Of a stretch of 64,000 nucleotides of DNA, positions 1-64,000 are shown one piece after another; the first letter of the stretch is position 1, and each line of letters starts with the position of its first letter. A program made the translations under genes and the position numbers. The stretch comes from a virus. The stretch spans positions 1 to 64,000 of IMG/VR virus record IMGVR_UViG_3300044797_000101; one strand, given 5' to 3'. The notes under the pieces were generated by a model, which saw only the letters and a list, made by a program, of their open reading frames with translations, had not been told where the DNA came from and ran no database searches.

Positions 1-1
1 T

Positions 2-2593
2 TGGATCTGCTGGTTTCTCTTCAACCTTCATATCTTCTAGACCACTATTATCTTCTGGCATTGGCATTTCTGTTGCAGCCTTTTTATTAACTGATTCAAT
101 ATCTTTGGGATCTTTCTTTAGATCGCCGCCTTCGCGTGCACTTTCAGGGGTATCACCAGCGGTTGCTTTAGAAAGTGCTGGTTTATCTTGAACAGCTTCA
201 ATTGGAGCAGAGCTTTCAGATTTGGAGGCTTGAACTGATTTCTCAGATGCATCACCAACTTCTTTCTTGCCACTAGGGAAAGTAGTTCCTTTAGAACTTT
301 CTTCACTCTTTTGCGTATTAGGAATATGATCAGCAGGAGTGGTTGTACCCTTTACTGCTTCATCGGGTTTCTTCGTCAAATTTGGGGTCTTATGTTCTGT
401 GTCACCTTGCGCACTTGTTTCAGGAGCTGAAGAAGGAGAAGCACCACCAGGAAGAGTAGATCCTTCAACTGATTCCTCTGGTTTGTCACCCATCTCTTTT
501 TTACCTTCTGGAAGGGTAGATCCTTTAACGGATTCGTCTGGCGTACCATCAGATGCTTGTTTTTTCATATCGGTCTCCTGAGCTATAAATTCGCTGTGTG
601 CTTTCGCTACGGCTTCAGCATTCTTCATTCCGGCTGCAATATACGTTTTTGCGGCTGTTTTAATTGTTGCTTGAGCTGCAGGAGTAAGAGAAGCCCAGCT
701 AATTAAAGATGATTTTTTATCTGACTTATCATCCTTCTTATCTGCTTTATCTTCTGCTTCTATTGCTTCTGTACCTTTAGCAACGTAATCTGTTTTAACT
801 TCTTTTTCAGATTTATCGTGTTTCTTTTCCTCAGGATTTTTAGGAGTTGTTTTTACTTCTTTACCTTCTGCATCTACCTTTGGTTCTGCGTAATCGGTTT
901 TCACAACTTTAGCCTTTGGAGCTGCAGGACCAGTTTGTCCTTTCTCTTGTCCTGGCATTTCAACCTTAGAGTCCTTTACTTCTTTATGGGCAGGTGCTGC
1001 AGGACCTTTTGAACTTGTTCCTGGTTTAAGTTTTTCAAATTTAGGATTCGTTGGATAACTATGTTCTTTGTTGCTTGTACCAGTACTTGGCTTGGCTTTT
1101 GTGCCAGAAGGACCAAGCTTAGGATCAGCAGCTGTTTTAGAAAGCTTATGGGATACATCCCAGTCATGAGCCAGCTTTGTTACCCCGCCTTGCTCGTAGC
1201 GAGCAACGATCTCTTTGGCATACTCAGGGCTTGTTGCCCAAAGCTGATCAGAGAATGACATAACTTCGAATTCTGATCCCCAAATCTCTTTCAGGGAAGC
1301 TTCGAGTACTGTTTTACCATCTGCTTCGACTGACCATGTTGAGTCTAAAACGTTGTTTTTATCTTCAGTGAATTTTGCTTTAACCTTTTTAGAATCTTGT
1401 TCTTTAACGTGCTTTAATTCATCGTCACAATTAGAACATAAACCATCTTTGCTAGATGCTGAAGCGTTATCATCACAAACTTTACATTTTTCAGAAGCCA
1501 AAGCTGTTTTTACTTTAGCCACAATCTTGGATAAAAAAGACTCTTCTTTCGCGGCTGAATCGGCGATGATCTCCTTAGCTGCTAGATCATTTGCTTTCTT
1601 GGTTTTACCCATAACATATGATTCAAGCTGCTCCATCTCGTAGGCAGAAATTTTATTTAAAACCTTTTTTGTTTCATCATTTAGGGAAACATTCTTGTCA
1701 GTCATGGACGACTCCTTTTCAACTGCTGGGAAGATCCCAGATAAATCAGCTTTTAATTGTGTCTTAGTTGCGTCATCTAATTGCGAAAAAACTTTCTCAA
1801 GCTCGGCAGCTAAGTTAATCTGCTCATCCTTCGGGAGAGACGCGGTCTTCTGCATGTGACTCTTCATATTTGATAAAACTGTTTTAATTACAGCTGTAGG
1901 ATCTGCTGGAACGCCTACGATTGAATCTTCATTAAAGACGATACCTTTATTGATAGAAAAACAAGGGATTAAATCGCCTTTCTTAATATTGTATTCAGGG
2001 ATATCAACCTCAGCAGGAAACTCCTTGCCAAGACCCATTCCCATGTGATTACATTTCTCATCAGCATCAGAATGAAGCACATTACCACAAATAGAGCAAA
2101 TGGACTCGTCAACTGAGCAACCCATGCTGGTGCTATTCAATTCACCTGTTTCAATCTTACGACAAATCTCAGGGTGAAGCTTACGGTCAATCTTCCCGAC
2201 CAATTCAATATAGAATTCACCAGTTTGAGGATCGTCAATAGGCAAAGCATCGATGATCTTACCGATAGAATATAAAGAACTCTCAGAGTTATGATCTAAA
2301 AAGATATTACGACCTACAAAGGTCTGGTAAGAAGATTCTAATTCTTTACGAGGGAAATAGTCTTTGTTACCATTAAAGTTCCAACCGCGAGTACCTTCTT
2401 TCGTCATTGGGCCTTGATCACCAGCAGAAATTGCACGAGCGCGATAATATAAGAAGTCAGAATTCTTTGCTTCAAGAACCTTAGAAATAACTGGTTTAGA
2501 TGCTTCAACAACTGGTTTCTCCATAAGCACATCATCAGCAACTGTTGCTGTTTTTAAGATGCGAAGATGAGAACCTAATTTAATCAATGACAT
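2..2593 (-). CDS. Prohead (capsid maturation) protease fused to a long scaffold-like region; 3' end beyond window
   Basis: Absent from the ORF track because it is open at the window edge. I translated both ends and part of the middle from ATG 2593: MSLIKLGSHLRILKTATVADD...NFNGNKDYFPRKEL...FVGRNIFLDHN...STSMGCSV..SICSICGN...FNEDSIVGVPADPTA. These are HK97/assemblin-type protease motifs, followed by a charged low-complexity tail still in frame at position 2. Confidence 0.85.
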   Translation of the reverse strand, partial: MSLIKLGSHLRILKTATVADDVLMEKPVVEASKPVISKVLEAKNSDFLYYRARAISAGDQGPMTKEGTRGWNFNGNKDYFPRKELESSYQTFVGRNIFLDHNSESSLYSIGKIIDALPIDDPQTGEFYIELVGKIDRKLHPEICRKIETGELNSTSMGCSVDESICSICGNVLHSDADEKCNHMGMGLGKEFPAEVDIPEYNIKKGDLIPCFSINKGIVFNEDSIVGVPADPTAVIKTVLSNMKSHMQKTASLPKDEQINLAAELEKVFSQLDDATKTQLKADLSGIFPAVEKESSMTDKNVSLNDETKKVLNKISAYEMEQLESYVMGKTKKANDLAAKEIIADSAAKEESFLSKIVAKVKTALASEKCKVCDDNASASSKDGLCSNCDDELKHVKEQDSKKVKAKFTEDKNNVLDSTWSVEADGKTVLEASLKEIWGSEFEVMSFSDQLWATSPEYAKEIVARYEQGGVTKLAHDWDVSHKLSKTAADPKLGPSGTKAKPSTGTSNKEHSYPTNPKFEKLKPGTSSKGPAAPAHKEVKDSKVEMPGQEKGQTGPAAPKAKVVKTDYAEPKVDAEGKEVKTTPKNPEEKKHDKSEKEVKTDYVAKGTEAIEAEDKADKKDDKSDKKSSLISWASLTPAAQATIKTAAKTYIAAGMKNAEAVAKAHSEFIAQETDMKKQASDGTPDESVKGSTLPEGKKEMGDKPEESVEGSTLPGGASPSSAPETSAQGDTEHKTPNLTKKPDEAVKGTTTPADHIPNTQKSEESSKGTTFPSGKKEVGDASEKSVQASKSESSAPIEAVQDKPALSKATAGDTPESAREGGDLKKDPKDIESVNKKAATEMPMPEDNSGLEDMKVEEKPADP

Positions 2594-2599
2594 AGTAAA

Positions 2600-3367
2600 T
2601 TATCCTTTAAATAATCCAGTAATCCAATTAGGTACTTTCTGGCTTGTTTCTTTATTAAAATTTCGACGTTCATCCCACTCTTCATCTGTGATGTTATCAC
2701 GTTTTTCTTGCTCTTCTTTTTGTTCTAATTGTTTAAGCCAATCCATCCATTCTTCATCTGTTAATTCGTTTTCAGTTGGGATTGATTCTTCAACGTGCTC
2801 GTGTTCTAGATCCTCAAGCCACTGTTTATATTCTTCTGGGTTTAGATCTTGTTTCTCAAATGGATTTTTAATCTGTTTATGGACTTCTTTGGGCACATGG
2901 ACGATCTTTTTCTCTGGCTTCTCAGGAACCTGTTCGATCTTTGGCTCTACTACTGGCATTGGACGAACAGTCTGTTTTGGAGCCTTTTGAACGGGTACTG
3001 GACGACTTGTTCCGATATCTGTATCAGTGTCGCCGTAAGAATCAACCTCAACAGGTGAAAGATTAGGACCGCTAACAATTAAGGTACACGATTGATCGCC
3101 TGGATGCGAACGACAAAACAAGGGAGCATCGTACTCAGTTGTATCTAAAAAATTTTGTAAACTCCAAACCTGTCTATCAAGATCTTGACATTGACTATGG
3201 TGTGAACCGTTTGAATTCCAAGTGACCTGAGTATATCCGTTATTCAATAAATTTGTTAATATTGGACCAGTCATATCCTGGCGATGGTTGCCAGCTGCTT
3301 CTTTATTGAGACGGCAAATCCTCATTGCTTTTGTTGCTAGAATCGATAGCCAATTTTGATCTGTCAT
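2600..3367 (-). CDS. Putative MuF/SPP1 gp7-like head morphogenesis protein
   Basis: W-x7-SQC-x2-LD...SHPGDQSC resembles the MuF C..L.G...HPNCRC core; lies between portal and protease. Confidence 0.5.
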   Translation of the reverse strand: MTDQNWLSILATKAMRICRLNKEAAGNHRQDMTGPILTNLLNNGYTQVTWNSNGSHHSQCQDLDRQVWSLQNFLDTTEYDAPLFCRSHPGDQSCTLIVSGPNLSPVEVDSYGDTDTDIGTSRPVPVQKAPKQTVRPMPVVEPKIEQVPEKPEKKIVHVPKEVHKQIKNPFEKQDLNPEEYKQWLEDLEHEHVEESIPTENELTDEEWMDWLKQLEQKEEQEKRDNITDEEWDERRNFNKETSQKVPNWITGLFKG

Positions 3368-3542
3368 ATCTCATTTCCAAAAATTCTAAATTACCCTTAG
3401 GTATCCATCCAGTGTTACAGTCACAAAATAGATCAGGTGAACCATAATATTCACCCATATTCTGAAAGCATTTCTTTAGACCGTGATGATCGTGTAATTC
3501 CCAGCAGTGATCACATGTACGACATTCATTTTCGTTTGACAT
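3303..3542 (-). CDS. Small Cys/His Zn-finger protein with GNLEFLE tag
   Basis: Probable start MSNENECRTCDH at 3542; CDC..W.PKGNLEFLE. Confidence 0.7.
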   Translation of the reverse strand: MSNENECRTCDHCWELHDHHGLKKCFQNMGEYYGSPDLFCDCNTGWIPKGNLEFLEMRYDRSKLAIDSSNKSNEDLPSQ

Positions 3543-3723
3543 ACTTGTGCTCAAGAAATTCAAGGTTATCCGACGGTAAAAACTCTGTGCATCTGCAACT
3601 TCCATTAACAACATATTGACACAAACAATTTTTATATTTAAAATCTGTATGCGATATATAAGAATGCTGACAGGTCCTGCATTTGTCAAAACTTCGTGGG
3701 TTCCTAATCTTTCGAATAGGCAT
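3526..3723 (-). CDS. Small Cys/His Zn-finger protein with DNLEFLE tag
   Basis: CRTCQH...H...CRCTEFLPSDNLEFLE. Confidence 0.75.
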   Translation of the reverse strand: MPIRKIRNPRSFDKCRTCQHSYISHTDFKYKNCLCQYVVNGSCRCTEFLPSDNLEFLEHKYVKRK

Positions 3724-4013
3724 TACTTTGTCTCGTTTACACCATGCTTTTCTAGGATTGCTTTAGCAAATTTAATTTTATCGTAGCAATCATCCTTGAT
3801 TGTACGTTGGAGCTGCGTCAAATTTCGTTCAGAGATATCAGAGATTCTGATCAAATCTAAAACGCGACCCATATATTTAACCATTACAGCTTCAAACATA
3901 ACGGGAACATTCAGCTCGCCATCTTCTGAAATGTACGTTAGTTCTTTCTTTTCGCCTCTTTCATTACCCTCATGTTTCATAAATTCCTCTCTTTTCATAA
4001 CTTTTAGGATCAA
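3723..4013 (-). CDS. Hypothetical protein
   Basis: ORF abutting its neighbour, downstream of the conserved promoter-like repeat. Confidence 0.6.
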   Translation of the reverse strand: MILKVMKREEFMKHEGNERGEKKELTYISEDGELNVPVMFEAVMVKYMGRVLDLIRISDISERNLTQLQRTIKDDCYDKIKFAKAILEKHGVNETK

Positions 4014-4020
4014 AACTCTT

Positions 4021-4066
4021 TTAGAACGTAGTGCTCCTATTAATATAGGAAAATATTATACTTTTT
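4021..4066 (-). promoter_or_regulatory. Conserved ~45 bp element, copy A (putative late promoter plus leader)
   Basis: Minus strand AAAAGTATAATATTTTccTATATTAATAGGAGcaCTACGTTCTAA; near-identical copies at 17213-17262 and 33123-33172. Confidence 0.7.
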
Positions 4067-4070
4067 AAAC

Positions 4071-4307
4071 TTATTTAGTGACGTCAAAACCAGAAGACTG
4101 AAGCCTATCAATTAATACATTTAGATCATCGGAACCATAATTATCCACACCGATGCTTTTTAGAGCAGAATGAAGCTGATCTACAGTGAGCTTCTTTGAT
4201 GGAACTTGCTTCAAGATCATCTGTGCTAAAAAGTTAGGATCTATAGTAAAACTTGCATTCTTAACTACTTGAATCTTGTTTGGTGAACCTTTTTTAGATA
4301 ATGCCAT
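4071..4307 (-). CDS. Hypothetical protein
   Basis: ORF with GAGG RBS. Confidence 0.6.
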   Translation of the reverse strand: MALSKKGSPNKIQVVKNASFTIDPNFLAQMILKQVPSKKLTVDQLHSALKSIGVDNYGSDDLNVLIDRLQSSGFDVTK

Positions 4308-4325
4308 GTTGACCTCTTATTATAA

Positions 4326-4649
4326 TTAACTAATTATAGGACTTGTAGGTGAATCTCCAGATGATGTTCCGCACCATGTACCATAATAAGGATATGCGGG
4401 TGAATATGGTTGATTTGGATAATTATGAGTATGACACCCGCAATAATGTCCATAACAAACAGGACGTGCTTCAAGAACAGCTATCTTCTTCTCTAATTCA
4501 AATAGTTTTGCCTCTAATTCTGATTTTTTCATTTTCTTAGTCGCTCCTTTACTTGATTTTTGACAATCAGGACAACGTTGATCCAAGCAACCACTAAACC
4601 AGTTAAACGGTTTATTGCAAGTAGCACAAATAATTGGGTACAATCCCAT
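4326..4649 (-). CDS. Zn-ribbon/coiled-coil protein
   Basis: CATC...CPDC followed by a coiled coil; AGGAG RBS. Confidence 0.6.
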   Translation of the reverse strand: MGLYPIICATCNKPFNWFSGCLDQRCPDCQKSSKGATKKMKKSELEAKLFELEKKIAVLEARPVCYGHYCGCHTHNYPNQPYSPAYPYYGTWCGTSSGDSPTSPIIS

Positions 4650-4664
4650 ACCTTATCTCCTCTT

Positions 4665-5369
4665 TTACTTAATATCTTTTAAAAACTCTCTAATTGTTTT
4701 AAGATCTACAGCAATACCAAGACCAGTTGCACCAAACGCTCCAAACATAGATGTAGAACGTGTCAAGATACCAATCAAATGACAATTTGAATCTACAACT
4801 GCTCCACCACTATTACCAGGAAGAACGGCAGCGTCAAGAACTATAAAACGTGCTTTTTCTTCTTTAATAACCCAATTAATCTTACTTACAATACCACGAG
4901 TAAAGATATCTTGAATACCAAGAGGATTTCCAACTACCCAGCAATCTTGACCGCGAACAGCACGATCAGCTAAACGAATTGGTGTACCTTTCAGTGGTGT
5001 ATAAAGCAAGAGTAAATCAGCAGCTGGATCAACCTTCACAACAACAGCTCGTTCTGAATCATTACCGCGCTTGATCCAAATTTCCTTCAATTCTAAACCT
5101 TTTTCATCTGCACTAAAACTAACGCAATGTGCTGCTGATAAAATAATATTATCTTTAATGTAAACTCCGCTGCATGATCCCCAACCAGATTTTTCTTTCT
5201 TTTCACCAGTTTCTTCGTCAATCTTAGTCATATGAAGTTTCATCTTAATTAGAACAGTAGAATCTTCCATTCTATCTGAGATATGTGTTCCACGAACGTT
5301 GGTTGTATTGAATGCACAAGCTTGTAATAACAGTAAAGCAGACGCTAAAGCTGCGATCGATTTTTTCAT
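4665..5369 (-). CDS. Trypsin-like (S1/HtrA-type) serine protease, probable lipoprotein
   Basis: Signal peptide with LQAC lipobox; catalytic triad motifs SAAHC, DLLLL, PGNSGG. Confidence 0.9.
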   Translation of the reverse strand: MKKSIAALASALLLLQACAFNTTNVRGTHISDRMEDSTVLIKMKLHMTKIDEETGEKKEKSGWGSCSGVYIKDNIILSAAHCVSFSADEKGLELKEIWIKRGNDSERAVVVKVDPAADLLLLYTPLKGTPIRLADRAVRGQDCWVVGNPLGIQDIFTRGIVSKINWVIKEEKARFIVLDAAVLPGNSGGAVVDSNCHLIGILTRSTSMFGAFGATGLGIAVDLKTIREFLKDIK

Positions 5370-5380
5370 AGAGGTTCCTT

Positions 5381-5917
5381 TTAGTTTAAACTAGATGATG
5401 AGTATGCTTTTTCTATTCCACTTTTCTTAGCATGATCTTCAACAGCTAACGGTTGAAGATTTGTGTAGTGACAAGCTTTAAGGAACTGTTCTCTATCTGT
5501 AAGATCAAAATCGGCTAGACGTTTAATATGATCTAATTCCCAGATTTCTCCCCAATTGGCCCAAGACATATTAGAATAGAACTTAGATTCTATATACTTC
5601 TTAAAGTCTGGAATAGAACATCCAAGATCATTTACTGCAGAACCTGATTTTAAATTGTCTCTAACAGCTGTACTAATACGTCGTCTTAGATTTGATCGTA
5701 ATCTATAATTAATATCTGTTTTGCGTTTTAATATAACGTAATCAATGATAATAGATTTATTAATCTTATAATATTCTCTACTATATGTATTACGGACAAT
5801 TTTATTCTCTAAATGATACAAATGTTCATGCTGTTTTTTACAAAGTTTACAATGACTAGCACTATCTCGTCCGGTAACAAATGTATCATGTCCATTTTGA
5901 CAAAATTGCTTTTTCAT
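5381..5917 (-). CDS. HNH-family putative homing endonuclease
   Basis: LGCS...YIESKF...MSWANWG..WELDH...CHYTNLQPL; paralogue of 7652-8083 and 16588-17190. Confidence 0.8.
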   Translation of the reverse strand: MKKQFCQNGHDTFVTGRDSASHCKLCKKQHEHLYHLENKIVRNTYSREYYKINKSIIIDYVILKRKTDINYRLRSNLRRRISTAVRDNLKSGSAVNDLGCSIPDFKKYIESKFYSNMSWANWGEIWELDHIKRLADFDLTDREQFLKACHYTNLQPLAVEDHAKKSGIEKAYSSSSLN

Positions 5918-5918
5918 A

Positions 5919-7649
5919 TTAAATTTCTGGAGATCCTAAATCTGATGAACTCCCGACATTACCTTCACCACCGACATTTGGAGTTTGTTCTTGACCTTCA
6001 GGCAATGTTCCCTCACCAGGTTCCGTTGGTTCAATAGGTTCAGTTGGAGCACCACCTGCTCCTCCACCTTCCTCTAATCCTTCTTCAATTGCTCCACCAC
6101 CGCCACCTCCACCACCTGCTGGTTTAGAGATTTGAGCAGGTAAGCGATTATCTTGCGAACCCTTATCGAAAATCGTCCCACGTTCTTCTTCCAACTGCTT
6201 ACGTTCTGTTTCATAATCCAAATTAGGGTACTTGCTGAACAACGTCTTTGTTGAAATAAGACCCAATTTATGAAACTCTGTGAATTGCTCTTGTTCGCGT
6301 TCCTGGGCATCAATGTCCAAGGATTTGTACCATGAAATTTGTGGAAGAATTAATTGCTTCTCTCCGGTATCTGGATCCATCGTATAAAAGCCGTTCTTCT
6401 CAGCAATAGGTCTGAAAAACTTATTGATCATCCAGTCTTCAAAACTATCACGTACTTTCTTATACTGCATGACCAATGACTGAAGAGCCATTGTTTTGCT
6501 GTTACCAAAGTTTGGACCTTCACCCAAAATAATATTCTTATTTACTCCAAGACCTACAAGAAGCTGATCTTGAATATAATCGTACTCTGCGTTGAGAGGG
6601 AATTGCTTACCCATAACACTCAATGGTTCATAGTGAACAATTGGAGGAGCAACGATCGTGAATGGAGGATTCTGAATAGATTGGTTGATCAGCTGTCTCC
6701 AATTCTGTAGATCATCTTTAGAAGGCATCGTGTTGCTTGCCAAGTCACCGATGGTCCACAATTCCTTGGGGAATACATAGTTCTTAGCATAAGCAGACTG
6801 AGCAAGACGAATCCAGTCTTGTAGAATCAATGCTTTAAAGCATGATTGGATACGAGAAGTACCACGAGTAGCTGAAGGATCAGTGATACGTGCAATCTGA
6901 GACACGCATTCTTCATCTAGCTTGATGTTACGGTGCTCTTGAACAGCGTTTACGAGCTCTGGGGATGACTTCTTCAACTCTTCTACCTGCTCAATATCTT
7001 CTGGGCGAGTGGAAGAAATAAGGGCTTTAATTTCCTCAGTGGGAACCATCTCAAAGGTTTTCTTACCACTCATCATATCTGTCTTAATTTCGACGAGTTC
7101 AGGTTCTAGAAGAATGAAATTGTGCCAGCGATACATACGCTTACCATTCTTAGATGGTTTTTCATCTTGCGTTAAGTTTCCAAAGCAAATAGCTTCACCG
7201 AATTTCTCACGAGAAATGGATGCTTGGCAAATATAATCAAAGAGGTTAAACGTACCATTTGAACACATCTCTTCGTAGAACTTCTTAACTGTAGGATCAG
7301 ATACAACTAAATCAAATTTGGAAAAAGGATAAAACGCGTGCATCATTGTGATCTGTTGAATATATGGTTCAAGATTAAAGAAGATGCGGATCCATTTCAG
7401 AATTTCCTGACGAGACTTAGGCAATACCCAAGAATCTGATGTAAGTTCTGGTGAATAGAAAAATGATTGACTCTGAGAAACTGAGTACTCGCTACCAGCT
7501 GTGACATTAAGAGAAGCAACTTTGGCTACGCCCGTTGTAAATACGTTCATCTCAGCAGTAGGATTCTGAGGTCCTAATGAGAGAACTGGTGCTTTAGGTG
7601 CAGCACCGCTTTTTGTAATTTTATTGCCGCTACCCTTTGGTCGTGCCAT
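5919..7649 (-). CDS. Portal protein
   Basis: 576 aa, downstream of terminase; portal-like pattern (RGTSRIQSCFKAL, LLVGLGV..IILGEGPNF, WMINKFFRPIAE) and acidic Gly/Pro tail. Confidence 0.8.
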   Translation of the reverse strand: MARPKGSGNKITKSGAAPKAPVLSLGPQNPTAEMNVFTTGVAKVASLNVTAGSEYSVSQSQSFFYSPELTSDSWVLPKSRQEILKWIRIFFNLEPYIQQITMMHAFYPFSKFDLVVSDPTVKKFYEEMCSNGTFNLFDYICQASISREKFGEAICFGNLTQDEKPSKNGKRMYRWHNFILLEPELVEIKTDMMSGKKTFEMVPTEEIKALISSTRPEDIEQVEELKKSSPELVNAVQEHRNIKLDEECVSQIARITDPSATRGTSRIQSCFKALILQDWIRLAQSAYAKNYVFPKELWTIGDLASNTMPSKDDLQNWRQLINQSIQNPPFTIVAPPIVHYEPLSVMGKQFPLNAEYDYIQDQLLVGLGVNKNIILGEGPNFGNSKTMALQSLVMQYKKVRDSFEDWMINKFFRPIAEKNGFYTMDPDTGEKQLILPQISWYKSLDIDAQEREQEQFTEFHKLGLISTKTLFSKYPNLDYETERKQLEEERGTIFDKGSQDNRLPAQISKPAGGGGGGGGAIEEGLEEGGGAGGAPTEPIEPTEPGEGTLPEGQEQTPNVGGEGNVGSSSDLGSPEI

Positions 7650-7651
7650 AA

Positions 7652-8083
7652 TTAATTTCTCCTAAATATCGTATCTTTGCTTGTTTTATATCTATGATCT
7701 TCAATTGTTAGGGGTTGAAGATTAGTATAATGTACAGCCTTTTTAAATTGTTCTTTATTTGTAAGATCAAATGTATTCAATTCTTTAATATGATCTAATT
7801 GCCAAACTTTTCCCCAATTATTCCATGTCATATTTTCATAAAACTTTGATTCTATGTATTGTTTAAAGAATTCTATTGAACATCCCAAATCTTTAACTGC
7901 TGATCCAATTTTTTGATTATTTTTAGTTGCCATATACAAACGAACACGAAGTTTACGTCTCAATCTATAGTTAACATCATGCTTCATTTTCTCACGTTGA
8001 TATTTTCCATCTTTAATCAATTCTAATTTTCTATTCCTTAAGTACCAAGCTCTATTCTTAGCTTTTATTTTTTCTTTAGTCAT
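7652..8083 (-). CDS. HNH-family putative homing endonuclease
   Basis: GSAVKDLGCS...MTWNNWG..WQLDH...HYTNLQPL. Confidence 0.8.
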   Translation of the reverse strand: MTKEKIKAKNRAWYLRNRKLELIKDGKYQREKMKHDVNYRLRRKLRVRLYMATKNNQKIGSAVKDLGCSIEFFKQYIESKFYENMTWNNWGKVWQLDHIKELNTFDLTNKEQFKKAVHYTNLQPLTIEDHRYKTSKDTIFRRN

Positions 8084-8517
8084 AATGAATTTGTATCTAA
8101 ATCTCGTTTCGCTATCAATTCATTTTCCTGAGCAACTTTATTCTGTTTGATATAATAGTCAACTCTTGCCTTTACTTCCTGAATCTGTTGCTCAGTACCA
8201 GCTTTCTTCATTTCCTTCAATTGATTTTCAACAATCTGTAAATTCTTTTTAGCCCTAACAGCAACGCTCTTATAAGCAGTATAACGATTTTCTAAAACAG
8301 CTAAAACTTGAATCTTCTTTTCAGCTTTTTCTTTAGCCACAATACGCGTGGTTAAATCTTCTAAGCCTTTAGCATAGGCTTGAATATCAGCTGAATATTT
8401 TGCAATGACATCTCGTTCTTGTTTTCCAATGGAATAGGATTGTGAAGCTGAACCCAACGCATCGGAAACATAAAGAAGATATTTTTTTGCTTCATCAAGA
8501 ATTTGATTTGGTTTCAT
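8080..8517 (-). CDS. Hypothetical coiled-coil protein
   Basis: Helical charged ORF between terminase and portal. Confidence 0.6.
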   Translation of the reverse strand: MKPNQILDEAKKYLLYVSDALGSASQSYSIGKQERDVIAKYSADIQAYAKGLEDLTTRIVAKEKAEKKIQVLAVLENRYTAYKSVAVRAKKNLQIVENQLKEMKKAGTEQQIQEVKARVDYYIKQNKVAQENELIAKRDLDTNSL

Positions 8518-8575
8518 CAGGAAGTTCTCACTTATAACTATATCTCAATATGTCAATCTGTAAAACTTGTTTTAA

Positions 8576-10225
8576 TTATGAATTATTCCTATCTTTTAAG
8601 AATCGTCCACTATTAGGGTCGCCAGGTTGCCCGGGGAAAGGAGTACCCATTCCACTCAAGTTCGATGGACCACCAATTGGAGCAGCAATCTCGCTCATGT
8701 TTCGTACAACCTTACCAGCGAATGCCTTCTCTTGATCAGCACACCAGACAGCCAAAATATCAGCAGAGACGTGATCGTCGTGACCAGAAGCAGGATCTAC
8801 GAAGATCTTGTCATTGATACCAGCTTTGCTACGGTGACGTTCCAAAAGACCCCATTGTTCATAGCCTTCCGTAAATACCTTGCTCTTTTTAATCTTATCA
8901 AGATTAGGGTATCTAACACGGCTGCTATCAAGTTCAAAGACGAATTGATCGATCATAGCATTTTTATAATTCTTGCCAGTAACGGCTTCTTTAGCACCAA
9001 AACTTACACCGGCTATGGGAATACCTTCGCTCTTAAAAATATCAATAAGACCAATAGCAAAGTTTGAAAAGTCAGCAAGTCCCATTACACATTTGAATTC
9101 ACCCTCAACAGGATGAACAATATCTTTAATTTCTTGCATCTGCGTAACCGTATCACCTTGCCACATATACTTAGCTACTATGTCTTTAGTGTTATCACCA
9201 TTCTTTCTTAAAATTGTAAGTACAGTCCAGTCGAGATCCTTTTGACCAGGCATAAGTGAACCTGATGCAGTATCAAGACCAAAATAGTATTTTTCTGTAA
9301 GTTCTGGGCGACCTTGTTTCAAGATATTAAATAATCCTGATGCAAGCTTCTTTTGCTGCTCGCCTGATAGAACCAGGTTGATATCTTCCATCCATATCAT
9401 TTCATATTGAGTATTCCACTCAATTTCAGAGTATCCTTCTACTGAATCAAAATGCAGGGCTGGATCGTTAGGGAATAAACGTTCCTTAACCATCTTAGGC
9501 ATAAGTTCAACAATACGACGAGGATATTCTCTACCCTCATACAAGATTGACCCTTGTTGCCAGTAAATATCGCACTCATTCCAAGGTTTTCTAATAACCT
9601 TATAGCGAGTACCATTATCATTACAGCTATGCCAAAAATTGTTCTTATATAAAGAAATACCAATCTTGATTGTCTTAAATGGGGACAATGATAACATTGG
9701 AGTGATCTTTTCTTTTACAACGAAATCCGAAATCCTATGGGCCTCATCTAATACCACGCAGTGAAAGTGCTCTGACTCAATAGTAGCCGTGGGAGAAGCA
9801 GAAAGTGCTTTAATTGTAGAGCCGTTTTTAAATTGAATAAATTGATTAGAAGTTTTATTAGCGTCAATTTTGTCGTAGAGAGGAGAGGAAGGAGTAAGAA
9901 TACGACCGAGAATATCTTCTTTAACTAATCGTTTCGAGGTATCAGCCTTAGGACCAAAAATACCAATACGAAAGCCAGGATTATCTAGACAAAGCTTAAC
10001 TAGTCCAATAGCAACCGAATATGTTTTTCCTGATCCGCGTGAAGCAAGAACACCAACGTAAGGTATACTTAAATCACAAACGGCGTCAACTATCTCAACT
10101 TGATTATCATATAGGTCGATCCCTAATTGAGTGAGAGACCAATAGCTTGGACTCATCGCAAGTTGAAATAAATTCTGAAGTCGAGAAGGTATTAGATTCT
10201 CTAAAATCGTATCGTATTGAGACAT
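8576..10225 (-). CDS. terL: Terminase large subunit
   Basis: Walker A ASRGSGKT, Walker B VVLDEAH, RNase H-fold nuclease GLDTASG...D and HDDHVSA. Confidence 0.92.
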   Translation of the reverse strand: MSQYDTILENLIPSRLQNLFQLAMSPSYWSLTQLGIDLYDNQVEIVDAVCDLSIPYVGVLASRGSGKTYSVAIGLVKLCLDNPGFRIGIFGPKADTSKRLVKEDILGRILTPSSPLYDKIDANKTSNQFIQFKNGSTIKALSASPTATIESEHFHCVVLDEAHRISDFVVKEKITPMLSLSPFKTIKIGISLYKNNFWHSCNDNGTRYKVIRKPWNECDIYWQQGSILYEGREYPRRIVELMPKMVKERLFPNDPALHFDSVEGYSEIEWNTQYEMIWMEDINLVLSGEQQKKLASGLFNILKQGRPELTEKYYFGLDTASGSLMPGQKDLDWTVLTILRKNGDNTKDIVAKYMWQGDTVTQMQEIKDIVHPVEGEFKCVMGLADFSNFAIGLIDIFKSEGIPIAGVSFGAKEAVTGKNYKNAMIDQFVFELDSSRVRYPNLDKIKKSKVFTEGYEQWGLLERHRSKAGINDKIFVDPASGHDDHVSADILAVWCADQEKAFAGKVVRNMSEIAAPIGGPSNLSGMGTPFPGQPGDPNSGRFLKDRNNS

Positions 10226-10553
10226 TATTACTCCGTACCGTTTCTTTTACGAATATTTACTTTTCGTTTGTTATCAGTTTCAATTCTTCACAACTATCAC
10301 ACTTATATATACGCCACGACCCATCAAGTTTAGTTTCATTCCCCATAATAAAGGAATAGATTTGCTTGAAGGTATGCTTAACGCACTGATTTTTTATTTT
10401 TGCGTTTAACATCTTTGGTTGTTAAGGAAGGCCATTCTGTCATTTCTTCTTGAATCATCTTAATCTTTTCGCGTAAATTAAGATTTGATTTTTGAATATG
10501 AGTATGGATTTCTCTTATCTCATGATTAATTTTATCAAGTTTGTCAGCACTCA

Positions 10554-10805
10554 TTATTTAGCTCCACTGCTTCCATTTTTGCCACTCAGCTTAATGAGTA
10601 AGTCAAGGGTATTGTTAATATCTTTGGCTAGATGATTGTAATCATCAACCATGCCTTTCCACTCGTTTAATCGCTGTTCTTGTAGGGCATCATACTTCTG
10701 AAATAGTTTATATAAAGCAAATGACAACGCAAATATACATGCCGTTGGCAATGATAAAACAGAAAGAACCTTAGGATCGGTCAATAAGTTGAGCAATACT
10801 TCCAT
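10554..10805 (-). CDS. Small membrane protein (holin-like)
   Basis: One N-terminal hydrophobic helix plus a coiled coil. Confidence 0.45.
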   Translation of the reverse strand: MEVLLNLLTDPKVLSVLSLPTACIFALSFALYKLFQKYDALQEQRLNEWKGMVDDYNHLAKDINNTLDLLIKLSGKNGSSGAK

Positions 10806-10817
10806 GTTATCCTCGAA

Positions 10818-13800
10818 TTAGATTGGTTCTGATAATAATTTTAATGCTGCCATTAACTCTTCATTGAAGTGATTCATCATTCCTAATGGGCTTGAATCTG
10901 CCTCTGTCATTAACTCGCTCTTCTTATTTGGCCAACGAATTAGAGTATTCTCCATAACCTTCTTGGCCTGTGAGAGCATACCATTCAAAACATCTTGAAC
11001 ATATTTTTCAGCGCCATCAAACTTTGCATAGATCTTTGAAAGCGTTTCTTTAGGTGTTAGCTTTGGTACATAGTTAACCTCTTCAGTTTGCAGTGTATAA
11101 AGTTTATCCTTCCATTGAACAACCTTCGATTCTACTGCACTAATTAGAACGGCTGCTTTTTCAATGGATTGTTGAAGTTCTGCTTCCATCTCAACACGAT
11201 TGCCTGCCTGATCAACCTGTGACATTTGTTCTTGCATCTTAGCCTGAATCTGTTGTCTAGCAGTCTCTAATGTTGCGAGGTTTGTCTCTAGAGCAGTCAT
11301 TTTGCTTAGGACGGCATCAATCTCAGGGGTTGCAGGAACAGCTTCTTGTTTAGGTGCATATTTAGGGGTAATCTTATAATCTTTAAATTGTGTCTTAGCT
11401 GGGTCAACTGGATCAGCTGATGTTTTATTCTGTGAGATTCCTTTCTCAAAATCAGAAGCTTGTTTTGTTTCAAATTTATTACCGCAATCAGTACATAGAT
11501 TTAAAACTTCAGCATCACCGAATACCTTAGGAGTTGTATTATCATTTCCGCAATTAGGGCATTTAGGAGCTGGAACAAAATGTAATTCAGAACCTTTTTT
11601 CTTTTTAACTACAGGAGCTGGAGCAACTGGCGTTGGTGCAACAGCTGGTTGCTGTACTTCAGCTGCATCATAATCATATAGATCGCAATCCTCACTACAA
11701 ACATGATCTGGTTTTGCATGTTCAGCTTCGGATTCAGCGTACCAAATATCTTGCATCTCATGCTCATCATGAATCTGTCCAAAAATACTAGACAATTCGT
11801 CATAGATCATCTCTGGATCGCTAGCTCCATATCGAGTAAAACCATCAACAAGTCCCTTCTCATTCATGGTGAGCCAAACGTAATTATCTCCATCAGTGAT
11901 AAATAGATCTTTACCTTTTTTACCAACCTGAAGACCTTTTACTTTCTTAAGTTGAGCTAATGAAACTGGAGTTGTAAAATAATAATCTGTTGAGGCCGTT
12001 TTTTCCATAGAAGCTTTTTTATCATGTTTCTCTAAAATTTCACGATCGCGACCTGGCATTACTTCCCATTTAGGACATTTGCATTCTGAACATGCACCCT
12101 TCATATCCTTATGTTCACCAATACGATCACCACATTTACACTTCATAGCATAAGCTGTTTTCAAAGATGATTCTGTATCAATAGCTGGTTCGGGATTTGG
12201 ATTTTTATCATGCTCCATAGGTTTATAACCTTCTGGATAGATAGGTTGATTGTTTGCATCCAAAAGTGTCCACATTGGCGTAGCACCGGGACGAGCACTA
12301 AATCCTTCTACATAAATAGCATATACACCTTTAGGATGATCACCACGTTCTAATTGGACCCAACTAAGTCCAAGCTGGCGACATGTCTCTTCATCATTTT
12401 TAATCTTCTGATCTAATTTGGCATTTGCCATCTTATCACTAAAAGATACAATTGTTCCACCAAGACCACTAACGTGCTGAACACGAACTGCATCCTCAGG
12501 AGGATCAGGTAAACCAATATCGTACCAGGTTGTACCAGCTTGTTTCTTTAAGGAAGCATCTTTATTCCATTCAGAAGCATGTGATTTACAAAGATAACCT
12601 GCTCCATGTTCATTCTTAACCATGTCTTCTAACTTATGAACTTTGTCACATTTAATGCACTTGGAACCATCAGCTGCAATTTTCTCAACCTTAGGTTCTA
12701 ATGATGATCGTGGTTTAACTTGATCCTTAAAGTCTGGATTAACAGCATCTGGCCCATATTTGTCCATCTGTTCTTGTTCAAATTTAAGATCTTCATCAGC
12801 CTCATTTACTGGGCTAGCAAGTGCAACCCAATCAATACGATCATGATCAGAAGGTGATAGAGAATCAAACCAAGATTGAACACCAACCTTAGCTCCAGCG
12901 CTATCTGCTAAACGTAAAGATTCATGCGCAATATATCTGGCAATTTCTTTCAAAGCTTGAATACGAGCTGCTTCATCTGGTATTTTTAAAGCTTCAGCGT
13001 ACTTGGCATCGGCTGCAACTTCATCATCCGTTACCCAAACTCGGCACCAACCATTACCTTCAAATGCTGAATCATTGGCATGCTTTTCAAGACCCTTCTT
13101 AACAAACATATAAGAGGTTTTTCCCATACTCTGTACATCGGCCAAAAGTAATTCAGCCTCTTTCTTAATAGCAAGGGCTTCATCTTGAGAACTATGAAGA
13201 TCAGTCATCTTTGGTGTTACTTGGATTGATTCAGATTTTTGCTGTTGATCAATTGTTGGCGCCATGGAAGGCTCAGCTTCTTGAGCACCCATGTTATCGG
13301 AAAGTTTTACAACACGATTAGCAGCTACATCAAGCAAATCACCCTCATCTGTTTCAACGATGAATAAGTCATTTCCTTCTGATTTATAGCTGGATACAAA
13401 TGTACCTTCAAAGCCTGCTTTTTCATCAGACATATCAGAAGATACAAATACACGGTCTCCCTTTTGAGGAGCTTGATGATCTAGTGGTTTCTTTCCCATT
13501 GGAACTACATCATGGGAAGCTGGGGTTGTTGGATCTTGTTGGACTGGTTCTTGGAGGGGATTTAAGCCATCAGCAGCTGTTTTAACTGATGCTTTTTTAT
13601 TCTTACAATTATTACATTTTAATTTGGTTGGTGCTTCACATCCATCTTCATTACATGGCCATTCTTCTTTACAATTAGGACATGTATGCCATTCCTCATT
13701 ACTAGCAACCTTACGAATATCATCATTATCGGCGCGAGCAATTTCATCTAATTCCGAAATTGCCATAACGTCTTGCGGTGTAAATGACGCGTCTTTATGA

Positions 13801-15077
13801 CATAAATTACAAGTATTCTTATCACGCATTTCTTCTGGAAGAACCAAAGAACGGCAAGAAGGACACACTCGTGTATATTTATCTAAATCTTTATCTTCCT
13901 TGCTTTTTGCAGCCTCTTCCTTAATTACAGGTTCTTCGGCTGGCTGATCATGTTTTTTTTTATCTTCATGATCCTTAAGCAACTGATCATGTGTTTCAGG
14001 GGAAACTAAATCTTCAGGAGGAGTAAGTGGCGCATCTTTCTTATCATCCTCTTTAACTGGTTCAACTTCAACGCCTGTTGGATCTGTGCCTTGGCGTTGT
14101 TCATCTACAAAGATATTTGTAGAATCTTTATCAAAACCAAAATCTTTAACTAGGATTTTCTTAATTTCATCCCAGTTGCGTCCATTCTTACGTAGGACTT
14201 CTACAAGCTCAACCTGGTCAGGACCAAACACTGAAGCAGCTTTCTGCTGCAATGCTGATTCTAACTCGGTTTTAATTTTTTCATCAATATGTTCTTGCAT
14301 GTCATCATGCTGTTTTGCTTTCTGCTCTTCAACGTCTTCATAGGACAAGGAAGCAGGAGCCAATTTATCTGTTGGTTTCTTTTCATCTTTATTCTTATCC
14401 CAAAGAGGAATATGATCCTGATCACCACCAGTTGCACTCTTCTGTTTCTTCTGATAGTCTAACAATTCATCAGTTGTAGTGAACCAAAGATTCTGCATTG
14501 TGATCTTTGCTTCACGCCAAAGTTTATCATCATCCTGAGACGCAATTGCTGTAAGACCTACTGATTTACCTTTCATAAGCGCTTCATCAATGGTCATACA
14601 TGTATTAGCTAGCATTTCAGCATATTTAGGATCAATATCTTGAAAAAGACTTTTAACCTGATTAACATCTAAAGCTTTCTTTTCTAAAGAAGCTTGGGTG
14701 GTATTCAATTTGGGCAAATTAGTGTCCACGATATCGCCCGTGTTCTCGGCGTACTTCTGACCCAATTTCTTCATGAGGTCCTTGGCTGCATCATATTCGC
14801 CCTTTTTTGTAAGAGCTGCAGCTTCAGATAAATCTGTTGAGATAAGATCAAATTGATGAGAAGCTTCCTGTTCACTCAATGTTTTTTCAAATAATTTTTC
14901 TCCGCCTTCCCAAGACAATGCAATAATAGTACTCCCTTCATCGAGAGGTACGGCATCTAATGAAATAGGACGAATAGGATTAGCTCCTACTGCTGTTGAA
15001 TCAGCAACAGAGAATTTAGCGTGTCCTTCGAAAGCTGTTTTAATTAAATGAGATACAACATCACGAAAAAATTTCAT
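10818..15077 (-). CDS. Giant modular protein (1419 aa), putative virion-internal polyprotein with K-x-A linkers
   Basis: Several CxxC Zn ribbons, an SH3/KOW-like segment (KGDRVFV), a coiled-coil C-terminus; KTA/KKA/KQA/KIA/KHA at segment boundaries. Confidence 0.7.
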   Translation of the reverse strand: MKFFRDVVSHLIKTAFEGHAKFSVADSTAVGANPIRPISLDAVPLDEGSTIIALSWEGGEKLFEKTLSEQEASHQFDLISTDLSEAAALTKKGEYDAAKDLMKKLGQKYAENTGDIVDTNLPKLNTTQASLEKKALDVNQVKSLFQDIDPKYAEMLANTCMTIDEALMKGKSVGLTAIASQDDDKLWREAKITMQNLWFTTTDELLDYQKKQKSATGGDQDHIPLWDKNKDEKKPTDKLAPASLSYEDVEEQKAKQHDDMQEHIDEKIKTELESALQQKAASVFGPDQVELVEVLRKNGRNWDEIKKILVKDFGFDKDSTNIFVDEQRQGTDPTGVEVEPVKEDDKKDAPLTPPEDLVSPETHDQLLKDHEDKKKHDQPAEEPVIKEEAAKSKEDKDLDKYTRVCPSCRSLVLPEEMRDKNTCNLCHKDASFTPQDVMAISELDEIARADNDDIRKVASNEEWHTCPNCKEEWPCNEDGCEAPTKLKCNNCKNKKASVKTAADGLNPLQEPVQQDPTTPASHDVVPMGKKPLDHQAPQKGDRVFVSSDMSDEKAGFEGTFVSSYKSEGNDLFIVETDEGDLLDVAANRVVKLSDNMGAQEAEPSMAPTIDQQQKSESIQVTPKMTDLHSSQDEALAIKKEAELLLADVQSMGKTSYMFVKKGLEKHANDSAFEGNGWCRVWVTDDEVAADAKYAEALKIPDEAARIQALKEIARYIAHESLRLADSAGAKVGVQSWFDSLSPSDHDRIDWVALASPVNEADEDLKFEQEQMDKYGPDAVNPDFKDQVKPRSSLEPKVEKIAADGSKCIKCDKVHKLEDMVKNEHGAGYLCKSHASEWNKDASLKKQAGTTWYDIGLPDPPEDAVRVQHVSGLGGTIVSFSDKMANAKLDQKIKNDEETCRQLGLSWVQLERGDHPKGVYAIYVEGFSARPGATPMWTLLDANNQPIYPEGYKPMEHDKNPNPEPAIDTESSLKTAYAMKCKCGDRIGEHKDMKGACSECKCPKWEVMPGRDREILEKHDKKASMEKTASTDYYFTTPVSLAQLKKVKGLQVGKKGKDLFITDGDNYVWLTMNEKGLVDGFTRYGASDPEMIYDELSSIFGQIHDEHEMQDIWYAESEAEHAKPDHVCSEDCDLYDYDAAEVQQPAVAPTPVAPAPVVKKKKGSELHFVPAPKCPNCGNDNTTPKVFGDAEVLNLCTDCGNKFETKQASDFEKGISQNKTSADPVDPAKTQFKDYKITPKYAPKQEAVPATPEIDAVLSKMTALETNLATLETARQQIQAKMQEQMSQVDQAGNRVEMEAELQQSIEKAAVLISAVESKVVQWKDKLYTLQTEEVNYVPKLTPKETLSKIYAKFDGAEKYVQDVLNGMLSQAKKVMENTLIRWPNKKSELMTEADSSPLGMMNHFNEELMAALKLLSEPI

Positions 15078-15105
15078 TGGTAGCTCCTAATGATCAAATC
15101 TTTTA

Positions 15106-16578
15106 TTATGAAGGAATTTGGTTCTTAACTTTTTTATCATCACGTTCAGGATCTTGGCATTTCTTAAGAGCCCAAAGGCTACCATCACCTTCACCCTTTG
15201 AATTTTGATTACCATCCTGATTAACAATCTCATATTGATCAGTTCCATCAGAAATTTTATCTCCTACCTTGTAATCCTCATGGTTTGGTAACAGATGTTT
15301 TTGAACTGTCATGGTTGAATCGTCGCTATCAAAGAATGGTTGTTTTTCACCAGCAGCTTCTTTCTCTACTGTAGCTACTTTATCAGTCAAAATTGAAACA
15401 ACCTCATTAGCCTCATAAGCCATGCGTTCATCGATAGCTGCTAATTTCTCAAGTGTCTCTAAATCAAACTGTTCTGCAAGCTTTGCTTGAACATTTAGAC
15501 CCTTTTCAATTAGGGTAGCAATTATAGATTTTTTAGGAAGAAGATACTTACCTTCTTTAACAGTAACTGGGATACTTACGGCCTTCACTGCGCCAGCATG
15601 ATCTACAGCTGTCATAATATCGAAGCCTTCTTTGGAGCTAGTAATCTCAACAGCTTTAGCTGAACCGTATCCCATACCCTGGAGTGTGGACATTAATTCA
15701 TTTGCGGCTTCATGTTCAACCTTCATCTGTGCTTCATTAGCTGATTGATCTTCAAGCTGTGCAGCCTGAACTAAATGATCTGCTGATTTTGCACGAGGCA
15801 TATTCTCTTGAATAGAATATGTTTTTTCCGCTTTAACTTCTACGGAGTCATCAAAAGGAGTATATTCAATCTCTTCAGCGTCTTTAAATAATTCTGCTGT
15901 GAGCCAAGTTGCTTTTGCAGTTGGCGATAAAGCAGCTTCTTTCTTTGATTCATGTAAATTATGCTTATGATCTTTCAAGCTACCTGCTGTCCAAAAGCTA
16001 TCATCACACTTATCACATTGATGATCACCTTTTTCTTTAGCTTCTTTTTCAATCATTGGTTCTGTAAATGATCCTGTAAATTCAACCTTAGGAGCAATGG
16101 CTGCATCCTTTAAAATTCCCTGAAGCAATGCTGCTTTATCTTTAGATGCAGAATATTCGCCCTTTCCGACGATACCAAGCACTGAATCCTGAGCGGCTGT
16201 GTGAGATACTTTTAAATATTTTGAACCATCATCTGTCAAATGGAAACCATTTAAAGATGCAACAAAGAGATCTTTGTTTTGCTCAGCAGAATTCAGAGCA
16301 TTCGTTATATTAGATTGAACATCTTCTGATGTTACTTCAATATCGTTATCATTAATTGTCATTCCAAGATCCACCGTTTTTAGTACTCCAGTATCAGCTT
16401 TAATGTGAATAGTGCCTGAAAAGTTAACGGAATTAGGAGCTAAACCTTCTGTAGTATTTAAATCAACTGTTGGATCGCCAATTAATTTAACTGATCCGTA
16501 TTTGGCTAAAAGATATCGTGCACCTTTATTTTGTGCGTCAACAATTAGTCGATTCTTTAATTCATTAAATTTTGTCAT
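15106..16578 (-). CDS. Large virion-associated protein with internal C2H2 Zn finger
   Basis: EKEA..HQCDKCDDSFWTAGSLKDHKHNLH..KKEA, a classical C2H2 finger bounded by K-x-A. Confidence 0.65.
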   Translation of the reverse strand: MTKFNELKNRLIVDAQNKGARYLLAKYGSVKLIGDPTVDLNTTEGLAPNSVNFSGTIHIKADTGVLKTVDLGMTINDNDIEVTSEDVQSNITNALNSAEQNKDLFVASLNGFHLTDDGSKYLKVSHTAAQDSVLGIVGKGEYSASKDKAALLQGILKDAAIAPKVEFTGSFTEPMIEKEAKEKGDHQCDKCDDSFWTAGSLKDHKHNLHESKKEAALSPTAKATWLTAELFKDAEEIEYTPFDDSVEVKAEKTYSIQENMPRAKSADHLVQAAQLEDQSANEAQMKVEHEAANELMSTLQGMGYGSAKAVEITSSKEGFDIMTAVDHAGAVKAVSIPVTVKEGKYLLPKKSIIATLIEKGLNVQAKLAEQFDLETLEKLAAIDERMAYEANEVVSILTDKVATVEKEAAGEKQPFFDSDDSTMTVQKHLLPNHEDYKVGDKISDGTDQYEIVNQDGNQNSKGEGDGSLWALKKCQDPERDDKKVKNQIPS

Positions 16579-16587
16579 AGCAGTCTC

Positions 16588-17190
16588 CTAAATATTAGCA
16601 GCTAAAATCTTAGAACTTTTTTGTAAGTTATCTGGTTCCCATAAGGGTTGAAGATTTGTATAATGTACTGCTTTTAACAACTGTTCTCTATCAGTAAGAT
16701 CAAAACTACTTAACGGAATTACATGATCTATATTCCATTTATCAGGACCTTTACCCCAATTATTCCAAGTCATACCAGGAAGAAATTTTGATTCAATATA
16801 CTTCTTTAAAAACTCTACAGAACAACCAAGATCTTTAACTGCTGAACCTTTCTTTTGATTCTTTTTAAGAGCGCAATATAATCGATTACGCAAATTACAA
16901 ACTAACTTATAGTTAAGATCTTCTTTTTGACGAGTCTTTTTGTACTCTTTTTCATAACCTGCTTTGTCAAAGTTATTACTGTCCCGATATTCTTGATGTT
17001 GAATTTGGATTTGTTTTTTATTATCTATGTAATATTGTTTTAAATATTCACTTAGTTCTTGTTTATGATCATTCTGATAAACAGTGTTCTGAGCATTATG
17101 ACAAATTCTGCATTGACCTTGTTTAGTTTTTCCGTTAACTAAATCTTTGTCATGTCCTTTAGGACAAAATTGAATTTTCAAACGAGACAT
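16588..17190 (-). CDS. HNH-family putative homing endonuclease
   Basis: N-terminal CPKGH..CRIC; GSAVKDLGCS...WNIDHVIPL...HYTNLQPLW..DNLQKS. Confidence 0.82.
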   Translation of the reverse strand: MSRLKIQFCPKGHDKDLVNGKTKQGQCRICHNAQNTVYQNDHKQELSEYLKQYYIDNKKQIQIQHQEYRDSNNFDKAGYEKEYKKTRQKEDLNYKLVCNLRNRLYCALKKNQKKGSAVKDLGCSVEFLKKYIESKFLPGMTWNNWGKGPDKWNIDHVIPLSSFDLTDREQLLKAVHYTNLQPLWEPDNLQKSSKILAANI

Positions 17191-17212
17191 TCTTATCTAT
17201 TCCTTAGAATTA

Positions 17213-17262
17213 CTAGGAGCGTAGGACTCCTATTAATACACTAAAATATTATACTTTTCTAC
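17213..17262 (-). promoter_or_regulatory. Conserved ~45 bp element, copy B
   Basis: AGTAGAAAAGTATAATATTTTagTGTATTAATAGGAGtcCTACGCTCCTAG. Confidence 0.7.
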
Positions 17263-17283
17263 TAATTATGGATTGTTATCTAC

Positions 17284-20200
17284 TTAGTCTTCGTTGGTTT
17301 GCTCAATTCCATCACTCATTGGCATGGCATTATAATAAGTGATATGATACTCGCCAATACCAAATGGATCGTTTCTATAAGCAGGATTCTCAAGTGTATC
17401 CAGATGAACTACTGCTCTTGAGTTGTCCTGAGGCCATCCTATGCCAGTTCCTGTATTCTCTGGTGAATCATGCATGCCGTAACTTGTATCTCTTTGATCA
17501 TGATTGACGTAAGGTTCTTCTGAAATATCATCATGCAGTTGATCTGTCTTCCATTCATCAATAAGATAGTCTGGCACAGAAGCACTCTGTGATCCAGCCT
17601 CTTTATTTAGGGAAGATACCTTAAACTCTTCTTCTTTAATTTCGTAATTACCTGCAGCAAATTCAGCTGGGAAACGTTCCTTACAAGTTTGAATAGCTTT
17701 AGCACGAGTCAAAGTACGAATAGCTAAACGACCTCCGACATACAAGGCATATTGTCTAGTAATAGCAGTTTTAGTAATCTCTTGTGTTAAATGATCAATA
17801 GCTGCTTCACGATTCTTAAGCATGTCAATTAGGATATGATTAGCTTCGCCTTCATTAGAGAACCATTCACCTTTTGGTTTTCCCATAAAACGACGTGGGT
17901 ATCCACCTGGAGAATTCTGATCGAGATTATCTTCATTAGAAATCTGAGGAGAATAGGTTACAGATGTTGGCTTGCTTGGTTCACCATCCTGAGTAAGTGA
18001 ATCCCAGGTTGTATTATGAGGCATGTGCTTTAGGTTTAAATCTGTAAAATCCTTAGAATATTCTAGCAATGTTTGATCTTCACCAAGTTCATTCTTCTCA
18101 ATGTCTTCTAATTCTTTATCATAAGACTCAATCTTACGAGTATCATTCTTAGAGAATAGATTTGAGAACATGCTGATAAATTGTCTCCAAACTTCTTTTG
18201 TACGAGGTTTTCCAGTTGTACAAGGTTCAGCAGAAGTTGTATCATCACTTACACTATCAGGATTAAGGGCTATTTCTTTATCATCTCCGCCCTCTGCTTC
18301 CTGCCATTTATTATCTGGAGCATTGAACAATGAAGGAAGAAAATCAGCTATCTTATCAATTTTTTCAAGTAAGAATGAACTTTCTTTATCAGTACCAACA
18401 CTAAAATATGTACGATTACCCTTATTTGGACTGAACACAACTGTATCTAGTTCAATCTCTTTACCCTCAAATTCATCAGCACCAACATACTCTTTTGCAG
18501 TATCACGCTTCATGTAGGCAATAGTAATATGAGGTTTATACTCATCCGAGACAAGACCTTCTGCACAATCAAATTTATCACAAATCATCTCGTTGGCTTT
18601 AGTAAGATCTTCACTAATAACCTCTATGGTAAGAACATCGAATGGAAGTTCAGGGGGTTGGAAATGACGAACCTTTCCAAGCTTAGCCTTAAAAGGTTTA
18701 GAATTATTAAAAGATCGACGAACATGCTTCCCGTCATCAGTCAAAAGACCATACTTAATGGTTACATGTGACTCAAGTTCTCTACCGAACTTGTCACCAT
18801 CTTTATATACGTCCTCATCAGGAACGTTATTAACGCCCCATGCAACAATCTCCTGAGCCAGTTCATGAGGAACCAAAGCCATAACGCAAGAATAATTTCC
18901 TTGCTTAATCTTCTTCGTTTGTGCTGTAATATCTTTCTTAGAAAATAGAGAAGCTGCGTTGCGCAGACGTTTAGCCTGGTAAATAGCCTTTCTAAGATTA
19001 GGGAATGGATCTTGAATATCCTGATAGTTACCCTCAAGATCATCAATCTCAACTCCACCACCAGTGTAATGTTGAGCTACAAAATTATCTAAGTAAGAAG
19101 GAAGATTATTTAAGTCAGCTACTTCCATCGCAAAGTCATAATCAGACTCAGTAGTAATACGAGTCCAGCCATCCCTAATCATAGCGGTAGCTTGATCTGA
19201 ATTATCTACACCCTCATAAGCATCGGGCATATTCTTTTGGACCCATCCTTCATGTCCTAAATTATTCTCAACAGGATATTCTTGTCCTCTAGGATCAATC
19301 CAATACTTATCAGCAAGTCGAGCAATTTTTAATGAAGCTGTTTTTGTAACAGGAATCTCTTGAGCTACATTAAAGAAGTTAGATCCATCACGTTGTAATT
19401 TAGGATTGTCTCGGGCCTTGTCAAATACCCATGCCTGCAAGACTTTCATATTACCCTCATGAGACATATGTGGTGATTCTTTAGCCAATCCTTTTAAATA
19501 TTGTGGATACGATTTCTGTAGTATCCTAATAGCCATCTTGCCAAGCATCGATTGATAAGAGGCATCCCATAAACTACGTTTATCATGTTTCTTTAGGTTA
19601 TTAAATACAGGATTAAGGATTGGCATGGAAGCTAAATTCGTATAGATAGAATTAGGAGTTTGCTGTTTCAACATTGATTCAAATCCTGATGCGAGCTGTT
19701 CCCCAAGCCAATCCTCATCAGGAATTAAAGCATCCTCATTGGGCGCAACTAAAACTACACCACCCTCTGGTCCACCGGATATGTGAGAAATATCACTAGA
19801 TCCAACCATATTAGCTCCAAGAGCATATATGAGGGCATAACTTAAATCTTTGGTCAGATAAGCACGACCAGCTAAAGGAGATTGATTTGCTCTTCCAGTT
19901 TCCAAAGGAGCCATGACATAACCATCTTTGGCAATCTGCCTAATTGAGTCACCTGATCCACCGTGATAGTAGGCATCGATAGCGGTTACATAAAGAGAGG
20001 CTTTCTTCTCTGATTTTTCAACCTGCTTTAACACGTTATCCCAATTATCAAATCTAATAGCATGGTCATCTATGTAAAATTTTGCAAATGGTTTCTCACC
20101 TTCAAAGATAGAATCATAGGGAAGATCATGTTTATCAAGATATTCACGGACCTTATCCACGCCAGCGCCTTCATCAGCTCTGCACGAGTAGATTATGACA

Positions 20201-21258
20201 TTATAACCCATGTCCTTAAGTGCCTGAAGTCCTTCCTTTGCACCTTCTATAGGTTCACCAATCTCAGGATACTTGGCAGCTTTAGCAATGGTCTTATCAA
20301 GATCAACACAAATATCTGTTTCAGTTTCTTTCTCAAAAGCTTCTTTTAGGAAAGCTTCTTTCAAAGAACTTTCACTTAAAATCTTATCAATTATGGGAAG
20401 TTCTTGAGTCGTAACCTTGCCGCCTGTTTCTTCAAGCAGAGTTTTAATGTTCCCTAAGATGCTAAAGAATCCAAAGCGAGCAAGCCACTTAAATTTGATC
20501 TCAGTATCAGACATAGCATCATGGCCAGCATGACGTGCATCAATGAGGTCTTGACGGATCTTTACATCCTTAATCAATTCTGCTTCAATCTCAAGGAGCT
20601 TTTGTTCAACCTTAGAATAAAATAGTTGTTGTTTATCTCGATCCCAAGCCTTTACTACGCTCTCTAATTCATCGATACGCTTTATATCTCGTTTAACCTT
20701 GCCAAGACTAGCGTCAATACTCTCAGCTAATAATTCAGCCTGAGCTACCACATCTTTCTTAGAAACTTCAAAATCCAAATCAGCGGGAAACATAACTGGC
20801 TCTTTAAGCCAAGCATCTTGAGTTAAAGAATAAACCCCTACGAACTCTACATTGCTAGGAGCAATAGCATCACATTCAAAATAGTATTCAATCGGATGTT
20901 GCGTCATAGGAGCCAAGATCTTAGCCCTGTCAAATTCCTTCCGAGTTGCATCAAGAAATGCGAAAGCCTCTTGAATGGTAGATTCTGGCATATTGCTGTT
21001 CTTAAATGCTTCTATATCAACCTTAATATGTGCATCTAAATCAGAGGTCAAGAGCCATTTTGTTGTTGTTAAAGAACCTACAATTACAATATCCTTAACC
21101 CATAATTCGGTTTGTTTTAGATTGTATGTAGTATAAATCGTTTGTAGTAAACGTAAGATGAAGTCTTTATGATAGGAATAGAGTTTTAAATCGTGGTCCC
21201 AAACTGCAGGATCAAGAGAGGGATGGGAATAATCAAGGATAGAAGACGTTTTCTTCAT
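17284..21258 (-). CDS. Multi-enzyme polyvalent protein (1324 aa): nucleotidyltransferase, HAD phosphatase, ADP-ribosyltransferase-like, WIDPxG domain and 2H phosphoesterase (Acb1-like)
   Basis: IVGS-x9-SDLD (pol-beta NTase); CVDLDKT..YSCR..KP...YIDD (HAD); YYHGG..AYLT..YA..YA..DED (ART-like); SHVTIKYG and PHITIAY (2H). Confidence 0.8.
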   Translation of the reverse strand: MKKTSSILDYSHPSLDPAVWDHDLKLYSYHKDFILRLLQTIYTTYNLKQTELWVKDIVIVGSLTTTKWLLTSDLDAHIKVDIEAFKNSNMPESTIQEAFAFLDATRKEFDRAKILAPMTQHPIEYYFECDAIAPSNVEFVGVYSLTQDAWLKEPVMFPADLDFEVSKKDVVAQAELLAESIDASLGKVKRDIKRIDELESVVKAWDRDKQQLFYSKVEQKLLEIEAELIKDVKIRQDLIDARHAGHDAMSDTEIKFKWLARFGFFSILGNIKTLLEETGGKVTTQELPIIDKILSESSLKEAFLKEAFEKETETDICVDLDKTIAKAAKYPEIGEPIEGAKEGLQALKDMGYNVIIYSCRADEGAGVDKVREYLDKHDLPYDSIFEGEKPFAKFYIDDHAIRFDNWDNVLKQVEKSEKKASLYVTAIDAYYHGGSGDSIRQIAKDGYVMAPLETGRANQSPLAGRAYLTKDLSYALIYALGANMVGSSDISHISGGPEGGVVLVAPNEDALIPDEDWLGEQLASGFESMLKQQTPNSIYTNLASMPILNPVFNNLKKHDKRSLWDASYQSMLGKMAIRILQKSYPQYLKGLAKESPHMSHEGNMKVLQAWVFDKARDNPKLQRDGSNFFNVAQEIPVTKTASLKIARLADKYWIDPRGQEYPVENNLGHEGWVQKNMPDAYEGVDNSDQATAMIRDGWTRITTESDYDFAMEVADLNNLPSYLDNFVAQHYTGGGVEIDDLEGNYQDIQDPFPNLRKAIYQAKRLRNAASLFSKKDITAQTKKIKQGNYSCVMALVPHELAQEIVAWGVNNVPDEDVYKDGDKFGRELESHVTIKYGLLTDDGKHVRRSFNNSKPFKAKLGKVRHFQPPELPFDVLTIEVISEDLTKANEMICDKFDCAEGLVSDEYKPHITIAYMKRDTAKEYVGADEFEGKEIELDTVVFSPNKGNRTYFSVGTDKESSFLLEKIDKIADFLPSLFNAPDNKWQEAEGGDDKEIALNPDSVSDDTTSAEPCTTGKPRTKEVWRQFISMFSNLFSKNDTRKIESYDKELEDIEKNELGEDQTLLEYSKDFTDLNLKHMPHNTTWDSLTQDGEPSKPTSVTYSPQISNEDNLDQNSPGGYPRRFMGKPKGEWFSNEGEANHILIDMLKNREAAIDHLTQEITKTAITRQYALYVGGRLAIRTLTRAKAIQTCKERFPAEFAAGNYEIKEEEFKVSSLNKEAGSQSASVPDYLIDEWKTDQLHDDISEEPYVNHDQRDTSYGMHDSPENTGTGIGWPQDNSRAVVHLDTLENPAYRNDPFGIGEYHITYYNAMPMSDGIEQTNED

Positions 21259-21287
21259 AGGAGGTTTACGACTATTAGATTTGAAAC

Positions 21288-21539
21288 TTACTTCTGTGGA
21301 GCTGGATAATCTTTTGCGATACGTGAAGGAATCTCACGAATATCTTCACAATGATTATTGCAACGCGGACACATTTCTAAGAGGTAATACTTAGATTCTA
21401 CTTGTTTAACGACATATAAAAAATTCTTATTTTGATTACATGCAGGGCAAAGATATCGTTCTTCAGTGTAAATCTTCATATTAGCTACCTCAGAAAGTTG
21501 TATCATGGTTATTCTCCTTGTCCTTTCTTTTGTTCGCAT
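21288..21539 (-). CDS. Zn-ribbon protein
   Basis: CPAC...CPRC; real start is probably an internal Met. Confidence 0.6.
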   Translation of the reverse strand: MRTKERTRRITMIQLSEVANMKIYTEERYLCPACNQNKNFLYVVKQVESKYYLLEMCPRCNNHCEDIREIPSRIAKDYPAPQK

Positions 21540-21748
21540 TGTTCTAAATACTTAAGATTATCTGGAACGAACTTCTCACAATCACAATTATATGTTCGTC
21601 CATACTTATTGTTTGCTGCCTGTGTAAATCCTTCGCACCATCCTGTCCAAAGTGGAGCACCTACAGTATCATGAAATGCTTTACTATGCCCGCATCTACA
21701 AGGAAAATGTTTGGGTATTCTCTTTTTCCTTGGTTTCTTTAAATTCAT
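21509..21748 (-). CDS. CxCGH Zn-finger protein with DNLKYLE tag
   Basis: CRCGHSKAFH...CDCEKFVPDNLKYLE. Confidence 0.75.
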   Translation of the reverse strand: MNLKKPRKKRIPKHFPCRCGHSKAFHDTVGAPLWTGWCEGFTQAANNKYGRTYNCDCEKFVPDNLKYLEQCEQKKGQGE

Positions 21749-21917
21749 TTAATCGTTCCAAAGTTGCAAGATTATCCATCTCAAAAGTAAGACATTTATC
21801 CCAACAAAAACCACATGCACTATGATAATCTAGCCCAAGAGATTGCGCATAGTATTTACCATGCTGACTCTTAGCATGACCACATTTACATCTTGATTGT
21901 GGACGACGTCTTTTCAT
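21696..21917 (-). CDS. CxCGH Zn-finger protein with DNLATLE tag
   Basis: CKCGHAKSQH...CGFC...CLTFEMDNLATLE. Confidence 0.7.
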   Translation of the reverse strand: MKRRRPQSRCKCGHAKSQHGKYYAQSLGLDYHSACGFCWDKCLTFEMDNLATLERLNEFKETKEKENTQTFSL

Positions 21918-22276
21918 TATTTACCAGTTGGGTTATTCTTAATCCATCCAGCAACAGTTTCATGCATAATCTTGTCTTCAAATCCAAATGATTTTTGACA
22001 CGTAGGACAGAATACAGCAAATCTGTTATCACCGGCGCCCATTCTCATAACCTGTCTATCAGAGATTGTCTCTCGGCACGTAGCACAATACCATTCGCGT
22101 TCTGCTTCTGGTTGCACAACTACTGGAGCAACTGCAACAGGCTTAACCTTGCGATTATATGCACGTTTCTTTTTTGGTGCAGCAAGTAGTTCTGGGGAAA
22201 TAGCTAAAGGTCCAGTAACATCTTTTGTTGTCGCTTCTTCGTGTGCAGCCATTTCTTTAAATGTATCATCATTCAT
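21917..22276 (-). CDS. Zn-ribbon protein
   Basis: CATC...CPTC; AGGAG RBS. Confidence 0.65.
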   Translation of the reverse strand: MNDDTFKEMAAHEEATTKDVTGPLAISPELLAAPKKKRAYNRKVKPVAVAPVVVQPEAEREWYCATCRETISDRQVMRMGAGDNRFAVFCPTCQKSFGFEDKIMHETVAGWIKNNPTGK

Positions 22277-22277
22277 C

Positions 22278-22454
22278 TTAACTCTCCTTTTGTATCGTCA
22301 GCCATTCTAAGAAGGCTAAATTCTCTATTCGTTCAAATTTACAATGACTACTTTTTCTATTATCTTTACATGCATAACAATAATCAAAGTGTCTACCGTG
22401 ATCATTCTGTTTATGCCCACACTTCTTACAAGGATACAACGATTTATCAGGCAT
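22278..22454 (-). CDS. 58 aa Zn-finger protein with ENLAFLE tag (not in ORF track)
   Basis: Hand translation MPDKSLYPCKKCGHKQNDH...CYAC...CKFERIENLAFLEWLTIQKES. Confidence 0.7.
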   Translation of the reverse strand: MPDKSLYPCKKCGHKQNDHGRHFDYCYACKDNRKSSHCKFERIENLAFLEWLTIQKES

Positions 22455-23121
22455 TTAATTCATTAATTATATCAACTGATCGACTGCATCCAACACGAGA
22501 AGCACCTGCTTCAAGCATCAGATTAAGATCTGCAAGTGTTCTAATACCGCCAGAAGCTTTGACCTTAATCCTTGTTCCTGCAACGCTGTCTTTCATAAGC
22601 TTAACGCAACGTGCTGTTTCAGCAGGCGTTATTTCTTTAAAAAAACCAGTAGATGTCTTAACAAAATCTAAATTAGTCTCTTTAGCCAAATCACAACAAT
22701 GCTTAATCTCATCATCTGTTAAAGCAGCGACTTCTAAAATTAATTTAAGGACATGACGTTCAGAAGCTTCTCGAATCTCTACCAGTTCATCCTTAATACG
22801 TTTCCAATCACCAGTTTTAACTAAGCTGATATTGATAACAGCATCAATCTCATGAGCACCCTTTGAAATCGCGCGTTCAATCTCGATTGATTTTGTATGT
22901 ATATCTGAAGCCCCAAATGGAAATCCAACAACTGAACAAACCTTAACACTAGTAAGTGGATTTGCATTCAAAAGGCTTGCAACTAATGGAACATGGAAGG
23001 AGTTAACACAAACTGAATAAAATCCGTACTTTACTGCTTCTCTACACAACTCTGTATATTTGCCTAAAGGCGCATCTGGACGAAGAAGCGTATGATCTAT
23101 CATACAAGCTATACTATCCAT
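22447..23121 (-). CDS. deoC: Deoxyribose-phosphate aldolase
   Basis: IDHTLLRP, VVGFPFG, EIDAVIN, FVKTSTGF, VKASGGIR, GASRVGCS; start MDSIAC after AAGGAGG. Confidence 0.95.
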   Translation of the reverse strand: MDSIACMIDHTLLRPDAPLGKYTELCREAVKYGFYSVCVNSFHVPLVASLLNANPLTSVKVCSVVGFPFGASDIHTKSIEIERAISKGAHEIDAVINISLVKTGDWKRIKDELVEIREASERHVLKLILEVAALTDDEIKHCCDLAKETNLDFVKTSTGFFKEITPAETARCVKLMKDSVAGTRIKVKASGGIRTLADLNLMLEAGASRVGCSRSVDIINELNA

Positions 23122-23143
23122 TAAACCCTCCTTACCTCTTATA

Positions 23144-23172
23144 AATATATCACACTTTTTGTGATTTGTCAA
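23144..23172 (-). promoter_or_regulatory. Sigma70-type promoter for deoC
   Basis: TTGACA-17 bp-TATATT; spacer contains inverted repeat TCACA-aaaag-TGTGA. Confidence 0.65.
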
Positions 23173-23178
23173 CTAATA

Positions 23179-24828
23179 TTATAGGTAATTATTGATCAAT
23201 TCAACAAGCTTTTTAGGGTCTATCTTTTCCATATTTGATACGGATTGTATAGCATATTCAAGGGCACGATCTTTTTCATGGCCACGTTTAACAGCCTGAG
23301 CATAGTTGTTCAAAGCTGTGTTATAAATAGGTGCTGTAGTAGCAGCGATTTGATCTTGCTGATCCTGAGGTAAAACCTGATCATCAGCGGTTTTCTTAAC
23401 CTCACCAGTTCCACCAGTCTGTATCTCTTTGCCATTCTTAAGGTCCCAGATTGCAATCTGGTTGTGTTGTTTACCTAATTCAATGGCTTGCGCCTCATCG
23501 GGAATAGTTGCTACGATATCTAAATAAAGTTTGCCACCATTAACCCAAGCACCAATGGAGTTTTCAGCATTATTCAAAAGATCTTCATTTTTAAGCATGA
23601 ATTGCTCTAATGTATCAAAATCTGTACCAGAAGGTAAAATCTCAGAACGTTCAGGATAGATTGAAACTGCATAGTTATCAGTTCCTACCATGTTACCCTG
23701 TGAGAGATTAAATGTAGCACCACTGTTTGCATGAATAGAATTAAGAACTTGGTTTACAATTTGCCCACTTAAATCAGCCTGTTTTCCCATACGCTTACTT
23801 TTTTGAATGCCCTTACGCAGGGTAGGAAATGGGTCATTAACTACCCAGTTGCCGCTAAAGGTTTCAATAAGAACGTATTGAAAACCTGGTTGCCAGTTCT
23901 GAGCCACATAATCATCAAGTTGATCAACACGCCCAATATCTTTGGTATTAAAAACGATAGCAGAATCTGCAACGGCTGCGCGTGTCCAGCCATTATCAAT
24001 CATGTATGATACTGTGCTATCAGTATTTGGATCCATCTGTGATAAATCTAAATTGTACTGGGTTTTAAGCATCTCAGCATTTGCTTCGCCCCAAGTATCG
24101 TGTGTATTATCACTAAACGTAAAAATCTTTCCACTAGGATCAATCCAGGCAGGTGCATCCATACGTGCTTTCTTGCTGAATGGTCTTTTAAATGCAGAAG
24201 CAACATTTGAAGCTGGCTGTTCATCCTTGTTCTCATCATCTGCAGGCAACCAACCAGTATTAGGGAATGGAGACTTCTGGGGTTTTGCGCCTTGATCTTC
24301 TGGGCTTGAAAATGGTCCACTATCTAGGGTTGGATTTACACCAACATCATCTGTAGAAAATTCCGCACCTGTAAATTCACCGTCAGCTGTTTTATCTTGC
24401 CCGTACTCATATGCAAGATACCCAGGAGCATGATTAAGCATATCATCAGCATCTTCTTGAGCTGGCCAAAGATCATCTGATGCGATTTTCAAGCTTGCAT
24501 TTTTCGGAAGTTTGCTAAGTAAGAACTCACGTGGAATATTGTATTTCTCTGTTGCAAGGGTCCAAAGTTTAGCAGCAAGATCACCGACATCATCCACAGT
24601 GACAAAAGGATAGGCATCCGCAATTGATTTAATCTCTTGAGGAGGAACGCCTTCAGCAGTTAATAGTTTAACGAGTTTTACGAGGAAGGTATATTCGGGA
24701 TCATGCTTGTCAATTTCTTTTGCACCACGTTGTTCAGCCTGATCATATGGTTCACGATCATATAAAAATCGAGGACGTTCAGGAACTTCAGCTTGTTTAG
24801 AAATAGATTTTTTTGAAAATGGTCTCAT
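23179..24828 (-). CDS. Modular protein (549 aa) with K-x-A linkers, a WIDPxG domain and a GAW..YLD..NQIAIWDL domain
   Basis: SKQA, LKIA, DKTA, SKKA, GKQA, KKTA at boundaries; the WIDPSG..HDTW..MIDNGWTR domain is shared with the 1324 aa protein. Confidence 0.7.
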   Translation of the reverse strand: MRPFSKKSISKQAEVPERPRFLYDREPYDQAEQRGAKEIDKHDPEYTFLVKLVKLLTAEGVPPQEIKSIADAYPFVTVDDVGDLAAKLWTLATEKYNIPREFLLSKLPKNASLKIASDDLWPAQEDADDMLNHAPGYLAYEYGQDKTADGEFTGAEFSTDDVGVNPTLDSGPFSSPEDQGAKPQKSPFPNTGWLPADDENKDEQPASNVASAFKRPFSKKARMDAPAWIDPSGKIFTFSDNTHDTWGEANAEMLKTQYNLDLSQMDPNTDSTVSYMIDNGWTRAAVADSAIVFNTKDIGRVDQLDDYVAQNWQPGFQYVLIETFSGNWVVNDPFPTLRKGIQKSKRMGKQADLSGQIVNQVLNSIHANSGATFNLSQGNMVGTDNYAVSIYPERSEILPSGTDFDTLEQFMLKNEDLLNNAENSIGAWVNGGKLYLDIVATIPDEAQAIELGKQHNQIAIWDLKNGKEIQTGGTGEVKKTADDQVLPQDQQDQIAATTAPIYNTALNNYAQAVKRGHEKDRALEYAIQSVSNMEKIDPKKLVELINNYL

Positions 24829-24834
24829 TGGATC

Positions 24835-24999
24835 TTACCTTTTAAAGTTGGGATTAGGAATACAAGATTCATTTGATTCTCTATATCCCTCACAAGAACC
24901 TCTATCTTCATAATTACACTGAATAGTTTGTTCAGCCTTATTAAACGTGCACCAAGGTTGAATCCCTATTAAATGAAGAGCGGCTAATAGAGTAAACAT
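24835..24999 (-). CDS. 54 aa secreted four-cysteine peptide (DUF3551-like)
   Basis: Hand translation MFTLLAALHLIGIQPWC...QCNY...SC...SCIPNP. Confidence 0.5.
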   Translation of the reverse strand: MFTLLAALHLIGIQPWCTFNKAEQTIQCNYEDRGSCEGYRESNESCIPNPNFKR

Positions 25000-25000
25000 C

Positions 25001-28000
25001 TTAGATTGCTTTGTTAACAGAAGCTGGATCAGTCATTACTACATATTTACCAACAGTACTATCCCACTGCCACTTCTGTCCTGCGGGAAGTGGCGAGGTT
25101 GGAGCCTGTGTAGGACTTTCTAAATTATTATCATCAGTAGGTTGAACGTTCTGAATCAAAGGAGCTGTTGTAGCTGGGGTTGTTGAAGGAACAGTTGCAT
25201 TAGGATCATTTGTAACAACGGTTTCAGACGTTTCATCTGTTGCAGTATCTGCATGCTTTTCAGTTTCACTATTCTTTGTTTCCCATTCTTGAGCAAATTG
25301 AGGATAATTATCTTGAATATAGAATTCAAGACTGATATTTGGTTCATCCTGAAATTCTGTTGCCTCAGATTGCGTGAGAGCCAACTCATCAACGTCATTG
25401 CCACCGGACCATTCTTTAAAAGCATCAAAATCAAAACCAGGAGGAAGCATTATACCTTTATATGAAATCCATTCTGGTGCAGCGGCTGTTTTATCAGAAA
25501 TTGATCTTTTAAATTTCTTACAATCACAATCTTCAAATGAACACTCATCGTCATCAGTATGATCTTTCCACATATGTCCACAACTGCATCGAGTAACTGG
25601 TGTTTCACCAGCTGCTTCTTTCTCAATATCCTCTACAATCTCTTTATGCTCTGGTTCTGCTTTCTCATGCTCATTAAGCTTAGGAGTAATACCACATTCT
25701 TCCTCAAGCTTCCAAAGCTTATTCTCTAATTCTTCAATCATCTTATGTTCTGCACTTTCATCTCCACCAAGCTGCTCTTCAAGTAAAGCAATACCATGTG
25801 TGATATCTTCGAATAAAGCTGGAAGATCCATTGGTGCTTCTTCACCAGCTGTCTTAATAGCAGGAGCTGTTTGAATTCTTTCTTGAACTTCAGACATGCG
25901 TCCGCGCATATCAGTGATATGATCTGTCAATGATTGATATGGATTAGCCAATGTTTCAGCAAGAACATTTCTGCTGAAAGGACGAATCGCACCATTATGT
26001 TTAAAATATTCTACTTGACGAAGACGCTTTACCGCTTCACCTTTGGACTTATATGGTCCACCTAAATTTTTGCCTTTCTCACTAAGTACATGCCATCCAT
26101 CTTTCTGATGAACAACGCGCGCCACCTTATTTAGAGAACCATAAATACCTTTTCCCTCAGCGCAAGACTTGCAATATGGTTTTCCTTTCTGATCAACACC
26201 TTTGCCATTTATAATCTCATTTCCGCAAAGAGCGCATTTTAAAGATGCTTTTGTATCATTTTTAGAAGAAAATTCTTGACCGCACTGCTCACATTTAAAA
26301 TGTTTTCTATTTCCTAATATTCCTAAGAACCTGCCAAAGCCGAAGCAAATAGGGCATTCGTTAGGTTCATCATTCATACGATATTCAGCTGTTTTTTCTG
26401 ATTTAACAGGATTTGGTTTACCGCAATTTGTACAATAATCTAATATCCCAGGATACCAATATCCGCAATCAGAGCATTCACCAGCTGGATATTTTTGCTG
26501 GCCAATGGCTGTTTTTTCATTCGATACACATTTAGAATTTTTACAGATACAATTATCTGTATCACACATTTCATGATGACCAGCTTCACATTTAGTACAA
26601 ACTGACATTTCTTTTGGCATATCAGCTTTAGCTTTCAATGAAGATGTAACACCCAATGCTTTGTATACTTCATCTTGCTCTTTAGAACCTAAAGCATTCC
26701 AATGCCGTTTAAACATTACCCATGCCATCTCTTGTACATCGTCATCTGAAGGTCCATTCATAGGATCAAAAGGAGGTGGAGTCATGTTAGCATCACCACG
26801 TTGAGGAAGTATTTGTTTAGGAAGTGCTGTTTCTAAAGCTTGTTTTTCATTGCTAGCTTTATCTAACCAATTCTCATTAACTTCTTGTGTAGTACCGTCG
26901 TTAAATTTAAGTACACATGTCCATCCATATTTTTTAGTATCACCAGTTGCTCTAACAAGTGCAACTGTAGCTTCTTCACCTTTACGTGATCCGTCATTAA
27001 ATACTACCATATCACCTATATTAAACTTTGGAACTACTCTATGTGTACCTTTAGGTGTGTACAAATTATTATTGACTGCAGTTTTCTGGACAGCGAAACG
27101 TCCACAAGTAGGGCAAGTTTCACCCTCTGCACCTTCAAATGTTCCATGACAATCAGCGCATTCTTTAGCAGCTGCTTTCTTAACATCCTCTTTAGCTCTA
27201 CATTCTTTACAATATTCTTGTGATAATGAGTAGCTATCAAACTTTTTTCCACATGAAGAGCAAGTTCTTGGTTCAAATGTAGCTGTTTTTCTCTCTTTCA
27301 TCTCAGTGGCATAACCGCCACATTCTGGACAAGAGCCATGACCTGGAATACCAACACCTTTACATTTTGGACATGTAACTTCTGATTCTAAATCATTTAG
27401 GGATTCAGGTGTTGCTGGTGGGCGATTGCCTTCCATCAATTCAGCTGAGCTAACCCACATTGGTCCACCCTCTGTACAATCTAACAGGGTCTCTGATCCT
27501 GAATGTCCCAGTACCTTGTCTGAATGCCCATTATGATTCACAGGTTGACTTTCTAGTGCCGTTAGCTGGATCTTGGATGAACTACACCATCCGCGGACAC
27601 CATGCTCAATACTGGCAAATTTGACACGTCTAGCGGCTTTGTCTTCAGCCATAATAAAGATCGTAGAGCCAGCATCTAGATGAGCTATCTTCTCAACTAG
27701 TTTTGCCTTCTTCATATTTCGAGTGAGCTCGATCTCTGAGCAAAACTCTAATTGCTTCTTATTCATTGGCTGGCTATCTTTGCCCTTGATATTAAATAGT
27801 TTTTTTCCATCAGCGCTAATATCGTACCCTTCTGTTACAGGGGTCGCCAATAGTTCGCGCTTTAGGACATTCAATTTTGTAGCAGAGGTAACAGGCGCAT
27901 TATCTAGGTCTGCTTTAATTTTAAAATATTCATCTTTCAATGCTTTAACCTGAATGATCTCATCATGTAAATGAAGAGTCTTATTAGAAGCAATCTTAAC

Positions 28001-28054
28001 AAGTTTGTCAATAATCTGTTCAATATGGTTTAATTTAGCTTCTTTATCAATCAT
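25001..28054 (-). CDS. Giant modular protein (1017 aa): string of Zn ribbons, KOW/SH3 and GKNLG domain separated by K-x-A
   Basis: Eight or more Cys clusters; KFNIGDMVVF; HVLSEKGKNLGGPYKSKGEAVKRLRQVEYFK. Confidence 0.7.
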   Translation of the reverse strand: MIDKEAKLNHIEQIIDKLVKIASNKTLHLHDEIIQVKALKDEYFKIKADLDNAPVTSATKLNVLKRELLATPVTEGYDISADGKKLFNIKGKDSQPMNKKQLEFCSEIELTRNMKKAKLVEKIAHLDAGSTIFIMAEDKAARRVKFASIEHGVRGWCSSSKIQLTALESQPVNHNGHSDKVLGHSGSETLLDCTEGGPMWVSSAELMEGNRPPATPESLNDLESEVTCPKCKGVGIPGHGSCPECGGYATEMKERKTATFEPRTCSSCGKKFDSYSLSQEYCKECRAKEDVKKAAAKECADCHGTFEGAEGETCPTCGRFAVQKTAVNNNLYTPKGTHRVVPKFNIGDMVVFNDGSRKGEEATVALVRATGDTKKYGWTCVLKFNDGTTQEVNENWLDKASNEKQALETALPKQILPQRGDANMTPPPFDPMNGPSDDDVQEMAWVMFKRHWNALGSKEQDEVYKALGVTSSLKAKADMPKEMSVCTKCEAGHHEMCDTDNCICKNSKCVSNEKTAIGQQKYPAGECSDCGYWYPGILDYCTNCGKPNPVKSEKTAEYRMNDEPNECPICFGFGRFLGILGNRKHFKCEQCGQEFSSKNDTKASLKCALCGNEIINGKGVDQKGKPYCKSCAEGKGIYGSLNKVARVVHQKDGWHVLSEKGKNLGGPYKSKGEAVKRLRQVEYFKHNGAIRPFSRNVLAETLANPYQSLTDHITDMRGRMSEVQERIQTAPAIKTAGEEAPMDLPALFEDITHGIALLEEQLGGDESAEHKMIEELENKLWKLEEECGITPKLNEHEKAEPEHKEIVEDIEKEAAGETPVTRCSCGHMWKDHTDDDECSFEDCDCKKFKRSISDKTAAAPEWISYKGIMLPPGFDFDAFKEWSGGNDVDELALTQSEATEFQDEPNISLEFYIQDNYPQFAQEWETKNSETEKHADTATDETSETVVTNDPNATVPSTTPATTAPLIQNVQPTDDNNLESPTQAPTSPLPAGQKWQWDSTVGKYVVMTDPASVNKAI

Positions 28055-28066
28055 TTTAATATCCTC

Positions 28067-28573
28067 TTATTTTAATCCAGCTTCTACCAAGATCTTTTCA
28101 TAAAATTTGGTTGCTTCTTTAGGAGTACAATTGTGCTGCTTACTACTGTTTTCTGGGTGTGTCAAATATTGTAAGTTCCAACTAACATGCAAGCCTGAAA
28201 CCTTCTTACCTTGTAAAGGAATTATATGATCAACAGTTAAATCTTTAGGTTTATTTAAATAAAATTCTTTTATTCCTTCTTGTCCCCAAGATACTTCGCG
28301 TAAACCACGTTTAGCATTCGCACGTAACTTTGTTAATACTACAATGTCTGGATTTCTTTTTTTATACTCTTTATGCTGTACTTTTATTTCATCAACATGC
28401 TGATTATTATATTTATTATGTCTAGCTAAAATTTTGGCTTTATTAGCTTCATAATATCTTTTTTGATATTCTTTAATATAATCTTTATTTTGCTTAATCC
28501 ATCTATCTATATCAAACATAAAATTATCTAGCTGGTTCAGCCTGTTCAGATTCAAATTCAGAATCAACATCAT
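28067..28573 (-). CDS. HNH endonuclease
   Basis: TVDHIIPLQGKKVSGLHVSWNLQYL...NSSK; real start probably MFDID. Confidence 0.85.
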   Translation of the reverse strand: MMLILNLNLNRLNQLDNFMFDIDRWIKQNKDYIKEYQKRYYEANKAKILARHNKYNNQHVDEIKVQHKEYKKRNPDIVVLTKLRANAKRGLREVSWGQEGIKEFYLNKPKDLTVDHIIPLQGKKVSGLHVSWNLQYLTHPENSSKQHNCTPKEATKFYEKILVEAGLK

Positions 28574-30239
28574 CTTTTCCTTCTGTAATACCTTGAGCTT
28601 GCGCTGGGGAATGATCCATAATTGTTAGGTGTTCTGCGTTCTGAGCTCCAGCGATCTTAGTTAAACGTGAAGGATCAACGCCTCGATAAATAACCCCTTT
28701 GTAGGTATTCTCTTGAACGTCAACAGTTCCATCAGCATTCACAACCTTAATAAAACCTTCTGCTCCTTCAATCTTATCAACAATTTTATCGCCCACTTTT
28801 AATGGAACGCTTACATTCTCAGCTGCACCTTCTTTCTGATTATTTGTCTCATTGATAGTTTTCCATTCAGCAAGCCATTGATCAAATTCAGGTTGCAATA
28901 CTGGACGCCATTCTGGCATACCTGAGTACTTCAATTCAAATGTACCATTCTCTGGTTGTTTCATTCGAACATTTGTATCATTAATTTTAAGAGGAACATG
29001 CTGCTGAAAACGACCATTCGTCAAATCATATACAGTTGCTTCATATCCATGACCGGAGGTTGCCTTTGTGATTTGACGAATTAATTCAGGACCTCCGCTA
29101 GCTTTTTTTCCTAATTCTCGATTACGCAACGCGATTTGACATTTATGAGAACAGGTCTTAAATTTAGTATCACCTGTGTCGTTTCCACAATTAGTACATT
29201 TACCACCTGATGCTTGAACATCATTGTTACCAAACTTCTCAGCAATGGCTTTCTCAAGATCTACAATCTTCTGATCTAGACGAGCAGTCCAGGAATGATT
29301 GCCTTGAGCATAATGTGCTTCGCGCTCTTCTTTTAAATCCTTAAGAAGAGATTCATAATTGCCTTTCAAATCACCTTGTTTCTCAGTATTACTTTCACAA
29401 TTCTTACAAATTGGTTCTGCTTGAGGTTGCGGAGCAGCAACTGGCTCTTCAGCTTTCTTTTTAAGATCATGCATATAGTATCCGCCGTATTCACCATGTT
29501 TCTCTTTGATTGGTCCATCCATCCACTTAACGTAAACAAGAGGATCGCCATTGATACCAGAAGGACGCATAACATGTCCCCAAGAACCTGTAGCTCCACG
29601 AATAGGTTCAACCTTATCATCCACTGCAAATTTTTCTAATTCAGCCTTTGGTTCTTGATCACTAATAATATGAGGAGCAATCTTAGGATCTTTCTCAACA
29701 CGATCTACGATATCATCGTGCTTCTTTACAGAATCAGGAACAATAACACCGGGAGCAAGCTTAGGATCAGTTTCAACTTTCTTCACTACATTTGGATCAA
29801 CCGCAGCAACAGTCTTATCAAGCTTCTGACCTGGATTTGTAGGAGCTATATCAGAAGCATGCGTAAATTCCATATGCTGCTGTAATGCTGCTTGATCATT
29901 AAATGTTATACCACCGCAAAGAGGACAATTTACTTTCTGATCATCTGGGGTTGCTTCTGGTTGACCAGGTTGACTTGGGGTAACAGCATTAGGTGCAGTT
30001 GCACCAATATTGCCTGCCATAGGAACAGCAACTGCTTCTACCTCTTGAGGTTTTTCAGCTTTGGCTTTCGCACGTTGTTCTTTCTTTTCCTGCTTTTCCT
30101 TAAGCATGTCTTTGAGATTCTTAATGGTATCTGTAATCTCTTTAATTAAAGCAGGTTTAACCTTTGATGCGTCCATTTCTTTTAGACGTTTCTCAAGGTT
30201 ACGAATCTGTGTAGGAAGGCCAGCTGTCTTGTCGATCAT
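28524..30239 (-). CDS. Modular protein (571 aa) with C2H2 finger, SH3-like and Zn modules
   Basis: Starts MIDKTA; CPLC...HMEFTH; FAVDDKV and LKVGDKIV SH3/KOW-like segments; K-x-A linkers. Confidence 0.65.
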   Translation of the reverse strand: MIDKTAGLPTQIRNLEKRLKEMDASKVKPALIKEITDTIKNLKDMLKEKQEKKEQRAKAKAEKPQEVEAVAVPMAGNIGATAPNAVTPSQPGQPEATPDDQKVNCPLCGGITFNDQAALQQHMEFTHASDIAPTNPGQKLDKTVAAVDPNVVKKVETDPKLAPGVIVPDSVKKHDDIVDRVEKDPKIAPHIISDQEPKAELEKFAVDDKVEPIRGATGSWGHVMRPSGINGDPLVYVKWMDGPIKEKHGEYGGYYMHDLKKKAEEPVAAPQPQAEPICKNCESNTEKQGDLKGNYESLLKDLKEEREAHYAQGNHSWTARLDQKIVDLEKAIAEKFGNNDVQASGGKCTNCGNDTGDTKFKTCSHKCQIALRNRELGKKASGGPELIRQITKATSGHGYEATVYDLTNGRFQQHVPLKINDTNVRMKQPENGTFELKYSGMPEWRPVLQPEFDQWLAEWKTINETNNQKEGAAENVSVPLKVGDKIVDKIEGAEGFIKVVNADGTVDVQENTYKGVIYRGVDPSRLTKIAGAQNAEHLTIMDHSPAQAQGITEGKDDVDSEFESEQAEPAR

Positions 30240-30257
30240 GTTATTTTACCTCTTGAA

Positions 30258-30473
30258 TCATAATATTTTTACTATATCTCGTAAATGAAACGTTTCTACG
30301 CTATTATCAATAATATTTTCAGCGATTGCAACGGTTGCACATGGGTAGGATTTAATAGATCTTATAATGTATCTTTGGCCATCTTTTTCGATGACATCAT
30401 TAATATCAAGTTCTGTATTATTTTTGTCACGATAGCACATTGTAAGAACCTCAACTCTGAGACTTCCTAACAA
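30258..30473 (-). CDS. Small SH3/YopX-like protein
   Basis: RDKNNTELDINDVI resembles the D(K)NG.EI..GDI motif. Confidence 0.45.
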   Translation of the reverse strand: MLGSLRVEVLTMCYRDKNNTELDINDVIEKDGQRYIIRSIKSYPCATVAIAENIIDNSVETFHLRDIVKIL

Positions 30474-30477
30474 CGTG

Positions 30478-32760
30478 TTACTTTAATAGATCTCGTATCC
30501 AAGAAGCTGCGAAGTTTAGAGGTTTTAAAGAAGCTTTTTCTTCTGCAGGAGCTGGTGCTGCTGGTGTGGCATCAACGGGAGCTTTTTTATCTGCATCGTC
30601 ATCTTTATCAAACATTGAAGAATCTGATTCATCTTTCTTTTCATCTTTTTTAGATGTACTAAAATTTCGTGGTTCATCTGGAGAAGCACCACCACCGCCA
30701 CCACCAGAACCTTCACCTTTTCCACCTTCACCTGCACTACCAGGACCATCACCGCTGGCAACATCACCTGCGTCTGTAGTTCCACCAACGTTGCTTATAT
30801 TAATTGTAATTGGCTCACCTTTCTCACCATCACTGTTTGAACCTGTTCCGCTATTACCAGAAATGGTTACATTTACAGTACCAGCTCCACCAGTAGATGC
30901 TCCACCTGTTGCTGCACCGCCGGTTCCTGCGCCACCAATTCCGCTACCAACACCACCGGTTGAAGCACCACCGGGACTTGATCCGCCTGTTTCTGTATTT
31001 GTTCGAGTTGGGGAAGTTGTATCACCAGTTGAAGCTGCTGGTGCTGGAGGAACAACCGCTGCTGCGGCAGGAGCTGCGACTGGAGCTGCTGGTGCAACAA
31101 CTGCTGCTGGAGCAACTGCAGGTTCTGCTTTAGGTGCTGCATCTGCGGGAGCTTTATCTTTATCTTCGTCTTTATCAGCAGGAGCAACTGGAGCAGCTGC
31201 AGTTTTAAGGGAAGCTGATTTAATAGTTCCTGTAGTAATCTCTTCTTCTGATTCTTTGATATTAGTAGGTTGATCAACACGAGCAATAACTTCATTGCCT
31301 TGTTCATCAGTTGTTACAGCCCAAGGACTCTTAACTTCAGCGGTTTTAGAGAGCTCCGCAACTTTCTTAATTACTTCCTCTTTGGAAGCATGAGATTTGA
31401 TCTCATCTTTCTTCTGTTGAAGTTTATCAACCTGATCAAGATGATCTACGTATTCTGATTTATCTTTAATTGGATTTAGCTCTTTCATCTTCATACGAAG
31501 ACGTTTAAGCTTATGTGAATCTGTTTCAGCTTCTGTTTCTAAACTTGCTTTTGCATATGTTAAACCGCAAGCTTCACATGCCATATGTTCTTTCTGACCG
31601 TTATTAAGATCTTTACCCATAGATGCACAAACTGGGCAACCTGACGCAATCTTATTGAATTGAAATTTTAAGAATGAAACAGCCATTGGAACACCAGCAT
31701 GTTCATACTGCTGTTCATCTGGAGTCCATTCACCTTCGTCACTAAAATCATTCAACATTGACTGCATCTCGCTAACAGGCATATACTGCATCAAAAGATC
31801 TAGAATAACTTCTTCGCCACCACCTTCACACATCTGCTTAAAGGCTTCGCGAATAACGTTCTCATCTAAAGGTTGAGGAGCAACTTTATCAGCATCCATA
31901 ATAGAAATGTTATCAGCATTTTTCTTTATATGCTTAACTGTACCGTCTGGACCTTTTTGAGCTCCGCAATTTGCGCAAGATAAGCCTGTTGGATCTGAGA
32001 GAATCATATCTCCTGCACCACATTCACCAGAAGCAGTTTTTATAGAAGCTTCTTTGCTTGTACCAGCTACGATATCTTTCTGAAGTACTCCAGCTTCCTG
32101 GGTTACTTCTTTACGTTCATCGGCTTCGCGACCATTACCTGGGATTGCTTTCTCAGCATCTTTAGGCAATTTGAATTTATCTTCGGAAGGATGTTCAAAG
32201 TCATGCGCCTTCTCAGGAACATCAGTACGGAATAAATCTTTTTCTTTGACTTCTGCTGGTACTGCATCTTTTGTAAATTGTTTGAAAGCCTTCTGCCAGT
32301 CAAGCATTGTAGCATCAGGAATGAGCTCAAGCAGAGCCTTCTCTGCTTTCTCGCGTGAGGAAGCTACTTCTGCTTTCGCTTTCTCTTTCAATTCATAGAA
32401 CATCTCGCTTGTATTCTGCGCTTTATGACCACGCGCTTCAGCCAACATCTCGGCTAGAGCATAGTCAGAAAGGCTTGATACATCGCGTTTATAATCACGA
32501 TTCATAACTTCTTCAGGAGTTACACCATCGGCGATAACATCATCTAGAGCAGCTGTTTTACCAAGAGTCATTGCCTCTTGTTTTAGCTTCTCACGATATT
32601 CGGCTTCAACAGTGACAGGATCAAGATCTAATACATCATTAACCCAAGGATGAGCTACGACCTTACGATCAAAATGATCTTGTTTATCAGTTCCCTGACT
32701 TTCCATAGCCTCTTTAGAAATTTTATTTCCCATCATATTATCAAGCCATTCTTTTGCCAT
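30478..32760 (-). CDS. Large modular protein (760 aa) with K-x-A linkers and Ala/Pro/Gly-rich tail
   Basis: SKEA, GKTA, IKTA, NKIA, SKTA, LKTA; two Zn ribbons; GGASTGG repeats. Confidence 0.65.
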   Translation of the reverse strand: MAKEWLDNMMGNKISKEAMESQGTDKQDHFDRKVVAHPWVNDVLDLDPVTVEAEYREKLKQEAMTLGKTAALDDVIADGVTPEEVMNRDYKRDVSSLSDYALAEMLAEARGHKAQNTSEMFYELKEKAKAEVASSREKAEKALLELIPDATMLDWQKAFKQFTKDAVPAEVKEKDLFRTDVPEKAHDFEHPSEDKFKLPKDAEKAIPGNGREADERKEVTQEAGVLQKDIVAGTSKEASIKTASGECGAGDMILSDPTGLSCANCGAQKGPDGTVKHIKKNADNISIMDADKVAPQPLDENVIREAFKQMCEGGGEEVILDLLMQYMPVSEMQSMLNDFSDEGEWTPDEQQYEHAGVPMAVSFLKFQFNKIASGCPVCASMGKDLNNGQKEHMACEACGLTYAKASLETEAETDSHKLKRLRMKMKELNPIKDKSEYVDHLDQVDKLQQKKDEIKSHASKEEVIKKVAELSKTAEVKSPWAVTTDEQGNEVIARVDQPTNIKESEEEITTGTIKSASLKTAAAPVAPADKDEDKDKAPADAAPKAEPAVAPAAVVAPAAPVAAPAAAAVVPPAPAASTGDTTSPTRTNTETGGSSPGGASTGGVGSGIGGAGTGGAATGGASTGGAGTVNVTISGNSGTGSNSDGEKGEPITINISNVGGTTDAGDVASGDGPGSAGEGGKGEGSGGGGGGASPDEPRNFSTSKKDEKKDESDSSMFDKDDDADKKAPVDATPAAPAPAEEKASLKPLNFAASWIRDLLK

Positions 32761-32920
32761 TGTAATTCTCCTTAAATTTATTCCTCAGCTGTTAAGCCAA
32801 AATCGTTACATTTAGCGCAATTAGTACATGCGTAACCTGTGTACTCAACGTAGTGTAGATGATATTTAACATCACACCCACACCAACAAGTTTTTATCTT
32901 TAATTCTTTTGGAGTTTTTT

Positions 32921-33097
32921 TCACTTCTTATCCCAGTCAAAAGACAAGTCAGCATCATCCAGTTCAGCTTCTTCCAAAGCTTTCTGAATTTCTTGCTTAT
33001 TGTTTTGTCGTTGGTAGTCTGTTTTGACCTTATGGATTTTTGTGTTTGGATCGAAATCTTTTGGAAACGATTTTCTGATCTTAATCTCATCTTTCAT
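32921..33097 (-). CDS. 58 aa hypothetical protein (first gene after promoter copy C)
   Basis: Hand translation MKDEIKIRKSFPKDFDPNTKIHKVKTDYQRQNNKQEIQKALEEAELDDADLSFDWDKK; more protein-like than the overlapping track ORF. Confidence 0.55.
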   Translation of the reverse strand: MKDEIKIRKSFPKDFDPNTKIHKVKTDYQRQNNKQEIQKALEEAELDDADLSFDWDKK

Positions 33098-33122
33098 ATT
33101 GTTATCTACTAATAAAGCAAAA

Positions 33123-33172
33123 TTAGAACGTAGAACTCCTATTAATACATCAAAATATTATACTTTTCTACT
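33123..33172 (-). promoter_or_regulatory. Conserved ~45 bp element, copy C
   Basis: AGTAGAAAAGTATAATATTTTgaTGTATTAATAGGAGttCTACGTTCTAA; at the head of the large-protein block. Confidence 0.7.
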
Positions 33173-33188
33173 TGACAATGATTGTTAT

Positions 33189-33815
33189 CTACTTATGTTT
33201 ACGCTTCACAGCAGGTTTTACAATCTCGTGAACAATACCAGCTTTTAAAGCATCTTCAGGAAAATAATAATAGTTTAATCCAGTATTCAACATAACGAAC
33301 CAATCCTTTTTAGGGAGATTAGTTCTAGAGGCATACCAAACAGACCATCTCTCAAAGTAACGTCTATGAAGATCAGATTCTGTCATAATCTGAGGAAGGG
33401 TTTGATATTCGAATCGAGAAGATCCAGAATGCATCATTAGGATTGTATTAGGGTAAACAACACGTTTATCCCCAGCAAGAAAGATATCAAAGGCAGCAGA
33501 CATTGCTTGACCTAGGGCAATTGTAGTAACTTGAGCCTTGCATGTAAGGATAGCGTCTACAACCATTTGACCATCTTCAACTGAACCACCAGGAGAATTA
33601 ATTATAATTTTAATGGGTTTATTAGAATTACCCATACGCCCAAGAGGAAGTACAATACGTTCTATAACGCTCTTGTCAATTACGCCATTATATAGAATTG
33701 TACGATCTTTTAAAAGGGCTTTATATGTCTCGACCTCAAACTCAGAAAACGGATTAAACTGATTAGATGCTTGCTCTTCATCTTCATCATCGTGTGTTTG
33801 GTCTTGAGGTTTCAT
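33189..33815 (-). CDS. clpP: ClpP-family protease (divergent)
   Basis: IINSPGGS, GQAMSAA (Ser), MMHS (His), ALKAGIVHEI. Confidence 0.85.
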   Translation of the reverse strand: MKPQDQTHDDEDEEQASNQFNPFSEFEVETYKALLKDRTILYNGVIDKSVIERIVLPLGRMGNSNKPIKIIINSPGGSVEDGQMVVDAILTCKAQVTTIALGQAMSAAFDIFLAGDKRVVYPNTILMMHSGSSRFEYQTLPQIMTESDLHRRYFERWSVWYASRTNLPKKDWFVMLNTGLNYYYFPEDALKAGIVHEIVKPAVKRKHK

Positions 33816-33963
33816 CGTGTTTCTCCTTTTTGCTTAAGACGAACTCTAAATACTCTAAATTGTCAGACGGTTTGCAATCTTCAATTCCACCCCATTCAGC
33901 AACATGTCGATTATCTGGAAGAAATGGAACACCACATCTACAATAGCTTTTGTACTTTTTCAT
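33787..33963 (-). CDS. 58 aa Cys protein with DNLEYLE tag (not in ORF track)
   Basis: Hand translation MKKYKSYCRCG...H...DCKPSDNLEYLEFVLSKK. Confidence 0.7.
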   Translation of the reverse strand: MKKYKSYCRCGVPFLPDNRHVAEWGGIEDCKPSDNLEYLEFVLSKKEKHDETSRPNTR

Positions 33964-34070
33964 TTACTTCTGTGATTCAAATAATTACACTCAACACATC
34001 GATATTCTTGCTCACTCACTTGCACTGCAACCCCATTACAAAGCATACAACGTGTATTAGACGATTCCAT

Positions 34071-34325
34071 TTAAACTCCCTCTAAGTCGCATACCGGTTT
34101 ATCTATCTCAATATAACGTGAAGCATTGATAAGCCAAATCTTTTGGCCTCTAGCTTTTTGAAACCTACCGTAAACATCTCCAAGTCCTTCATGACAAACC
34201 ATTTCAGGGTTTCCATGAACTTCAGTGCGCTTGCCGTTCTGATCAACTAAATAATTGCCTTCACTACTCCAGTGAATACTGAGTGGTTGTACTAAGGCAA
34301 CTAAGATTAAGAATTTTCTGTACAT
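34071..34325 (-). CDS. Small secreted or membrane hypothetical protein
   Basis: Hydrophobic N-terminus. Confidence 0.5.
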   Translation of the reverse strand: MYRKFLILVALVQPLSIHWSSEGNYLVDQNGKRTEVHGNPEMVCHEGLGDVYGRFQKARGQKIWLINASRYIEIDKPVCDLEGV

Positions 34326-34579
34326 TTTTCTTCCATCATTTCTAGATATTTTAAATTATCAACTGGAAAACAAGGTGAACCCACTTCTTTTTCTTCAATC
34401 CTGAATCGACTCTTAAAATCCGCTCTACCTGAAAAGTGTTCTAAATCTGGACCATATTCTTGATCTACAGGATATTTAATGAAGTACTTTCTGTAATTCT
34501 CTGCTTCAGTTTTTGTTTCAAAAATACCTAAGCAATGTCTATCTTCCCACTCAACAAACCAGAGAAGATAGATTTTCAT
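34307..34579 (-). CDS. Hypothetical protein with DNLKYLE tag
   Basis: MKIY..LGIFETK.EAE small-phage-protein pattern followed by FPVDNLKYLE. Confidence 0.7.
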   Translation of the reverse strand: MKIYLLWFVEWEDRHCLGIFETKTEAENYRKYFIKYPVDQEYGPDLEHFSGRADFKSRFRIEEKEVGSPCFPVDNLKYLEMMEEKCTENS

Positions 34580-34803
34580 TTCTTAACCCAATCCTGTAAC
34601 AATTTACCGCAGTCTTCACAAATACGCCCTGATATAAATATAGCACTATTTTTCACAGCTGTCAAGGTTATTGTTTTATCTGATTGAATCTTTATGTTAC
34701 CACAATGGGAACAAATGAATGTAGGAATACTAGGGGGATTTGGTTGAACATTTTCTTGAGTCACACGACTACGACCGTATTTATTACCTTTACCGTATGG
34801 CAT
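34576..34803 (-). CDS. Zn-ribbon protein
   Basis: CSHC...ICEDC. Confidence 0.6.
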   Translation of the reverse strand: MPYGKGNKYGRSRVTQENVQPNPPSIPTFICSHCGNIKIQSDKTITLTAVKNSAIFISGRICEDCGKLLQDWVKK

Positions 34804-34805
34804 TC

Positions 34806-35276
34806 TTATTTACCTTTAAACAGGCCTGGATTGATCTGTTTAGCTTTATCTATTGATCCGTCAAAATTTTTATAGAAGCTATAATCACCATCTCTAGCAA
34901 TCTGTTCCATACCAAGGCATTCGCGACCTTTTGATGTAATCTGTATGTCGTAATCGCGTGGAGAAATTTGCCATGTTACACAAAGCCTACCATTTGGAGT
35001 AGGATGTTCTTTATGGCCACATTGTTCTAAACGAGCAAGTTCTGTACGTCTATTATCAACCAGCATGAGAAGACCACTGTTAAAACACTCTTTAAGCATG
35101 TTCTCAAATACAGTACTAAAATACATTTTTTTAGAGATTTTCTGACCAGGCCAAATCTCCTTACGATTAACTGGATTAGCAATGTGCAAAGATCCAATCA
35201 TAACAGAATCTGTATAATTATGAGGTTTCATATCCCCAAATACTGATAGCACATGATAACGTTGAATCCTTTTCAT
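34806..35276 (-). CDS. Hypothetical protein (possible winged helix)
   Basis: IQITSKGRECL resembles a wHTH wing motif. Confidence 0.55.
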   Translation of the reverse strand: MKRIQRYHVLSVFGDMKPHNYTDSVMIGSLHIANPVNRKEIWPGQKISKKMYFSTVFENMLKECFNSGLLMLVDNRRTELARLEQCGHKEHPTPNGRLCVTWQISPRDYDIQITSKGRECLGMEQIARDGDYSFYKNFDGSIDKAKQINPGLFKGK

Positions 35277-35278
35277 AT

Positions 35279-35554
35279 CTACTCCTTTGACATTAATTGC
35301 TTGTATTCTAGATATGTTAGATTATCGAGCATAGCATTAAGGACCATGAATTCAAGATAAACTTCCATATAACGGCGTGTATACTTGCCTGATTGAAACT
35401 CTCTAAATAACTGCTCTAAGTTTTGCTTAGAAAAAGTAACATTATGATTATCAGTATACGATGGAGCCCAAACAAGATTTCCAGCACCATTATATGTCAA
35501 TGATGAACCGGATAAACCTGATGACGTAGTAACACCTGTAATGTTATTAGACAT
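35279..35554 (-). CDS. Hypothetical protein with DNLTYLE tag
   Basis: AMLDNLTYLEYK near the C-terminus. Confidence 0.65.
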   Translation of the reverse strand: MSNNITGVTTSSGLSGSSLTYNGAGNLVWAPSYTDNHNVTFSKQNLEQLFREFQSGKYTRRYMEVYLEFMVLNAMLDNLTYLEYKQLMSKE

Positions 35555-35556
35555 TT

Positions 35557-36225
35557 TTAGCTATCTAATTCAAGCTGATCTTCACTGAATGTATTACGAA
35601 TAACTTTCTTCTCATAACCGCGTTCAAGCTTACCAGTTTTTTTATTCAAACGAATCTTGGGAATTTTACCACCCTGGAATTCTACGTCAAATACCTTTGC
35701 AGCTTCGTTTCCAATGATACGTGTTACTTTGCCCTTCTTACCAACCCAATTGATTCGGCTAGCAGAAACCATGTAGATGATCTTAACCTTACTGCCTACA
35801 CGAATCTTACCTGACCAGTCATTCTCCTCTTCCTCTTCTTCAAGAGCAAGCTTATTAAGATCTGCTTCAGAAGCATCTTCCAAGGCAACGATCTCAGTAA
35901 CGATGAATTTATCATCACCAGGAACTTCTGCAACTGGAATAACAACCTTCGCGGCTGGTTTAATCTCACCAACTTCCTCAAGGATAGGTTTATCCTCCGA
36001 AACTGCTGTAGGAATTGAACCACCCATAAATGCTAATACTTCTTCTACAGTTTTACCTGTTTGAGCAGCGATCATTTGGGCCATTGCAAACTTTGGATCA
36101 ACTGGTTTAGCTGCTGTAGATACACCAGCCATAGCAGCAAAAATCCTGGCTTGTTCAGCATTCATACCCTGATTGTCTGCAACATACAGCGGATCATGCG
36201 CATCTCTTTGAATAAATTCACCCAT
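35557..36225 (-). CDS. Hypothetical protein with C-terminal SH3/KOW-like domain
   Basis: IRVGSKVKI..GKKGKV..FDVEF..FSEDQLE; GGAGG RBS. Confidence 0.65.
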   Translation of the reverse strand: MGEFIQRDAHDPLYVADNQGMNAEQARIFAAMAGVSTAAKPVDPKFAMAQMIAAQTGKTVEEVLAFMGGSIPTAVSEDKPILEEVGEIKPAAKVVIPVAEVPGDDKFIVTEIVALEDASEADLNKLALEEEEEENDWSGKIRVGSKVKIIYMVSASRINWVGKKGKVTRIIGNEAAKVFDVEFQGGKIPKIRLNKKTGKLERGYEKKVIRNTFSEDQLELDS

Positions 36226-36621
36226 TATAATTTTCCTCCTATGTAAGCTATAAATCTTTTAAACAACTGTTTATTGTCAAATACATGTAGTCTTGTGTTG
36301 CATCTACCACAAATTACACCTCTAAACCTACCAGTATGATGATTATGGTCAACTACTAGTTTTCTAGATACTAAACAAATAAGACATTTATTATCTTGCT
36401 GTTTACGTATTCTATTAAATTGCTCTAACGTAATGCCGTATTTGTATTTCAATTTAATATTTCTAAGTTTATCAGGATTTGCTTTATTCCATAATCTACT
36501 ACGTTTATTTTTATACTGTCTATTTTTTTTCTACACCATGCTCTTTGTGCATCTGCTTTTTTTCTTCTTATTCTTTAAATACCAAAGATGATCAAGATAT
36601 TTTTTTATGACTTCTATTCAT
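36225..36621 (-). pseudogene. Endonuclease VII-type HNH nuclease, 5' part broken by three homopolymer frameshifts
   Basis: Core YGITLEQF..QDNKCLIC..LVVDHNH.TGRFRG..C.RCN at 36225-36452; upstream ATG 36621 joins only if A7/A7/A8 runs are corrected. Confidence 0.7.
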
Positions 36622-36630
36622 AAATACCTA

Positions 36631-36792
36631 TTAATTCTCCTTGAATTGAAAACATCTCACTTCACCTGAGCACTGTAAACACCAACCTTGGCTCAAGTAA
36701 AGTGCCATTCCTAATCCGACCTCGACTTGCCCAGCTTTACCTGTATGGGCAAGTTGAATATGTTGACATCCACTGCATAACTTCTCACTCAT
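36631..36792 (-). CDS. 53 aa Zn-finger protein (untagged family member)
   Basis: Hand translation MSEKLCSGCQHIQLAH...WCLQC....RCFQFKEN. Confidence 0.6.
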   Translation of the reverse strand: MSEKLCSGCQHIQLAHTGKAGQVEVGLGMALYLSQGWCLQCSGEVRCFQFKEN

Positions 36793-36793
36793 A

Positions 36794-37153
36794 TTAAGCT
36801 TGAGGAGGAACTACCGCAGCATCAACTGGTGTTGCAGCTACCTGCTGAACCTGTTGTGTTGTTGGAACAATGATTTCAGGAGCTGCAGCTTTCGCGGCTG
36901 CATCTTCAGCTTCTTTCTGCATTTCCTTAATAATCTCACCAGACATCTCTGTCATTTCAGCTTCAGTAATGTTATTCTTTTTGATAAGCAAACGTTGAAT
37001 GGCAAGGAGACGAATTTCTTTCCCGGTTGAATCCAAACGAATGGCCTGTTGAAAGTTCTGAATGAACTGAACAATCTGTTGACCTTGTTGTGCAACCTGA
37101 TTAATTTTAGCTTCTAACTGATGAACTAAACCGTAAACTGTATCATCTCGCAT
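36794..37153 (-). CDS. Hypothetical coiled-coil protein
   Basis: AGGAG RBS; helical. Confidence 0.6.
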   Translation of the reverse strand: MRDDTVYGLVHQLEAKINQVAQQGQQIVQFIQNFQQAIRLDSTGKEIRLLAIQRLLIKKNNITEAEMTEMSGEIIKEMQKEAEDAAAKAAAPEIIVPTTQQVQQVAATPVDAAVVPPQA

Positions 37154-37367
37154 GGTGAAACTCCTATTTAGTAAAATTAACTACGTAATCAATGGTTTCT
37201 GTAGGCATTTGAAACAGAACTTTATTATGATCATTATCATCGACCACATTAATCATTCTGCGTTGAGCTGTAACAACCAAGTGCTTGGTTACTACCAATC
37301 CGATGGTTGTAAGAACCAGCAAACAGGTCAGGCTGTAAAAGACATGAAATAACGCCTTCATGTTATT

Positions 37368-37553
37368 TTACTGAGCTGCTGTTTCTAGTGGTGTTTCTGC
37401 TGTGACTGGTTTGAGCTCACGGAGCCAATTGTATATAGTAGGAACTGAAACTCCAAACTGTTTAGCAATCGCTTCATAATGCTTTGGACCCTGTTCTGCT
37501 GCAGCTGCGAGTACTGCTGTGCGTGTTTCTGCGCTGATTGATCGACGTGCCAT
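37368..37553 (-). CDS. Small helix-turn-helix DNA-binding protein
   Basis: AIAKQFGVSVPTIYNW; start MARRS after AAGGAG. Confidence 0.8.
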   Translation of the reverse strand: MARRSISAETRTAVLAAAAEQGPKHYEAIAKQFGVSVPTIYNWLRELKPVTAETPLETAAQ

Positions 37554-37569
37554 TGTATATCTCCTTAGG

Positions 37570-38064
37570 TTATTTCGTTGTGTTGTCAATTATCTGGGAT
37601 TTTCGTAACTGCAAATAATCATAAATCACCTGCTCATTTAACTCTTCTTTTAGTCTAATGTCTTCTGTTGCCGCGGAAGCTTGTGCAATCCAGCAATTAA
37701 CCAGTCTTGATATATCACCGTCATTTACATCAAATTCCTCTAAAAGAATACGAGCAGCCAATTGCAATTCATCAACAGTTGGTTGACCATTACCTAGCAA
37801 GTACCAGCTCACAAGTTTAGTAGCAGCTTGATGACGTACACGATAGTCTTTGCTGACCATACCTTCTTTAAAAGTATCAAATGATCCATCGGACATTTGA
37901 GTTAAATCAAATATATTAAACTCTGGAACAACTAATTTATTGGCCAATCGTGTCAATTGAGCAGCAAGTTGCAATAGCAAATTAGACAACAATCCTTTAA
38001 ACTTATTCATTATTCTTATCCTCGCTTTTATTGTATGCTTCTTCAACGATCTCAAGCCCATCAA
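37570..38064 (-). CDS. Hypothetical protein
   Basis: ORF; probable start MNKFKG. Confidence 0.55.
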   Translation of the reverse strand: MMGLRSLKKHTIKARIRIMNKFKGLLSNLLLQLAAQLTRLANKLVVPEFNIFDLTQMSDGSFDTFKEGMVSKDYRVRHQAATKLVSWYLLGNGQPTVDELQLAARILLEEFDVNDGDISRLVNCWIAQASAATEDIRLKEELNEQVIYDYLQLRKSQIIDNTTK

Positions 38065-38467
38065 GATCTTCTTTTTTCGTATGATCTAAACATGCGGTAT
38101 ACAACCAACCATGTCCGCGTATCGCACCTAGCTTGCCACATTGTTCACAAATAGTAGCTGTTTCCTCTTCCCAAGCTTCAACAAGGTTGTGCATCTCTTC
38201 TGTTCCTGATGATAGATACCAACGACCTGTACCATATTTTTCTTTAAGTTGAGAAGTTCTATAGTATCCATATTCGTGTGCTTCTGGGTCTTTCTCAATA
38301 GCAGCTTTAATAAGCGGTTCAAGCTTCTCTGCGGTCTTTCTAATAGAAGGTTCCCAACCATCGCTACATTCAAATCCAAACATAGACCAAGGTTCTTTAC
38401 CAGTTGGATTGCGCGCAAATGTCAACGGAAAATCTTTTACTAATGCTTCGTCTAATTTATGTTTCAT
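38003..38467 (-). CDS. Conserved phage hypothetical protein
   Basis: GFECSDGW...QLKEKYGTGRWY...ICEQCG.....GW..TAC..H, a pattern common in large phages. Confidence 0.7.
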   Translation of the reverse strand: MKHKLDEALVKDFPLTFARNPTGKEPWSMFGFECSDGWEPSIRKTAEKLEPLIKAAIEKDPEAHEYGYYRTSQLKEKYGTGRWYLSSGTEEMHNLVEAWEEETATICEQCGKLGAIRGHGWLYTACLDHTKKEDLDGLEIVEEAYNKSEDKNNE

Positions 38468-38913
38468 AATTTCATCAAGTGACTTATAATAAGTTTTCCA
38501 TTGAGGTGATCAGCTTCATGTTGAACAATGCGTGCATCAAATCCTGTAAATTCTAAATTAACTTTTTCACCGTTAAGTCGTTGACACTCAACACGAACAC
38601 CAAGATAACGAGGAACATTCACATTCGTACCTGGGCAACTTAAGCAACCTTCTGTCAATGTGTCCACCTCTTTACTATACCCTGTTATTATAAGATTCGC
38701 AACTACTAAAATTTTAGATTTGTTTTCTATGTATAAAGCTGCAAGATTCTTATTTAGTCCAATTTGATTTGCTGCAAGCCCAATACCTTTATAAGCAAGC
38801 ATTGTTTCAATCATATCACCAGCAATGTTATCTAGTCCAGTAAAATCAGTAACAAGATCAACTTTCTTATTTAAAATTGGTTCTATATATAACCTAACTG
38901 GTTTTACGCTCAC
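38464..38913 (-). CDS. def: Peptide deformylase
   Basis: GIGLAANQIG, EGCLS, QHEADHLNG. Confidence 0.95.
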   Translation of the reverse strand: MSVKPVRLYIEPILNKKVDLVTDFTGLDNIAGDMIETMLAYKGIGLAANQIGLNKNLAALYIENKSKILVVANLIITGYSKEVDTLTEGCLSCPGTNVNVPRYLGVRVECQRLNGEKVNLEFTGFDARIVQHEADHLNGKLIISHLMKL

Positions 38914-39289
38914 TCAATGCCTCCAAGTACTTAAGATTGTCTACCTTAAAAATCTTACACTGACAATCACGACATTTACTGTACTGTGCTCTTAATTTCT
39001 CTGCTTCTTGAAATGCAGCTTCATACGTATAATATTGCTGCTGATCACGATCCATAACATGATAACCAACGACACCCATCTTGTCCGGATGACGGACTAC
39101 AGTTATACCCTTCTGGCTCTCAAGCTTAAGCAATAATTCATGTGATGAAGTATCTTCATGATATCTGTGAAGATATTCTGCATGATTACATGTGCACATC
39201 TTTTTAACAGATTCGTTCATTTCTATCAAGCCATTCAATAAATTCAAGATTATCCATTGGTTTAAACTTCTTACACTTACACTTCCCAT
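38894..39289 (-). CDS. Zn-finger protein with insertion and DNLKYLE tag
   Basis: CTCNH....H...CRDCQCKIFKVDNLKYLE; probable start MNESV. Confidence 0.7.
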   Translation of the reverse strand: MGSVSVRSLNQWIILNLLNGLIEMNESVKKMCTCNHAEYLHRYHEDTSSHELLLKLESQKGITVVRHPDKMGVVGYHVMDRDQQQYYTYEAAFQEAEKLRAQYSKCRDCQCKIFKVDNLKYLEALSERKTS

Positions 39290-39404
39290 TATTCTTATCT
39301 AGCATTATACGAACAACAAGATATGTTTCTGCATCAATAGCACCTGATGGATGATCAAGCCAAAGACATCCACAACGACTACAATGCTTGTTGTCCTTTT
39401 TCAT
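39204..39404 (-). CDS. Zn-finger protein with DNLEFIE tag
   Basis: CSRCG...H...CKCKKFKPMDNLEFIE. Confidence 0.7.
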   Translation of the reverse strand: MKKDNKHCSRCGCLWLDHPSGAIDAETYLVVRIMLDKNNGKCKCKKFKPMDNLEFIEWLDRNERIC

Positions 39405-39582
39405 TTTGACTCTTAATCTCCAACCACTTTAAATTATCTACTGGGGTATAAGTCGTACACCAAAAGCCTGGTTTATGAACATGCTCTCTACAATAATAGA
39501 CATCTTCTTTAGAACCTTTAAAAGAGAGTTTTGCATGATCATCAAAAGAGCATCCACAAATACATGGACGTTCTGTGTTCAT
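39379..39582 (-). CDS. Zn-finger protein with DNLKWLE tag
   Basis: CICG....H...CTTYTPVDNLKWLE. Confidence 0.7.
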   Translation of the reverse strand: MNTERPCICGCSFDDHAKLSFKGSKEDVYYCREHVHKPGFWCTTYTPVDNLKWLEIKSQNEKGQQAL

Positions 39583-39980
39583 ATCTGATGCTCATCCTTG
39601 TATATAATGATATTTTCCATGTATTCTAAATTATCTAAAACATCGAATATAAGTACTAATCCTATCTCTTTAACAATACCATCATCTACAATATCATAAT
39701 CAGTTATCTGACTAAATCTAATAAATTTCTTTTCAGTTCCAAACATCACAGAAGCAACAAGCCCTTGGATTCGTAATGGATGTTCTTTTACAGCCTCAAA
39801 TAGAGGATTATCCCATCCATCAATCAATATAGAACCACTTGCTCGTGTATTCTTTACTTCTTCTTCATCCCAGTCATAATCTAAAAGAATATGAGCAGTC
39901 TCAATTATAAATTTACCTTTTGTTACTGGATCAAATCCAATGATGGGAGATTTAAAAGAATTTTGATCAATGGTTGCCAT
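39579..39980 (-). CDS. Hypothetical protein with DNLEYME tag
   Basis: No Cys finger; DVLDNLEYME near the C-terminus. Confidence 0.65.
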   Translation of the reverse strand: MATIDQNSFKSPIIGFDPVTKGKFIIETAHILLDYDWDEEEVKNTRASGSILIDGWDNPLFEAVKEHPLRIQGLVASVMFGTEKKFIRFSQITDYDIVDDGIVKEIGLVLIFDVLDNLEYMENIIIYKDEHQI

Positions 39981-39981
39981 G

Positions 39982-40275
39982 TTACTTACCTATGTGAATT
40001 AGCTTCCAACCCTTAGGTTTGAAATGAGCCACAACTGTTAAAGCCATCATGCAGATAATCAAGGCTGCTGACTCCATGCCAAACCCTACCCAGTTTGCAA
40101 ATATAGCTAGATTAATAAGGTTGAAAAAGATCTTAGCCATCTTATATAGGTATGCGGAAGAGGATACTTGGTTTGAATGCTTTGAACGGAGGGTTTTTGT
40201 AATTTGTTTCCAGTAGCTTGAGAACTCAAAAAATAAGGCAATTGAAGCGCAGCATATACCAATTACTTTGATCAT
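39982..40275 (-). CDS. Three-helix membrane protein, PQ-loop/SemiSWEET-like
   Basis: Three hydrophobic segments; YWKQITKTLRSKHSNQVS resembles (P)QI.K..K.KS...S. Confidence 0.5.
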   Translation of the reverse strand: MIKVIGICCASIALFFEFSSYWKQITKTLRSKHSNQVSSSAYLYKMAKIFFNLINLAIFANWVGFGMESAALIICMMALTVVAHFKPKGWKLIHIGK

Positions 40276-40808
40276 AAACTAAAGTTTTGCCACCTGGTTG
40301 CCTTAAGAGATTTTATCATTTCTGGTGCGTGCTCTTCTAAGTATAACACAAATGTTGAACAATATCCATAGATTTCTGGTGAATCACTATAATGCTGTTC
40401 AATGTATGCAACCAAATCAGTGAGGGTAATTTCCCATAAAAAGTTAAGGAATAGCCCTTGTGGTAGAACAAGTGCAGCTTGCTCTAGACAAAGACCTTCT
40501 TTAAGCAAATTATTATGGAAGTTTAAAGCCGCATTGTAGAAATTAAAAAGCTTCGTACTATAAATATTGCATTGCTTAGAGTCAATCGCAGTGTACCCAG
40601 AATCATCTTTCTTATAGAATTCAGCAGGCACGTAAGCTAAAGGGTGATCTAGCTCGGCTAAATGATTTAAGGTGCCTAGATTTGAATCCCTGAACGCTAG
40701 AAAGGTCAATAAAGGTGCTTTGATCTCAAAAGTGAACGTAATCTCATCTTTTTCAGTGCCCTTAACGTAGGGAAGTTTAATAGTGCCTGAATTCAATACT
40801 CGTTTCAC
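40272..40808 (-). CDS. ThyX-like protein, apparently degenerate
   Basis: FTFEIKAP, LLKEG...EQAALVLPQG and EI motifs of ThyX, but no RHR-x7-S-x-R signature. Confidence 0.55.
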   Translation of the reverse strand: MKRVLNSGTIKLPYVKGTEKDEITFTFEIKAPLLTFLAFRDSNLGTLNHLAELDHPLAYVPAEFYKKDDSGYTAIDSKQCNIYSTKLFNFYNAALNFHNNLLKEGLCLEQAALVLPQGLFLNFLWEITLTDLVAYIEQHYSDSPEIYGYCSTFVLYLEEHAPEMIKSLKATRWQNFSL

Positions 40809-41230
40809 GATATTACCTCATTCTTCCGTGCTGCGTTAGCCAACTTATCACATCGTTCGTTAAACTCTATACCTTCATGACCTGGTACCCAACGAGTCTT
40901 AGCTTTAAAATCAGCCATTAAATTTCTAAGCTGTTGATACTTGAGGATCTTCTCTTCCTGTCTAAACGCTCTTGTTCCGTCCGCCCAACCTAAGGTAATT
41001 TCGCTATCTGAAACAAGCCAAACGTCTGTTAACTCTTCTCGGTCCAAATTAGCATGAAGCGAATAAAGTCCTTCAATAGCACCTTCAAGCTCGCAATCGT
41101 TATTGGTAGCATAATCTAAATGACCAGACCCTTCATAAGATTTAACTCCATCAACCACAACTACAAAACCATATCCACCTGGTTTATCCTTAGTTGTACC
41201 GCTACCATCAGAATAGACTTCTACTTTCAT
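40805..41230 (-). CDS. rnhA: Ribonuclease HI
   Basis: YSDGS, TNNDCEL, SDS, WVPGHEG..NERCDKLAN. Confidence 0.92.
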   Translation of the reverse strand: MKVEVYSDGSGTTKDKPGGYGFVVVVDGVKSYEGSGHLDYATNNDCELEGAIEGLYSLHANLDREELTDVWLVSDSEITLGWADGTRAFRQEEKILKYQQLRNLMADFKAKTRWVPGHEGIEFNERCDKLANAARKNEVIS

Positions 41231-41481
41231 TAATCAATTACGCAATCGTTATCTTTCAATCTAATGATCTGGGTCTTTTTATCATCATCTCTATAAGCAA
41301 CAAGAGGTTCTTTGCCTTTCAAAACAAACACAATCACATCTCCAGGCACGATCATGTCTATAGTCTTGATCTTGCTGTTGTTTGGATCTACACACAAAAT
41401 CTGATGTGGACGACCACCGTATGTAGACTTTTCACATCCAACTAATCCTAATAACAAACCAAGTAAAAGTATTTTTTTCAT
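41230..41481 (-). CDS. Small lipoprotein
   Basis: MKKILLLGLLLGLVGC lipobox. Confidence 0.7.
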   Translation of the reverse strand: MKKILLLGLLLGLVGCEKSTYGGRPHQILCVDPNNSKIKTIDMIVPGDVIVFVLKGKEPLVAYRDDDKKTQIIRLKDNDCVID

Positions 41482-41867
41482 ATTAATCCTTCATCCTTTA
41501 TATCATCATCTAACTCAATATTATAGCTACCCTGTTCATATGTAGATTCTATTCCAGCAGCTTTAAGAATTCCCATCATTTTCTCTGCACCAAGCGGATT
41601 TGCTGTATGAAACTTAATCACTTGTGGACGTATTGATTCAGGCATAACAGAGAGATAAAAGGCAACTGGTTGGAATGTTTCCTGTCCGATCTGAAGGCGC
41701 CGTTTAACACTGTCCGATAATTCACCTGAAAAGGGAACACAAATATCGTGGTCAATGCTAATCTCTTCTACATAACCCGTAGACAGAAGACGGATAGCTT
41801 CAGTGTTATTACGAGCAAGTGTCCAACCTTCTGGACAACGGCGAAGATCATCAACGTATAGTTTCAT
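41478..41867 (-). CDS. Cyclic-phosphate processing receiver-like domain protein
   Basis: MKLYVDDLR.CPEGW..ARN..EAI.LL..ISIDHD...HTANP.G; start reassigned to 41867. Confidence 0.75.
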   Translation of the reverse strand: MKLYVDDLRRCPEGWTLARNNTEAIRLLSTGYVEEISIDHDICVPFSGELSDSVKRRLQIGQETFQPVAFYLSVMPESIRPQVIKFHTANPLGAEKMMGILKAAGIESTYEQGSYNIELDDDIKDEGLI

Positions 41868-42042
41868 CTGCTTTTTTCTCCAAGTACTCAAGATTAGTGG
41901 CTGGAACAAATTCAACAGCTGTGTAATATTCACCAGGTGTCTCTGTTGGGCACAGCATCATACTGCCAAGATTAAGATGTTCTTTCTCAAATCGTAGACA
42001 GTTAATACAGTGTCTATTTATGTTTTCTGGCATAACCTTCAA
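41851..42042 (-). CDS. Cys/His protein with TNLEYLE tag
   Basis: CINC...H...C...FVPATNLEYLE. Confidence 0.65.
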   Translation of the reverse strand: MKVMPENINRHCINCLRFEKEHLNLGSMMLCPTETPGEYYTAVEFVPATNLEYLEKKADETIR

Positions 42043-42277
42043 GACGTCTATCCTTCAACGTCCAAGCCAAGTGCATAAGCTTCTCAACAAGCCACCAGAT
42101 AAACTGCTCTAAACGATACATTAGCAACCCTCGCCTACTAGACCTTCATTCCTTAATGTATTGATCTCACTTTGTAGTTCTAAATTAAGAGCATGTTCCT
42201 TAAGCTTTAAGTGTTCCTCAGCTGTTAAACGGTGGGACAAGTAAAGCCAATCAATGTATTCCCAAACAGTTTTAGGT

Positions 42278-42682
42278 TCAACGTTTTTTCTTTTTGCCAT
42301 AAAATCCCCTTTTTCTAACACCCTTTAATAAGGCATCAATCTCTTTAAAATACGTTCGTGGTGAAATAGAAGTTAAACTATTATTTGAATACCTGCTCAC
42401 GTAATCTAATTCACCAAATGATACTTCAAGTTTTGTTTCACCTTGAACTTCAAATGTATCTGAAATTACATGCTCACCAGCAGCAGCAACTATACGCTTG
42501 TAGATCCAACCCCTACGACGTCTACCAAAAAAATAACTATTTCGATATTTAAAGCATTTCCCAACTAACGCTTGCGCTTTAGGAACAGATTCGAGGATAC
42601 GAATCTTATCCCTAATTTCTGAAATATGCTTTTCATATGCAATGGAAAGCTCTTTTAGATTCTTGATAACATCATCGCTCAT
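42278..42682 (-). CDS. Hypothetical protein
   Basis: ORF with AAGGAG RBS. Confidence 0.6.
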   Translation of the reverse strand: MSDDVIKNLKELSIAYEKHISEIRDKIRILESVPKAQALVGKCFKYRNSYFFGRRRRGWIYKRIVAAAGEHVISDTFEVQGETKLEVSFGELDYVSRYSNNSLTSISPRTYFKEIDALLKGVRKRGFYGKKKKR

Positions 42683-42884
42683 TCAACTGCTCCTTACGTT
42701 TTGCACACCACTCTAAATACTCTAGATTATCAGAGGGACTGCATTCTTCTTTACATGCTGATTCACTCTGAGTACCTGTTGGTCCAACTATATCATTTGG
42801 AATCCAATGATATCCTTGTACTCTATGCGCACCACATACACGGCAAGGACTTTTAAATTCCCTTGCATCCATCCACCAAATCAT
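42672..42884 (-). CDS. Cys/His protein with DNLEYLE tag
   Basis: CRVCGAH...H...CSPSDNLEYLE. Confidence 0.7.
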   Translation of the reverse strand: MIWWMDAREFKSPCRVCGAHRVQGYHWIPNDIVGPTGTQSESACKEECSPSDNLEYLEWCAKRKEQLNER

Positions 42885-43166
42885 CTTAGCGAGGCAAGCG
42901 TGTATGTTTACGACGAGCTACTTCAATTGCGGCAAGCTGACGACGCTGAAGAGCAACAACCACCAACAACAGCAACGTGCTTACTTGTAGTAGTAATGAT
43001 TCCATTTTAAGCTCCTTTTAGTTTATTTAAAACAACTGATTCAGCTGCCAAGCAACTAAACCAGCACTAACCAATCCCCAAACATAAGAACCCTGGTAAA
43101 AATTAATTATAGCGAATGTAATATTTAAAACTAAACATCCGTAAAACAACACTTGGTTCATCATAA

Positions 43167-43415
43167 TTATCCTTTTTTCTCAACACGAGACCAAGCAAAC
43201 GCCTGCTTAAGAATCTTATTGAAATGAACGCCTTTGCTTTTAGCTAATTTAAAATCGTCATAATCAGCTTGGGTTGCACCCTTCGCGTCATATGTTCCAC
43301 CGTTATTAAATCGAACACGCATCGTACCAGATTGAGCATCAAATCCAGCAGCGGAAATGTTTGAGCTAACAACTGGTTCTAGTTGAATCTCTGTTGGTTT
43401 AATTTCATCAGCCAT
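43167..43415 (-). CDS. KTSC domain protein
   Basis: PVVSSNISAAGFD...VRFNNGGTY...A.SKG.HFN..K. Confidence 0.85.
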   Translation of the reverse strand: MADEIKPTEIQLEPVVSSNISAAGFDAQSGTMRVRFNNGGTYDAKGATQADYDDFKLAKSKGVHFNKILKQAFAWSRVEKKG

Positions 43416-43444
43416 GTTAATCTCCTTAAAAATACGTATTTAAA

Positions 43445-43612
43445 CTATGCTTAGGATTTGAAGTCCTAACCAGCGGATTCGTCCAACCGCATCTCTCCCT
43501 GATTGTGGGAGTGTTCTCGAATCGTTTAAAAGAGCAAGGTTTCGTTTACCCACGACGAAACAGGCTTCAGCTCCCAAGTGGGATAATGGCTCTATTTCCG
43601 CCTTGCGCCTCT
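43445..43612 (-). ncRNA. Candidate structured non-coding RNA or leader
   Basis: GC-richer intergenic tract after CTGTTATAAT with several hairpins (GCAAGG/CCTTGC, TCCCA/TGGGA, TTTCGT/ACGAAA, CTCCC/GGGAG, GCGG/CCGC, TTAGGA/TCCTAA). Confidence 0.5.
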
Positions 43613-43648
43613 CTATTTATTATAACAGATTATCCGTTATAATAACAC

Positions 43649-44302
43649 TTATTTTTCGTCAAAGTACGTGTTGCCTGTTCCCTTCTTGTGATCTCTAGCT
43701 GGGGATACAATACGATCAACGAAACCATACTCCAGAGCCTGTTGAGAGGAGAAGTAGTTGTTACGTTCACCATCAGCAAGAACCTTATCAAATGGTTGAC
43801 CTGTATGATCAGCCAAAATCTGAGCTAATGAATTCTTATGGTAAACCATTTCACGTGCTTCGATCTCAATATCAGTGGCTTGACCAGAGATACCACCGCC
43901 ATGGATCAAGGGTTGGTGCATCATGATACGAGCATGGGGCATCGCTGAACGCATCCCTTTTGTTCCAGCAGCCAACAAAACTAACCCGAATGACATGGCA
44001 TGACCCATAACTAACGTAGCAACTGGAGACTTCAAATGCTGCATGGTATCATAAATCGCTAATCCTGCTAACACGCTTCCACCTGGGCAGTTGATATACA
44101 TCTGAATGGGTTTATTATTGTCCAAGGATTCTAAATATAGAAGCTGGGCAATCAATAAATTGCTACCTTCCGTTGTAATATCTTCACCGCCAACCATTAC
44201 AATACGATCTGATAACAGTTTGGAAAAGATATCATAGGATATTGTACCGTTAGCGGACTTCTCATAGATACTCGGAACGATTGCCATGTTAGGTTTAATC
44301 AT
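43649..44302 (-). CDS. clpP: ATP-dependent Clp protease proteolytic subunit
   Basis: YDIFSKLLSDRI, QLLYLE, YINCPGGS, GHAMS, MMHQP, GQATDIEI, ALEYGFVD. Confidence 0.93.
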   Translation of the reverse strand: MIKPNMAIVPSIYEKSANGTISYDIFSKLLSDRIVMVGGEDITTEGSNLLIAQLLYLESLDNNKPIQMYINCPGGSVLAGLAIYDTMQHLKSPVATLVMGHAMSFGLVLLAAGTKGMRSAMPHARIMMHQPLIHGGGISGQATDIEIEAREMVYHKNSLAQILADHTGQPFDKVLADGERNNYFSSQQALEYGFVDRIVSPARDHKKGTGNTYFDEK

Positions 44303-44311
44303 GATTCTCCT

Positions 44312-44494
44312 TTATTTCACTTGTGCTTCTAGCCATTTTAAATTATCCCTCTTAAACTGCTTACAATGCTTCCTGCATTTTGGTTCCAATAATCCATAAG
44401 CCCAACACTCAGGTCCGTGACGACCTTTTGGATGCTCACACGCAACACACGGCTCATTGTCAAAACTCAGTTGCTTTATAGTCATGATAGGCAT
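44312..44494 (-). CDS. Zn-finger protein with DNLKWLE tag
   Basis: CVACEH...H...CKQFKRDNLKWLE. Confidence 0.7.
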   Translation of the reverse strand: MPIMTIKQLSFDNEPCVACEHPKGRHGPECWAYGLLEPKCRKHCKQFKRDNLKWLEAQVK

Positions 44495-44594
44495 TCGCCG
44501 TACACTTTAAGCAAGAATCCTCATAGTCATGAGGGAGCAATCTTTCATGGTCTTCTCTTCGATGACCGCATTCACACAGCAATTCTTTACTCAT
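44460..44594 (-). CDS. 44 aa CxCGH Zn-finger protein (untagged)
   Basis: Hand translation MSKELLCECGHRREDH...CLKC...HDYKATEF. Confidence 0.6.
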   Translation of the reverse strand: MSKELLCECGHRREDHERLLPHDYEDSCLKCTANAYHDYKATEF

Positions 44595-44800
44595 ATTTTT
44601 GACTCCAAATATTTCAAATTATCAATCGGTGTATATTGTTCACACTTTCCAACCCTACATTTCTCGCAATATCCATAAATAGTAACACGTGTGCCTTTTT
44701 CATTAATATCTTTTTTATCCCATATTGAAATATCTTTGCCACTATACTGATAGCGATAATGTTTACTTTTCGTATGTTTACAAGTACAAATTCTACTCAT
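44591..44800 (-). CDS. Zn-finger protein with DNLKYLE tag
   Basis: CTCKH...H...CEKC....CEQYTPIDNLKYLE. Confidence 0.72.
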   Translation of the reverse strand: MSRICTCKHTKSKHYRYQYSGKDISIWDKKDINEKGTRVTIYGYCEKCRVGKCEQYTPIDNLKYLESKI

Positions 44801-45851
44801 TGTATTTTAACAGGAAGTCAGGATTGATACATTTGAAACTCAATCGACCTCGCAGCTCCTCTTCGTATTCATTGATCAATGGACGAAACACCACGCCTTC
44901 ACGGTGGACGTCTTTATTCAATAGGCTTTTACCTTTAGAATACTCAACAAGCTCATCAACCGTTCCAGGCAACACGTAGGAATCAGAGATGAATGGAACG
45001 TGAGTAAGTCCAAGATATTCAACGATCTGGCTAAGATCAGCATAGTTAAAGTGAAGACCCGTATCAATATCATAGGCATTGAAAATGTGATAACCAAGCT
45101 TATCTAGTTTGTACTTATTTCCTTGAACTCCAGGACCAAGCAACTCACCTTGAAGAGCGATGTTACGACGGAAACTACGCAACTTATTCTCAAGATCTAG
45201 CTCACGAGCAACCTTCCAGAATGAATTGCCCTCTGTTTCCTTAAGGTCTAGGTTACGAGAACACACACCAAATTCATCACCTTTAAAATAGGTTGTCATG
45301 CTTGAACCGTCAACCTTCTCAGTGACATAGAACTTCTTAAGCTGATGCTTAAATAGCAACTCGGGAACAGCTTGAATGCGCATCTCATCTGTCTTTGACA
45401 AGAATGAGGGAAAATTTCCCTTAACCGTTCCAGATAATTGAGCTGGAACATAAGGTTCGTATTTCTCAACTTCAAGCATGGCTGTAACATCATCGCCTTC
45501 ACTATAATCAAACTTTAGACTGCAATCAGAAATGATTGAGGCATCTGGGATAGCAGCATGAACCTTTTGAGGAATTGGAAGAATAGACAAAGGAAGACAA
45601 AGACCTTGAGATACCTGACCACGTAGCTTAATCGTTTTAATCCTAAAACTAGATTTACGAAGGAACTCAACCTCAGGACTTTCCTTAAGAATTGAATCAA
45701 TCTCAAAGTATACAACCAGGTCGCCGATATTGAATTCGCCCTTCTTGGCTACAACTTTCCAGCCAAGAACAGTTAAAACCTCGATAGCATCGGCTCCAGG
45801 AATAGGTTGAATATCCAATACCTTTTGAATAGATGCAAGCTTGCGTTCCAT
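44793..45851 (-). CDS. RNA ligase (Rnl2/DRB0094 family)
   Basis: N-terminal RKLASI..I.PI.GAD.IE; motif I TEKVDGSS, QGEL, EGVV, SFKCIN. Confidence 0.92.
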   Translation of the reverse strand: MERKLASIQKVLDIQPIPGADAIEVLTVLGWKVVAKKGEFNIGDLVVYFEIDSILKESPEVEFLRKSSFRIKTIKLRGQVSQGLCLPLSILPIPQKVHAAIPDASIISDCSLKFDYSEGDDVTAMLEVEKYEPYVPAQLSGTVKGNFPSFLSKTDEMRIQAVPELLFKHQLKKFYVTEKVDGSSMTTYFKGDEFGVCSRNLDLKETEGNSFWKVARELDLENKLRSFRRNIALQGELLGPGVQGNKYKLDKLGYHIFNAYDIDTGLHFNYADLSQIVEYLGLTHVPFISDSYVLPGTVDELVEYSKGKSLLNKDVHREGVVFRPLINEYEEELRGRLSFKCINPDFLLKYNE

Positions 45852-46238
45852 TATTTACCTTTTGAAACGAGTTGATTCTTCTCAGTATCTAAAATATAAA
45901 CAGCTTTTCCCTGAGTCCGTAGCAAATCCATATGAGCAAAAGCTTTCTCAGCAGAAAAATACCTACCATGAACAATCAAACTATGCTTCGCAGTAAATAA
46001 AAGTTTTATTCTTGCCCAAAGGCTATTATCAACACTCACTAATTCAAATCTAAATGTTCTATCACTCATTAAATTGACCAGTCCTTTTCAATCCCTAATA
46101 CCCATTGCAGTGCATACGCTTGAAGATAAAGATCATTGAAACGCTTCTCTTCCTCAGGCGTACGATCAAATCGAGGCAAACTATTGCGTGCTTCAAAAAG
46201 AGCATTGCACTTCTCGCGAACCTCTTCCTCCCAACGCA

Positions 46239-46673
46239 TTAGATCTCTCTCCATTTCACTTTAGCATCATCAAAATAGTATTTAGTTTTAGCTACAGATT
46301 CTTTCCAACGTGCTTCTAATTTCTTTGGAAGCTTAGGAAACACAGCAAGCTTAATACCTGCTTGAATCATATGCACAGCACAGCGATCACACGAAGCAAA
46401 TGGGTATGTATAAAGAGTACATCCTTCAACTGACTGCTTAGAATTCAGAACAGCATTCATCTCACAGTGAACTATCCGTGAATACTTCAATTCACGATTA
46501 GCATAAAGATGAGGTTCATCACTCATGCCTTTAGGAAAACCATTATAACCCACTGCTAAAATAGTACGATCTGGACGCACAATTACAGCGCCAGTTTGAG
46601 TGCTTGGATCTTTTGACCAGCTTGCTACAAGCTTGGCCAATTCCATAAATCGTTTATCCCACTTGTTTACCAT
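46239..46673 (-). CDS. dCMP deaminase
   Basis: WSKDPSTQTGA, GYNGFP, HCEMNA, CDRC. Confidence 0.92.
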   Translation of the reverse strand: MVNKWDKRFMELAKLVASWSKDPSTQTGAVIVRPDRTILAVGYNGFPKGMSDEPHLYANRELKYSRIVHCEMNAVLNSKQSVEGCTLYTYPFASCDRCAVHMIQAGIKLAVFPKLPKKLEARWKESVAKTKYYFDDAKVKWREI

Positions 46674-46679
46674 AGAGTT

Positions 46680-46708
46680 ATTATAACAGATAAAAGGTGT
46701 TTTGTCAA
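46680..46708 (-). promoter_or_regulatory. Sigma70 consensus promoter
   Basis: TTGACA-17 bp-TATAAT with extended TG; ATG lies only 6 nt downstream of the -10. Confidence 0.85.
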
Positions 46709-46715
46709 CCCCCTA

Positions 46716-47462
46716 TTAATCTCCTATATTTACGTGATGATTTATAAATTCCCTATCTTGACTGAAAACAGGTATATTCTTCTCAACATACCAACCATCA
46801 ACACCCTTAATTACGCAAGCACCACGTTTGTTAATTACAGGAAGATCATTCCAATTGATCCCCTTCTCTTTAAACAGCAGTTCTTGCACTTCATCCGTGC
46901 ACAGACCATGTAACTGCTTCGGACTGAATTGAGACTGTCCTACGCTGTTTATGGAGTTTCTAGTGGCATCCTGTTGTCGCCACAGGAAGTAGTTGCACAC
47001 TTCAGCGTGAGGAAGAATAAACGCACGAGAATCAAAGTGAGCCATAGGCTTAAACTTATCTTCTTGACGATACTCGAACATCCGTAAGTTTGCTCTCTCA
47101 GCTTCATAATTAAAAGCTGCAGTGGCAATGCTTGCTGAGATACTAACAAGCTTTTGAAGATTCTTATCATAAGGCGCTTGGGTTGTCAATGTATCATAAT
47201 CTGTAATGAACAAGCTGATCTCATCTGATTGCCAATAAGCAAGCTTCACGCCTTGTATACCTTCACAAAGTGCTTGGGTTGTTTTAAGCATGAGCTCCAT
47301 GAAGTCTGGATCAAATGGACGAATAAACCCACGTGTGTATGTATGGAAAGCCTTACCATCAATCCTAAGAATCAATGGAAGTCTTCCAGACAAATGGAAA
47401 CGATAGGCATTCTCGTAGTTTTTCATACGATCACCAAGGCTATCTTTTTCAGGCTTGCTCAT
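46716..47462 (-). CDS. tRNA(His) guanylyltransferase Thg1-like 3'-5' polymerase
   Basis: RIDGKAFH, QSDEIS, FDSR, YFLWRQQDATRNS, KGINWN. Confidence 0.92.
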   Translation of the reverse strand: MSKPEKDSLGDRMKNYENAYRFHLSGRLPLILRIDGKAFHTYTRGFIRPFDPDFMELMLKTTQALCEGIQGVKLAYWQSDEISLFITDYDTLTTQAPYDKNLQKLVSISASIATAAFNYEAERANLRMFEYRQEDKFKPMAHFDSRAFILPHAEVCNYFLWRQQDATRNSINSVGQSQFSPKQLHGLCTDEVQELLFKEKGINWNDLPVINKRGACVIKGVDGWYVEKNIPVFSQDREFINHHVNIGD

Positions 47463-47661
47463 TTAGAAGCTCCTGTTTCTTTTTCTTCAATTCCATAAAA
47501 GCTAGGTTGTCCCCATCAAAATCATGAAACCTATCATCTGTATAACCAGGTTCATCAATCTGACATCCAGTACAAACTCCAGTACCTGTTGAAATATTAA
47601 CGTAATGTCGCTCGGCTAAATGCCTACAGACCTTACAAGGAAAATCCTTAGCGACTGCCAT
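47449..47661 (-). CDS. Zn-finger protein with DNLAFME tag
   Basis: Start MAVAKDFPCKVCRH; CTGC...HDFDGDNLAFME. Confidence 0.68.
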   Translation of the reverse strand: MAVAKDFPCKVCRHLAERHYVNISTGTGVCTGCQIDEPGYTDDRFHDFDGDNLAFMELKKKKQELLNEQA

Positions 47662-47824
47662 AATATTCCTTATCCATTTGTTCTGCATACAGCTGATCAT
47701 CTAGGATAAACACATTACACGGACAAGCAGCTTTTGGACGGTATATATCCTCACGCTGACAGATAAGCCCGAATTGTCCGTGTTCTTTATCTAAATGACC
47801 ACAGCTACAAATTAATTCTACCAT
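47648..47824 (-). CDS. 58 aa CxCGH Zn-finger protein with degenerate tag (DDQLYAE)
   Basis: Hand translation MVELICSCGHLDKEH...CPCNVFILDDQLYAE. Confidence 0.6.
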   Translation of the reverse strand: MVELICSCGHLDKEHGQFGLICQREDIYRPKAACPCNVFILDDQLYAEQMDKEYYGSR

Positions 47825-48099
47825 GAATCTTTATCCTGTTCACGGATTTTTATCTCGGCTTGCTCAGCCTTAAGTTCAAGATATTCTAAATTGTCCATTG
47901 GTTGATAATCAAGGCATCCGCACTTAGTTGAGCTCACACTGAATTGTCCTTGCATATATGAATCACAAGGAACCATCTCAAGGATCTTTATAAATGATTG
48001 AGTAATGCCGCCTTGTTCAATACGAAGATAGATTGCATGATGACTAACCATATGTCCGCATTTACGACACATCGCATCACTTTTAGGATAGTCTAACAT
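47818..48099 (-). CDS. Zn-finger protein with DNLEYLE tag
   Basis: CRKCGH...H...CGCLDYQPMDNLEYLE. Confidence 0.72.
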   Translation of the reverse strand: MLDYPKSDAMCRKCGHMVSHHAIYLRIEQGGITQSFIKILEMVPCDSYMQGQFSVSSTKCGCLDYQPMDNLEYLELKAEQAEIKIREQDKDSW

Positions 48100-48365
48100 T
48101 CAGGTCTCTCATTCCATTCTTTTAGAATGGGAAATGTTTCAAATATATCTGCTCCAGCACGAACAGCCTTTACACGATCTAACTCTTCAAGGTATTTTAG
48201 ATTATCAACTGGTACATTCTTTAAAACAAACTTAGCCCTAGCTTCAAGCCTATTTAGAAATTCTTCTTTATCATCTGTAATAATGTATTTTTGTTTAGGA
48301 GGTTTAGGTCCTTTAAGCATTTCAGCAATCTTTTCAATATTCCAGCCCCAATCAGTTGTATCCAT
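48093..48365 (-). CDS. Hypothetical protein with DNLKYLE tag
   Basis: No finger; NVPVDNLKYLE. Confidence 0.65.
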   Translation of the reverse strand: MDTTDWGWNIEKIAEMLKGPKPPKQKYIITDDKEEFLNRLEARAKFVLKNVPVDNLKYLEELDRVKAVRAGADIFETFPILKEWNERPEC

Positions 48366-48856
48366 TATTTAGACTTCTTTTCTTTCTCTTTACTCTTAGT
48401 TTCAAGGATACGAAGGTTATCTAGTTTCTTTTTCATATCGTCCCAGACTTCCCTAAAATTCTGTTCCCATTTAAACTCAAACGCTTTAGTATTAGCCCAA
48501 GCTTCGAAAGCATCCATATTTTTAATTATGGGAAAGATGCTTTGCCCAATAGCAAGTGTAATTGCGTTACCACGACGTCGTCCATTGAGACCTGCAAGCT
48601 TTAATTCATTGACACCGTAAACTCCATCGCTCTTAATACCAAAGTTATAATCGCACCAGAGTGTTGTGCCACCACCTAAGTCAAAGACGGCGTAGTCATT
48701 ACCATCATCAAATATGATCTTAAACTTAAACGGTGCATCTTGAAGATCAATCAGCTTAGCATACTCTTTACTATGGAATCTACGATGGTGCCACAAGAAT
48801 CCACCGAGGATTGTTGGAAATGTTACGAAAACTCCGTACAAAAAATGATGGCTCAT
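48365..48856 (-). CDS. Membrane-anchored hypothetical protein with DNLRILE tag
   Basis: N-terminal TM helix; KLDNLRILE. Confidence 0.6.
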   Translation of the reverse strand: MSHHFLYGVFVTFPTILGGFLWHHRRFHSKEYAKLIDLQDAPFKFKIIFDDGNDYAVFDLGGGTTLWCDYNFGIKSDGVYGVNELKLAGLNGRRRGNAITLAIGQSIFPIIKNMDAFEAWANTKAFEFKWEQNFREVWDDMKKKLDNLRILETKSKEKEKKSK

Positions 48857-49512
48857 TGGTTATCGCCTCTCTCTAATACTTCATTAACAAGCTTATCGGG
48901 GTAAATGATATCACGAACATCTTCACCCTTAACCTCGATAAAGTTGAAATTCTCTAATACCTTTGATGCAGCTGTCATACCAAATGTCTTCTCAAACGCT
49001 TGTGGATCAAGGTTGCTTGTGATAATCGTGATATGCTCATCCTCACGACGATGTGACATCAAGAGCGTAAGCTCACGTTTATCATTATGAGGGTTGCTAG
49101 AACAGAATGCAGGAGAAACATCATCAAGCAATAGAATTGGCACAGTCATTGCAAGCCTACGATCTGCAATAGCTTCATCTGTAAACTGGTTGCGACTGAT
49201 TAGGTATTCACCGAACTTAATCTGAGCGATAGGAAGAATGACAACCTTACCCTCTGAATCAAGACGCGGTTGATGCAGCTGCTGTAAGACATAATTAGCG
49301 ATACGAGACTTCCCATTTCCATTCACTGGGGAATAGATATACAGGTTATCTCCATCTTCTACAACGTCTGGATCTGCAAGGTATTTCGCTACCTTGGCTT
49401 GAATATCTTGAACGTTTGAGGCACCAAATAAATCTTTAATGTCCCAATCTCGATGGAGTTTAGGAATTGCAGTTCTTACAACGTGGCTCATTGTCTCGCT
49501 CCTCTTTCTCAA
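48853..49512 (-). CDS. DnaC/IstB-like AAA+ ATPase (helicase loader-like)
   Basis: Walker A NGNGKS, Walker B LLLDD, IITSNL. Confidence 0.75.
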   Translation of the reverse strand: MRKRSETMSHVVRTAIPKLHRDWDIKDLFGASNVQDIQAKVAKYLADPDVVEDGDNLYIYSPVNGNGKSRIANYVLQQLHQPRLDSEGKVVILPIAQIKFGEYLISRNQFTDEAIADRRLAMTVPILLLDDVSPAFCSSNPHNDKRELTLLMSHRREDEHITIITSNLDPQAFEKTFGMTAASKVLENFNFIEVKGEDVRDIIYPDKLVNEVLERGDNQ

Positions 49513-49807
49513 TCGATCTAATTTCTAATAATTCTAAATTCGTAAAGATACCACCATTTTTTCGTTTGTAATCTTGATATTGTGTTATCGCTGCAGACAA
49601 TGGTAAGATCTCTAAATGTGCGTCAGAATAATCGTAACAAGAACACCCAGACTCATACACTACGACATAACGTCCGTCGCTTAATTGAAAGACGTGCATC
49701 TCATCGACGCCATCTGAGTTAGGATTTGAAAAGCAACCAAGCTCCAACGTTGCTTTAGCACCGTCAACGTTACCAGCCCACTGATCATGCCAACAATCAA
49801 GCGACAT
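49460..49807 (-). CDS. Hypothetical protein with TNLELLE tag
   Basis: GCSCY motif; IFTNLELLE. Confidence 0.6.
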   Translation of the reverse strand: MSLDCWHDQWAGNVDGAKATLELGCFSNPNSDGVDEMHVFQLSDGRYVVVYESGCSCYDYSDAHLEILPLSAAITQYQDYKRKNGGIFTNLELLEIRSIEKEERDNEPRCKNCNS

Positions 49808-49988
49808 TCTTTTTCTCCAATGACTTCTTTTCTAAATACTCTAAATTACCAACATATGGATGCTTAAAAAAACTATTTTTTCTCTTATTCACACCAAACC
49901 TATAACACTCAGAACACCACACTGTCGTAGGATCATGATGCGCTACTGAGTGCTCTTCTCGTTTATGACCACAGGTAAAACAAATCAT
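49797..49988 (-). CDS. Zn-finger protein with GNLEYLE tag
   Basis: CFTCGHKREEH...CSEC...HPYVGNLEYLE. Confidence 0.7.
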   Translation of the reverse strand: MICFTCGHKREEHSVAHHDPTTVWCSECYRFGVNKRKNSFFKHPYVGNLEYLEKKSLEKKNVA

Positions 49989-50578
49989 TGCTTCTTAGCT
50001 TTCAGCTTTGCTTTCCATTCATCACGAAGCTTTTTACGGAATTCTTTATTTGACTTGTTCTTAGCCTTCTGAATCTCATTAAGGTCAAATTCAACCTCTT
50101 TGAATACCTTACTATCCTCATTCCACCAACTATAATTGTTCTTGACATCCCAATCCAAATTCGAAGGAACGTATCCATCTTTCTTAACCTTACGCATTAC
50201 GACTGGGGACAAGTTTTCATTGTGACCTGACTCAACCCAAGCATCATAGAGCTGCTGATACTTAGGATCATCAACGGTCCAATTAGCATAGAACTCATCA
50301 AAGTTGCACATAGGAAGTTTCCAGCGTTTAGCATACTTCCTTACTGCAGACCAAATAGAATGAGCATGACCTCTAAAGGCTAATGATTTCACTTTTTTGT
50401 TCCCCAAAATAATCTCTCTATTATCTTTATAATAATTTCGCTTATTTGACAAGCGTTTTTTTCTATTCTTCTTGTAATCTTTTCTACTCTGTTTGATGAT
50501 CTTCTTTTGATTATCCAAATAATATTGTCGCTTGTATTCTTTCCTACTCATTTCCATATGATTCTTTCCTTCTGCCAA
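49985..50578 (-). CDS. Basic protein with YY.DN.K repeats (HNH-associated N-terminus)
   Basis: Repeats like those preceding HNH domains; GYVPSNLDW resembles a degenerate HNH tail. Confidence 0.55.
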   Translation of the reverse strand: MAEGKNHMEMSRKEYKRQYYLDNQKKIIKQSRKDYKKNRKKRLSNKRNYYKDNREIILGNKKVKSLAFRGHAHSIWSAVRKYAKRWKLPMCNFDEFYANWTVDDPKYQQLYDAWVESGHNENLSPVVMRKVKKDGYVPSNLDWDVKNNYSWWNEDSKVFKEVEFDLNEIQKAKNKSNKEFRKKLRDEWKAKLKAKKQ

Positions 50579-50645
50579 ATGAAGAAGTATCTATTCTCTC
50601 TATAGATCTATATAATATAAGGGTCTAAAGATACTTCTTCATTTG
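50576..50645. repeat. Perfect 17 bp inverted repeat enclosing a 12 bp palindrome
   Basis: CAAATGAAGAAGTATCT (50576-50592) and AGATACTTCTTCATTTG (50629-50645); internal TATAGATCTATA at 50601-50612. Confidence 0.85.
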
Positions 50646-50648
50646 ACA

Positions 50649-50828
50649 CTAACTAAGTATTGTGCTTTCTACGGTGTCCCTGAAGCTCTCATGTATTAGG
50701 ATCGTATCACAGTCCAAACATAATTCGATCCCGTTATGAGGTTGCTTCGTTGGATTTGGGAAGCTGTAAAAGAATAATCGGTTTTCTAATTTAGCCTGCT
50801 TGAGTATTGCTAGGGTTTTCTCGTTCAT
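50649..50828 (-). CDS. 59 aa hypothetical protein
   Basis: Hand translation MNEKTLAILKQAKLENRLFFYSF...; fills the gap between neighbours. Confidence 0.45.
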   Translation of the reverse strand: MNEKTLAILKQAKLENRLFFYSFPNPTKQPHNGIELCLDCDTILIHESFRDTVESTILS

Positions 50829-51397
50829 ATTAGTCTTCCAACACTGTATTTAATTAAATGACAGTTCATGCAAACGACGTTGCATTTCTGAAGCTCAGTA
50901 AGTAAGGTTGATGTTTCGCCAAGGATCATCTTAGAGAGCGTTTTATGTCTCGAAGGTGTTTGCCTATAGGAAAACGTCATAGCCACTCTAGGAAATGATC
51001 CCTTACATTCTAGGCACGCTTGAGAGATAGCTTCAGTGACAATCTTCGTATTAATCTCACGAAGAGCATCCTCAACCTGTTTCTGTTCAATGCGACGCTT
51101 CGTGCGTTCCTTACGTGAAACAACCATCTCTAAATATTTTAGGCGATCACCCTTCTTGAGCATGTACATCTCAGTTGTCGATGTACCTTCAGGAATTTTA
51201 GATGAGACCTCATATTTCCCACGACCAGCAGGACGTAAGAATCCACCGATCAACATCATGCTACGATGACCATCAACGGTTCCAGGGGAAATACCTTTGA
51301 CCCTAGCAAATTGTTGAAGATCAGACCGTTTGATAACGTGTCCGATCTCGTGCTTATTTATAAAATCAACGACTTGTTTCCAATAGCTATCGCTCAT
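50825..51397 (-). CDS. wHTH-like N-terminus plus degenerate HNH-like C-terminus; internal DRLKYLE
   Basis: RPAGRGKY; CLEC...ELQKCNVVCMNCH. Confidence 0.6.
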   Translation of the reverse strand: MSDSYWKQVVDFINKHEIGHVIKRSDLQQFARVKGISPGTVDGHRSMMLIGGFLRPAGRGKYEVSSKIPEGTSTTEMYMLKKGDRLKYLEMVVSRKERTKRRIEQKQVEDALREINTKIVTEAISQACLECKGSFPRVAMTFSYRQTPSRHKTLSKMILGETSTLLTELQKCNVVCMNCHLIKYSVGRLI

Positions 51398-51593
51398 CGG
51401 CTTTCATCTCCAAGTACTTAAGATTATCCACTGGTGCATAACCTGGACACTTGCGACACGAGCATTCTCCAAAGCCTATCTTCTGATTGTCCATGCCAAA
51501 ATCCCTAACGTTAATATGGAACTTAGCATTATGCGGACAATAGCGACAAGGCTCTTCCGCTAAATACTTAGGATAATCATACCAGCGTTTCAT
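51387..51593 (-). CDS. Zn-finger protein with DNLKYLE tag
   Basis: CRYCPH...H...CRKCPGYAPVDNLKYLE. Confidence 0.72.
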   Translation of the reverse strand: MKRWYDYPKYLAEEPCRYCPHNAKFHINVRDFGMDNQKIGFGECSCRKCPGYAPVDNLKYLEMKADER

Positions 51594-51778
51594 TGATTTG
51601 TAAACCCCCCGTCTGAAAGTTTTTCAATAAATAAAAGATTATCAGGTCTAAAGACCTGACATGGACAAATGCTACCATTCTTCTCAACAAAGCCAGCACA
51701 CTGAAACAACCAATCACCATTAAAATTATGTATCTTTTGAGCATGCCCACACTTGCATGGGTACTCTCTACTTAACAT
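51590..51778 (-). CDS. Zn-finger protein with DNLLFIE tag
   Basis: CKCGH...H...CPCQVFRPDNLLFIE. Confidence 0.72.
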   Translation of the reverse strand: MLSREYPCKCGHAQKIHNFNGDWLFQCAGFVEKNGSICPCQVFRPDNLLFIEKLSDGGFTNQ

Positions 51779-51977
51779 TGTTTAACAACTCCAACGTCTT
51801 TAGGTTGTCTGGTTCAAAATTTGGGCACATGCAAATCTTTTCATTTGTAGTGGGATTTGGATAATCCTTATACTCAAAACAGATACGACCATTGATCCCA
51901 TATCCCTTGATAGCATCCTCAACGGTTGAGTGCATCTTGTTTCGATGACCACACTTACATATGAAGTTATCGTTCAC
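51768..51977 (-). CDS. Zn-finger protein with DNLKTLE tag
   Basis: Start reassigned to GTG 51977 (GGAG 7 nt upstream); CKCGH...CMCPNFEPDNLKTLE. Confidence 0.72.
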   Translation of the reverse strand: MNDNFICKCGHRNKMHSTVEDAIKGYGINGRICFEYKDYPNPTTNEKICMCPNFEPDNLKTLELLNNVK

Positions 51978-52125
51978 TCTGCATCTCCAGGTATCTAAGA
52001 TTGTCTTGCACATAATCATTACACCTGCAAATTGGTTTACCACAGAACTTAAATACGTTAGTTTCCTCCATAGCATGACATCCTCTCGGATGACCACAGC
52101 TACAGGGATAATCGTTATCTATCAT
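51967..52125 (-). CDS. 52 aa Zn-finger protein with DNLRYLE tag (not in ORF track)
   Basis: Hand translation MIDNDYPCSCGHPRGCH...CRCNDYVQDNLRYLEMQSER. Confidence 0.72.
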   Translation of the reverse strand: MIDNDYPCSCGHPRGCHAMEETNVFKFCGKPICRCNDYVQDNLRYLEMQSER

Positions 52126-52312
52126 TATTAAGCCTATCCTCTAAGTATCTTAGGTTGTCACCTTTAAATTTAGTACAAATGCTTGCAGCCACCATAAATC
52201 CATTCATGCTTGCGTAAAATCCTTTGTCAGCCCAACAGATTGCGCAATGAAGACCAATGATATGATCTTCGTAATTATGATTGCAGTTTTTGCACGGATA
52301 CAGTAGGTCCAA
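52115..52312 (-). CDS. Zn-finger protein with DNLRYLE tag
   Basis: CKNCNH...H...CAIC...CTKFKGDNLRYLE. Confidence 0.72.
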   Translation of the reverse strand: MDLLYPCKNCNHNYEDHIIGLHCAICWADKGFYASMNGFMVAASICTKFKGDNLRYLEDRLNNDR

Positions 52313-52457
52313 TTGCCTTCTCCAGTGTCAACAGATTGTCTGGTTTAAACTCATCACAAAGGCACATGAAGCATCCAGCATATTGCCACGCTATGCTCTC
52401 TTTAAAGTTATGATTGAACTCCTCGTGCGAGCACTTACAAATGCGTACGATCTGCAC
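52275..52457 (-). CDS. Zn-finger protein with DNLLTLE tag
   Basis: CKCSH...H...CFMCLCDEFKPDNLLTLE. Confidence 0.72.
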   Translation of the reverse strand: MQIVRICKCSHEEFNHNFKESIAWQYAGCFMCLCDEFKPDNLLTLEKAIGPTVSVQKLQS

Positions 52458-52596
52458 TTGAATACTCCAATGATTTGAGGTTGTTCATAAAGAACTTAGT
52501 GCAAGTACAAAAGCCACATTCTAATACTAGATCTTGTCTATAATAATGATGCATCCAATCAGGATGGTTGCAATCACACACTCTTGTTATTAACAC
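52435..52596 (-). CDS. 53 aa Zn-finger protein with NNLKSLE tag (not in ORF track)
   Basis: Hand translation MLITRVCDCNHPDWMH...CGFCTCTKFFMNNLKSLE. Confidence 0.68.
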   Translation of the reverse strand: MLITRVCDCNHPDWMHHYYRQDLVLECGFCTCTKFFMNNLKSLEYSSADRTHL

Positions 52597-52768
52597 TTAA
52601 TGCCTCAAGGTATTTAAGATTGTCTAATTTAAAATTATGAGAGGAAGCTTTAAATCGTAACGAGAATCGAGGATACTTACCAGCATTCCAACAGGCAAGA
52701 CAACCACTTGCTCCGTGGCGATCGTGTTCATGACCGCAAATACAGATATTAGATTCGGAGTGACTCAA
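52574..52768 (-). CDS. Zn-finger protein with DNLKYLE tag
   Basis: CICGHEHDRH...CLAC...HNFKLDNLKYLE. Confidence 0.72.
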   Translation of the reverse strand: MSHSESNICICGHEHDRHGASGCLACWNAGKYPRFSLRFKASSHNFKLDNLKYLEALSVNNKSV

Positions 52769-53189
52769 GGCTATTCACCATAGGAACACCGTAGCGTTTA
52801 CAAACAATATCTACGTTGCCCTTACGCCAAAAGCCATCAGGACAACAAACGGTGAGTTTACCTGATCGTGCATGAAGTCCCAATTCCATTAAGGATATTG
52901 GGGATTTTGTGGTAGGATCGAAATACATTACAATATTGGTGGCATCTTCCATAGCAGTTAGTTCCCAATCAACCTGCTGTCTAAATTGGGGATTCTCAAT
53001 AGTCTGCACCCAGCATGAATCCCAATCATCCCTACGAGGATTAAGGATCAATCCTTCTCTGTCCTCAAGCGCTTTAGATAGACGAGATTGCCAGTTGTCA
53101 GCCTTACCCATCTCTATTGAACCTGCAAGAAAGATGCGCTGCTGCTTCGGGATTAGCAGATAAGTATTAGGTGCTTTGATCTCAATCAT
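52749..53189 (-). CDS. Nucleoside 2-deoxyribosyltransferase-like protein
   Basis: IFLAGSI, NPRR, QVDWE, SPISLMELG, FWRKGNV. Confidence 0.85.
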   Translation of the reverse strand: MIEIKAPNTYLLIPKQQRIFLAGSIEMGKADNWQSRLSKALEDREGLILNPRRDDWDSCWVQTIENPQFRQQVDWELTAMEDATNIVMYFDPTTKSPISLMELGLHARSGKLTVCCPDGFWRKGNVDIVCKRYGVPMVNSLESLRI

Positions 53190-53300
53190 ATATTACCCAT
53201 TTATGACTTCCACAAACTTTACACGCACCTGATGAAGACGTTGGATCTTCAGAGACAGGATCAAATGGTATTTTCATTCCGCACTCTTTACAGAAGAATG

Positions 53301-53543
53301 TCATTTAAGCAAGCCAGCCTCACGAAGACGTTCGTCTTCTTTAAGCTTTGTAAGATCATCATGCTGAGCTGTAATAGCATCATCATGATCTCCAACCCAA
53401 GATTGAAGTGTAGCTAAAGCTGCTTCACCTTTTTCAATGCGTCCCACGAAATACCAAGCTTCTGTAACAGCCGTACTAGCTAACGTGCCAATCAGTGAGA
53501 TTAGAAACCAATACTTACTTATAAGCTTAAAGATCTTTTCCAT
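53301..53543 (-). CDS. Small membrane protein with coiled coil
   Basis: N-terminal hydrophobic helix. Confidence 0.55.
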   Translation of the reverse strand: MEKIFKLISKYWFLISLIGTLASTAVTEAWYFVGRIEKGEAALATLQSWVGDHDDAITAQHDDLTKLKEDERLREAGLLK

Positions 53544-54124
53544 TAAAAGAAATCTCCTGCATGATCTCCACCAAAGAACCCATCATCTTCCATATCCTCA
53601 TCTTCATAATCATAACGATCTGGATAGCTAACAACAGGAGCTGGATTCGATCCACCACGTTTAGTGTACTTACACTCTGGAAACTCAGAGCAACCAAGGA
53701 ATGTATTACCAGTTAAGCTATTAACTCGTTCTACTAGAAACCCACCATCTTTATCTTCTGGACATCTTTCAGCCCTATCACATTCTTGAATAGGTGGATC
53801 AATTTCATCGTGTGAAGGATCTCCACATGGACCATCTGAAATATCTACAACATCACATGAGTGATCGTAGACCTGAGGAGCAACAGGTTCTTCAACTGCC
53901 CTAAGTCTACGTGCATTCTCTAGATGATGAGACAAGATCTCAACTGAATCAGGCCAAGATCCATCAAGCACTGCTGCTTTATAACTAAGCTCTTCCTCTG
54001 CATTCCAACGGCTATCGAAGACGGACTCGAACCATTCACGATGCTCTAATGGAATTAGGGGAAGGACATGCTTAAATCGTTTATAATCGATACAGAATTT
54101 ACATTGACATGGTTTATCGCTCAT
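53543..54124 (-). CDS. Protein with topoisomerase-type C4 Zn ribbon
   Basis: CP...GFLVER....G.TFLGCSEFPECKYT. Confidence 0.7.
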   Translation of the reverse strand: MSDKPCQCKFCIDYKRFKHVLPLIPLEHREWFESVFDSRWNAEEELSYKAAVLDGSWPDSVEILSHHLENARRLRAVEEPVAPQVYDHSCDVVDISDGPCGDPSHDEIDPPIQECDRAERCPEDKDGGFLVERVNSLTGNTFLGCSEFPECKYTKRGGSNPAPVVSYPDRYDYEDEDMEDDGFFGGDHAGDFF

Positions 54125-55806
54125 TGGATTATCCCTTGTTTTCGTTGTTCAGTTAAGATATTAGCGTATTGCCAACCAAGCTTACTGAGTGCTGCGTCAA
54201 TGGCATGAAACGACGTATACAGCTCTAGCTTCATCGCTCGTTGCTTAAGAGCTGATAGATCATAGATAAGCTCATTAATAGCGAGGTTGCGAGCTGCTAA
54301 TGCTTTCTTTTCTTTAGCTGTCCACTTTTTCATTTGCTTATCGTTCTCCCAATTAACCAAGATCCACCAATAACTATGGCAAGCAGTGGAAACCACAATG
54401 TTTTTATCATCAGTAAAAAGGCTACCACGTAAAGTGTGAAGAAAGCTAAGCCCTTTAAAATGTATTTAAGATCTTTCATTGCGTGCCTTCTCTCTTGCAA
54501 GTTGAGTTGCTTTACGTACCCGTTCCTTCTCTTCTTCTAAAGCAAGTTCATGTAAGCAATTCTCAATTTGATTATAAACTATTCTTTGAGTCTCACCTGA
54601 AAAGTGCATTCCTTCATTAACTCTAAGATCATGTGCAACAAATCGTGAACCATCGTGTTCAAGGTAAAACCCATCCCACATATAAAGATGATATGCTGGA
54701 ATCTCTTCTACTATCACAGACTTGTATTCACCACTCAGCATCATCTTTGATACATCTATATTATATAACGCATATTCTCTAATAACAACAGAACTCTTTT
54801 CACCATTCTTATCTACTGTAATCAAATGAAGAGGTTTATAGGTATTCATTTATCAAACAGGATATGCAAGCCAACATACACTGCTCCTCCGATTAGTACT
54901 ACTGCAGCAATTGCTGTTGTGCTATCCATTAATCACGATCTAATGAGACCTTAAAAAAGGGAAAGCCATGAAGTGAATCAATCATCCAATGTCTATCACA
55001 GGGACAAACAGCTTCAAAGACAGTTGCACCGCTCACGATATCAATGAACAAGCTATGCAATATCTTCATTCGCCAATGAAAATTCATCCTACAAAGTAGT
55101 GGTGTTTTCATTTACCGATGTTCTTTGTTGCTTCTTTAATATATAACACCGTCATTTCATTGTAATCTTTAAGCAGCTTCATATAGCTCTCAAACCAATA
55201 ATCAGTATGTTTCTTATCCATATCCATCAATGGTTTGTACAAGCGTTCAATTTTAGATGATCCAAGTGCAATACCAATCAGCAACCCAATGTACAATCCA
55301 ACAAGAAGCCATATGAAGATAATCATCGCACGTATTCCTCAAAGCTTAACTTGCACTTGTGGCATTCATTTCGTAGGTAAGTATTCTTAAGGTATACGAA
55401 GTGATGGATACAAAATACCTCTCGGAAAAACTGCTTCCAGGTCTTAGTTACCTTGGGTTTACATGCTTCACAATCATAATTACTCATTAGTATCTCCTAC
55501 CTTATGTTCGTTGATCATTGTCCACTTGCCATCGATCTTCGTATATGTTTGAGCTGTCAATCCTAAAATAAACCTTGTGTTATCAGGTACACCGTTTTCT
55601 AAATCATAAGCATGGTTATAAGGTTTAAGATTAGCGACAAACTGGATCGCTTTCTTTTCATCATCAATCTCAACGAAGTGACTCTGACCTTGTGTCTCAA
55701 AGCAATGGAACGTAACATTGGGACTTCCGTGGATATTAGATCCGCACACAACTGGAGTGCGAATAGCTACAGTATACAAGATCGCATAGATGAATACAGG
55801 TGTCAT
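54121..55806 (-). other. Run of small hypothetical genes (54121-54396, 54466-54849, 54929-55111, 55108-55326, 55480-55806)
   Basis: Tightly packed, co-oriented ORFs without recognisable family motifs. Confidence 0.55.
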
Positions 55807-56327
55807 ATTAGTATCAAGGGTTGATGATACTCTGGATTGAAGTGTTTGATGATCTTAAAGGCATCCTGCATGTTTAACCCGATCCAGGAATCCGTTAGGT
55901 ATTGGTTGGCAAAATTCTTTTTATCCTCAAGATAGAAGATGGGATGATCATCGACAGCTATCCAAGCTTCTACATCTTTCTGATCTTCAAGCCACCACAT
56001 GATCTCCATGTTACGCGAACTAGAAAATTTACGAGGCGTAATACCAATGAGCCTTGAACTCGGAAGACGGAAGATCTTAAATAGCTCTTTAAACTGAGGA
56101 AGACTAAATTGAGCTCCCCAAGCTGAAGAGATAACGATCTTCAAATCTGGTACCTGCTTAAGGATATACCCGAGCACCCACATATTATTATAATTAACAC
56201 TCTGTTTCATATGAAATAGATCTGCATCACTTAACGTATCAGCAGCTGGTTTTTTCTTATCCATGATAGATAAGAAATGCTGTTTGCTGTTTAGTACGCC
56301 ATCAAAATCTAGGAATAATACTTTCAT
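55803..56327 (-). CDS. HAD-superfamily phosphatase (Swiss-Army-Knife RNA-repair type)
   Basis: FLDFDGVLN, IVISSAW, R..EI..WL, AVDD, T....GL. Confidence 0.85.
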   Translation of the reverse strand: MKVLFLDFDGVLNSKQHFLSIMDKKKPAADTLSDADLFHMKQSVNYNNMWVLGYILKQVPDLKIVISSAWGAQFSLPQFKELFKIFRLPSSRLIGITPRKFSSSRNMEIMWWLEDQKDVEAWIAVDDHPIFYLEDKKNFANQYLTDSWIGLNMQDAFKIIKHFNPEYHQPLILI

Positions 56328-56439
56328 TGGACCCTCGTCGTAGATTTGTAATTAGGATCGTCATACATCCTCATATTACAATCAATCAATGCAATTAAAC
56401 GATCAGGTGTGATAGCACATCCGTACGTCATAAATGTAA

Positions 56440-58786
56440 TCATTCTATCCCCTTAAACCAGAATGCGTCAATCCAATCTGGTGTCATATCTGTCTTAATC
56501 CATTGTCCTGATGAACCCTCTTCGAATACTCTCTTGATCTCTGTCACTGTCATTGTTTGAGTAACCATGAAAGCATACAGTATCATCTGATCAGCTATTT
56601 GCTCATCAAATGGATTATCCTTAAGTTTTACCTTGTCGCCAATTTTAAACATATTAGTGAGTGAGCCTCGCGCCTAGAATGCCTAGGAACATTACAATAA
56701 TTATAACTAAGACCTTTACTGGATCTGGTAAATCTTTAAAGTCTTTCATACCACTTCCGATGCGTAATATTCAGGTCGACTTTCAGACGTTACTACAAAT
56801 TTCTTAATTAAACCATCGGGACATTTGATAGTGACATCCACTTCAGACCCGCCTGCGCATGTGTAATCACCTTCTGCATCCCATTCTTCTACAGCTTTTT
56901 GGGCTGCATCCTCAGCGTCATGAGCATTGATTTTCATGGCATCCTCTTCAAAATCATCACCATGATAATCCTTAATCAAGACTAAATAAATTGGAGGGCA
57001 TTTATGATGTTCAGGGAATGACATGTAAGCGTGGCATGTATTACAGAATGATGAACTCATTTGAACCACGCTGTCCAATACATGAACAACCCTGTTTCAG
57101 GATCAGTCATTTCATGTAGTGTTGCCAACGCAATCTTGTTATCAACTGGATGAGTAGCACCAGTGTTCTTATCAACTGCAACCAATTTCTTGTTAGCTTT
57201 CAATGCTTTGGCTTGACGATCAGTCAATGACATTGAACCACGTTGAAAGTAGAATGAATTCTTGATATTGATCTTCATTTCAATTCTCCTAATAATTTAT
57301 TAACCTTCGCTTCAAGTTTGTCCAGCTTCTTCGTGTGATCTTCTGAGTAATAATCAATCTTATTGGTCAGACTTCTATACTTCCCCCCGAAGCCAAATAA
57401 CCCTTGGAATCTAAATTCCCAACATAGGTTCTGATCTTCATCATCCGTATGAACAAAGACAAAGTTGTTACGTAATGATTCAGGAGCACCAGCGTGAGTC
57501 ACTAAGATATCATATACCATATTTGCTGTAATAAGTGAAAGTCTTTTTCCTCTCATTTGAGCACCACAACAGCCATGTATTTACAATCGGTGCAAATCTT
57601 CTTTTGGCGAGATTCGATCTCTGAATATATCGGATCACCGCCATAGGTATGTGTTACATTCATATAGTAAACATCTCCGACATCCTTAAAGACATGCCAA
57701 CCTTCAAAGCGCTCTTCTTTTCCACAGGTTTTACAGGTATGATAACGATAGCAAGGACGATGCTTCATCTCTTCAATCTTACGAGTATTCCAGTTGTGGA
57801 AACCTAATATACAGAACAATTTCATTATTCTATCCCCACAAATTCATTGTTATCTACTTCAACCTCGGTAAGATCTTCTTCGTTCTTAACGCCTGCTTCT
57901 TTAGCTTTCTCAACGGAGGAGAAGATCTTTACAGATGGATATGGAAAAGGACCACCGCAACACTCTGGATCACTGCAGCTATTATCATCATCCATATAGC
58001 AGACGTATACCTTCATTGTTTTTCCTCGGCTGGAGCGAATCCGATATTCAGGCCATCATCACCATCACGAGTAACTGTAAGCTCACCTTCTGTATACGAT
58101 TTGATCAAGGCTAACACATGGGAATAATCGGCATACACAATGCCATTGATCTTTGTTTTAGCCATACCAAACAAAGCGATTTGAATCTGATCGAACTCTC
58201 TCGGTGTTAGCATTTTACCATCCCCACTTTTTAGTAGTGTCATAAAAAGCTTGTTCAGGATCAATAGGCTCAATCGTATCTTGATCTACTTCTCCAGTAG
58301 CATCACAGCGATCACAAGGCAATGTCGCTGGATGACCTAATGCACTATGTCCAAAAATACCCTTGTGTCCATCACAACGAGGACATTTCACAAAGATCTT
58401 TCGTTTACGTAGGATAGAATCATTCATCGTAATGCCTCCAATAGATTTACGAGATAATGCCGTTTAAGTTTAAGATTGACTGCAGTCAAAAGCTCTTTGA
58501 CATACTTGTTCTTTAAATCCTTCTTGACAAGTTTAAGCGCCTTGGTTAATGATAATGCTGTATCAGTAAAGAATACCACGCGATCACCAATCCCACCACG
58601 ACGATCAGGTACCCAACTAAAATTATAGGAATCAATACGACCTGGAACACAGTATCGACTTATTGAAGCTCCATGATCTGTTATATGGATGGATAGATAT
58701 TGATGACCCCATTTTGTTCTAGCTACAAGGGTATTGTCAGAGTATAGCGTTTTATCTTCGTGATTGTAATCGATAGTTAAGCTCAT
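56440..58786 (-). other. Run of small hypothetical early genes (56440-56652, 56746-57078, 57057-57278, 57275-57556, 57553-57825, 57825-58016, 58013-58273, 58215-58427, 58424-58786)
   Basis: Overlapping start/stop codons; includes a KOW-like (FKIGDKV), an LFC.LGFH.W and a DnaJ-type CxxCxG protein. Confidence 0.55.
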
Positions 58787-59462
58787 AAGAAGTTCTCCAA
58801 TATAGTACCGAGGACAAAGAACAGACCAAGTGTTTCAAAGCCTACATTTGTACCATAGACAATGCCAACAGCTAATGACAAGTCCACTGTTCCTGATGGA
58901 CATGTGATAGTAAACTTATGTTCTTTTTTCATAATCCTAACCTATCACATAATTGCAAGATATAATAAGCCTCAATGAATAAGAAGCATACAAAGCTCGC
59001 AAGCTTCTCAAAGATATTAACCTTTTGTGAGCTAACAATCAAAGCTTCAGCATATAAGAAGAAGCACATCGCTGCCACAACGAATAAGGTTAGCATTAAC
59101 GTTTGACCTCTCTAAGAAATTGTAGATGCGCCTCATCGTACTTCATCATACCTTTTGGATATGGGAACTTAATGAACACACGAGTCTTAAGGATGTTATC
59201 CACGACTCCGACACCCCAATCAGGGTACCAAGTGTCTTCGACTTTCGTTCCAAAATCTAGCTCTTCAATGTTCATTGGTTAATGTGAACCGTATCAATGC
59301 TATTGATATTAATATAATAGTTTGAGCCTGCATCAGCAAACACCAAGATCGAATTAGGAACATCAATGCTGATGATGGTTCCAGTAAACAGTCTACCGTG
59401 AATCAATAGATCCAACGATTTACCGACTAATGTTTGTAATAGGTTAAGCATATATCCTCTTT

Positions 59463-59491
59463 ATTATAACAGGTATTTGGGGTTTTGTAAA
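59463..59491 (-). promoter_or_regulatory. Sigma70-type promoter
   Basis: TTTACA-17 bp-TATAAT with TG extension; shares ATAGGGGG upstream and CTGTTATAATAA with the 46680 promoter. Confidence 0.8.
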
Positions 59492-59500
59492 CCCCCTATT

Positions 59501-59716
59501 TTAATGTTTATTTGGAGAGACAGGTTCAACCTTTACAGTTGTCACTGTCTTTAAAGCATCAGCAAAGGCTGACTCTTCATCTGCTCCATAACCTGCTACG
59601 ATGCGACCATTGCTATGTCTTACACCAACAAACCACTTTCCCCATGATACAACTGGGGAAGCAGTGGAATGCTGGACTTCGAAACCTAGAGCAACCAATT
59701 CTTCTTTGCTTGCCAT
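59501..59716 (-). CDS. Hypothetical protein
   Basis: AAGGAG RBS. Confidence 0.6.
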   Translation of the reverse strand: MASKEELVALGFEVQHSTASPVVSWGKWFVGVRHSNGRIVAGYGADEESAFADALKTVTTVKVEPVSPNKH

Positions 59717-59725
59717 AATATCTCC

Positions 59726-60232
59726 TTACTGCGCTGCGTATTCGCCTGCAGCTCGTAATTTAAAAGGACTCACAATAACGCGTGGCTCAACATAGAGAGG
59801 AGCGATATTGCCTTTCTGAGTAGGATCGATGCATGTAACCCATGTTCCCTCAGCATTAGCTGGCATAAACAATCCGTTTGGTTCTGCTTGTGGGATTGTA
59901 ACGTTCGTTCCCCAATTAGCTTCTTTCATTGGGTTAGAGAATTGCGTTGCGTAAGGAACTCCATACCCAATGCTATCGCACAAGTGCCAAAGCTTTCCAT
60001 TCATGTCAGGGATATATGAGTAGGTAGCAATGTTCTGATCACGAAGCTCATACAGCTTACGGACAAGCTTAAGCTCAGTGTAGTTGGTGATACCAGGCAA
60101 TCCTACTTGAGCGACCGCTTGCTGCTGCATTCCTTCTTGCTGCTGTTGAACCTTCTGATCAGCTGATTGATCACAACCAGTGACAATAATAACTCCAACC
60201 AATCCCATCATCATTAATAGTATACGATTCAT
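59726..60232 (-). CDS. Lipoprotein, conserved phage hypothetical
   Basis: VTGC lipobox; SIGYGVPYATQFSNP..PQAEPNGLF..GTW..YVEP. Confidence 0.75.
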   Translation of the reverse strand: MNRILLMMMGLVGVIIVTGCDQSADQKVQQQQEGMQQQAVAQVGLPGITNYTELKLVRKLYELRDQNIATYSYIPDMNGKLWHLCDSIGYGVPYATQFSNPMKEANWGTNVTIPQAEPNGLFMPANAEGTWVTCIDPTQKGNIAPLYVEPRVIVSPFKLRAAGEYAAQ

Positions 60233-60558
60233 TGTAAGCTCCTTATGAATACTTGAAGATCGATAGGCAATAAAGAATTATCAATCGTGGAAGCTTCAGA
60301 CAAGATCAAGGTACGAAGTGCAGCGCGTTGATTCGTATCCGATGATTCTTGATATTGAAAACGCAAGTGACAGAGGTACTCTACTTTTCCTTCAACATAA
60401 CTCTGTGTATGTTCAAACACGTTACGTTGTGCATTCGCATACTTGGGTGCCCAGAATTTAAAGCTATTGTAATCATAGCCTGTAAAGATAAAGCCCAGTA
60501 CAAAGATCCCAACCAATGCTACCAATCCTAACAACACTGCTTTAAGTTCATCCATCAT
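60229..60558 (-). CDS. Membrane-anchored hypothetical protein paired with the lipoprotein
   Basis: N-terminal TM; RNVFEHTQSY. Confidence 0.7.
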   Translation of the reverse strand: MMDELKAVLLGLVALVGIFVLGFIFTGYDYNSFKFWAPKYANAQRNVFEHTQSYVEGKVEYLCHLRFQYQESSDTNQRAALRTLILSEASTIDNSLLPIDLQVFIRSLQ

Positions 60559-60711
60559 AATCTCCTTATCGTTTATTATCCTAAATCCTGCATAGTTATT
60601 TTAGTAAGTGCTGCCGCCAAATATGTAGGCGATATCTGTAAGTATTCAGCTAATCGTTTAATGATCTCTTCACCTTCAAGCTTTGTTGTCCCACAAGCGT
60701 CAAATGCCATA

Positions 60712-60951
60712 TTAGAATCCTACCTGAATTCGAGTAGGTCCACCTGGTCCAAGCTCTCTTAAGATCTCTTGAATCTCCTGCTCTTCTTTTGCTTTCTTAG
60801 CAATATATGCCTTACGTTGCTTTGGAGTCATAGCCTCGAACTTAGCTTTTTCAGCTGCAGCTTTGTCCAGTAAACCATTTAGTACTTGATCAAATGTCAT
60901 AGCTGGAACAGAAATAGGAATTGCTTTATTTACTACTTTCTTTTTAGCCAT
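60712..60951 (-). CDS. Hypothetical protein
   Basis: AAGGAG RBS. Confidence 0.6.
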   Translation of the reverse strand: MAKKKVVNKAIPISVPAMTFDQVLNGLLDKAAAEKAKFEAMTPKQRKAYIAKKAKEEQEIQEILRELGPGGPTRIQVGF

Positions 60952-61189
60952 TTAAAATCTCCTTAGTAAATGTATCTAGAGTAAATCCAACGCATTGACA
61001 TTCAATACAATTAAAGTTCTCATCATTGCCATGAGATAAGTTTGAATGACCACACCAACAATTACCTGCATCATTAGTATAAGGCCAACCCGTTAAGGTA
61101 AGCAATGCTGCAGCTTCTGAAATCTCTTGGAGCGTATCTTCGTTCACGTTAGAATCCATACTTATCCTTCCCATTATAGATAGGCACAA
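60944..61189 (-). CDS. CxCGH Zn-finger protein (untagged)
   Basis: CWCGHSNLSH...CIECQCVGFTLD. Confidence 0.6.
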   Translation of the reverse strand: MCLSIMGRISMDSNVNEDTLQEISEAAALLTLTGWPYTNDAGNCWCGHSNLSHGNDENFNCIECQCVGFTLDTFTKEILNG

Positions 61190-61589
61190 ATGGAACGCCT
61201 AGGTTAGGTTTCTTATCATCTGGCAATAGCATATACTCGTGAAAGCATTTGTCACAACGACCTAAAAAGTCTAGGTCCTTCGCTTCGAATTCACCTTTAC
61301 ACATTACACAAGGTTTCATCTTAATCACAATGCTTTCTTTCTCAAGATAGCAAGCTCACACACGAGCTCTTGAATTTGCTCAGGAGTAAGCTTATTATAT
61401 TCTACCACATGTTCCGCTAATTGTTGAATAGTCATTTCTTGCCTCGTTTAAAGACCAAGAGCAGTCCAGGTTGTCTTACCATTCCCTTCTTGCACCGTTT
61501 ACGTTTAGGCGCGTTACAAATCTTATGAGCACCATTCAAGCAATTATAGCATTGCGTTCCATTATAATTAGTACACAAGCAAGGATGAA

Positions 61590-62120
61590 TCATTGTAGTT
61601 CCTTAACTCCTGATAGATCCTCGTTCACATCGCCTCGACCAATGTTTCTATTCCAAATCAAGTACGTAAGCATGTCAGCAATTTGAGCCTCTGCTTCTTC
61701 TTCAGTTTTAGTAGACCATACTTGAGGTTCGCCATCCTTCATCTTATCCCCTCGAGCGTAGCTTAAAACCTCATTATCTTGTGTAATCTCATATCTATTA
61801 TTAGCCCATTCTAACCAAACATTGAGCTCTTCTAAAGAAATTCCGAGTTTATTTTCAGTATATTGTAAGCAACCTTGTAGACGTTCCTCAATGCTTTTGC
61901 GTTGCGCTGTTGTCCAGGGTTTAACAATACGTGAAGGTGAAGCAAACGTCCATTCACGTTTGAACTCAGCTTCCCATTGTTTCGTAAACGCTTCAATGTG
62001 CGCAGCACGAATAGCTGCTGTTGCTTCTTGTCGAGGTTTAAGCTCCACACCGCTATAAACATAGACCTTTGCCTCTTGATACAGGTTGCGTTCTAATGGG
62101 GTTGCAAATTCCGTTACCAT
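61590..62120 (-). CDS. Hypothetical protein
   Basis: 176 aa ORF coupled to its upstream neighbour. Confidence 0.6.
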   Translation of the reverse strand: MVTEFATPLERNLYQEAKVYVYSGVELKPRQEATAAIRAAHIEAFTKQWEAEFKREWTFASPSRIVKPWTTAQRKSIEERLQGCLQYTENKLGISLEELNVWLEWANNRYEITQDNEVLSYARGDKMKDGEPQVWSTKTEEEAEAQIADMLTYLIWNRNIGRGDVNEDLSGVKELQ

Positions 62121-62389
62121 GACTCCACCAAATCCTTTGCTTCCTTCAATCCCAAACCAGTCCTCTCACGAACTGATCTGATTGTTGGAATGAATTGCTG
62201 ACTGCTACGTCCACCTGCTTGCTTAAAGTATTCTCTTAGATCATGCAAAGGATCGTCAACCTTCTCGCCAAGCTTCACATGCTCTTCATTCAGCATACCA
62301 AGTAGAATATCACGATTGCGTTTACTAATCAACCTGAATTCTCTTAATGCAACCTGCATACTCTCAAGATCTTTTAATGAATCAGCCAT
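62114..62389 (-). CDS. Ribosomal protein L7/L12 C-terminal-like domain protein
   Basis: IPTIRSVRERTGLGLKEAKDLVE matches the bL12 CTD signature. Confidence 0.8.
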   Translation of the reverse strand: MADSLKDLESMQVALREFRLISKRNRDILLGMLNEEHVKLGEKVDDPLHDLREYFKQAGGRSSQQFIPTIRSVRERTGLGLKEAKDLVESW

Positions 62390-62624
62390 TGGATAATACC
62401 TCCTTGCGATAGAGTGAACGTAGCAACGGATCAGGAGCAGACGTCACAACCTCACGGATGAATCGACCTTGTACTGTATCTTTAAGCCGTTCCCAATTAA
62501 AGGAATCCCAAAGATAACCGGCAGCTTCATGGATGCACTCACGATTATTAGCCGACTCATTGGCTATGTTACGAACCAAATTATTAAAGTCTTGATCGTC
62601 ACGAACCATTGTTATTCTCCCCAC
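62382..62624 (-). CDS. Hypothetical protein
   Basis: ORF in operon. Confidence 0.5.
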   Translation of the reverse strand: MGRITMVRDDQDFNNLVRNIANESANNRECIHEAAGYLWDSFNWERLKDTVQGRFIREVVTSAPDPLLRSLYRKEVLSNG

Positions 62625-63097
62625 GTTTCGGTATCAGCTTCAACCTTATCAGCAGTCTTTTCAGCCATATTAACAATCACACATTTATCTTCTGTGCCAT
62701 CCCATTCAAAGGAAAGTCCAACCTTAGCAAGCGTTCCAGCGAGAAGCTTACCTACATCTAATGTTGAGACGGGTTTTTTATCAGGGTATTTATTGGTGGA
62801 AGCATCAGCGAAAGAGATATAGAGTTTACCGGAGGGAAGACGACCGCGATGATCTGTAACAAGATCTTCAGCGCTTTGACGATTGTAGAAAACATAACCT
62901 GTTACTGGTTTATTCTTATCATGCAATCCTTCAATATGAGTACCAATCTCATATGATCCACAAGAACCACAGCACCCAAAACTCTGTCTCGCAATGAGTT
63001 TAGCTTCACGGAGGAGTTTGAAAACCTTATTAAGCTTTACTTTGTTCTCAGCGATCGTGTCTTCAAATCTGTCAATCTCTTGATATGTAGGTCGCAT
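62612..63097 (-). CDS. Conserved hypothetical protein (DUF6891-like)
   Basis: IARQSFGCCGSCG.YEI...GYVFY..Q...GLSFEWDG. Confidence 0.6.
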   Translation of the reverse strand: MRPTYQEIDRFEDTIAENKVKLNKVFKLLREAKLIARQSFGCCGSCGSYEIGTHIEGLHDKNKPVTGYVFYNRQSAEDLVTDHRGRLPSGKLYISFADASTNKYPDKKPVSTLDVGKLLAGTLAKVGLSFEWDGTEDKCVIVNMAEKTADKVEADTETWGE

Positions 63098-63206
63098 TAG
63101 ATTCTCCCTTATGCTGTGATTTAATAGCTTCTAATAAAATCTCAAGCATACCACTGCTTTCGTAAAGCTGTTCCATGTCAGACTTAAGAAGCGTTTTCAT
63201 ATCCTA

Positions 63207-63235
63207 ATTATAACAGAAGTAAGTAAGAATGTACA
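63207..63235 (-). promoter_or_regulatory. Sigma70-type promoter
   Basis: TGTACA-17 bp-TATAAT with TG extension; ATG 6 nt downstream. Confidence 0.7.
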
Positions 63236-63254
63236 TAGGCCCTTTGAACTATAT

Positions 63255-63464
63255 TTAATGGTGTGGATGAGGATGAACCTCTTCCTCCATTTTGACATCG
63301 TGCAAGCCATGAACTCCAGAACAGAAGAATGCACATCCAGATAGGTGCATAATTCCACCTAAAAGTGTAGCCTCTCCAACGTGGAAGCTTAGGAAGAATA
63401 GAGCAGCTCCAATAAGCATCCAGATGAAATTAGGGAGATTGCTTCTAACAATCCTTTTGACCAT
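63255..63464 (-). CDS. Small two-TM membrane protein
   Basis: Two hydrophobic segments; GGAG RBS. Confidence 0.55.
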   Translation of the reverse strand: MVKRIVRSNLPNFIWMLIGAALFFLSFHVGEATLLGGIMHLSGCAFFCSGVHGLHDVKMEEEVHPHPHH

Positions 63465-63612
63465 TAGGCTTGTCTCCCGAATACTGCCTGAAGTTCATCC
63501 CGCTTCATTTTAACTGGGCTTTCGATCGTTTGGGTAGTAGTTGTCACCTTAGGCAAATTAAGTGCCTTAAAGTGAAATACAGCCAAATGAGACATTAAGG
63601 ACAAGGTAAGTA

Positions 63613-63798
63613 TCATAGGATCTCCTTAGTTGTCACAAGCTTTACCAATTCTGTATCAAGCTTGTCGTTGATCTCTGCGCTGAATCTCTCATCACGTTCG
63701 TCTGATGATCCACTATCGAATATGTCTGACAAGTGATCAGTCAACCAATCCGCTTGCTGCTTTGTCAATGTGATCTTAACCAATCCACTGTTTGACAT
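63613..63798 (-). CDS. Hypothetical protein
   Basis: GGAGG RBS. Confidence 0.55.
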   Translation of the reverse strand: MSNSGLVKITLTKQQADWLTDHLSDIFDSGSSDERDERFSAEINDKLDTELVKLVTTKEIL

Positions 63799-63998
63799 TA
63801 TAATCCCTCCGAAGGAAACGTACCTTGAACAAGCTCAGCAACCTCTTTTGCAAGGTTCTTTTGGTTGTCAAGAAATTTAGCTAAGTCAGCGCTATTCGTG
63901 TATCCATAGCCTTTGCTAGAACCATCAGCTGACCATCGTGTCCATTTGGAACGGATGATCGCTTCAATCTGTCGATCATCATATCCACGTTTGCGAAG
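63798..63998 (-). CDS. Partial hypothetical protein (5' end beyond window)
   Basis: Open frame LRKRGYDDRQIEAIIRSKWTRWSAD...SEGL*. Confidence 0.55.
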   Translation of the reverse strand, partial: LRKRGYDDRQIEAIIRSKWTRWSADGSSKGYGYTNSADLAKFLDNQKNLAKEVAELVQGTFPSEGL

Positions 63999-64000
63999 CA

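What the first reader, a model, noticed from the sequence alone, without database searches (positions are those of the whole stretch)
3303..52768. About 30 small proteins share a portable C-terminal peptide tag D-N-L-[KE]-[YFW]-L-E
Seen in the sequence: by manual count, 30 ORFs carry the motif near their C-terminus (low coordinates 3303, 3526, 21509, 21696, 22278, 33787, 34307, 35279, 38894, 39204, 39379, 39579, 41851, 42672, 44312, 44591, 47449, 47818, 48093, 48365, 49460, 49797, 51387, 51590, 51768, 51967, 52115, 52275, 52435, 52574). Degenerate copies occur at 47648 (DDQLYAE) and inside 50825 (DRLKYLE). Four of the 30 are below the ORF-track cutoff and were found by hand. Most have a divergent Cx(1-2)CxH-x4-H...C..C-x-C-x2-[FY] Zn finger directly before the tag, with highly variable inserts. 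At least six (34307, 35279, 39579, 48093, 48365, 49460) have unrelated N-termini, so the tag is a portable module. Codons vary synonymously and substitutions are conservative (Y/F/W, L/I/M, K/E/R), so selection acts on the peptide rather than on a DNA site. I saw no copy in the recognisable enzymes or beyond 53 kb. Inference: a shared docking, assembly or targeting helix that plugs many variable heads into one partner (a phage hub, ClpP, a host complex, or each other), i.e. a combinatorial adaptor or anti-defence library. I know of no described system like it.
Basis: partly seen in the sequence, partly recalled or inferred. Interest (0 to 1): 0.92.

Follow-up and report, generated by a model that had tools for sequence, protein, structure and literature searches.

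The report
Shared helix tag on phage mini-proteins
More than a quarter of the genes of this uncultured large phage encode small proteins, mostly of an undescribed zinc-finger type, that all end in the same short helix (D-N-L-x-Y-L-E), and nothing described so far says what reads it.

Summary
All 30 listed ORFs carry the motif near their C-terminus. A tag profile trained only on two related phages finds 67 ORFs (at least 8 bits) in this 119.8-kb record, all on the coding strand. It finds none in the opposite frames and none in shuffled ORFs. Two syntenic relatives (192 and 180 kb) carry 58 and 41 tagged ORFs.

A family profile matches 1,928 cluster representatives in metagenomes. Pfam, PHROGs, PDB, cultured phages, 185,579 species genomes and the literature searches gave no name.

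Selection acts on the peptide: codons vary synonymously, and in 25 ortholog pairs the tag is 81% identical against 43% for the rest.

The tag and the CxCGHx4H...CxC finger are separable. Six unrelated heads in the window keep the tag in every ortholog found, and fingers without a tag exist.

The tag is predicted to be a helix appended to the head domain. The L-E codons often double as the ribosome-binding site of the next, overlapping gene, but this is secondary.

The function is not shown. A docking helix read by one common partner is my best inference. A ClpP link has no support.

This scan has noted other phage zinc mini-protein families and shared tags on other DNA.

The parts
3303..3689 (-). 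Tagged ORF (GNLEFLE), CxxC-variant finger; start codon uncertain (longest ORF)
   Evidence: tag HMM 12.3 bits; finger HMM E 0.0055; G1 ortholog tagged
3526..3723 (-). Tagged finger ORF (DNLEFLE)
   Evidence: 20.7 bits; orthologs in G1 and G2 tagged
21509..21748 (-). Tagged finger ORF (DNLKYLE)
   Evidence: 20.6 bits; orthologs in G1 and G2 tagged
21696..21917 (-). Tagged finger ORF (DNLATLE, variant kept in metagenome orthologs P0002, P0003, P0008, P0012, P0015)
   Evidence: 13.9 bits
22278..22454 (-). Tagged finger ORF (ENLAFLE)
   Evidence: 11.0 bits
33787..33963 (-). Tagged ORF (DNLEYLE) with a decayed finger (CRCG...)
   Evidence: 19.4 bits; no finger-HMM hit
34307..34579 (-). Tagged ORF without finger (DNLKYLE), unrelated head
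   Evidence: 20.9 bits; G1 ortholog tagged
35279..35554 (-). Tagged ORF without finger (DNLTYLE), Cys-free head
   Evidence: 15.4 bits; G1 and G2 orthologs tagged
38894..39289 (-). Tagged finger ORF with a long insert (DNLKYLE)
   Evidence: 21.0 bits
39204..39404 (-). Tagged finger ORF (DNLEFIE)
   Evidence: 15.1 bits
39379..39582 (-). Tagged finger ORF (DNLKWLE)
   Evidence: 14.5 bits
39579..39980 (-). Tagged ORF without finger (DNLEYME): beta-barrel head plus C-terminal tag helix
   Evidence: AF2 pLDDT 85.5, strands to residue 115, helix 117-130; 19 of 20 aligned homologs keep the tag; weak tail-tube/Hcp-like fold matches
41851..42042 (-). Tagged ORF (TNLEYLE), CxxC-variant finger
   Evidence: 17.9 bits
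42672..42884 (-). Tagged ORF (DNLEYLE), CxxC-variant finger
   Evidence: 22.4 bits
44312..44494 (-). Tagged finger ORF (DNLKWLE)
   Evidence: 16.4 bits; the one G0-G1 pair in which my tag pattern found no tag in the G1 partner
44591..44800 (-). Tagged finger ORF (DNLKYLE)
   Evidence: 19.7 bits
47449..47700 (-). Tagged finger ORF (DNLAFME)
   Evidence: 9.9 bits
47818..48099 (-). Tagged finger ORF (DNLEYLE)
   Evidence: 23.9 bits
48093..48365 (-). Tagged ORF without finger (DNLKYLE), with 30 residues after the tag
   Evidence: 18.7 bits; G1 ortholog tagged
48365..48856 (-). Tagged ORF without finger (DNLRILE); hydrophobic N-terminal segment
   Evidence: only 4.3 bits here, but the G1 ortholog reads DNLRFLE
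49460..49807 (-). Tagged ORF without finger (TNLELLE)
   Evidence: only 4.9 bits here, but the G1 ortholog reads TNLEYLE
49797..49988 (-). Tagged finger ORF (GNLEYLE)
   Evidence: 13.6 bits
51387..51593 (-). Tagged finger ORF (DNLKYLE)
   Evidence: 20.7 bits
51590..51778 (-). Tagged finger ORF (DNLLFIE)
   Evidence: 7.4 bits; AF2 pLDDT 63, tag is helix 47-57
51768..52097 (-). Tagged finger ORF (DNLKTLE); start uncertain
   Evidence: 12.7 bits
51967..52125 (-). Tagged finger ORF (DNLRYLE)
   Evidence: 18.8 bits
52115..52312 (-). Tagged finger ORF (DNLRYLE)
   Evidence: 17.4 bits
52275..52457 (-). Tagged finger ORF (DNLLTLE)
   Evidence: 11.4 bits
52435..52596 (-). Tagged finger ORF (NNLKSLE)
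   Evidence: 13.0 bits
52574..52768 (-). Tagged finger ORF (DNLKYLE)
   Evidence: 22.1 bits
47648..47824 (-). Finger ORF whose tag has decayed (DDQLYAE)
   Evidence: finger HMM E 1.5e-5; not among the tag-HMM hits listed at 3 bits or more
44460..44594 (-). Finger ORF without tag
   Evidence: finger HMM E 6.9e-6
36631..36792 (-). Finger ORF without tag
   Evidence: finger HMM E 2.2e-5
60944..61189 (-). Finger ORF without tag
   Evidence: finger HMM E 9.6e-4
25001..28054 (-). 1,017-aa protein with one embedded copy of the finger and no tag
   Evidence: finger HMM E 7.8e-5

Best explanation
What is shown. The window belongs to an uncultured large phage in which at least 71 of about 250 mechanically called ORFs (30 of them in the window) end in one conserved module of about 15-17 residues, [FY]-x-[PK]-x-D-N-L-x-Y-L-E-x-[LK]-x-[ED]. 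It lies 3-30 residues before the stop and is predicted to be an alpha-helix.

Most carriers have, directly upstream, an undescribed mini zinc-finger, CxC(G)H-x4-H...C...CxC-x2-[FY], with a hypervariable insert. Finger and tag are independent modules: the tag also ends at least six unrelated heads, and the finger also occurs without the tag.

The paralogs are old (best within-genome head identity 52%) and each is kept as an ortholog in related phages, so they are individually useful genes. In tandem arrays the next gene usually starts 7 or 10 nt after the tag's Glu codon, so the L-E codons (TTGGAG, TTAGAG, CTGGAG) also act as its Shine-Dalgarno site. This is a secondary use.

What is inferred. 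The helix is a common docking element read by one shared partner, phage- or host-encoded. Dozens of different small heads (binders, inhibitors or adaptors made during infection) would thereby be brought to the same place. The partner is unknown.
For: Excess over chance and strand specificity.

Peptide-level selection: synonymous codon spread. In 25 G0-G1 ortholog pairs the tag is 81% identical against 43% for the rest, and 24 of 25 partners are tagged.

Modularity:
- Heads with the tag removed are unrelated to each other, and they find only orthologs that are themselves tagged, 8 of 8.
- 19 of 20 aligned homologs of the beta-barrel carrier 39579 keep the tag.
- Finger-only ORFs number 6, 7 and 4 in the three phages.
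- P0134 has four fingers without tags.

Helix appended to a folded head: helix 117-130 follows a barrel that ends at residue 115 (pLDDT 85.5). In a finger member the tag is helix 47-57 (pLDDT 63).

Argument for an external reader (inference):
- L3, Y5, L6 and E7 lie on more than one face of the helix, yet they are nearly invariant on heads of unrelated fold.
- The tag extension shifts genome-wide. Tyr at tag position 10 is found in 36 of 41 tags in the 180-kb phage, against 8 of 71 here (Fisher p 3e-16). The paralog heads are equally old in both phages, with a median best identity of 33-35%.

Breadth: 53 and 43 profile matches in the two relatives, 0 in three unrelated large phages. 1,928 cluster representatives at E 1e-3 or better.

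Dual use as ribosome-binding site: the next start lies 4-13 nt after the Glu codon in 79 of 170 tagged genes. In those, GAG is used in 44 of 79, against 27 of 91 elsewhere (p 0.001).
Against: - No partner has been identified, and no binding was shown by any test here.
- The genome-wide shift at position 10 could come from gene conversion confined to the tag rather than from a co-evolving reader.
- In most carriers the tag follows the second zinc knuckle by only 4-6 residues. In two-module proteins (P0108, P0115, P0182) each finger keeps its own tag. This would also fit a helix that is part of the finger's own fold.
- The finger model is of low confidence (pLDDT 63), so helix packing cannot be read from it.
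- I found no tag-free homolog of any carrier head, so there is no direct evidence of transfer of the tag.
- Gene starts are mechanical (longest ORF).
- The host is unknown.
Confidence: 0.45

Rival explanations
1. The helix is a structural element of the protein itself. It would be a cap that packs on and stabilises very small domains, or a short homo- or hetero-dimerisation helix. It would be conserved because it is the only regular secondary structure these mini-proteins have. The non-finger carriers would be descendants in which the head was replaced upstream of the helix.
For: - The tag starts 4-6 residues after the last CxC knuckle and is preceded by a conserved aromatic residue.
- Two-module proteins keep one tag per finger.
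- 34307 retains 'C-F-P-V' before the tag, like the finger's second knuckle.
- Hydrophobic positions 3, 6 and 9/10 have helical spacing.
Against: - The same six residues are kept on heads of unrelated sequence and fold (beta-barrel, Cys-free, membrane-anchored), where an intramolecular interface should differ.
- Fingers exist and persist without the tag.
- The helix plus tail is mostly 10-20 residues, short for a free-standing coiled coil.
Confidence: 0.25
2. The tag is a targeting signal for the virion. It would load small proteins into the capsid or onto the neck or tail, so that they are delivered with the DNA. This would be analogous to the T4 capsid-targeting sequence or to encapsulin cargo-loading peptides (both recalled, not tested here).
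For: - One carrier head (39579) has weak, consistent structural resemblance to the tail-tube/Hcp/head-closure fold: Foldseek best E 6e-3, VIA Z up to 6.8, Atlas TM 0.46-0.60.
- Tagged genes also sit inside the packaging/structural module, next to the protease and portal at 3303 and 3526 and between giant proteins at 21509-22278. They keep those positions in the relatives.
- A finger is embedded in the giant protein 25001-28054.
Against: - Most tagged genes lie in arrays of small genes among non-structural functions: peptide deformylase, RNase H, RNA ligase, ClpP.
- The fold matches are below the level that proves homology (notes).
- There are no virion proteomics data.
Confidence: 0.12
3. The tag is a degron or an adaptor-docking peptide for a Clp-type protease. 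The phage's two ClpP paralogues, with a host unfoldase, would give timed destruction of early proteins, or the tagged proteins would deliver targets for degradation.
For: The phage encodes two ClpP-family proteins: 43649-44302 (Pfam CLP_protease E 1.7e-66) and 33189-33815 (E 9.1e-26), plus a classic AAA ATPase. Adaptors that tether through a C-terminal peptide are known (SspB XB peptide, recalled).
Against: - The tag is followed by 3-30 residues that vary in sequence and length, so it is not at the extreme C-terminus as ssrA-type degrons are.
- ClpP itself does not select substrates (established knowledge).
- By eye I saw no IGF/IGL-type ClpP-docking loop in the AAA protein (by eye only).
- Adjacency to the ClpP genes means little when a quarter of the genes are tagged.
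Confidence: 0.08
4. The conservation is mainly at the RNA or DNA level: a translational-coupling or Shine-Dalgarno element, or a recombination site reused in tandem gene arrays.
For: - The next ORF starts 4-13 nt after the tag in 79 of 170 tagged genes. A spacing of 7 nt is the mode in all three phages (18, 16 and 18 cases).
- GAG and GGAG are enriched when a start follows (p 0.001 and 0.0015).
- Codon bias exists at L6 and E7.
Against: - The seven residues are just as conserved in the 91 of 170 genes with no start nearby.
- Third codon positions vary freely.
- D, N, L3 and Y5 have no Shine-Dalgarno role.
- Substitutions are conservative at the amino-acid level.
Confidence: 0.03

Closest known systems
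Viral multigene families with variable heads and one constant C-terminal docking module: poxvirus ankyrin/PRANC (F-box-like) proteins, and HIV Vif with its HCCH zinc site followed by the SLQ[YF]LA BC-box helix (recalled, not tested)
   Same: Many paralogs or diverse heads. A short conserved C-terminal helix. In Vif, a zinc site lies directly upstream of an x-L-x-Y-L-x helix. The logic is to bring many specificities to one hub.
   Different: Those modules dock to eukaryotic cullin ligases. There is no sequence homology. Here the hub is unknown, the host is bacterial, and the copy number relative to genome size (about 28% of ORFs) is far higher.
Shared C-terminal docking peptides in bacteria and phages: SspB XB peptide for ClpX, T4 clamp-binding tails, SSB C-terminal tip (recalled)
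   Same: A short C-terminal peptide that tethers different proteins to one ring-shaped or hub protein.
   Different: Those peptides are at or very near the extreme C-terminus, sit on flexible linkers and occur on a handful of proteins. This tag is a helix directly abutting a folded head, is followed by a variable tail, and occurs on 40-70 proteins per genome.
Phage multigene families of zinc mini-proteins, and shared terminal tags, noted earlier in this scan (e1-5743746 zf-HC3-like family; e1-6058164 H-[FY]-x-x-Y tag in a crAss-like phage; e1-5714053 DSGR motif). These are AI notes and are unchecked by me.
   Same: Dozens of small, probably zinc-binding paralogs in uncultured large phages. A short peptide is shared by unrelated small early-type proteins.
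   Different: The finger pattern (CxCGHx4H...CxC), the motif (DNLxYLE helix) and the phage lineage all differ. No family, zf-HC3 (PF16827) included, appears among the 25 families listed in my Pfam scan of 73 members (3 of the 28 hit families were not shown).
SWIM zinc finger (Pfam PF04434, CxCxnCxH)
   Same: It begins with a CxC knuckle and uses Cys and His ligands. It occurs in bacterial and phage proteins.
   Different: Only 2 of 73 members touch the model, at E 0.71. The ligand order and number differ: about 7 conserved Cys/His here.
Tail-tube / Hcp / head-closure fold (for the head of 39579 only)
   Same: A beta-barrel of long hairpins. The top Foldseek and Atlas look-alikes are tube, Hcp, Dit, head-tail joining and head-closure proteins.
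   Different: The scores are weak (E 6e-3, Z up to 6.8, TM up to 0.60). PilZ and split-barrel proteins score equally. The gene lies among non-structural genes.

Membership tests
Any Pfam zinc-finger family (SWIM PF04434, zf-HC3 PF16827 and others) | Profile match at or near the family's gathering score, recurring across members | tested here: not met
   73 members were scanned one by one at E up to 10. No family was matched by more than 2 members, and the best E was 0.0015 for unrelated families. Ten window members gave 0 families below E 0.05.
PHROGs phage protein families | Profile match | tested here: not met
   Ten members were scanned. There were two matches, at E 0.027 and 0.08, to unnamed families of 250-881 positions.
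Proteins with a solved structure | Sequence-profile or fold match in the PDB | tested here: inconclusive
   The profile of 73 members found one chain at E 1.3. Foldseek on the low-confidence finger model found 0 matches.
C-terminal degrons of the ssrA / ClpX type | Motif at the extreme C-terminus | tested here: not met
   In 156 tags the motif is followed by 3-30 residues (median about 9) that vary in sequence.
Coiled-coil / leucine-zipper dimerisation helices | Three or more heptads with a/d hydrophobic positions | tested here: inconclusive
   The predicted helices are 11 and 14 residues long. Hydrophobic residues sit at positions 3, 6 and 9/10 only.
Shine-Dalgarno / translational-coupling element as the sole cause of the conservation | Nucleotide-level conservation tied to a downstream start at fixed spacing | tested here: not met
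   A start follows within 4-13 nt in 79 of 170 genes. The tag is equally intact in the other 91. Synonymous sites vary.
Constant-module viral adaptor families (working analogy, not homology) | Variable heads plus one constant C-terminal module | tested here: met
   the tag sits on the finger and on at least six unrelated heads, and the finger also occurs without the tag.
Constant-module viral adaptor families (working analogy, not homology) | The constant module binds one defined hub | not testable with these tools
   The host is unknown. No hub candidate could be singled out.
ClpP (for ORFs 43649-44302 and 33189-33815, proposed partner) | Pfam CLP_protease match above the cut-off | tested here: met
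   E 1.7e-66 and 9.1e-26, with a cut-off of 20.2 bits. This shows only that they are ClpP-family proteins. It shows no link to the tag.
Tail-tube / Hcp fold (head of 39579) | Clear structural match covering the domain | tested here: inconclusive
   Foldseek best E 6e-3, TM 0.42. VIA Z up to 6.8, tied with PilZ and split barrels. Atlas TM 0.46-0.60.

The most novel reading that the evidence does not exclude
A phage lineage has built a proteome-scale 'plug-and-socket' system. One invariant helix, D-N-L-x-Y-L-E, acts as the plug on 40-70 different small heads per genome, most of them hypervariable-loop zinc fingers. All of them would dock to a single still-unidentified socket protein of the phage or host. 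That would give a combinatorial library of adaptors or inhibitors (for example anti-defence or host-takeover factors) that share one delivery or anchoring point. The socket would co-evolve with all the plugs at once, as suggested by the genome-wide Tyr at tag position 10 in one relative.
Probability: 0.35. Interest if true: 0.9.

Novelty: categorically new. Interest (0 to 1): 0.8.

Why it matters
If one short helix directs a quarter of a phage's proteins to one partner, it would be the first proteome-scale linear-motif system described in a bacteriophage.

The finger family is large (1,928 cluster representatives at 50% identity) and has no name in any library searched, so it is a sizeable piece of viral dark matter with a clear sequence handle.

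The tag is a ready-made experimental hook. A 15-residue peptide fused to a reporter could fish out the partner, and the hypervariable fingers could be a natural library of small binders.

It is also a clean example of a coding motif that has been co-opted as the ribosome-binding site of the next, overlapping gene.

Tried and rejected
Name and relatives
- Pfam and PHROGs on ten members, Pfam on 73 members and Pfam on four more non-finger heads and four long metagenome hits gave no usable family. Only P0134 has a weak DSP-phosphatase N-terminus.
- The PDB sequence-profile search and Foldseek on the finger model found nothing.
- tblastn against 50,697 phage records: with one window member there was no match at E up to 1. 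With P0059 there were only hits at E 0.7 or worse, to actinophage proteins and covering the finger part only. megablast of 9 kb found no match.
- The genome-contig scan for [FY]KQDNL[KR][YF]L found 10 pattern matches, none confirmed. The viral-contig scan for KQDNLKYLE found 1 locus.
- The search for longer fused forms found none at E 1e-3 or better. The tool itself calls this weak evidence.
- ESM Atlas: only unnamed viral clusters for the finger.
- Literature: no paper holds DNLKYLE, DNLEYLE, DNLRYLE or NLKYLE. Three keyword searches gave no relevant title, and I read the search listings only. Supplements were closed and not consulted.

Partner
- One co-folding job was run: the 39579 barrel protein with finger protein 51387 and two zinc ions. 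The verdict was no support, and no evidence against (score 0.01). It says nothing either way.
- Three large phages found through the RNA ligase share only 1-2 genes with this phage within the 21-kb loci fetched around that ligase, so they cannot serve as tag-less relatives for a phylogenetic profile.

Expression and context
- Expression: no RNA holder was listed.
- tRNAs for host inference: none.
- Sigma-70-like promoters in 33.5-53.4 kb are at chance: 61 found against 63.5 expected.
- Charge: the carriers have no common charge bias (median pI 6.1-8.3), so a uniform nucleic-acid-binding role is not indicated.

False positive
- P0113 (809 aa, 11 'stretches') is an unrelated repeat protein.

Full report
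Setting

The window is the first 64 kb of a 119,809-bp virus record with 39% G+C, in which nearly all ORFs are on the minus strand. It encodes a portal, a protease and a T4-type large terminase. It also encodes a family-A DNA polymerase with an N-terminal UDG-like domain, a DnaB-like helicase, NAMPT, two ClpP-family proteins, a peptide deformylase, an RNase H and an RNA ligase.

The nearest cultured phages are remote. The terminase is 30% identical to that of Bacillus phage G, and the polymerase is about 27% identical to those of Bacillus phages.

Two IMG/VR records are syntenic relatives: G001 (192,085 bp, direct terminal repeats) and G002 (180,416 bp). At E 1e-5 or better, 177 ORFs of this record find a match in G001 and 112 in G002. 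The synteny suggests that this record lacks roughly the 91-152 kb part of G001, so it is probably incomplete (inference).

Noticed in passing
window 25001-28054 (-): This 1,017-aa protein in the structural region is studded with CxxC pairs. It contains one complete copy of the CxCGHx4H...CxC finger without the tag (finger HMM E 7.8e-5).
   Followed up: partly
window 5381-5917, 7652-8083, 16588-17190 (-): Three paralogous ORFs flank the portal, the terminase and a giant gene. 5381-5917 and 16588-17190 match endonuclease VII/HNH-like PHROG families; 7652-8083 has no PHROG match and is linked only through shared relatives in the other phages. They look like homing endonucleases, and their best matches in the relatives sit at different places.
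   Followed up: no
L002 14946-17531 (-) = record 98943-101531: The family-A DNA polymerase has an N-terminal uracil-DNA-glycosylase-superfamily domain fused to the exonuclease and polymerase domains. A tagged finger gene (101503) overlaps its start in all three phages.
   Followed up: no
window 33189-33815 and 43649-44302 (-): Two ClpP-family paralogues lie outside the head module, which has its own protease at 4665-5369. Only 43649-44302 is a strong ClpP match.
   Followed up: partly
L002 5878-6987 and 7058-8353 (-) = record 89875-92353: An adjacent MoxR-like AAA_5 ATPase and a DUF2201 metallopeptidase/VWA protein form a conserved pair, 60-78% identical in both relatives.
   Followed up: no
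window 46708-46680 (-): A perfect sigma-70 consensus (TTGACA, 17 nt, TG, TATAAT) lies in the gap before gene 46239-46673. Overall, promoter-like sites in 33.5-53.4 kb are at chance level.
   Followed up: no
window 17284-21258 (-): A 1,324-aa multidomain protein has a 2H phosphoesterase (2_5_RNA_ligase2) domain at residues 819-923.
   Followed up: no
whole record versus G001: By synteny with the 192-kb relative that has terminal repeats, the 119.8-kb record appears to lack about 60 kb (G001 91-152 kb). Its first ORF runs off the contig end.
   Followed up: partly
tag arrays in all three phages, e.g. window 51387-52768: Consecutive tagged genes overlap by about 10-37 nt. The next start sits 7 or 10 nt after the tag's Glu codon, so the 8-10-residue tail is read in two frames.
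   Followed up: yes
P0134 (metagenome protein, 509 aa): A phosphatase-like N-terminal domain (weak PTP-SAK match, E 1.3e-5) is followed by four tandem fingers of this type without DNL tags. This hints that the finger alone is used in other, apparently different lineages.
   Followed up: partly

Follow-up and report, generated by a model that had tools for sequence, protein, structure and literature searches.

A Lys-x-Ala motif joins the modules of giant phage proteins and flanks the prohead protease: a probable cleavage code

Are the seven giant proteins encoded in a 64,000-nucleotide stretch of DNA from a large uncultured phage (the window) cut into pieces inside the capsid, and, if so, by which enzyme? 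An earlier note had regarded them as polyproteins punctuated by a K-x-A processing motif. Their lengths are as claimed there (1419, 490, 1324, 549, 1017, 571, and 760 aa; sum 6130 aa), and all seven genes lie on the minus strand, directly upstream of the large terminase gene on the same strand (Table 1). Within the capsid, the giants probably end up as separate pieces, because Lys-x-Ala joins their modules and also flanks the capsid-maturation protease. In the reading preferred here, to which we assign a probability of roughly two in three, [LIVMF]-x-K-x-A, often followed by Ser, Ala, or Gly, is the recognition site of the prohead maturation protease, which would cut the giants inside the prohead.

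Table 1. Features of the window. A slash marks the candidate cut; the shuffle column gives the number of 2000 shuffles that reach the observed motif count.
Feature	Position	Strand	[LIVMF]-x-K-x-A at residue	Shuffles	Remarks
Prohead protease (~41-240) with Lys/Glu/Pro-rich scaffold-like tail	2..2593	-	six, P1 at 16, 251, 475, 488, 680, 839		PHROG 18299 head maturation protease, 1.6e-12
Candidate release site M-Q-K-T-A/S-L, residues 247-251	1841..1855	-			directly after last protease-core strand
Candidate N-terminal protease site I-L-K-T-A/T-V, residues 12-16	2546..2560	-			coil ahead of folded core
Head-module protein, 255 aa	2600..3367	-			N-terminal site L-N-K-E-A/A-G, P1 at residue 24
Trypsin-like serine peptidase	4665..5369	-			Pfam Trypsin_2, 1.9e-20; lipoprotein-type signal sequence
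Portal protein	5919..7649	-			PHROG 16240 portal, 1.4e-31
Large terminase	8576..10225	-			Pfam Terminase_6N, 9.2e-8; 30.5% identity to phage G gp1
Giant protein, 1419 aa	10818..15077	-	nine, P1 at 15, 135, 458, 641, 667, 801, 847, 1028, 1309	8	zinc ribbons, coiled-coil C-terminus
Giant protein, 490 aa	15106..16578	-	five: 159, 180, 234, 380, 408	13	C2H2-like finger between EKEA and KKEA
Giant protein, 1324 aa	17284..21258	-	seven: 307, 328, 576, 641, 971, 1165, 1221	6	Pfam and PHROG matches, multi-module
Giant protein, 549 aa	23179..24828	-	five: 13, 111, 221, 351, 481	3	
Giant protein, 1017 aa	25001..28054	-	seven (of 19 K-x-A): 6, 22, 124, 295, 326, 645, 814		several zinc ribbons, beta-rich domain (55-210), small domain (646-687)
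Giant protein, 571 aa	28524..30239	-	five: 6, 205, 263, 380, 530	8	
Giant protein, 760 aa	30478..32760	-	eight: 18, 70, 166, 202, 282, 372, 468, 474	4	Ala/Pro/Gly-rich C-terminal half
Two CLP_protease genes (ClpP paralogues)	33189-33815 and 43649-44302				

K-x-A exceeds composition in the giants, as proposed, with 95 occurrences against 52.4 expected, compared with 139 against 152.1 in the remaining ORFs of the 119.8-kb contig; it ranks first in the seven giants (z 5.9) when gapped dipeptides expected more than 5 times are compared. The spacing is specific—that is, K-1-A is enriched 1.81-fold, and K-0/2/3/4/5-A, A-n-K, and R-1-A span 0.80-1.54-fold, with R-4-A (1.54-fold) and R-2-A (1.32-fold) the highest of the other spacings. 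Shuffling of individual proteins gave clear results for the loose motif in the 1419-aa and 1017-aa (0/2000 each) and 490-aa (p = 0.006) proteins, and weaker ones in the 549-aa (0.065), 760-aa (0.075), 571-aa (0.15), and 1324-aa (0.26) proteins and in the protease (0.29). Nearly the whole excess carries Leu, Ile, Val, Met, or Phe two residues ahead of the Lys: this refined motif, [LIVMF]-x-K-x-A, occurs 46 times in the giants against 11.7 expected (50 against 43.6 elsewhere), and K-x-A without the upstream hydrophobic residue is at background there (49 against 40.9). Each giant is significant alone for the refined motif (0-13 of 2000 shuffles reach the observed count), and when all 207 ORFs are ranked by it, the first 8 places go to the seven giants and the protease-scaffold. 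The hydrophobic P5 residue was first noticed in the cargo proteins themselves, and the logo of the protease family described below is an independent confirmation of it.

Lys- and Ala-rich linkers could in principle give many K-x-A by chance, the giants containing 7-11% Lys and 7-13% Ala and the loose motif being weak in several of them. However, the 46 refined motifs exceed all 2000 shuffles (11.6 ± 3.4, maximum 26), changing the spacing, placing Ala before Lys, or exchanging Lys for Arg gives at most 1.54-fold, and the enrichment recurs in sets of 49 and of 40 homologues as well as in one complete relative, G001, where the 53-92 kb region holds 57 motifs against 20.3 expected and the remaining genome 60 against 56.4. 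Composition as the source of the excess is rejected by both the composition-corrected expectation and the shuffles, and its probability is negligible. The phage G head module is likewise enriched (22 against 8.2). Tandem sites five residues apart, such as KEASIKTA and KSASLKTA in the 760-aa protein, number 6 against a shuffle mean of 0.46. The early K-x-A, said to lie within the first 20 residues of most of these proteins, is present in five of the seven giants and in the protease; within the first 30 residues, K-x-A occurs in 8 of 20 head-region ORFs (>=100 aa) and in 9 of 95 elsewhere.

The proposal that K-x-A sits at module boundaries is borne out statistically in two independent homologue families, in both of which K.A is the gapped dipeptide most tied to blastp HSP boundaries. 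In the first family, 325 of 1579 boundaries lie near K.A (165 expected), and in the family of the 1419-aa protein (40 homologues, in which K.A also ranks first, 625 against 379), 226 of 692 lie <=3 aa from it (63.6 expected). K-x-A points are also where relatives differ by the gain, loss, or duplication of modules and by their division among separate ORFs. The 1324-aa protein (Pfam 2_5_RNA_ligase2, 3.6e-9; PHROG 1238, 5.4e-22) runs from a weak nucleotidyltransferase-like N-terminus (NTP_transf_2, 0.047) through a HAD-type phosphatase (309-419), an unlabelled module (421-640), a 'WIDP' module (~645-780), and a 2H phosphoesterase (819-923) to a C-terminal region, and its G001 homologue, at 2087-2093 aa, has additional WIDP copies. 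Two of the boundaries named in the earlier note hold up, with the HAD match flanked by K-x-A at 300/305 and 418, and a confident domain at 646-687 of the 1017-aa protein coming after NKVA at 643; the label 'ART-like' for another module finds no Pfam match, and in the Atlas only a weak lead, ranked 13, points to Arr-type ART. HSPs of the 549-aa protein with G001 end at 215/221/228 and 348-353, and division of this protein at its refined motifs gives pieces of 13, 98, 110, 130, 130, and 68 aa. HSPs of the 1017-aa protein end at 258, 327, 736, and 813 and start at 606, 640, and 933, and in G001 the counterparts of the 571-aa and 1017-aa proteins are joined in one 1178-aa ORF.

The suggested mapping of sites onto predicted linkers gave a mixed outcome in the 1017-aa protein, whose AF2 model was built from 43 sequences (mean pLDDT 62): K-x-A is enriched 3.1-fold where pLDDT is <50 (8 against 2.6), but 11 of the 19 lie outside such segments, where 4.9 are expected. 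Sites falling inside folded domains had been named as evidence against processing, and this holds for four K-x-A (115, 122, 139, and 145) in the confident beta domain, in which K145/A147 are nearly invariant; because these four sit inside a confident fold, some K-x-A cannot be sites. Overall, the motif residues are only modestly more conserved than their peers (Lys 59% versus 45% for other Lys; Ala 54% versus 35%). G001 retains both Lys and Ala at 21 of 37 refined motifs, against a background product of 0.35, and does not at 16; for K-x-A without the hydrophobic residue, both are retained at 15 of 38. Some N-terminal leaders in homologues are without the Lys or without the Ala.

The protease-scaffold ORF runs off the contig start, with 864 aa visible, and its G001 homologue has 1057 aa. 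The AF2 model of the protease (mean pLDDT 89.8) has the assemblin/T4 gp21 fold, aligning with varicella-zoster virus (VZV) assemblin at Z 11.4 and with T4 gp21 at Z 10.7 (VIA-align), although Foldseek E-values are all >0.001. H101 and S156 are invariant across 100 homologues, and a zinc-ribbon-like CxxC...CxH insert lies within the domain. The enzyme is a Ser/His protease of the assemblin fold, and its scaffold forms the rest of the same chain. Membership of the T4 gp21 family is not borne out at the sequence level: Pfam assigns no curated protease family, and hhalign to the T4 gp21 family gives 12%. phiKZ is absent among the tblastn matches listed (the best 40 of 304 and 60 of 322 records).

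The same motif recurs around the catalytic core. The final core strand spans 235-240, pLDDT drops to 58 across 241-250, and the candidate release site follows. Among 126 protease homologues (identity 31-83%), the first K-x-A lies 15-20 residues past the D231 equivalent in 56, against 5.4% of control positions, and the pattern is missing at that position in about half. The logo at this site has Leu, Ile, or Met at P5 in 58 of 71 and Ser at P1' in 23 of 71. On the other side, the folded core begins at the strand at 47, and the N-terminal site position is retained in a lineage of ~36% protease identity, where L033 and L035 have IRKQA at residue 14; in phage G gp19, two sites (45 and 52) precede the core. 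At the far end, the last K-x-A lies 30-40 residues from the scaffold C-terminus in 33 of 116 homologues (controls 9%). The release and C-terminal site classes share the cargo logo—hydrophobic P5, Lys P3, Ala P1, and Ser P1'. Furthermore, the scaffold tails of 134 homologues hold 577 refined motifs against 261.5 expected, rank 1 among patterns of the same form. Comparison thus lends good support to the proposal that the head protease cuts after K-x-A: distant homologues repeat the five-residue logo on either side of the protease domain and close to the end of the scaffold, and the motif marks module junctions in the cargo families.

Alternatively, the motif might be an uncut junction or docking element, either a helix-capping linker or a peptide that loads the proteins by binding to the scaffold, the portal, or the inside of the capsid. 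Conservation of leaders such as FFRDVxSHLxKxA indeed extends along their full length, beyond Lys and Ala, and helices are predicted at some sites (residues 4, 20, and 292/293 of the 1017-aa protein). A docking peptide would, however, be unexpected at ~35 internal junctions or in tandem pairs five residues apart; the motif stands at both positions at which cleavage of related assemblin-scaffold fusions is established, and its information is confined to three positions with the neighbors free, as in protease sites. This explanation is therefore considered quite unlikely.

Prohead-protease recognition would extend to other head proteins. The portal has a candidate N-terminal site, V-A-K-V-A/S-L (P1 at residue 45), with analogous sites in phage G (MAKQA/AS at 20) and in L033/L035 (K-x-A at 20), and the site of the 255-aa protein is retained in G001 (RLTKEAAGN). 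Capsid-protein trimming is not general, because K-x-A is absent from the capsid protein of phage G. Another protease could also read the motif, the candidates being the trypsin-like peptidase, through a cut at Lys, and either ClpP paralogue of the phage: the Trypsin_2 gene sits between those of the portal and prohead protease and is present in G001, and the Lys within the motif is invariant. Yet ClpP degrades processively and is not known to need a site motif, and the trypsin-like protein is probably exported, because it has a lipoprotein-type signal sequence. No counterpart reached E <= 0.01 in G006 or G007, two complete records that retain the motif both at the N-terminus of the protease and in the leader of the capsid protein, and the list of five proteases given by the phage G authors includes no trypsin-like peptidase, although the phage G head module is enriched. 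The motif instead tracks the assemblin-fold protease family. A second protease as the reader is thus highly improbable.

The closest behavioral parallel to cutting by the prohead protease is herpesvirus assemblin, which is also the best fold match. Its release and maturation sites both have Ala at P1, as in YLQA-T and VQA-S of pseudorabies virus (PrV), and the maturation cut takes off 37 C-terminal residues (PMC4498786). The phage protein resembles the UL26 type in that a Ser/His protease of the assemblin fold forms the N-terminal part of a scaffold fusion; candidate sites lie directly past the protease domain and ~30-40 residues short of the C-terminus, with P1 Ala and often P1' Ser. Unlike in the herpesvirus sites described, P3 is Lys and P5 is hydrophobic in the phage; moreover, the host is bacterial, the protease carries a zinc-ribbon-like insert, and the putative code also punctuates ~6000 aa of extra modular proteins. 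T4 gp21, phiKZ gp175, and SPN3US gp245 use a three-residue code, trim portal, capsid, and internal or ejection propeptides, and cut themselves, with 14 sites in nine SPN3US proteins following an A-x-E motif with Ser preferred at P1' (PMC10052503). The modelled phage protease shares the T4 gp21 fold, but those enzymes cut after Glu, whereas P1 here would be Ala, and mostly remove N-terminal propeptides, whereas the phage sites separate many folded modules per chain.

That a phage might follow a polyprotein strategy, as the earlier note suggested, is a prediction already in print: Iyer et al. (2017) likened polyvalent proteins to RNA-virus polyproteins and predicted that peptidases release their domains (PMC5512222). 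Those proteins, like the giants, are late and very large and bring together enzymatic and zinc-binding domains of unrelated kinds, and packaging and injection are predicted for them, but the peptidases described there are embedded and mainly zincin-like (PMC5512222). In the giants, Pfam finds no embedded peptidase, and a separate head protease with a defined linker code is proposed instead. We found no paper reporting a Lys-x-Ala code.

The prohead protease might also cut the giants as a disposable core or scaffold, expelled for DNA room like T4 gp22. The protease-scaffold tails bear the same sites at similar density, much of the giants is low-complexity, coiled-coil, or Ala/Pro-rich, and SPN3US propeptides cut at several sites mostly leave the head (PMC10052503). 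Nevertheless, the inter-site pieces are domain-sized (~50-330 aa) and include a HAD phosphatase, a 2H phosphoesterase, and confidently folded domains. Such modules make improbable filler, and relatives exchange them as whole units. A disposable role is thus regarded as unlikely.

In the preferred reading, the seven modular giants would be built into the prohead interior alongside the protease-scaffold, and, once the shell is closed, the protease would cut after Ala. It would free itself at the release site just past its catalytic domain, cut the scaffold at several internal sites, and remove the last 30-40 residues, which by analogy would be the segment holding on to the capsid protein; short N-terminal leaders of the portal and small head proteins would be trimmed as well. 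The giants would be cut at ~35 junctions into domain-sized pieces, zinc ribbons, the HAD phosphatase, and the 2H phosphoesterase among them, that may stay in the head and exit with the DNA. The cutting, the bond after Ala, the packaging of the giants, and the injection and activity of the pieces are all inferred from sequence. Overall, Lys-x-Ala is best read as the cleavage code of a large prohead-protease clade that would include phage G and the cluster C mycobacteriophages.

K-x-A is the most enriched gapped dipeptide of the seven giants, in which it occurs 95 times against the 52.4 occurrences expected from each protein's own composition (z 5.9), and the excess is confined to these proteins, with the contig's other ORFs holding 139 against 152.1 expected. 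In shuffles of the individual sequences, the loose motif was significant for the 1419-aa and 1017-aa proteins (0 of 2000 each) and for the 490-aa protein (p 0.006), but not for the 549-aa (0.065), 760-aa (0.075), 571-aa (0.15), and 1324-aa (0.26) proteins or for the protease-scaffold (0.29). Lysine and alanine are enriched at a single spacing and in a single order—that is, 1.81-fold for K-1-A in the giants and 1.90-fold in 42 homologues, with the other K-n-A spacings, A-n-K, and R-n-A at 0.66- to 1.54-fold (the highest being R-4-A, 1.54-fold, in the giants)—a pattern that neither helical periodicity nor an abundance of Lys and Ala alone would produce. Chance is rejected as well, both the composition-corrected expectation and the shuffles being exceeded.

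The earlier note had read these proteins as polyproteins punctuated by K-x-A, and the enrichment behind this reading was borne out and could be sharpened. The residues around the tripeptide, by count, are L or I two positions ahead of the lysine, Thr at x, and Ser following the alanine. The refined motif [LIVMF]-x-K-x-A (hereafter Φ-x-K-x-A, with the alanine as P1 and the hydrophobic residue as P5) occurs 46 times in the giants against 11.7 expected, whereas K-x-A without a hydrophobic P5 is at background there (49 against 40.9), as is the refined motif in the rest of the contig (50 against 43.6). Shuffling gave a total of 11.6 ± 3.4 and a maximum of 26. Φ-x-K-x-A is significant in each giant individually (0–13 of 2000 shuffles), and in an ordering of 207 ORFs by Poisson p, the first eight places are taken by precisely the giants and the protease-scaffold. 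Cutting at the 46 sites would yield pieces mostly of 50–330 aa. Furthermore, six pairs of K-x-A lie exactly five residues apart (KTASLKIA, KNASLKIA, KEASIKTA, KSASLKTA, KKASVKTA, and KEAFLKEA), compared with a shuffle mean of 0.46. By the same enrichment measure, the 12 gapped dipeptides that rank highest in the giants include no x-x-E pattern of the T4 gp21 type ([L/I/A/S/G]-x-E, cut after Glu). Across the whole genome of G001, a complete relative of 192 kb with terminal repeats, the refined motif is found 57 times against 20.3 expected between 53 and 92 kb, where the giants and head genes lie, with 60 against 56.4 in the remainder.

The 119,809-bp contig, of which the window is the first 64 kb, carries 207 of its 221 ORFs on the minus strand, and transcription runs from many small genes through the giants, in the order 760, 571, 1017, 549, 1324, 490, and 1419 aa, to the large terminase, the portal, small head-module genes, and the protease-scaffold, which runs off the contig. 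In G001 the protease-scaffold has 1057 aa, and the next two genes encode a 158-aa protein and a 331-aa capsid-like protein; the protease-scaffold is thus placed between the portal and capsid genes, with the order up to the protease given by the window and the remainder by G001. The same order of portal, protease, and capsid genes is found in Bacillus phage G, the nearest cultured relative (30.5% identity in the terminase and 35% in the protease). The giants (490–1419 aa), which adjoin the terminase and portal genes, contain a HAD-type phosphatase, a 2H phosphoesterase, a weakly matching NTase, and many zinc ribbons; the label of an ART-like module, given in the earlier note, could not be confirmed. 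A DeoC/LacD-family aldolase gene lies amid these cargo genes, with a homologue in the equivalent place in G001. No match was found for the 1419-aa protein in a tblastn search of cultured phages, nor for the 1017-aa and 1324-aa proteins in a related-locus pattern search.

Coordinates of features in the window and in related genomes
Feature	Location	Strand	Remarks
Protease-scaffold	2-2593	-	prohead protease with scaffold-like tail
CxxC...CxH insert	2078-2095 region		within the protease
Protease leader, ..GSHLRILKTA	2546-2593	-	
Candidate release site, MQKTA↓SL	residues 247-251 of the protease		just outside the last core strand; AF2 model and motif
Trypsin_2 peptidase	4665-5369	-	Pfam 1.9e-20; lipoprotein-type signal
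Portal	5919-7649		
Large terminase	8576-10225		
Seven giants	10818-32760	-	
1419-aa protein leader, ..VVSHLIKTA	15033-15077	-	
DeoC/LacD-family aldolase	22447-23172	-	8.8e-18
ClpP paralogue, much the more divergent	33189-33815	-	CLP_protease 9.1e-26
ClpP paralogue	43649-44302	-	CLP_protease 1.7e-66
Aldolase homologue, G001	65939-66637		232 aa
Capsid-like gene, L014	13889-14884		
Capsid-like gene, L033	13719-14657		
Capsid-like gene, L035	14400-15335		

Comparison with G001 showed the giants to be mosaics. The 571-aa and 1017-aa proteins correspond to a single ORF of 1178 aa in that genome, and the 1324-aa protein is matched there by a reading frame of about 2090 aa in which one module is present in additional copies. 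Internal ends of the high-scoring segment pairs (HSPs) fall within three residues of K-x-A in 11 of 38 cases, compared with 9.8% of random positions. The proposal that K-x-A sits at module boundaries was upheld statistically in two independent protein families. Among 49 homologues of the 1017-aa protein, K-x-A is the top gapped dipeptide (738 against 396.5), and when 43 of them were compared all against all, the motif lay within three residues of 325 of the 1579 distinct HSP boundaries, with 165 expected—the strongest boundary association of any gapped dipeptide. In the 1419-aa family (40 homologues), K-x-A again ranks first, both in number (625 against 379) and near HSP boundaries (226 of 692 against 63.6), and Φ-x-K-x-A is found 290 times against 87.4. 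In alignments below 60% identity, 59% of K-x-A lysines are kept against 45% of other lysines, and 54% of the alanines against 35%; both residues are kept in G001 at 21 of 37 sites with the hydrophobic residue and at 15 of 38 without it, the background product being 0.35. Conservation of the motif, as judged from these alignments, is genuine and moderate in degree. The leader of the 1419-aa protein resembles that of the protease and is near letter-for-letter constant across the 40 homologues, and this strict conservation suggests that, besides being a candidate cut site, it may act as a common targeting peptide.

The expectation that the sites would map to predicted disordered linkers held in part. 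The 1017-aa protein, as modelled by AF2 from an alignment of 43 sequences, has a mean pLDDT of 62. In this model 361 residues lie in segments with pLDDT below 50, and these contain eight K-x-A against 2.6 expected, with 11 against 4.9 in the rest; 12 of the 19 are in, or within three residues of, a low-confidence segment. The Φ sites at residues 22, 295, 326, 645, and 814 are at the ends of secondary-structure elements beside linkers, and one more is N-terminal. However, the Φ site at residue 124 and the K-x-A at 115, 139, and 145 are inside a confidently predicted beta domain, and on this model some K-x-A of the protein are surely not cut sites. A Foldseek search with the model returned weak KOW/SH3/Tudor-like rows only, all with E above 0.001.

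The N-terminal 268 residues of the protease match the PHROG 'head maturation protease' family (1.6e-12). Membership of the T4 gp21 family could not be established by sequence: Pfam gave no family at E <= 10 for this 268-aa domain, and hhalign of a 100-sequence profile against gp21 gave a probability of 12.3%, with H101 and S156 paired with a His and Ser140, which we take to be the catalytic residues of gp21. PDB sequence and profile searches returned chance zinc-finger rows only. By predicted structure the protease has the assemblin fold. The AF2 model (100-sequence alignment) has a mean pLDDT of 89.8, with the core (residues 41–240) at 95–98 and lower flanks, and its top 33 VIA-align rows are assemblins or gp21 and no others, namely varicella-zoster virus (VZV) assemblin (Z 11.4, rmsd 2.3 over 113 aa), pseudorabies virus (PrV) assemblin (Z 10.9), and T4 gp21 (Z 10.7, rmsd 2.7 over 127 of 165 aa) among them, the next unrelated rows having Z <= 6.8. 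The top Foldseek rows are likewise herpesvirus assemblins and T4 gp21 only (probability 0.93–1.00, with E of 0.003–0.04, all above 0.001). H101 and S156 are invariant and H183 is nearly so among 100 homologues. C166, C169, and C181 are also invariant, forming with H183 a CxxC...CxH insert in the assemblin-fold protease, which is shared with the Dickeya phage JA13 enzyme (CSICG) and suggests that zinc is bound within this prohead protease. Profile comparison clearly relates the family to the JA13 enzyme, which is annotated as a prohead protease (99.3%) and groups with the proteases of PaBG, phiRSL1, Lauda, BcepSauron, and Erwinia jumbo phages; phiKZ does not appear in the portion of that tblastn result that was listed (60 records of 322).

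Scanning all 1.84 billion cluster representatives yielded 2247 relatives at E <= 0.001, in most of which the protease is the N-terminal domain of a protein of 800–1700 aa. In four representatives (P0168, P0165, P0183, and P0200) it heads a protein of 1700–2460 aa, and these lineages may carry direct fusions of cargo modules to the enzyme. Among 126 long-tailed members of the best 150 homologues, the first K-x-A past the conserved Asp (D231) is 15–20 residues downstream in 56, against a control rate of 5.4%, and the family consensus reads ...VPADxxAxIxxVxAxxxxxxxKxA.... The last K-x-A is 30–40 residues from the C-terminus in 33 of 116 long members (controls 9%) and is followed by a conserved tail. 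The window ORF lacks its C-terminus; in G001 the corresponding candidate, NTKRA↓SR, is about 33 residues from the scaffold end (33 in the close representative P0052). The logos of both classes, derived without any cargo protein, reproduce the cargo motif at the sequence level. In the release class, P5 is L/I/M in 58 of 71, P3 is K, P1 is A, P1' is S in 23 of 71, and P2' is L in 16 of 71; in the C-terminal class, P5 is I/V/L/M in 27 of 45. Over full-length homologues the K-x-A signal is swamped by that of conserved domains and coiled coils, but it is clear on the tails when the P5 residue is included: in the tails of 134 homologues (104,740 aa), Φ-x-K-x-A occurs 577 times against 261.5 and ranks first among all patterns of the form Φ.x.y. 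The arginine variant, Φ-x-R-x-A, is enriched 2.35-fold in the tail tier below 40% identity.

Herpesvirus assemblin is made fused to its scaffold, releases itself at an R site, and makes a second cut at an M site close to the scaffold's C-terminal end; the PrV sites are YLQA-T and VQA-S, and the capsid-protein-binding segment lost through the latter cut is 37 residues long (PMC4498786). The phage family shows the same layout of candidate sites and an alanine at the candidate P1, on the phage side as a sequence pattern, and for this reason the cut is placed after the alanine. The alternative of a non-cleaved docking or linker element fits poorly, being hard to match with the tandem sites and with the release- and maturation-type positions. 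Overall, the best-supported explanation of Φ-x-K-x-A is that it marks candidate sites of the prohead protease, for which we put the probability at about two in three.

Another enzyme could in principle read the motif. A trypsin-like peptidase, which may serve in lysis, exclusion, or processing outside the cytoplasm, is encoded between the portal and the prohead protease and is 68% identical in G001, and two ClpP paralogues are also encoded in the window (see the table). A search for the trypsin-like gene in two more distant relatives with complete genomes, both of which keep the motif, did not find it, and no trypsin-like enzyme is named in the accessible part of the protease list of the phage G authors (10.1101/2024.12.16.628780), which together make it an unlikely reader and lead us to reject it as the conserved one; a ClpP is likewise an unlikely reader.

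The prohead-protease reading can also be followed into cultured phages and distant lineages. In the head module of phage G, Φ-x-K-x-A occurs 22 times against 8.2 expected, compared with 14 against 11.7 in another 42 kb of the genome, with candidate sites close to the N-termini of gp9, gp20 (LKKTA, residue 12), and the portal (MAKQA, residue 20) and flanking the gp19 core, LEKVA (250) and LLKIA (276) being two of those in gp19. Gp94 of the cluster C mycobacteriophage Catera, a 1369-aa protease fusion, contains 18 K-x-A against 8.2. In a lineage with about 36% protease identity (L033 and L035), the site at protease residue 14 is kept, and K-x-A is found in the portal and capsid-protein leaders. 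The capsid-like proteins of G001 and of this lineage share an N-terminal GLQKIA that begins some 27–47 residues into the chain. In phage G the capsid protein contains no K-x-A, so general trimming of the capsid protein is not claimed; such trimming may be lineage-specific.

Processing by head proteases has precedents. The enzyme of the giant phage SPN3US cuts after A-x-E with Ser preferred at P1', at 14 sites in nine proteins, including the portal, the capsid protein, abundant ejection proteins, and the protease itself (PMC10052503). The candidate sites in the giants differ from known propeptide processing in separating many folded modules, not only propeptides. Giant 'polyvalent' phage proteins, predicted to be injected, have been likened to RNA-virus polyproteins, with embedded peptidases predicted to release their domains, the peptidase being zincin-like in about 36% of members and not obligatory (Iyer et al., 2017; PMC5512222). 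The giants are alike in combining several unrelated conflict-type domains and in their late, virion-gene context; unlike the polyvalent proteins, the seven carry no embedded peptidase family at Pfam E <= 0.01. What appears to be new is therefore a different, apparently unreported specificity, a head protease acting in trans rather than embedded, and sites between folded modules. A search of main texts, including the literature on phage G proteomics, Bxz1, and RSL1/PaBG, found no paper that describes K-x-A (Lys-x-Ala) as the specificity of a phage head protease.

Packaging and injection of the giants are inferred. That the giants are cut only for clearance from the head is less favoured, because enzyme modules that are shuffled as units argue for injected effectors. 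The protease clade includes phage G, cluster C mycobacteriophages, PaBG, phiRSL1, and many uncultured phages of 150–200 kb. Tentatively, and with the odds somewhat against it, this large clade of tailed-phage proteases might share a herpesvirus-like, cut-after-Ala code, Φ-x-K/R-x-A, which some lineages would have extended to capsid-internal polyproteins. Enzyme and zinc-finger modules by the dozen would then enter the head in a small number of giant chains, be separated there by cutting, and be injected as individual effectors.

If this is true, the virion cargo of such phages would be readable directly from sequence. A real code would provide a rule predicting capsid-loaded proteins and their cut positions in a mostly uncultured phage group, and its presence in cultured phage G and cluster C mycobacteriophages makes it directly testable there. 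It would also give the predicted polyprotein processing of phage polyvalent proteins a concrete, testable form. Furthermore, the phage protease clade and herpesvirus assemblin would share substrate logic and domain layout (P1 Ala, R and M sites), so that the kinship already known from the structures of tailed phages and herpesviruses would gain a functional trait.
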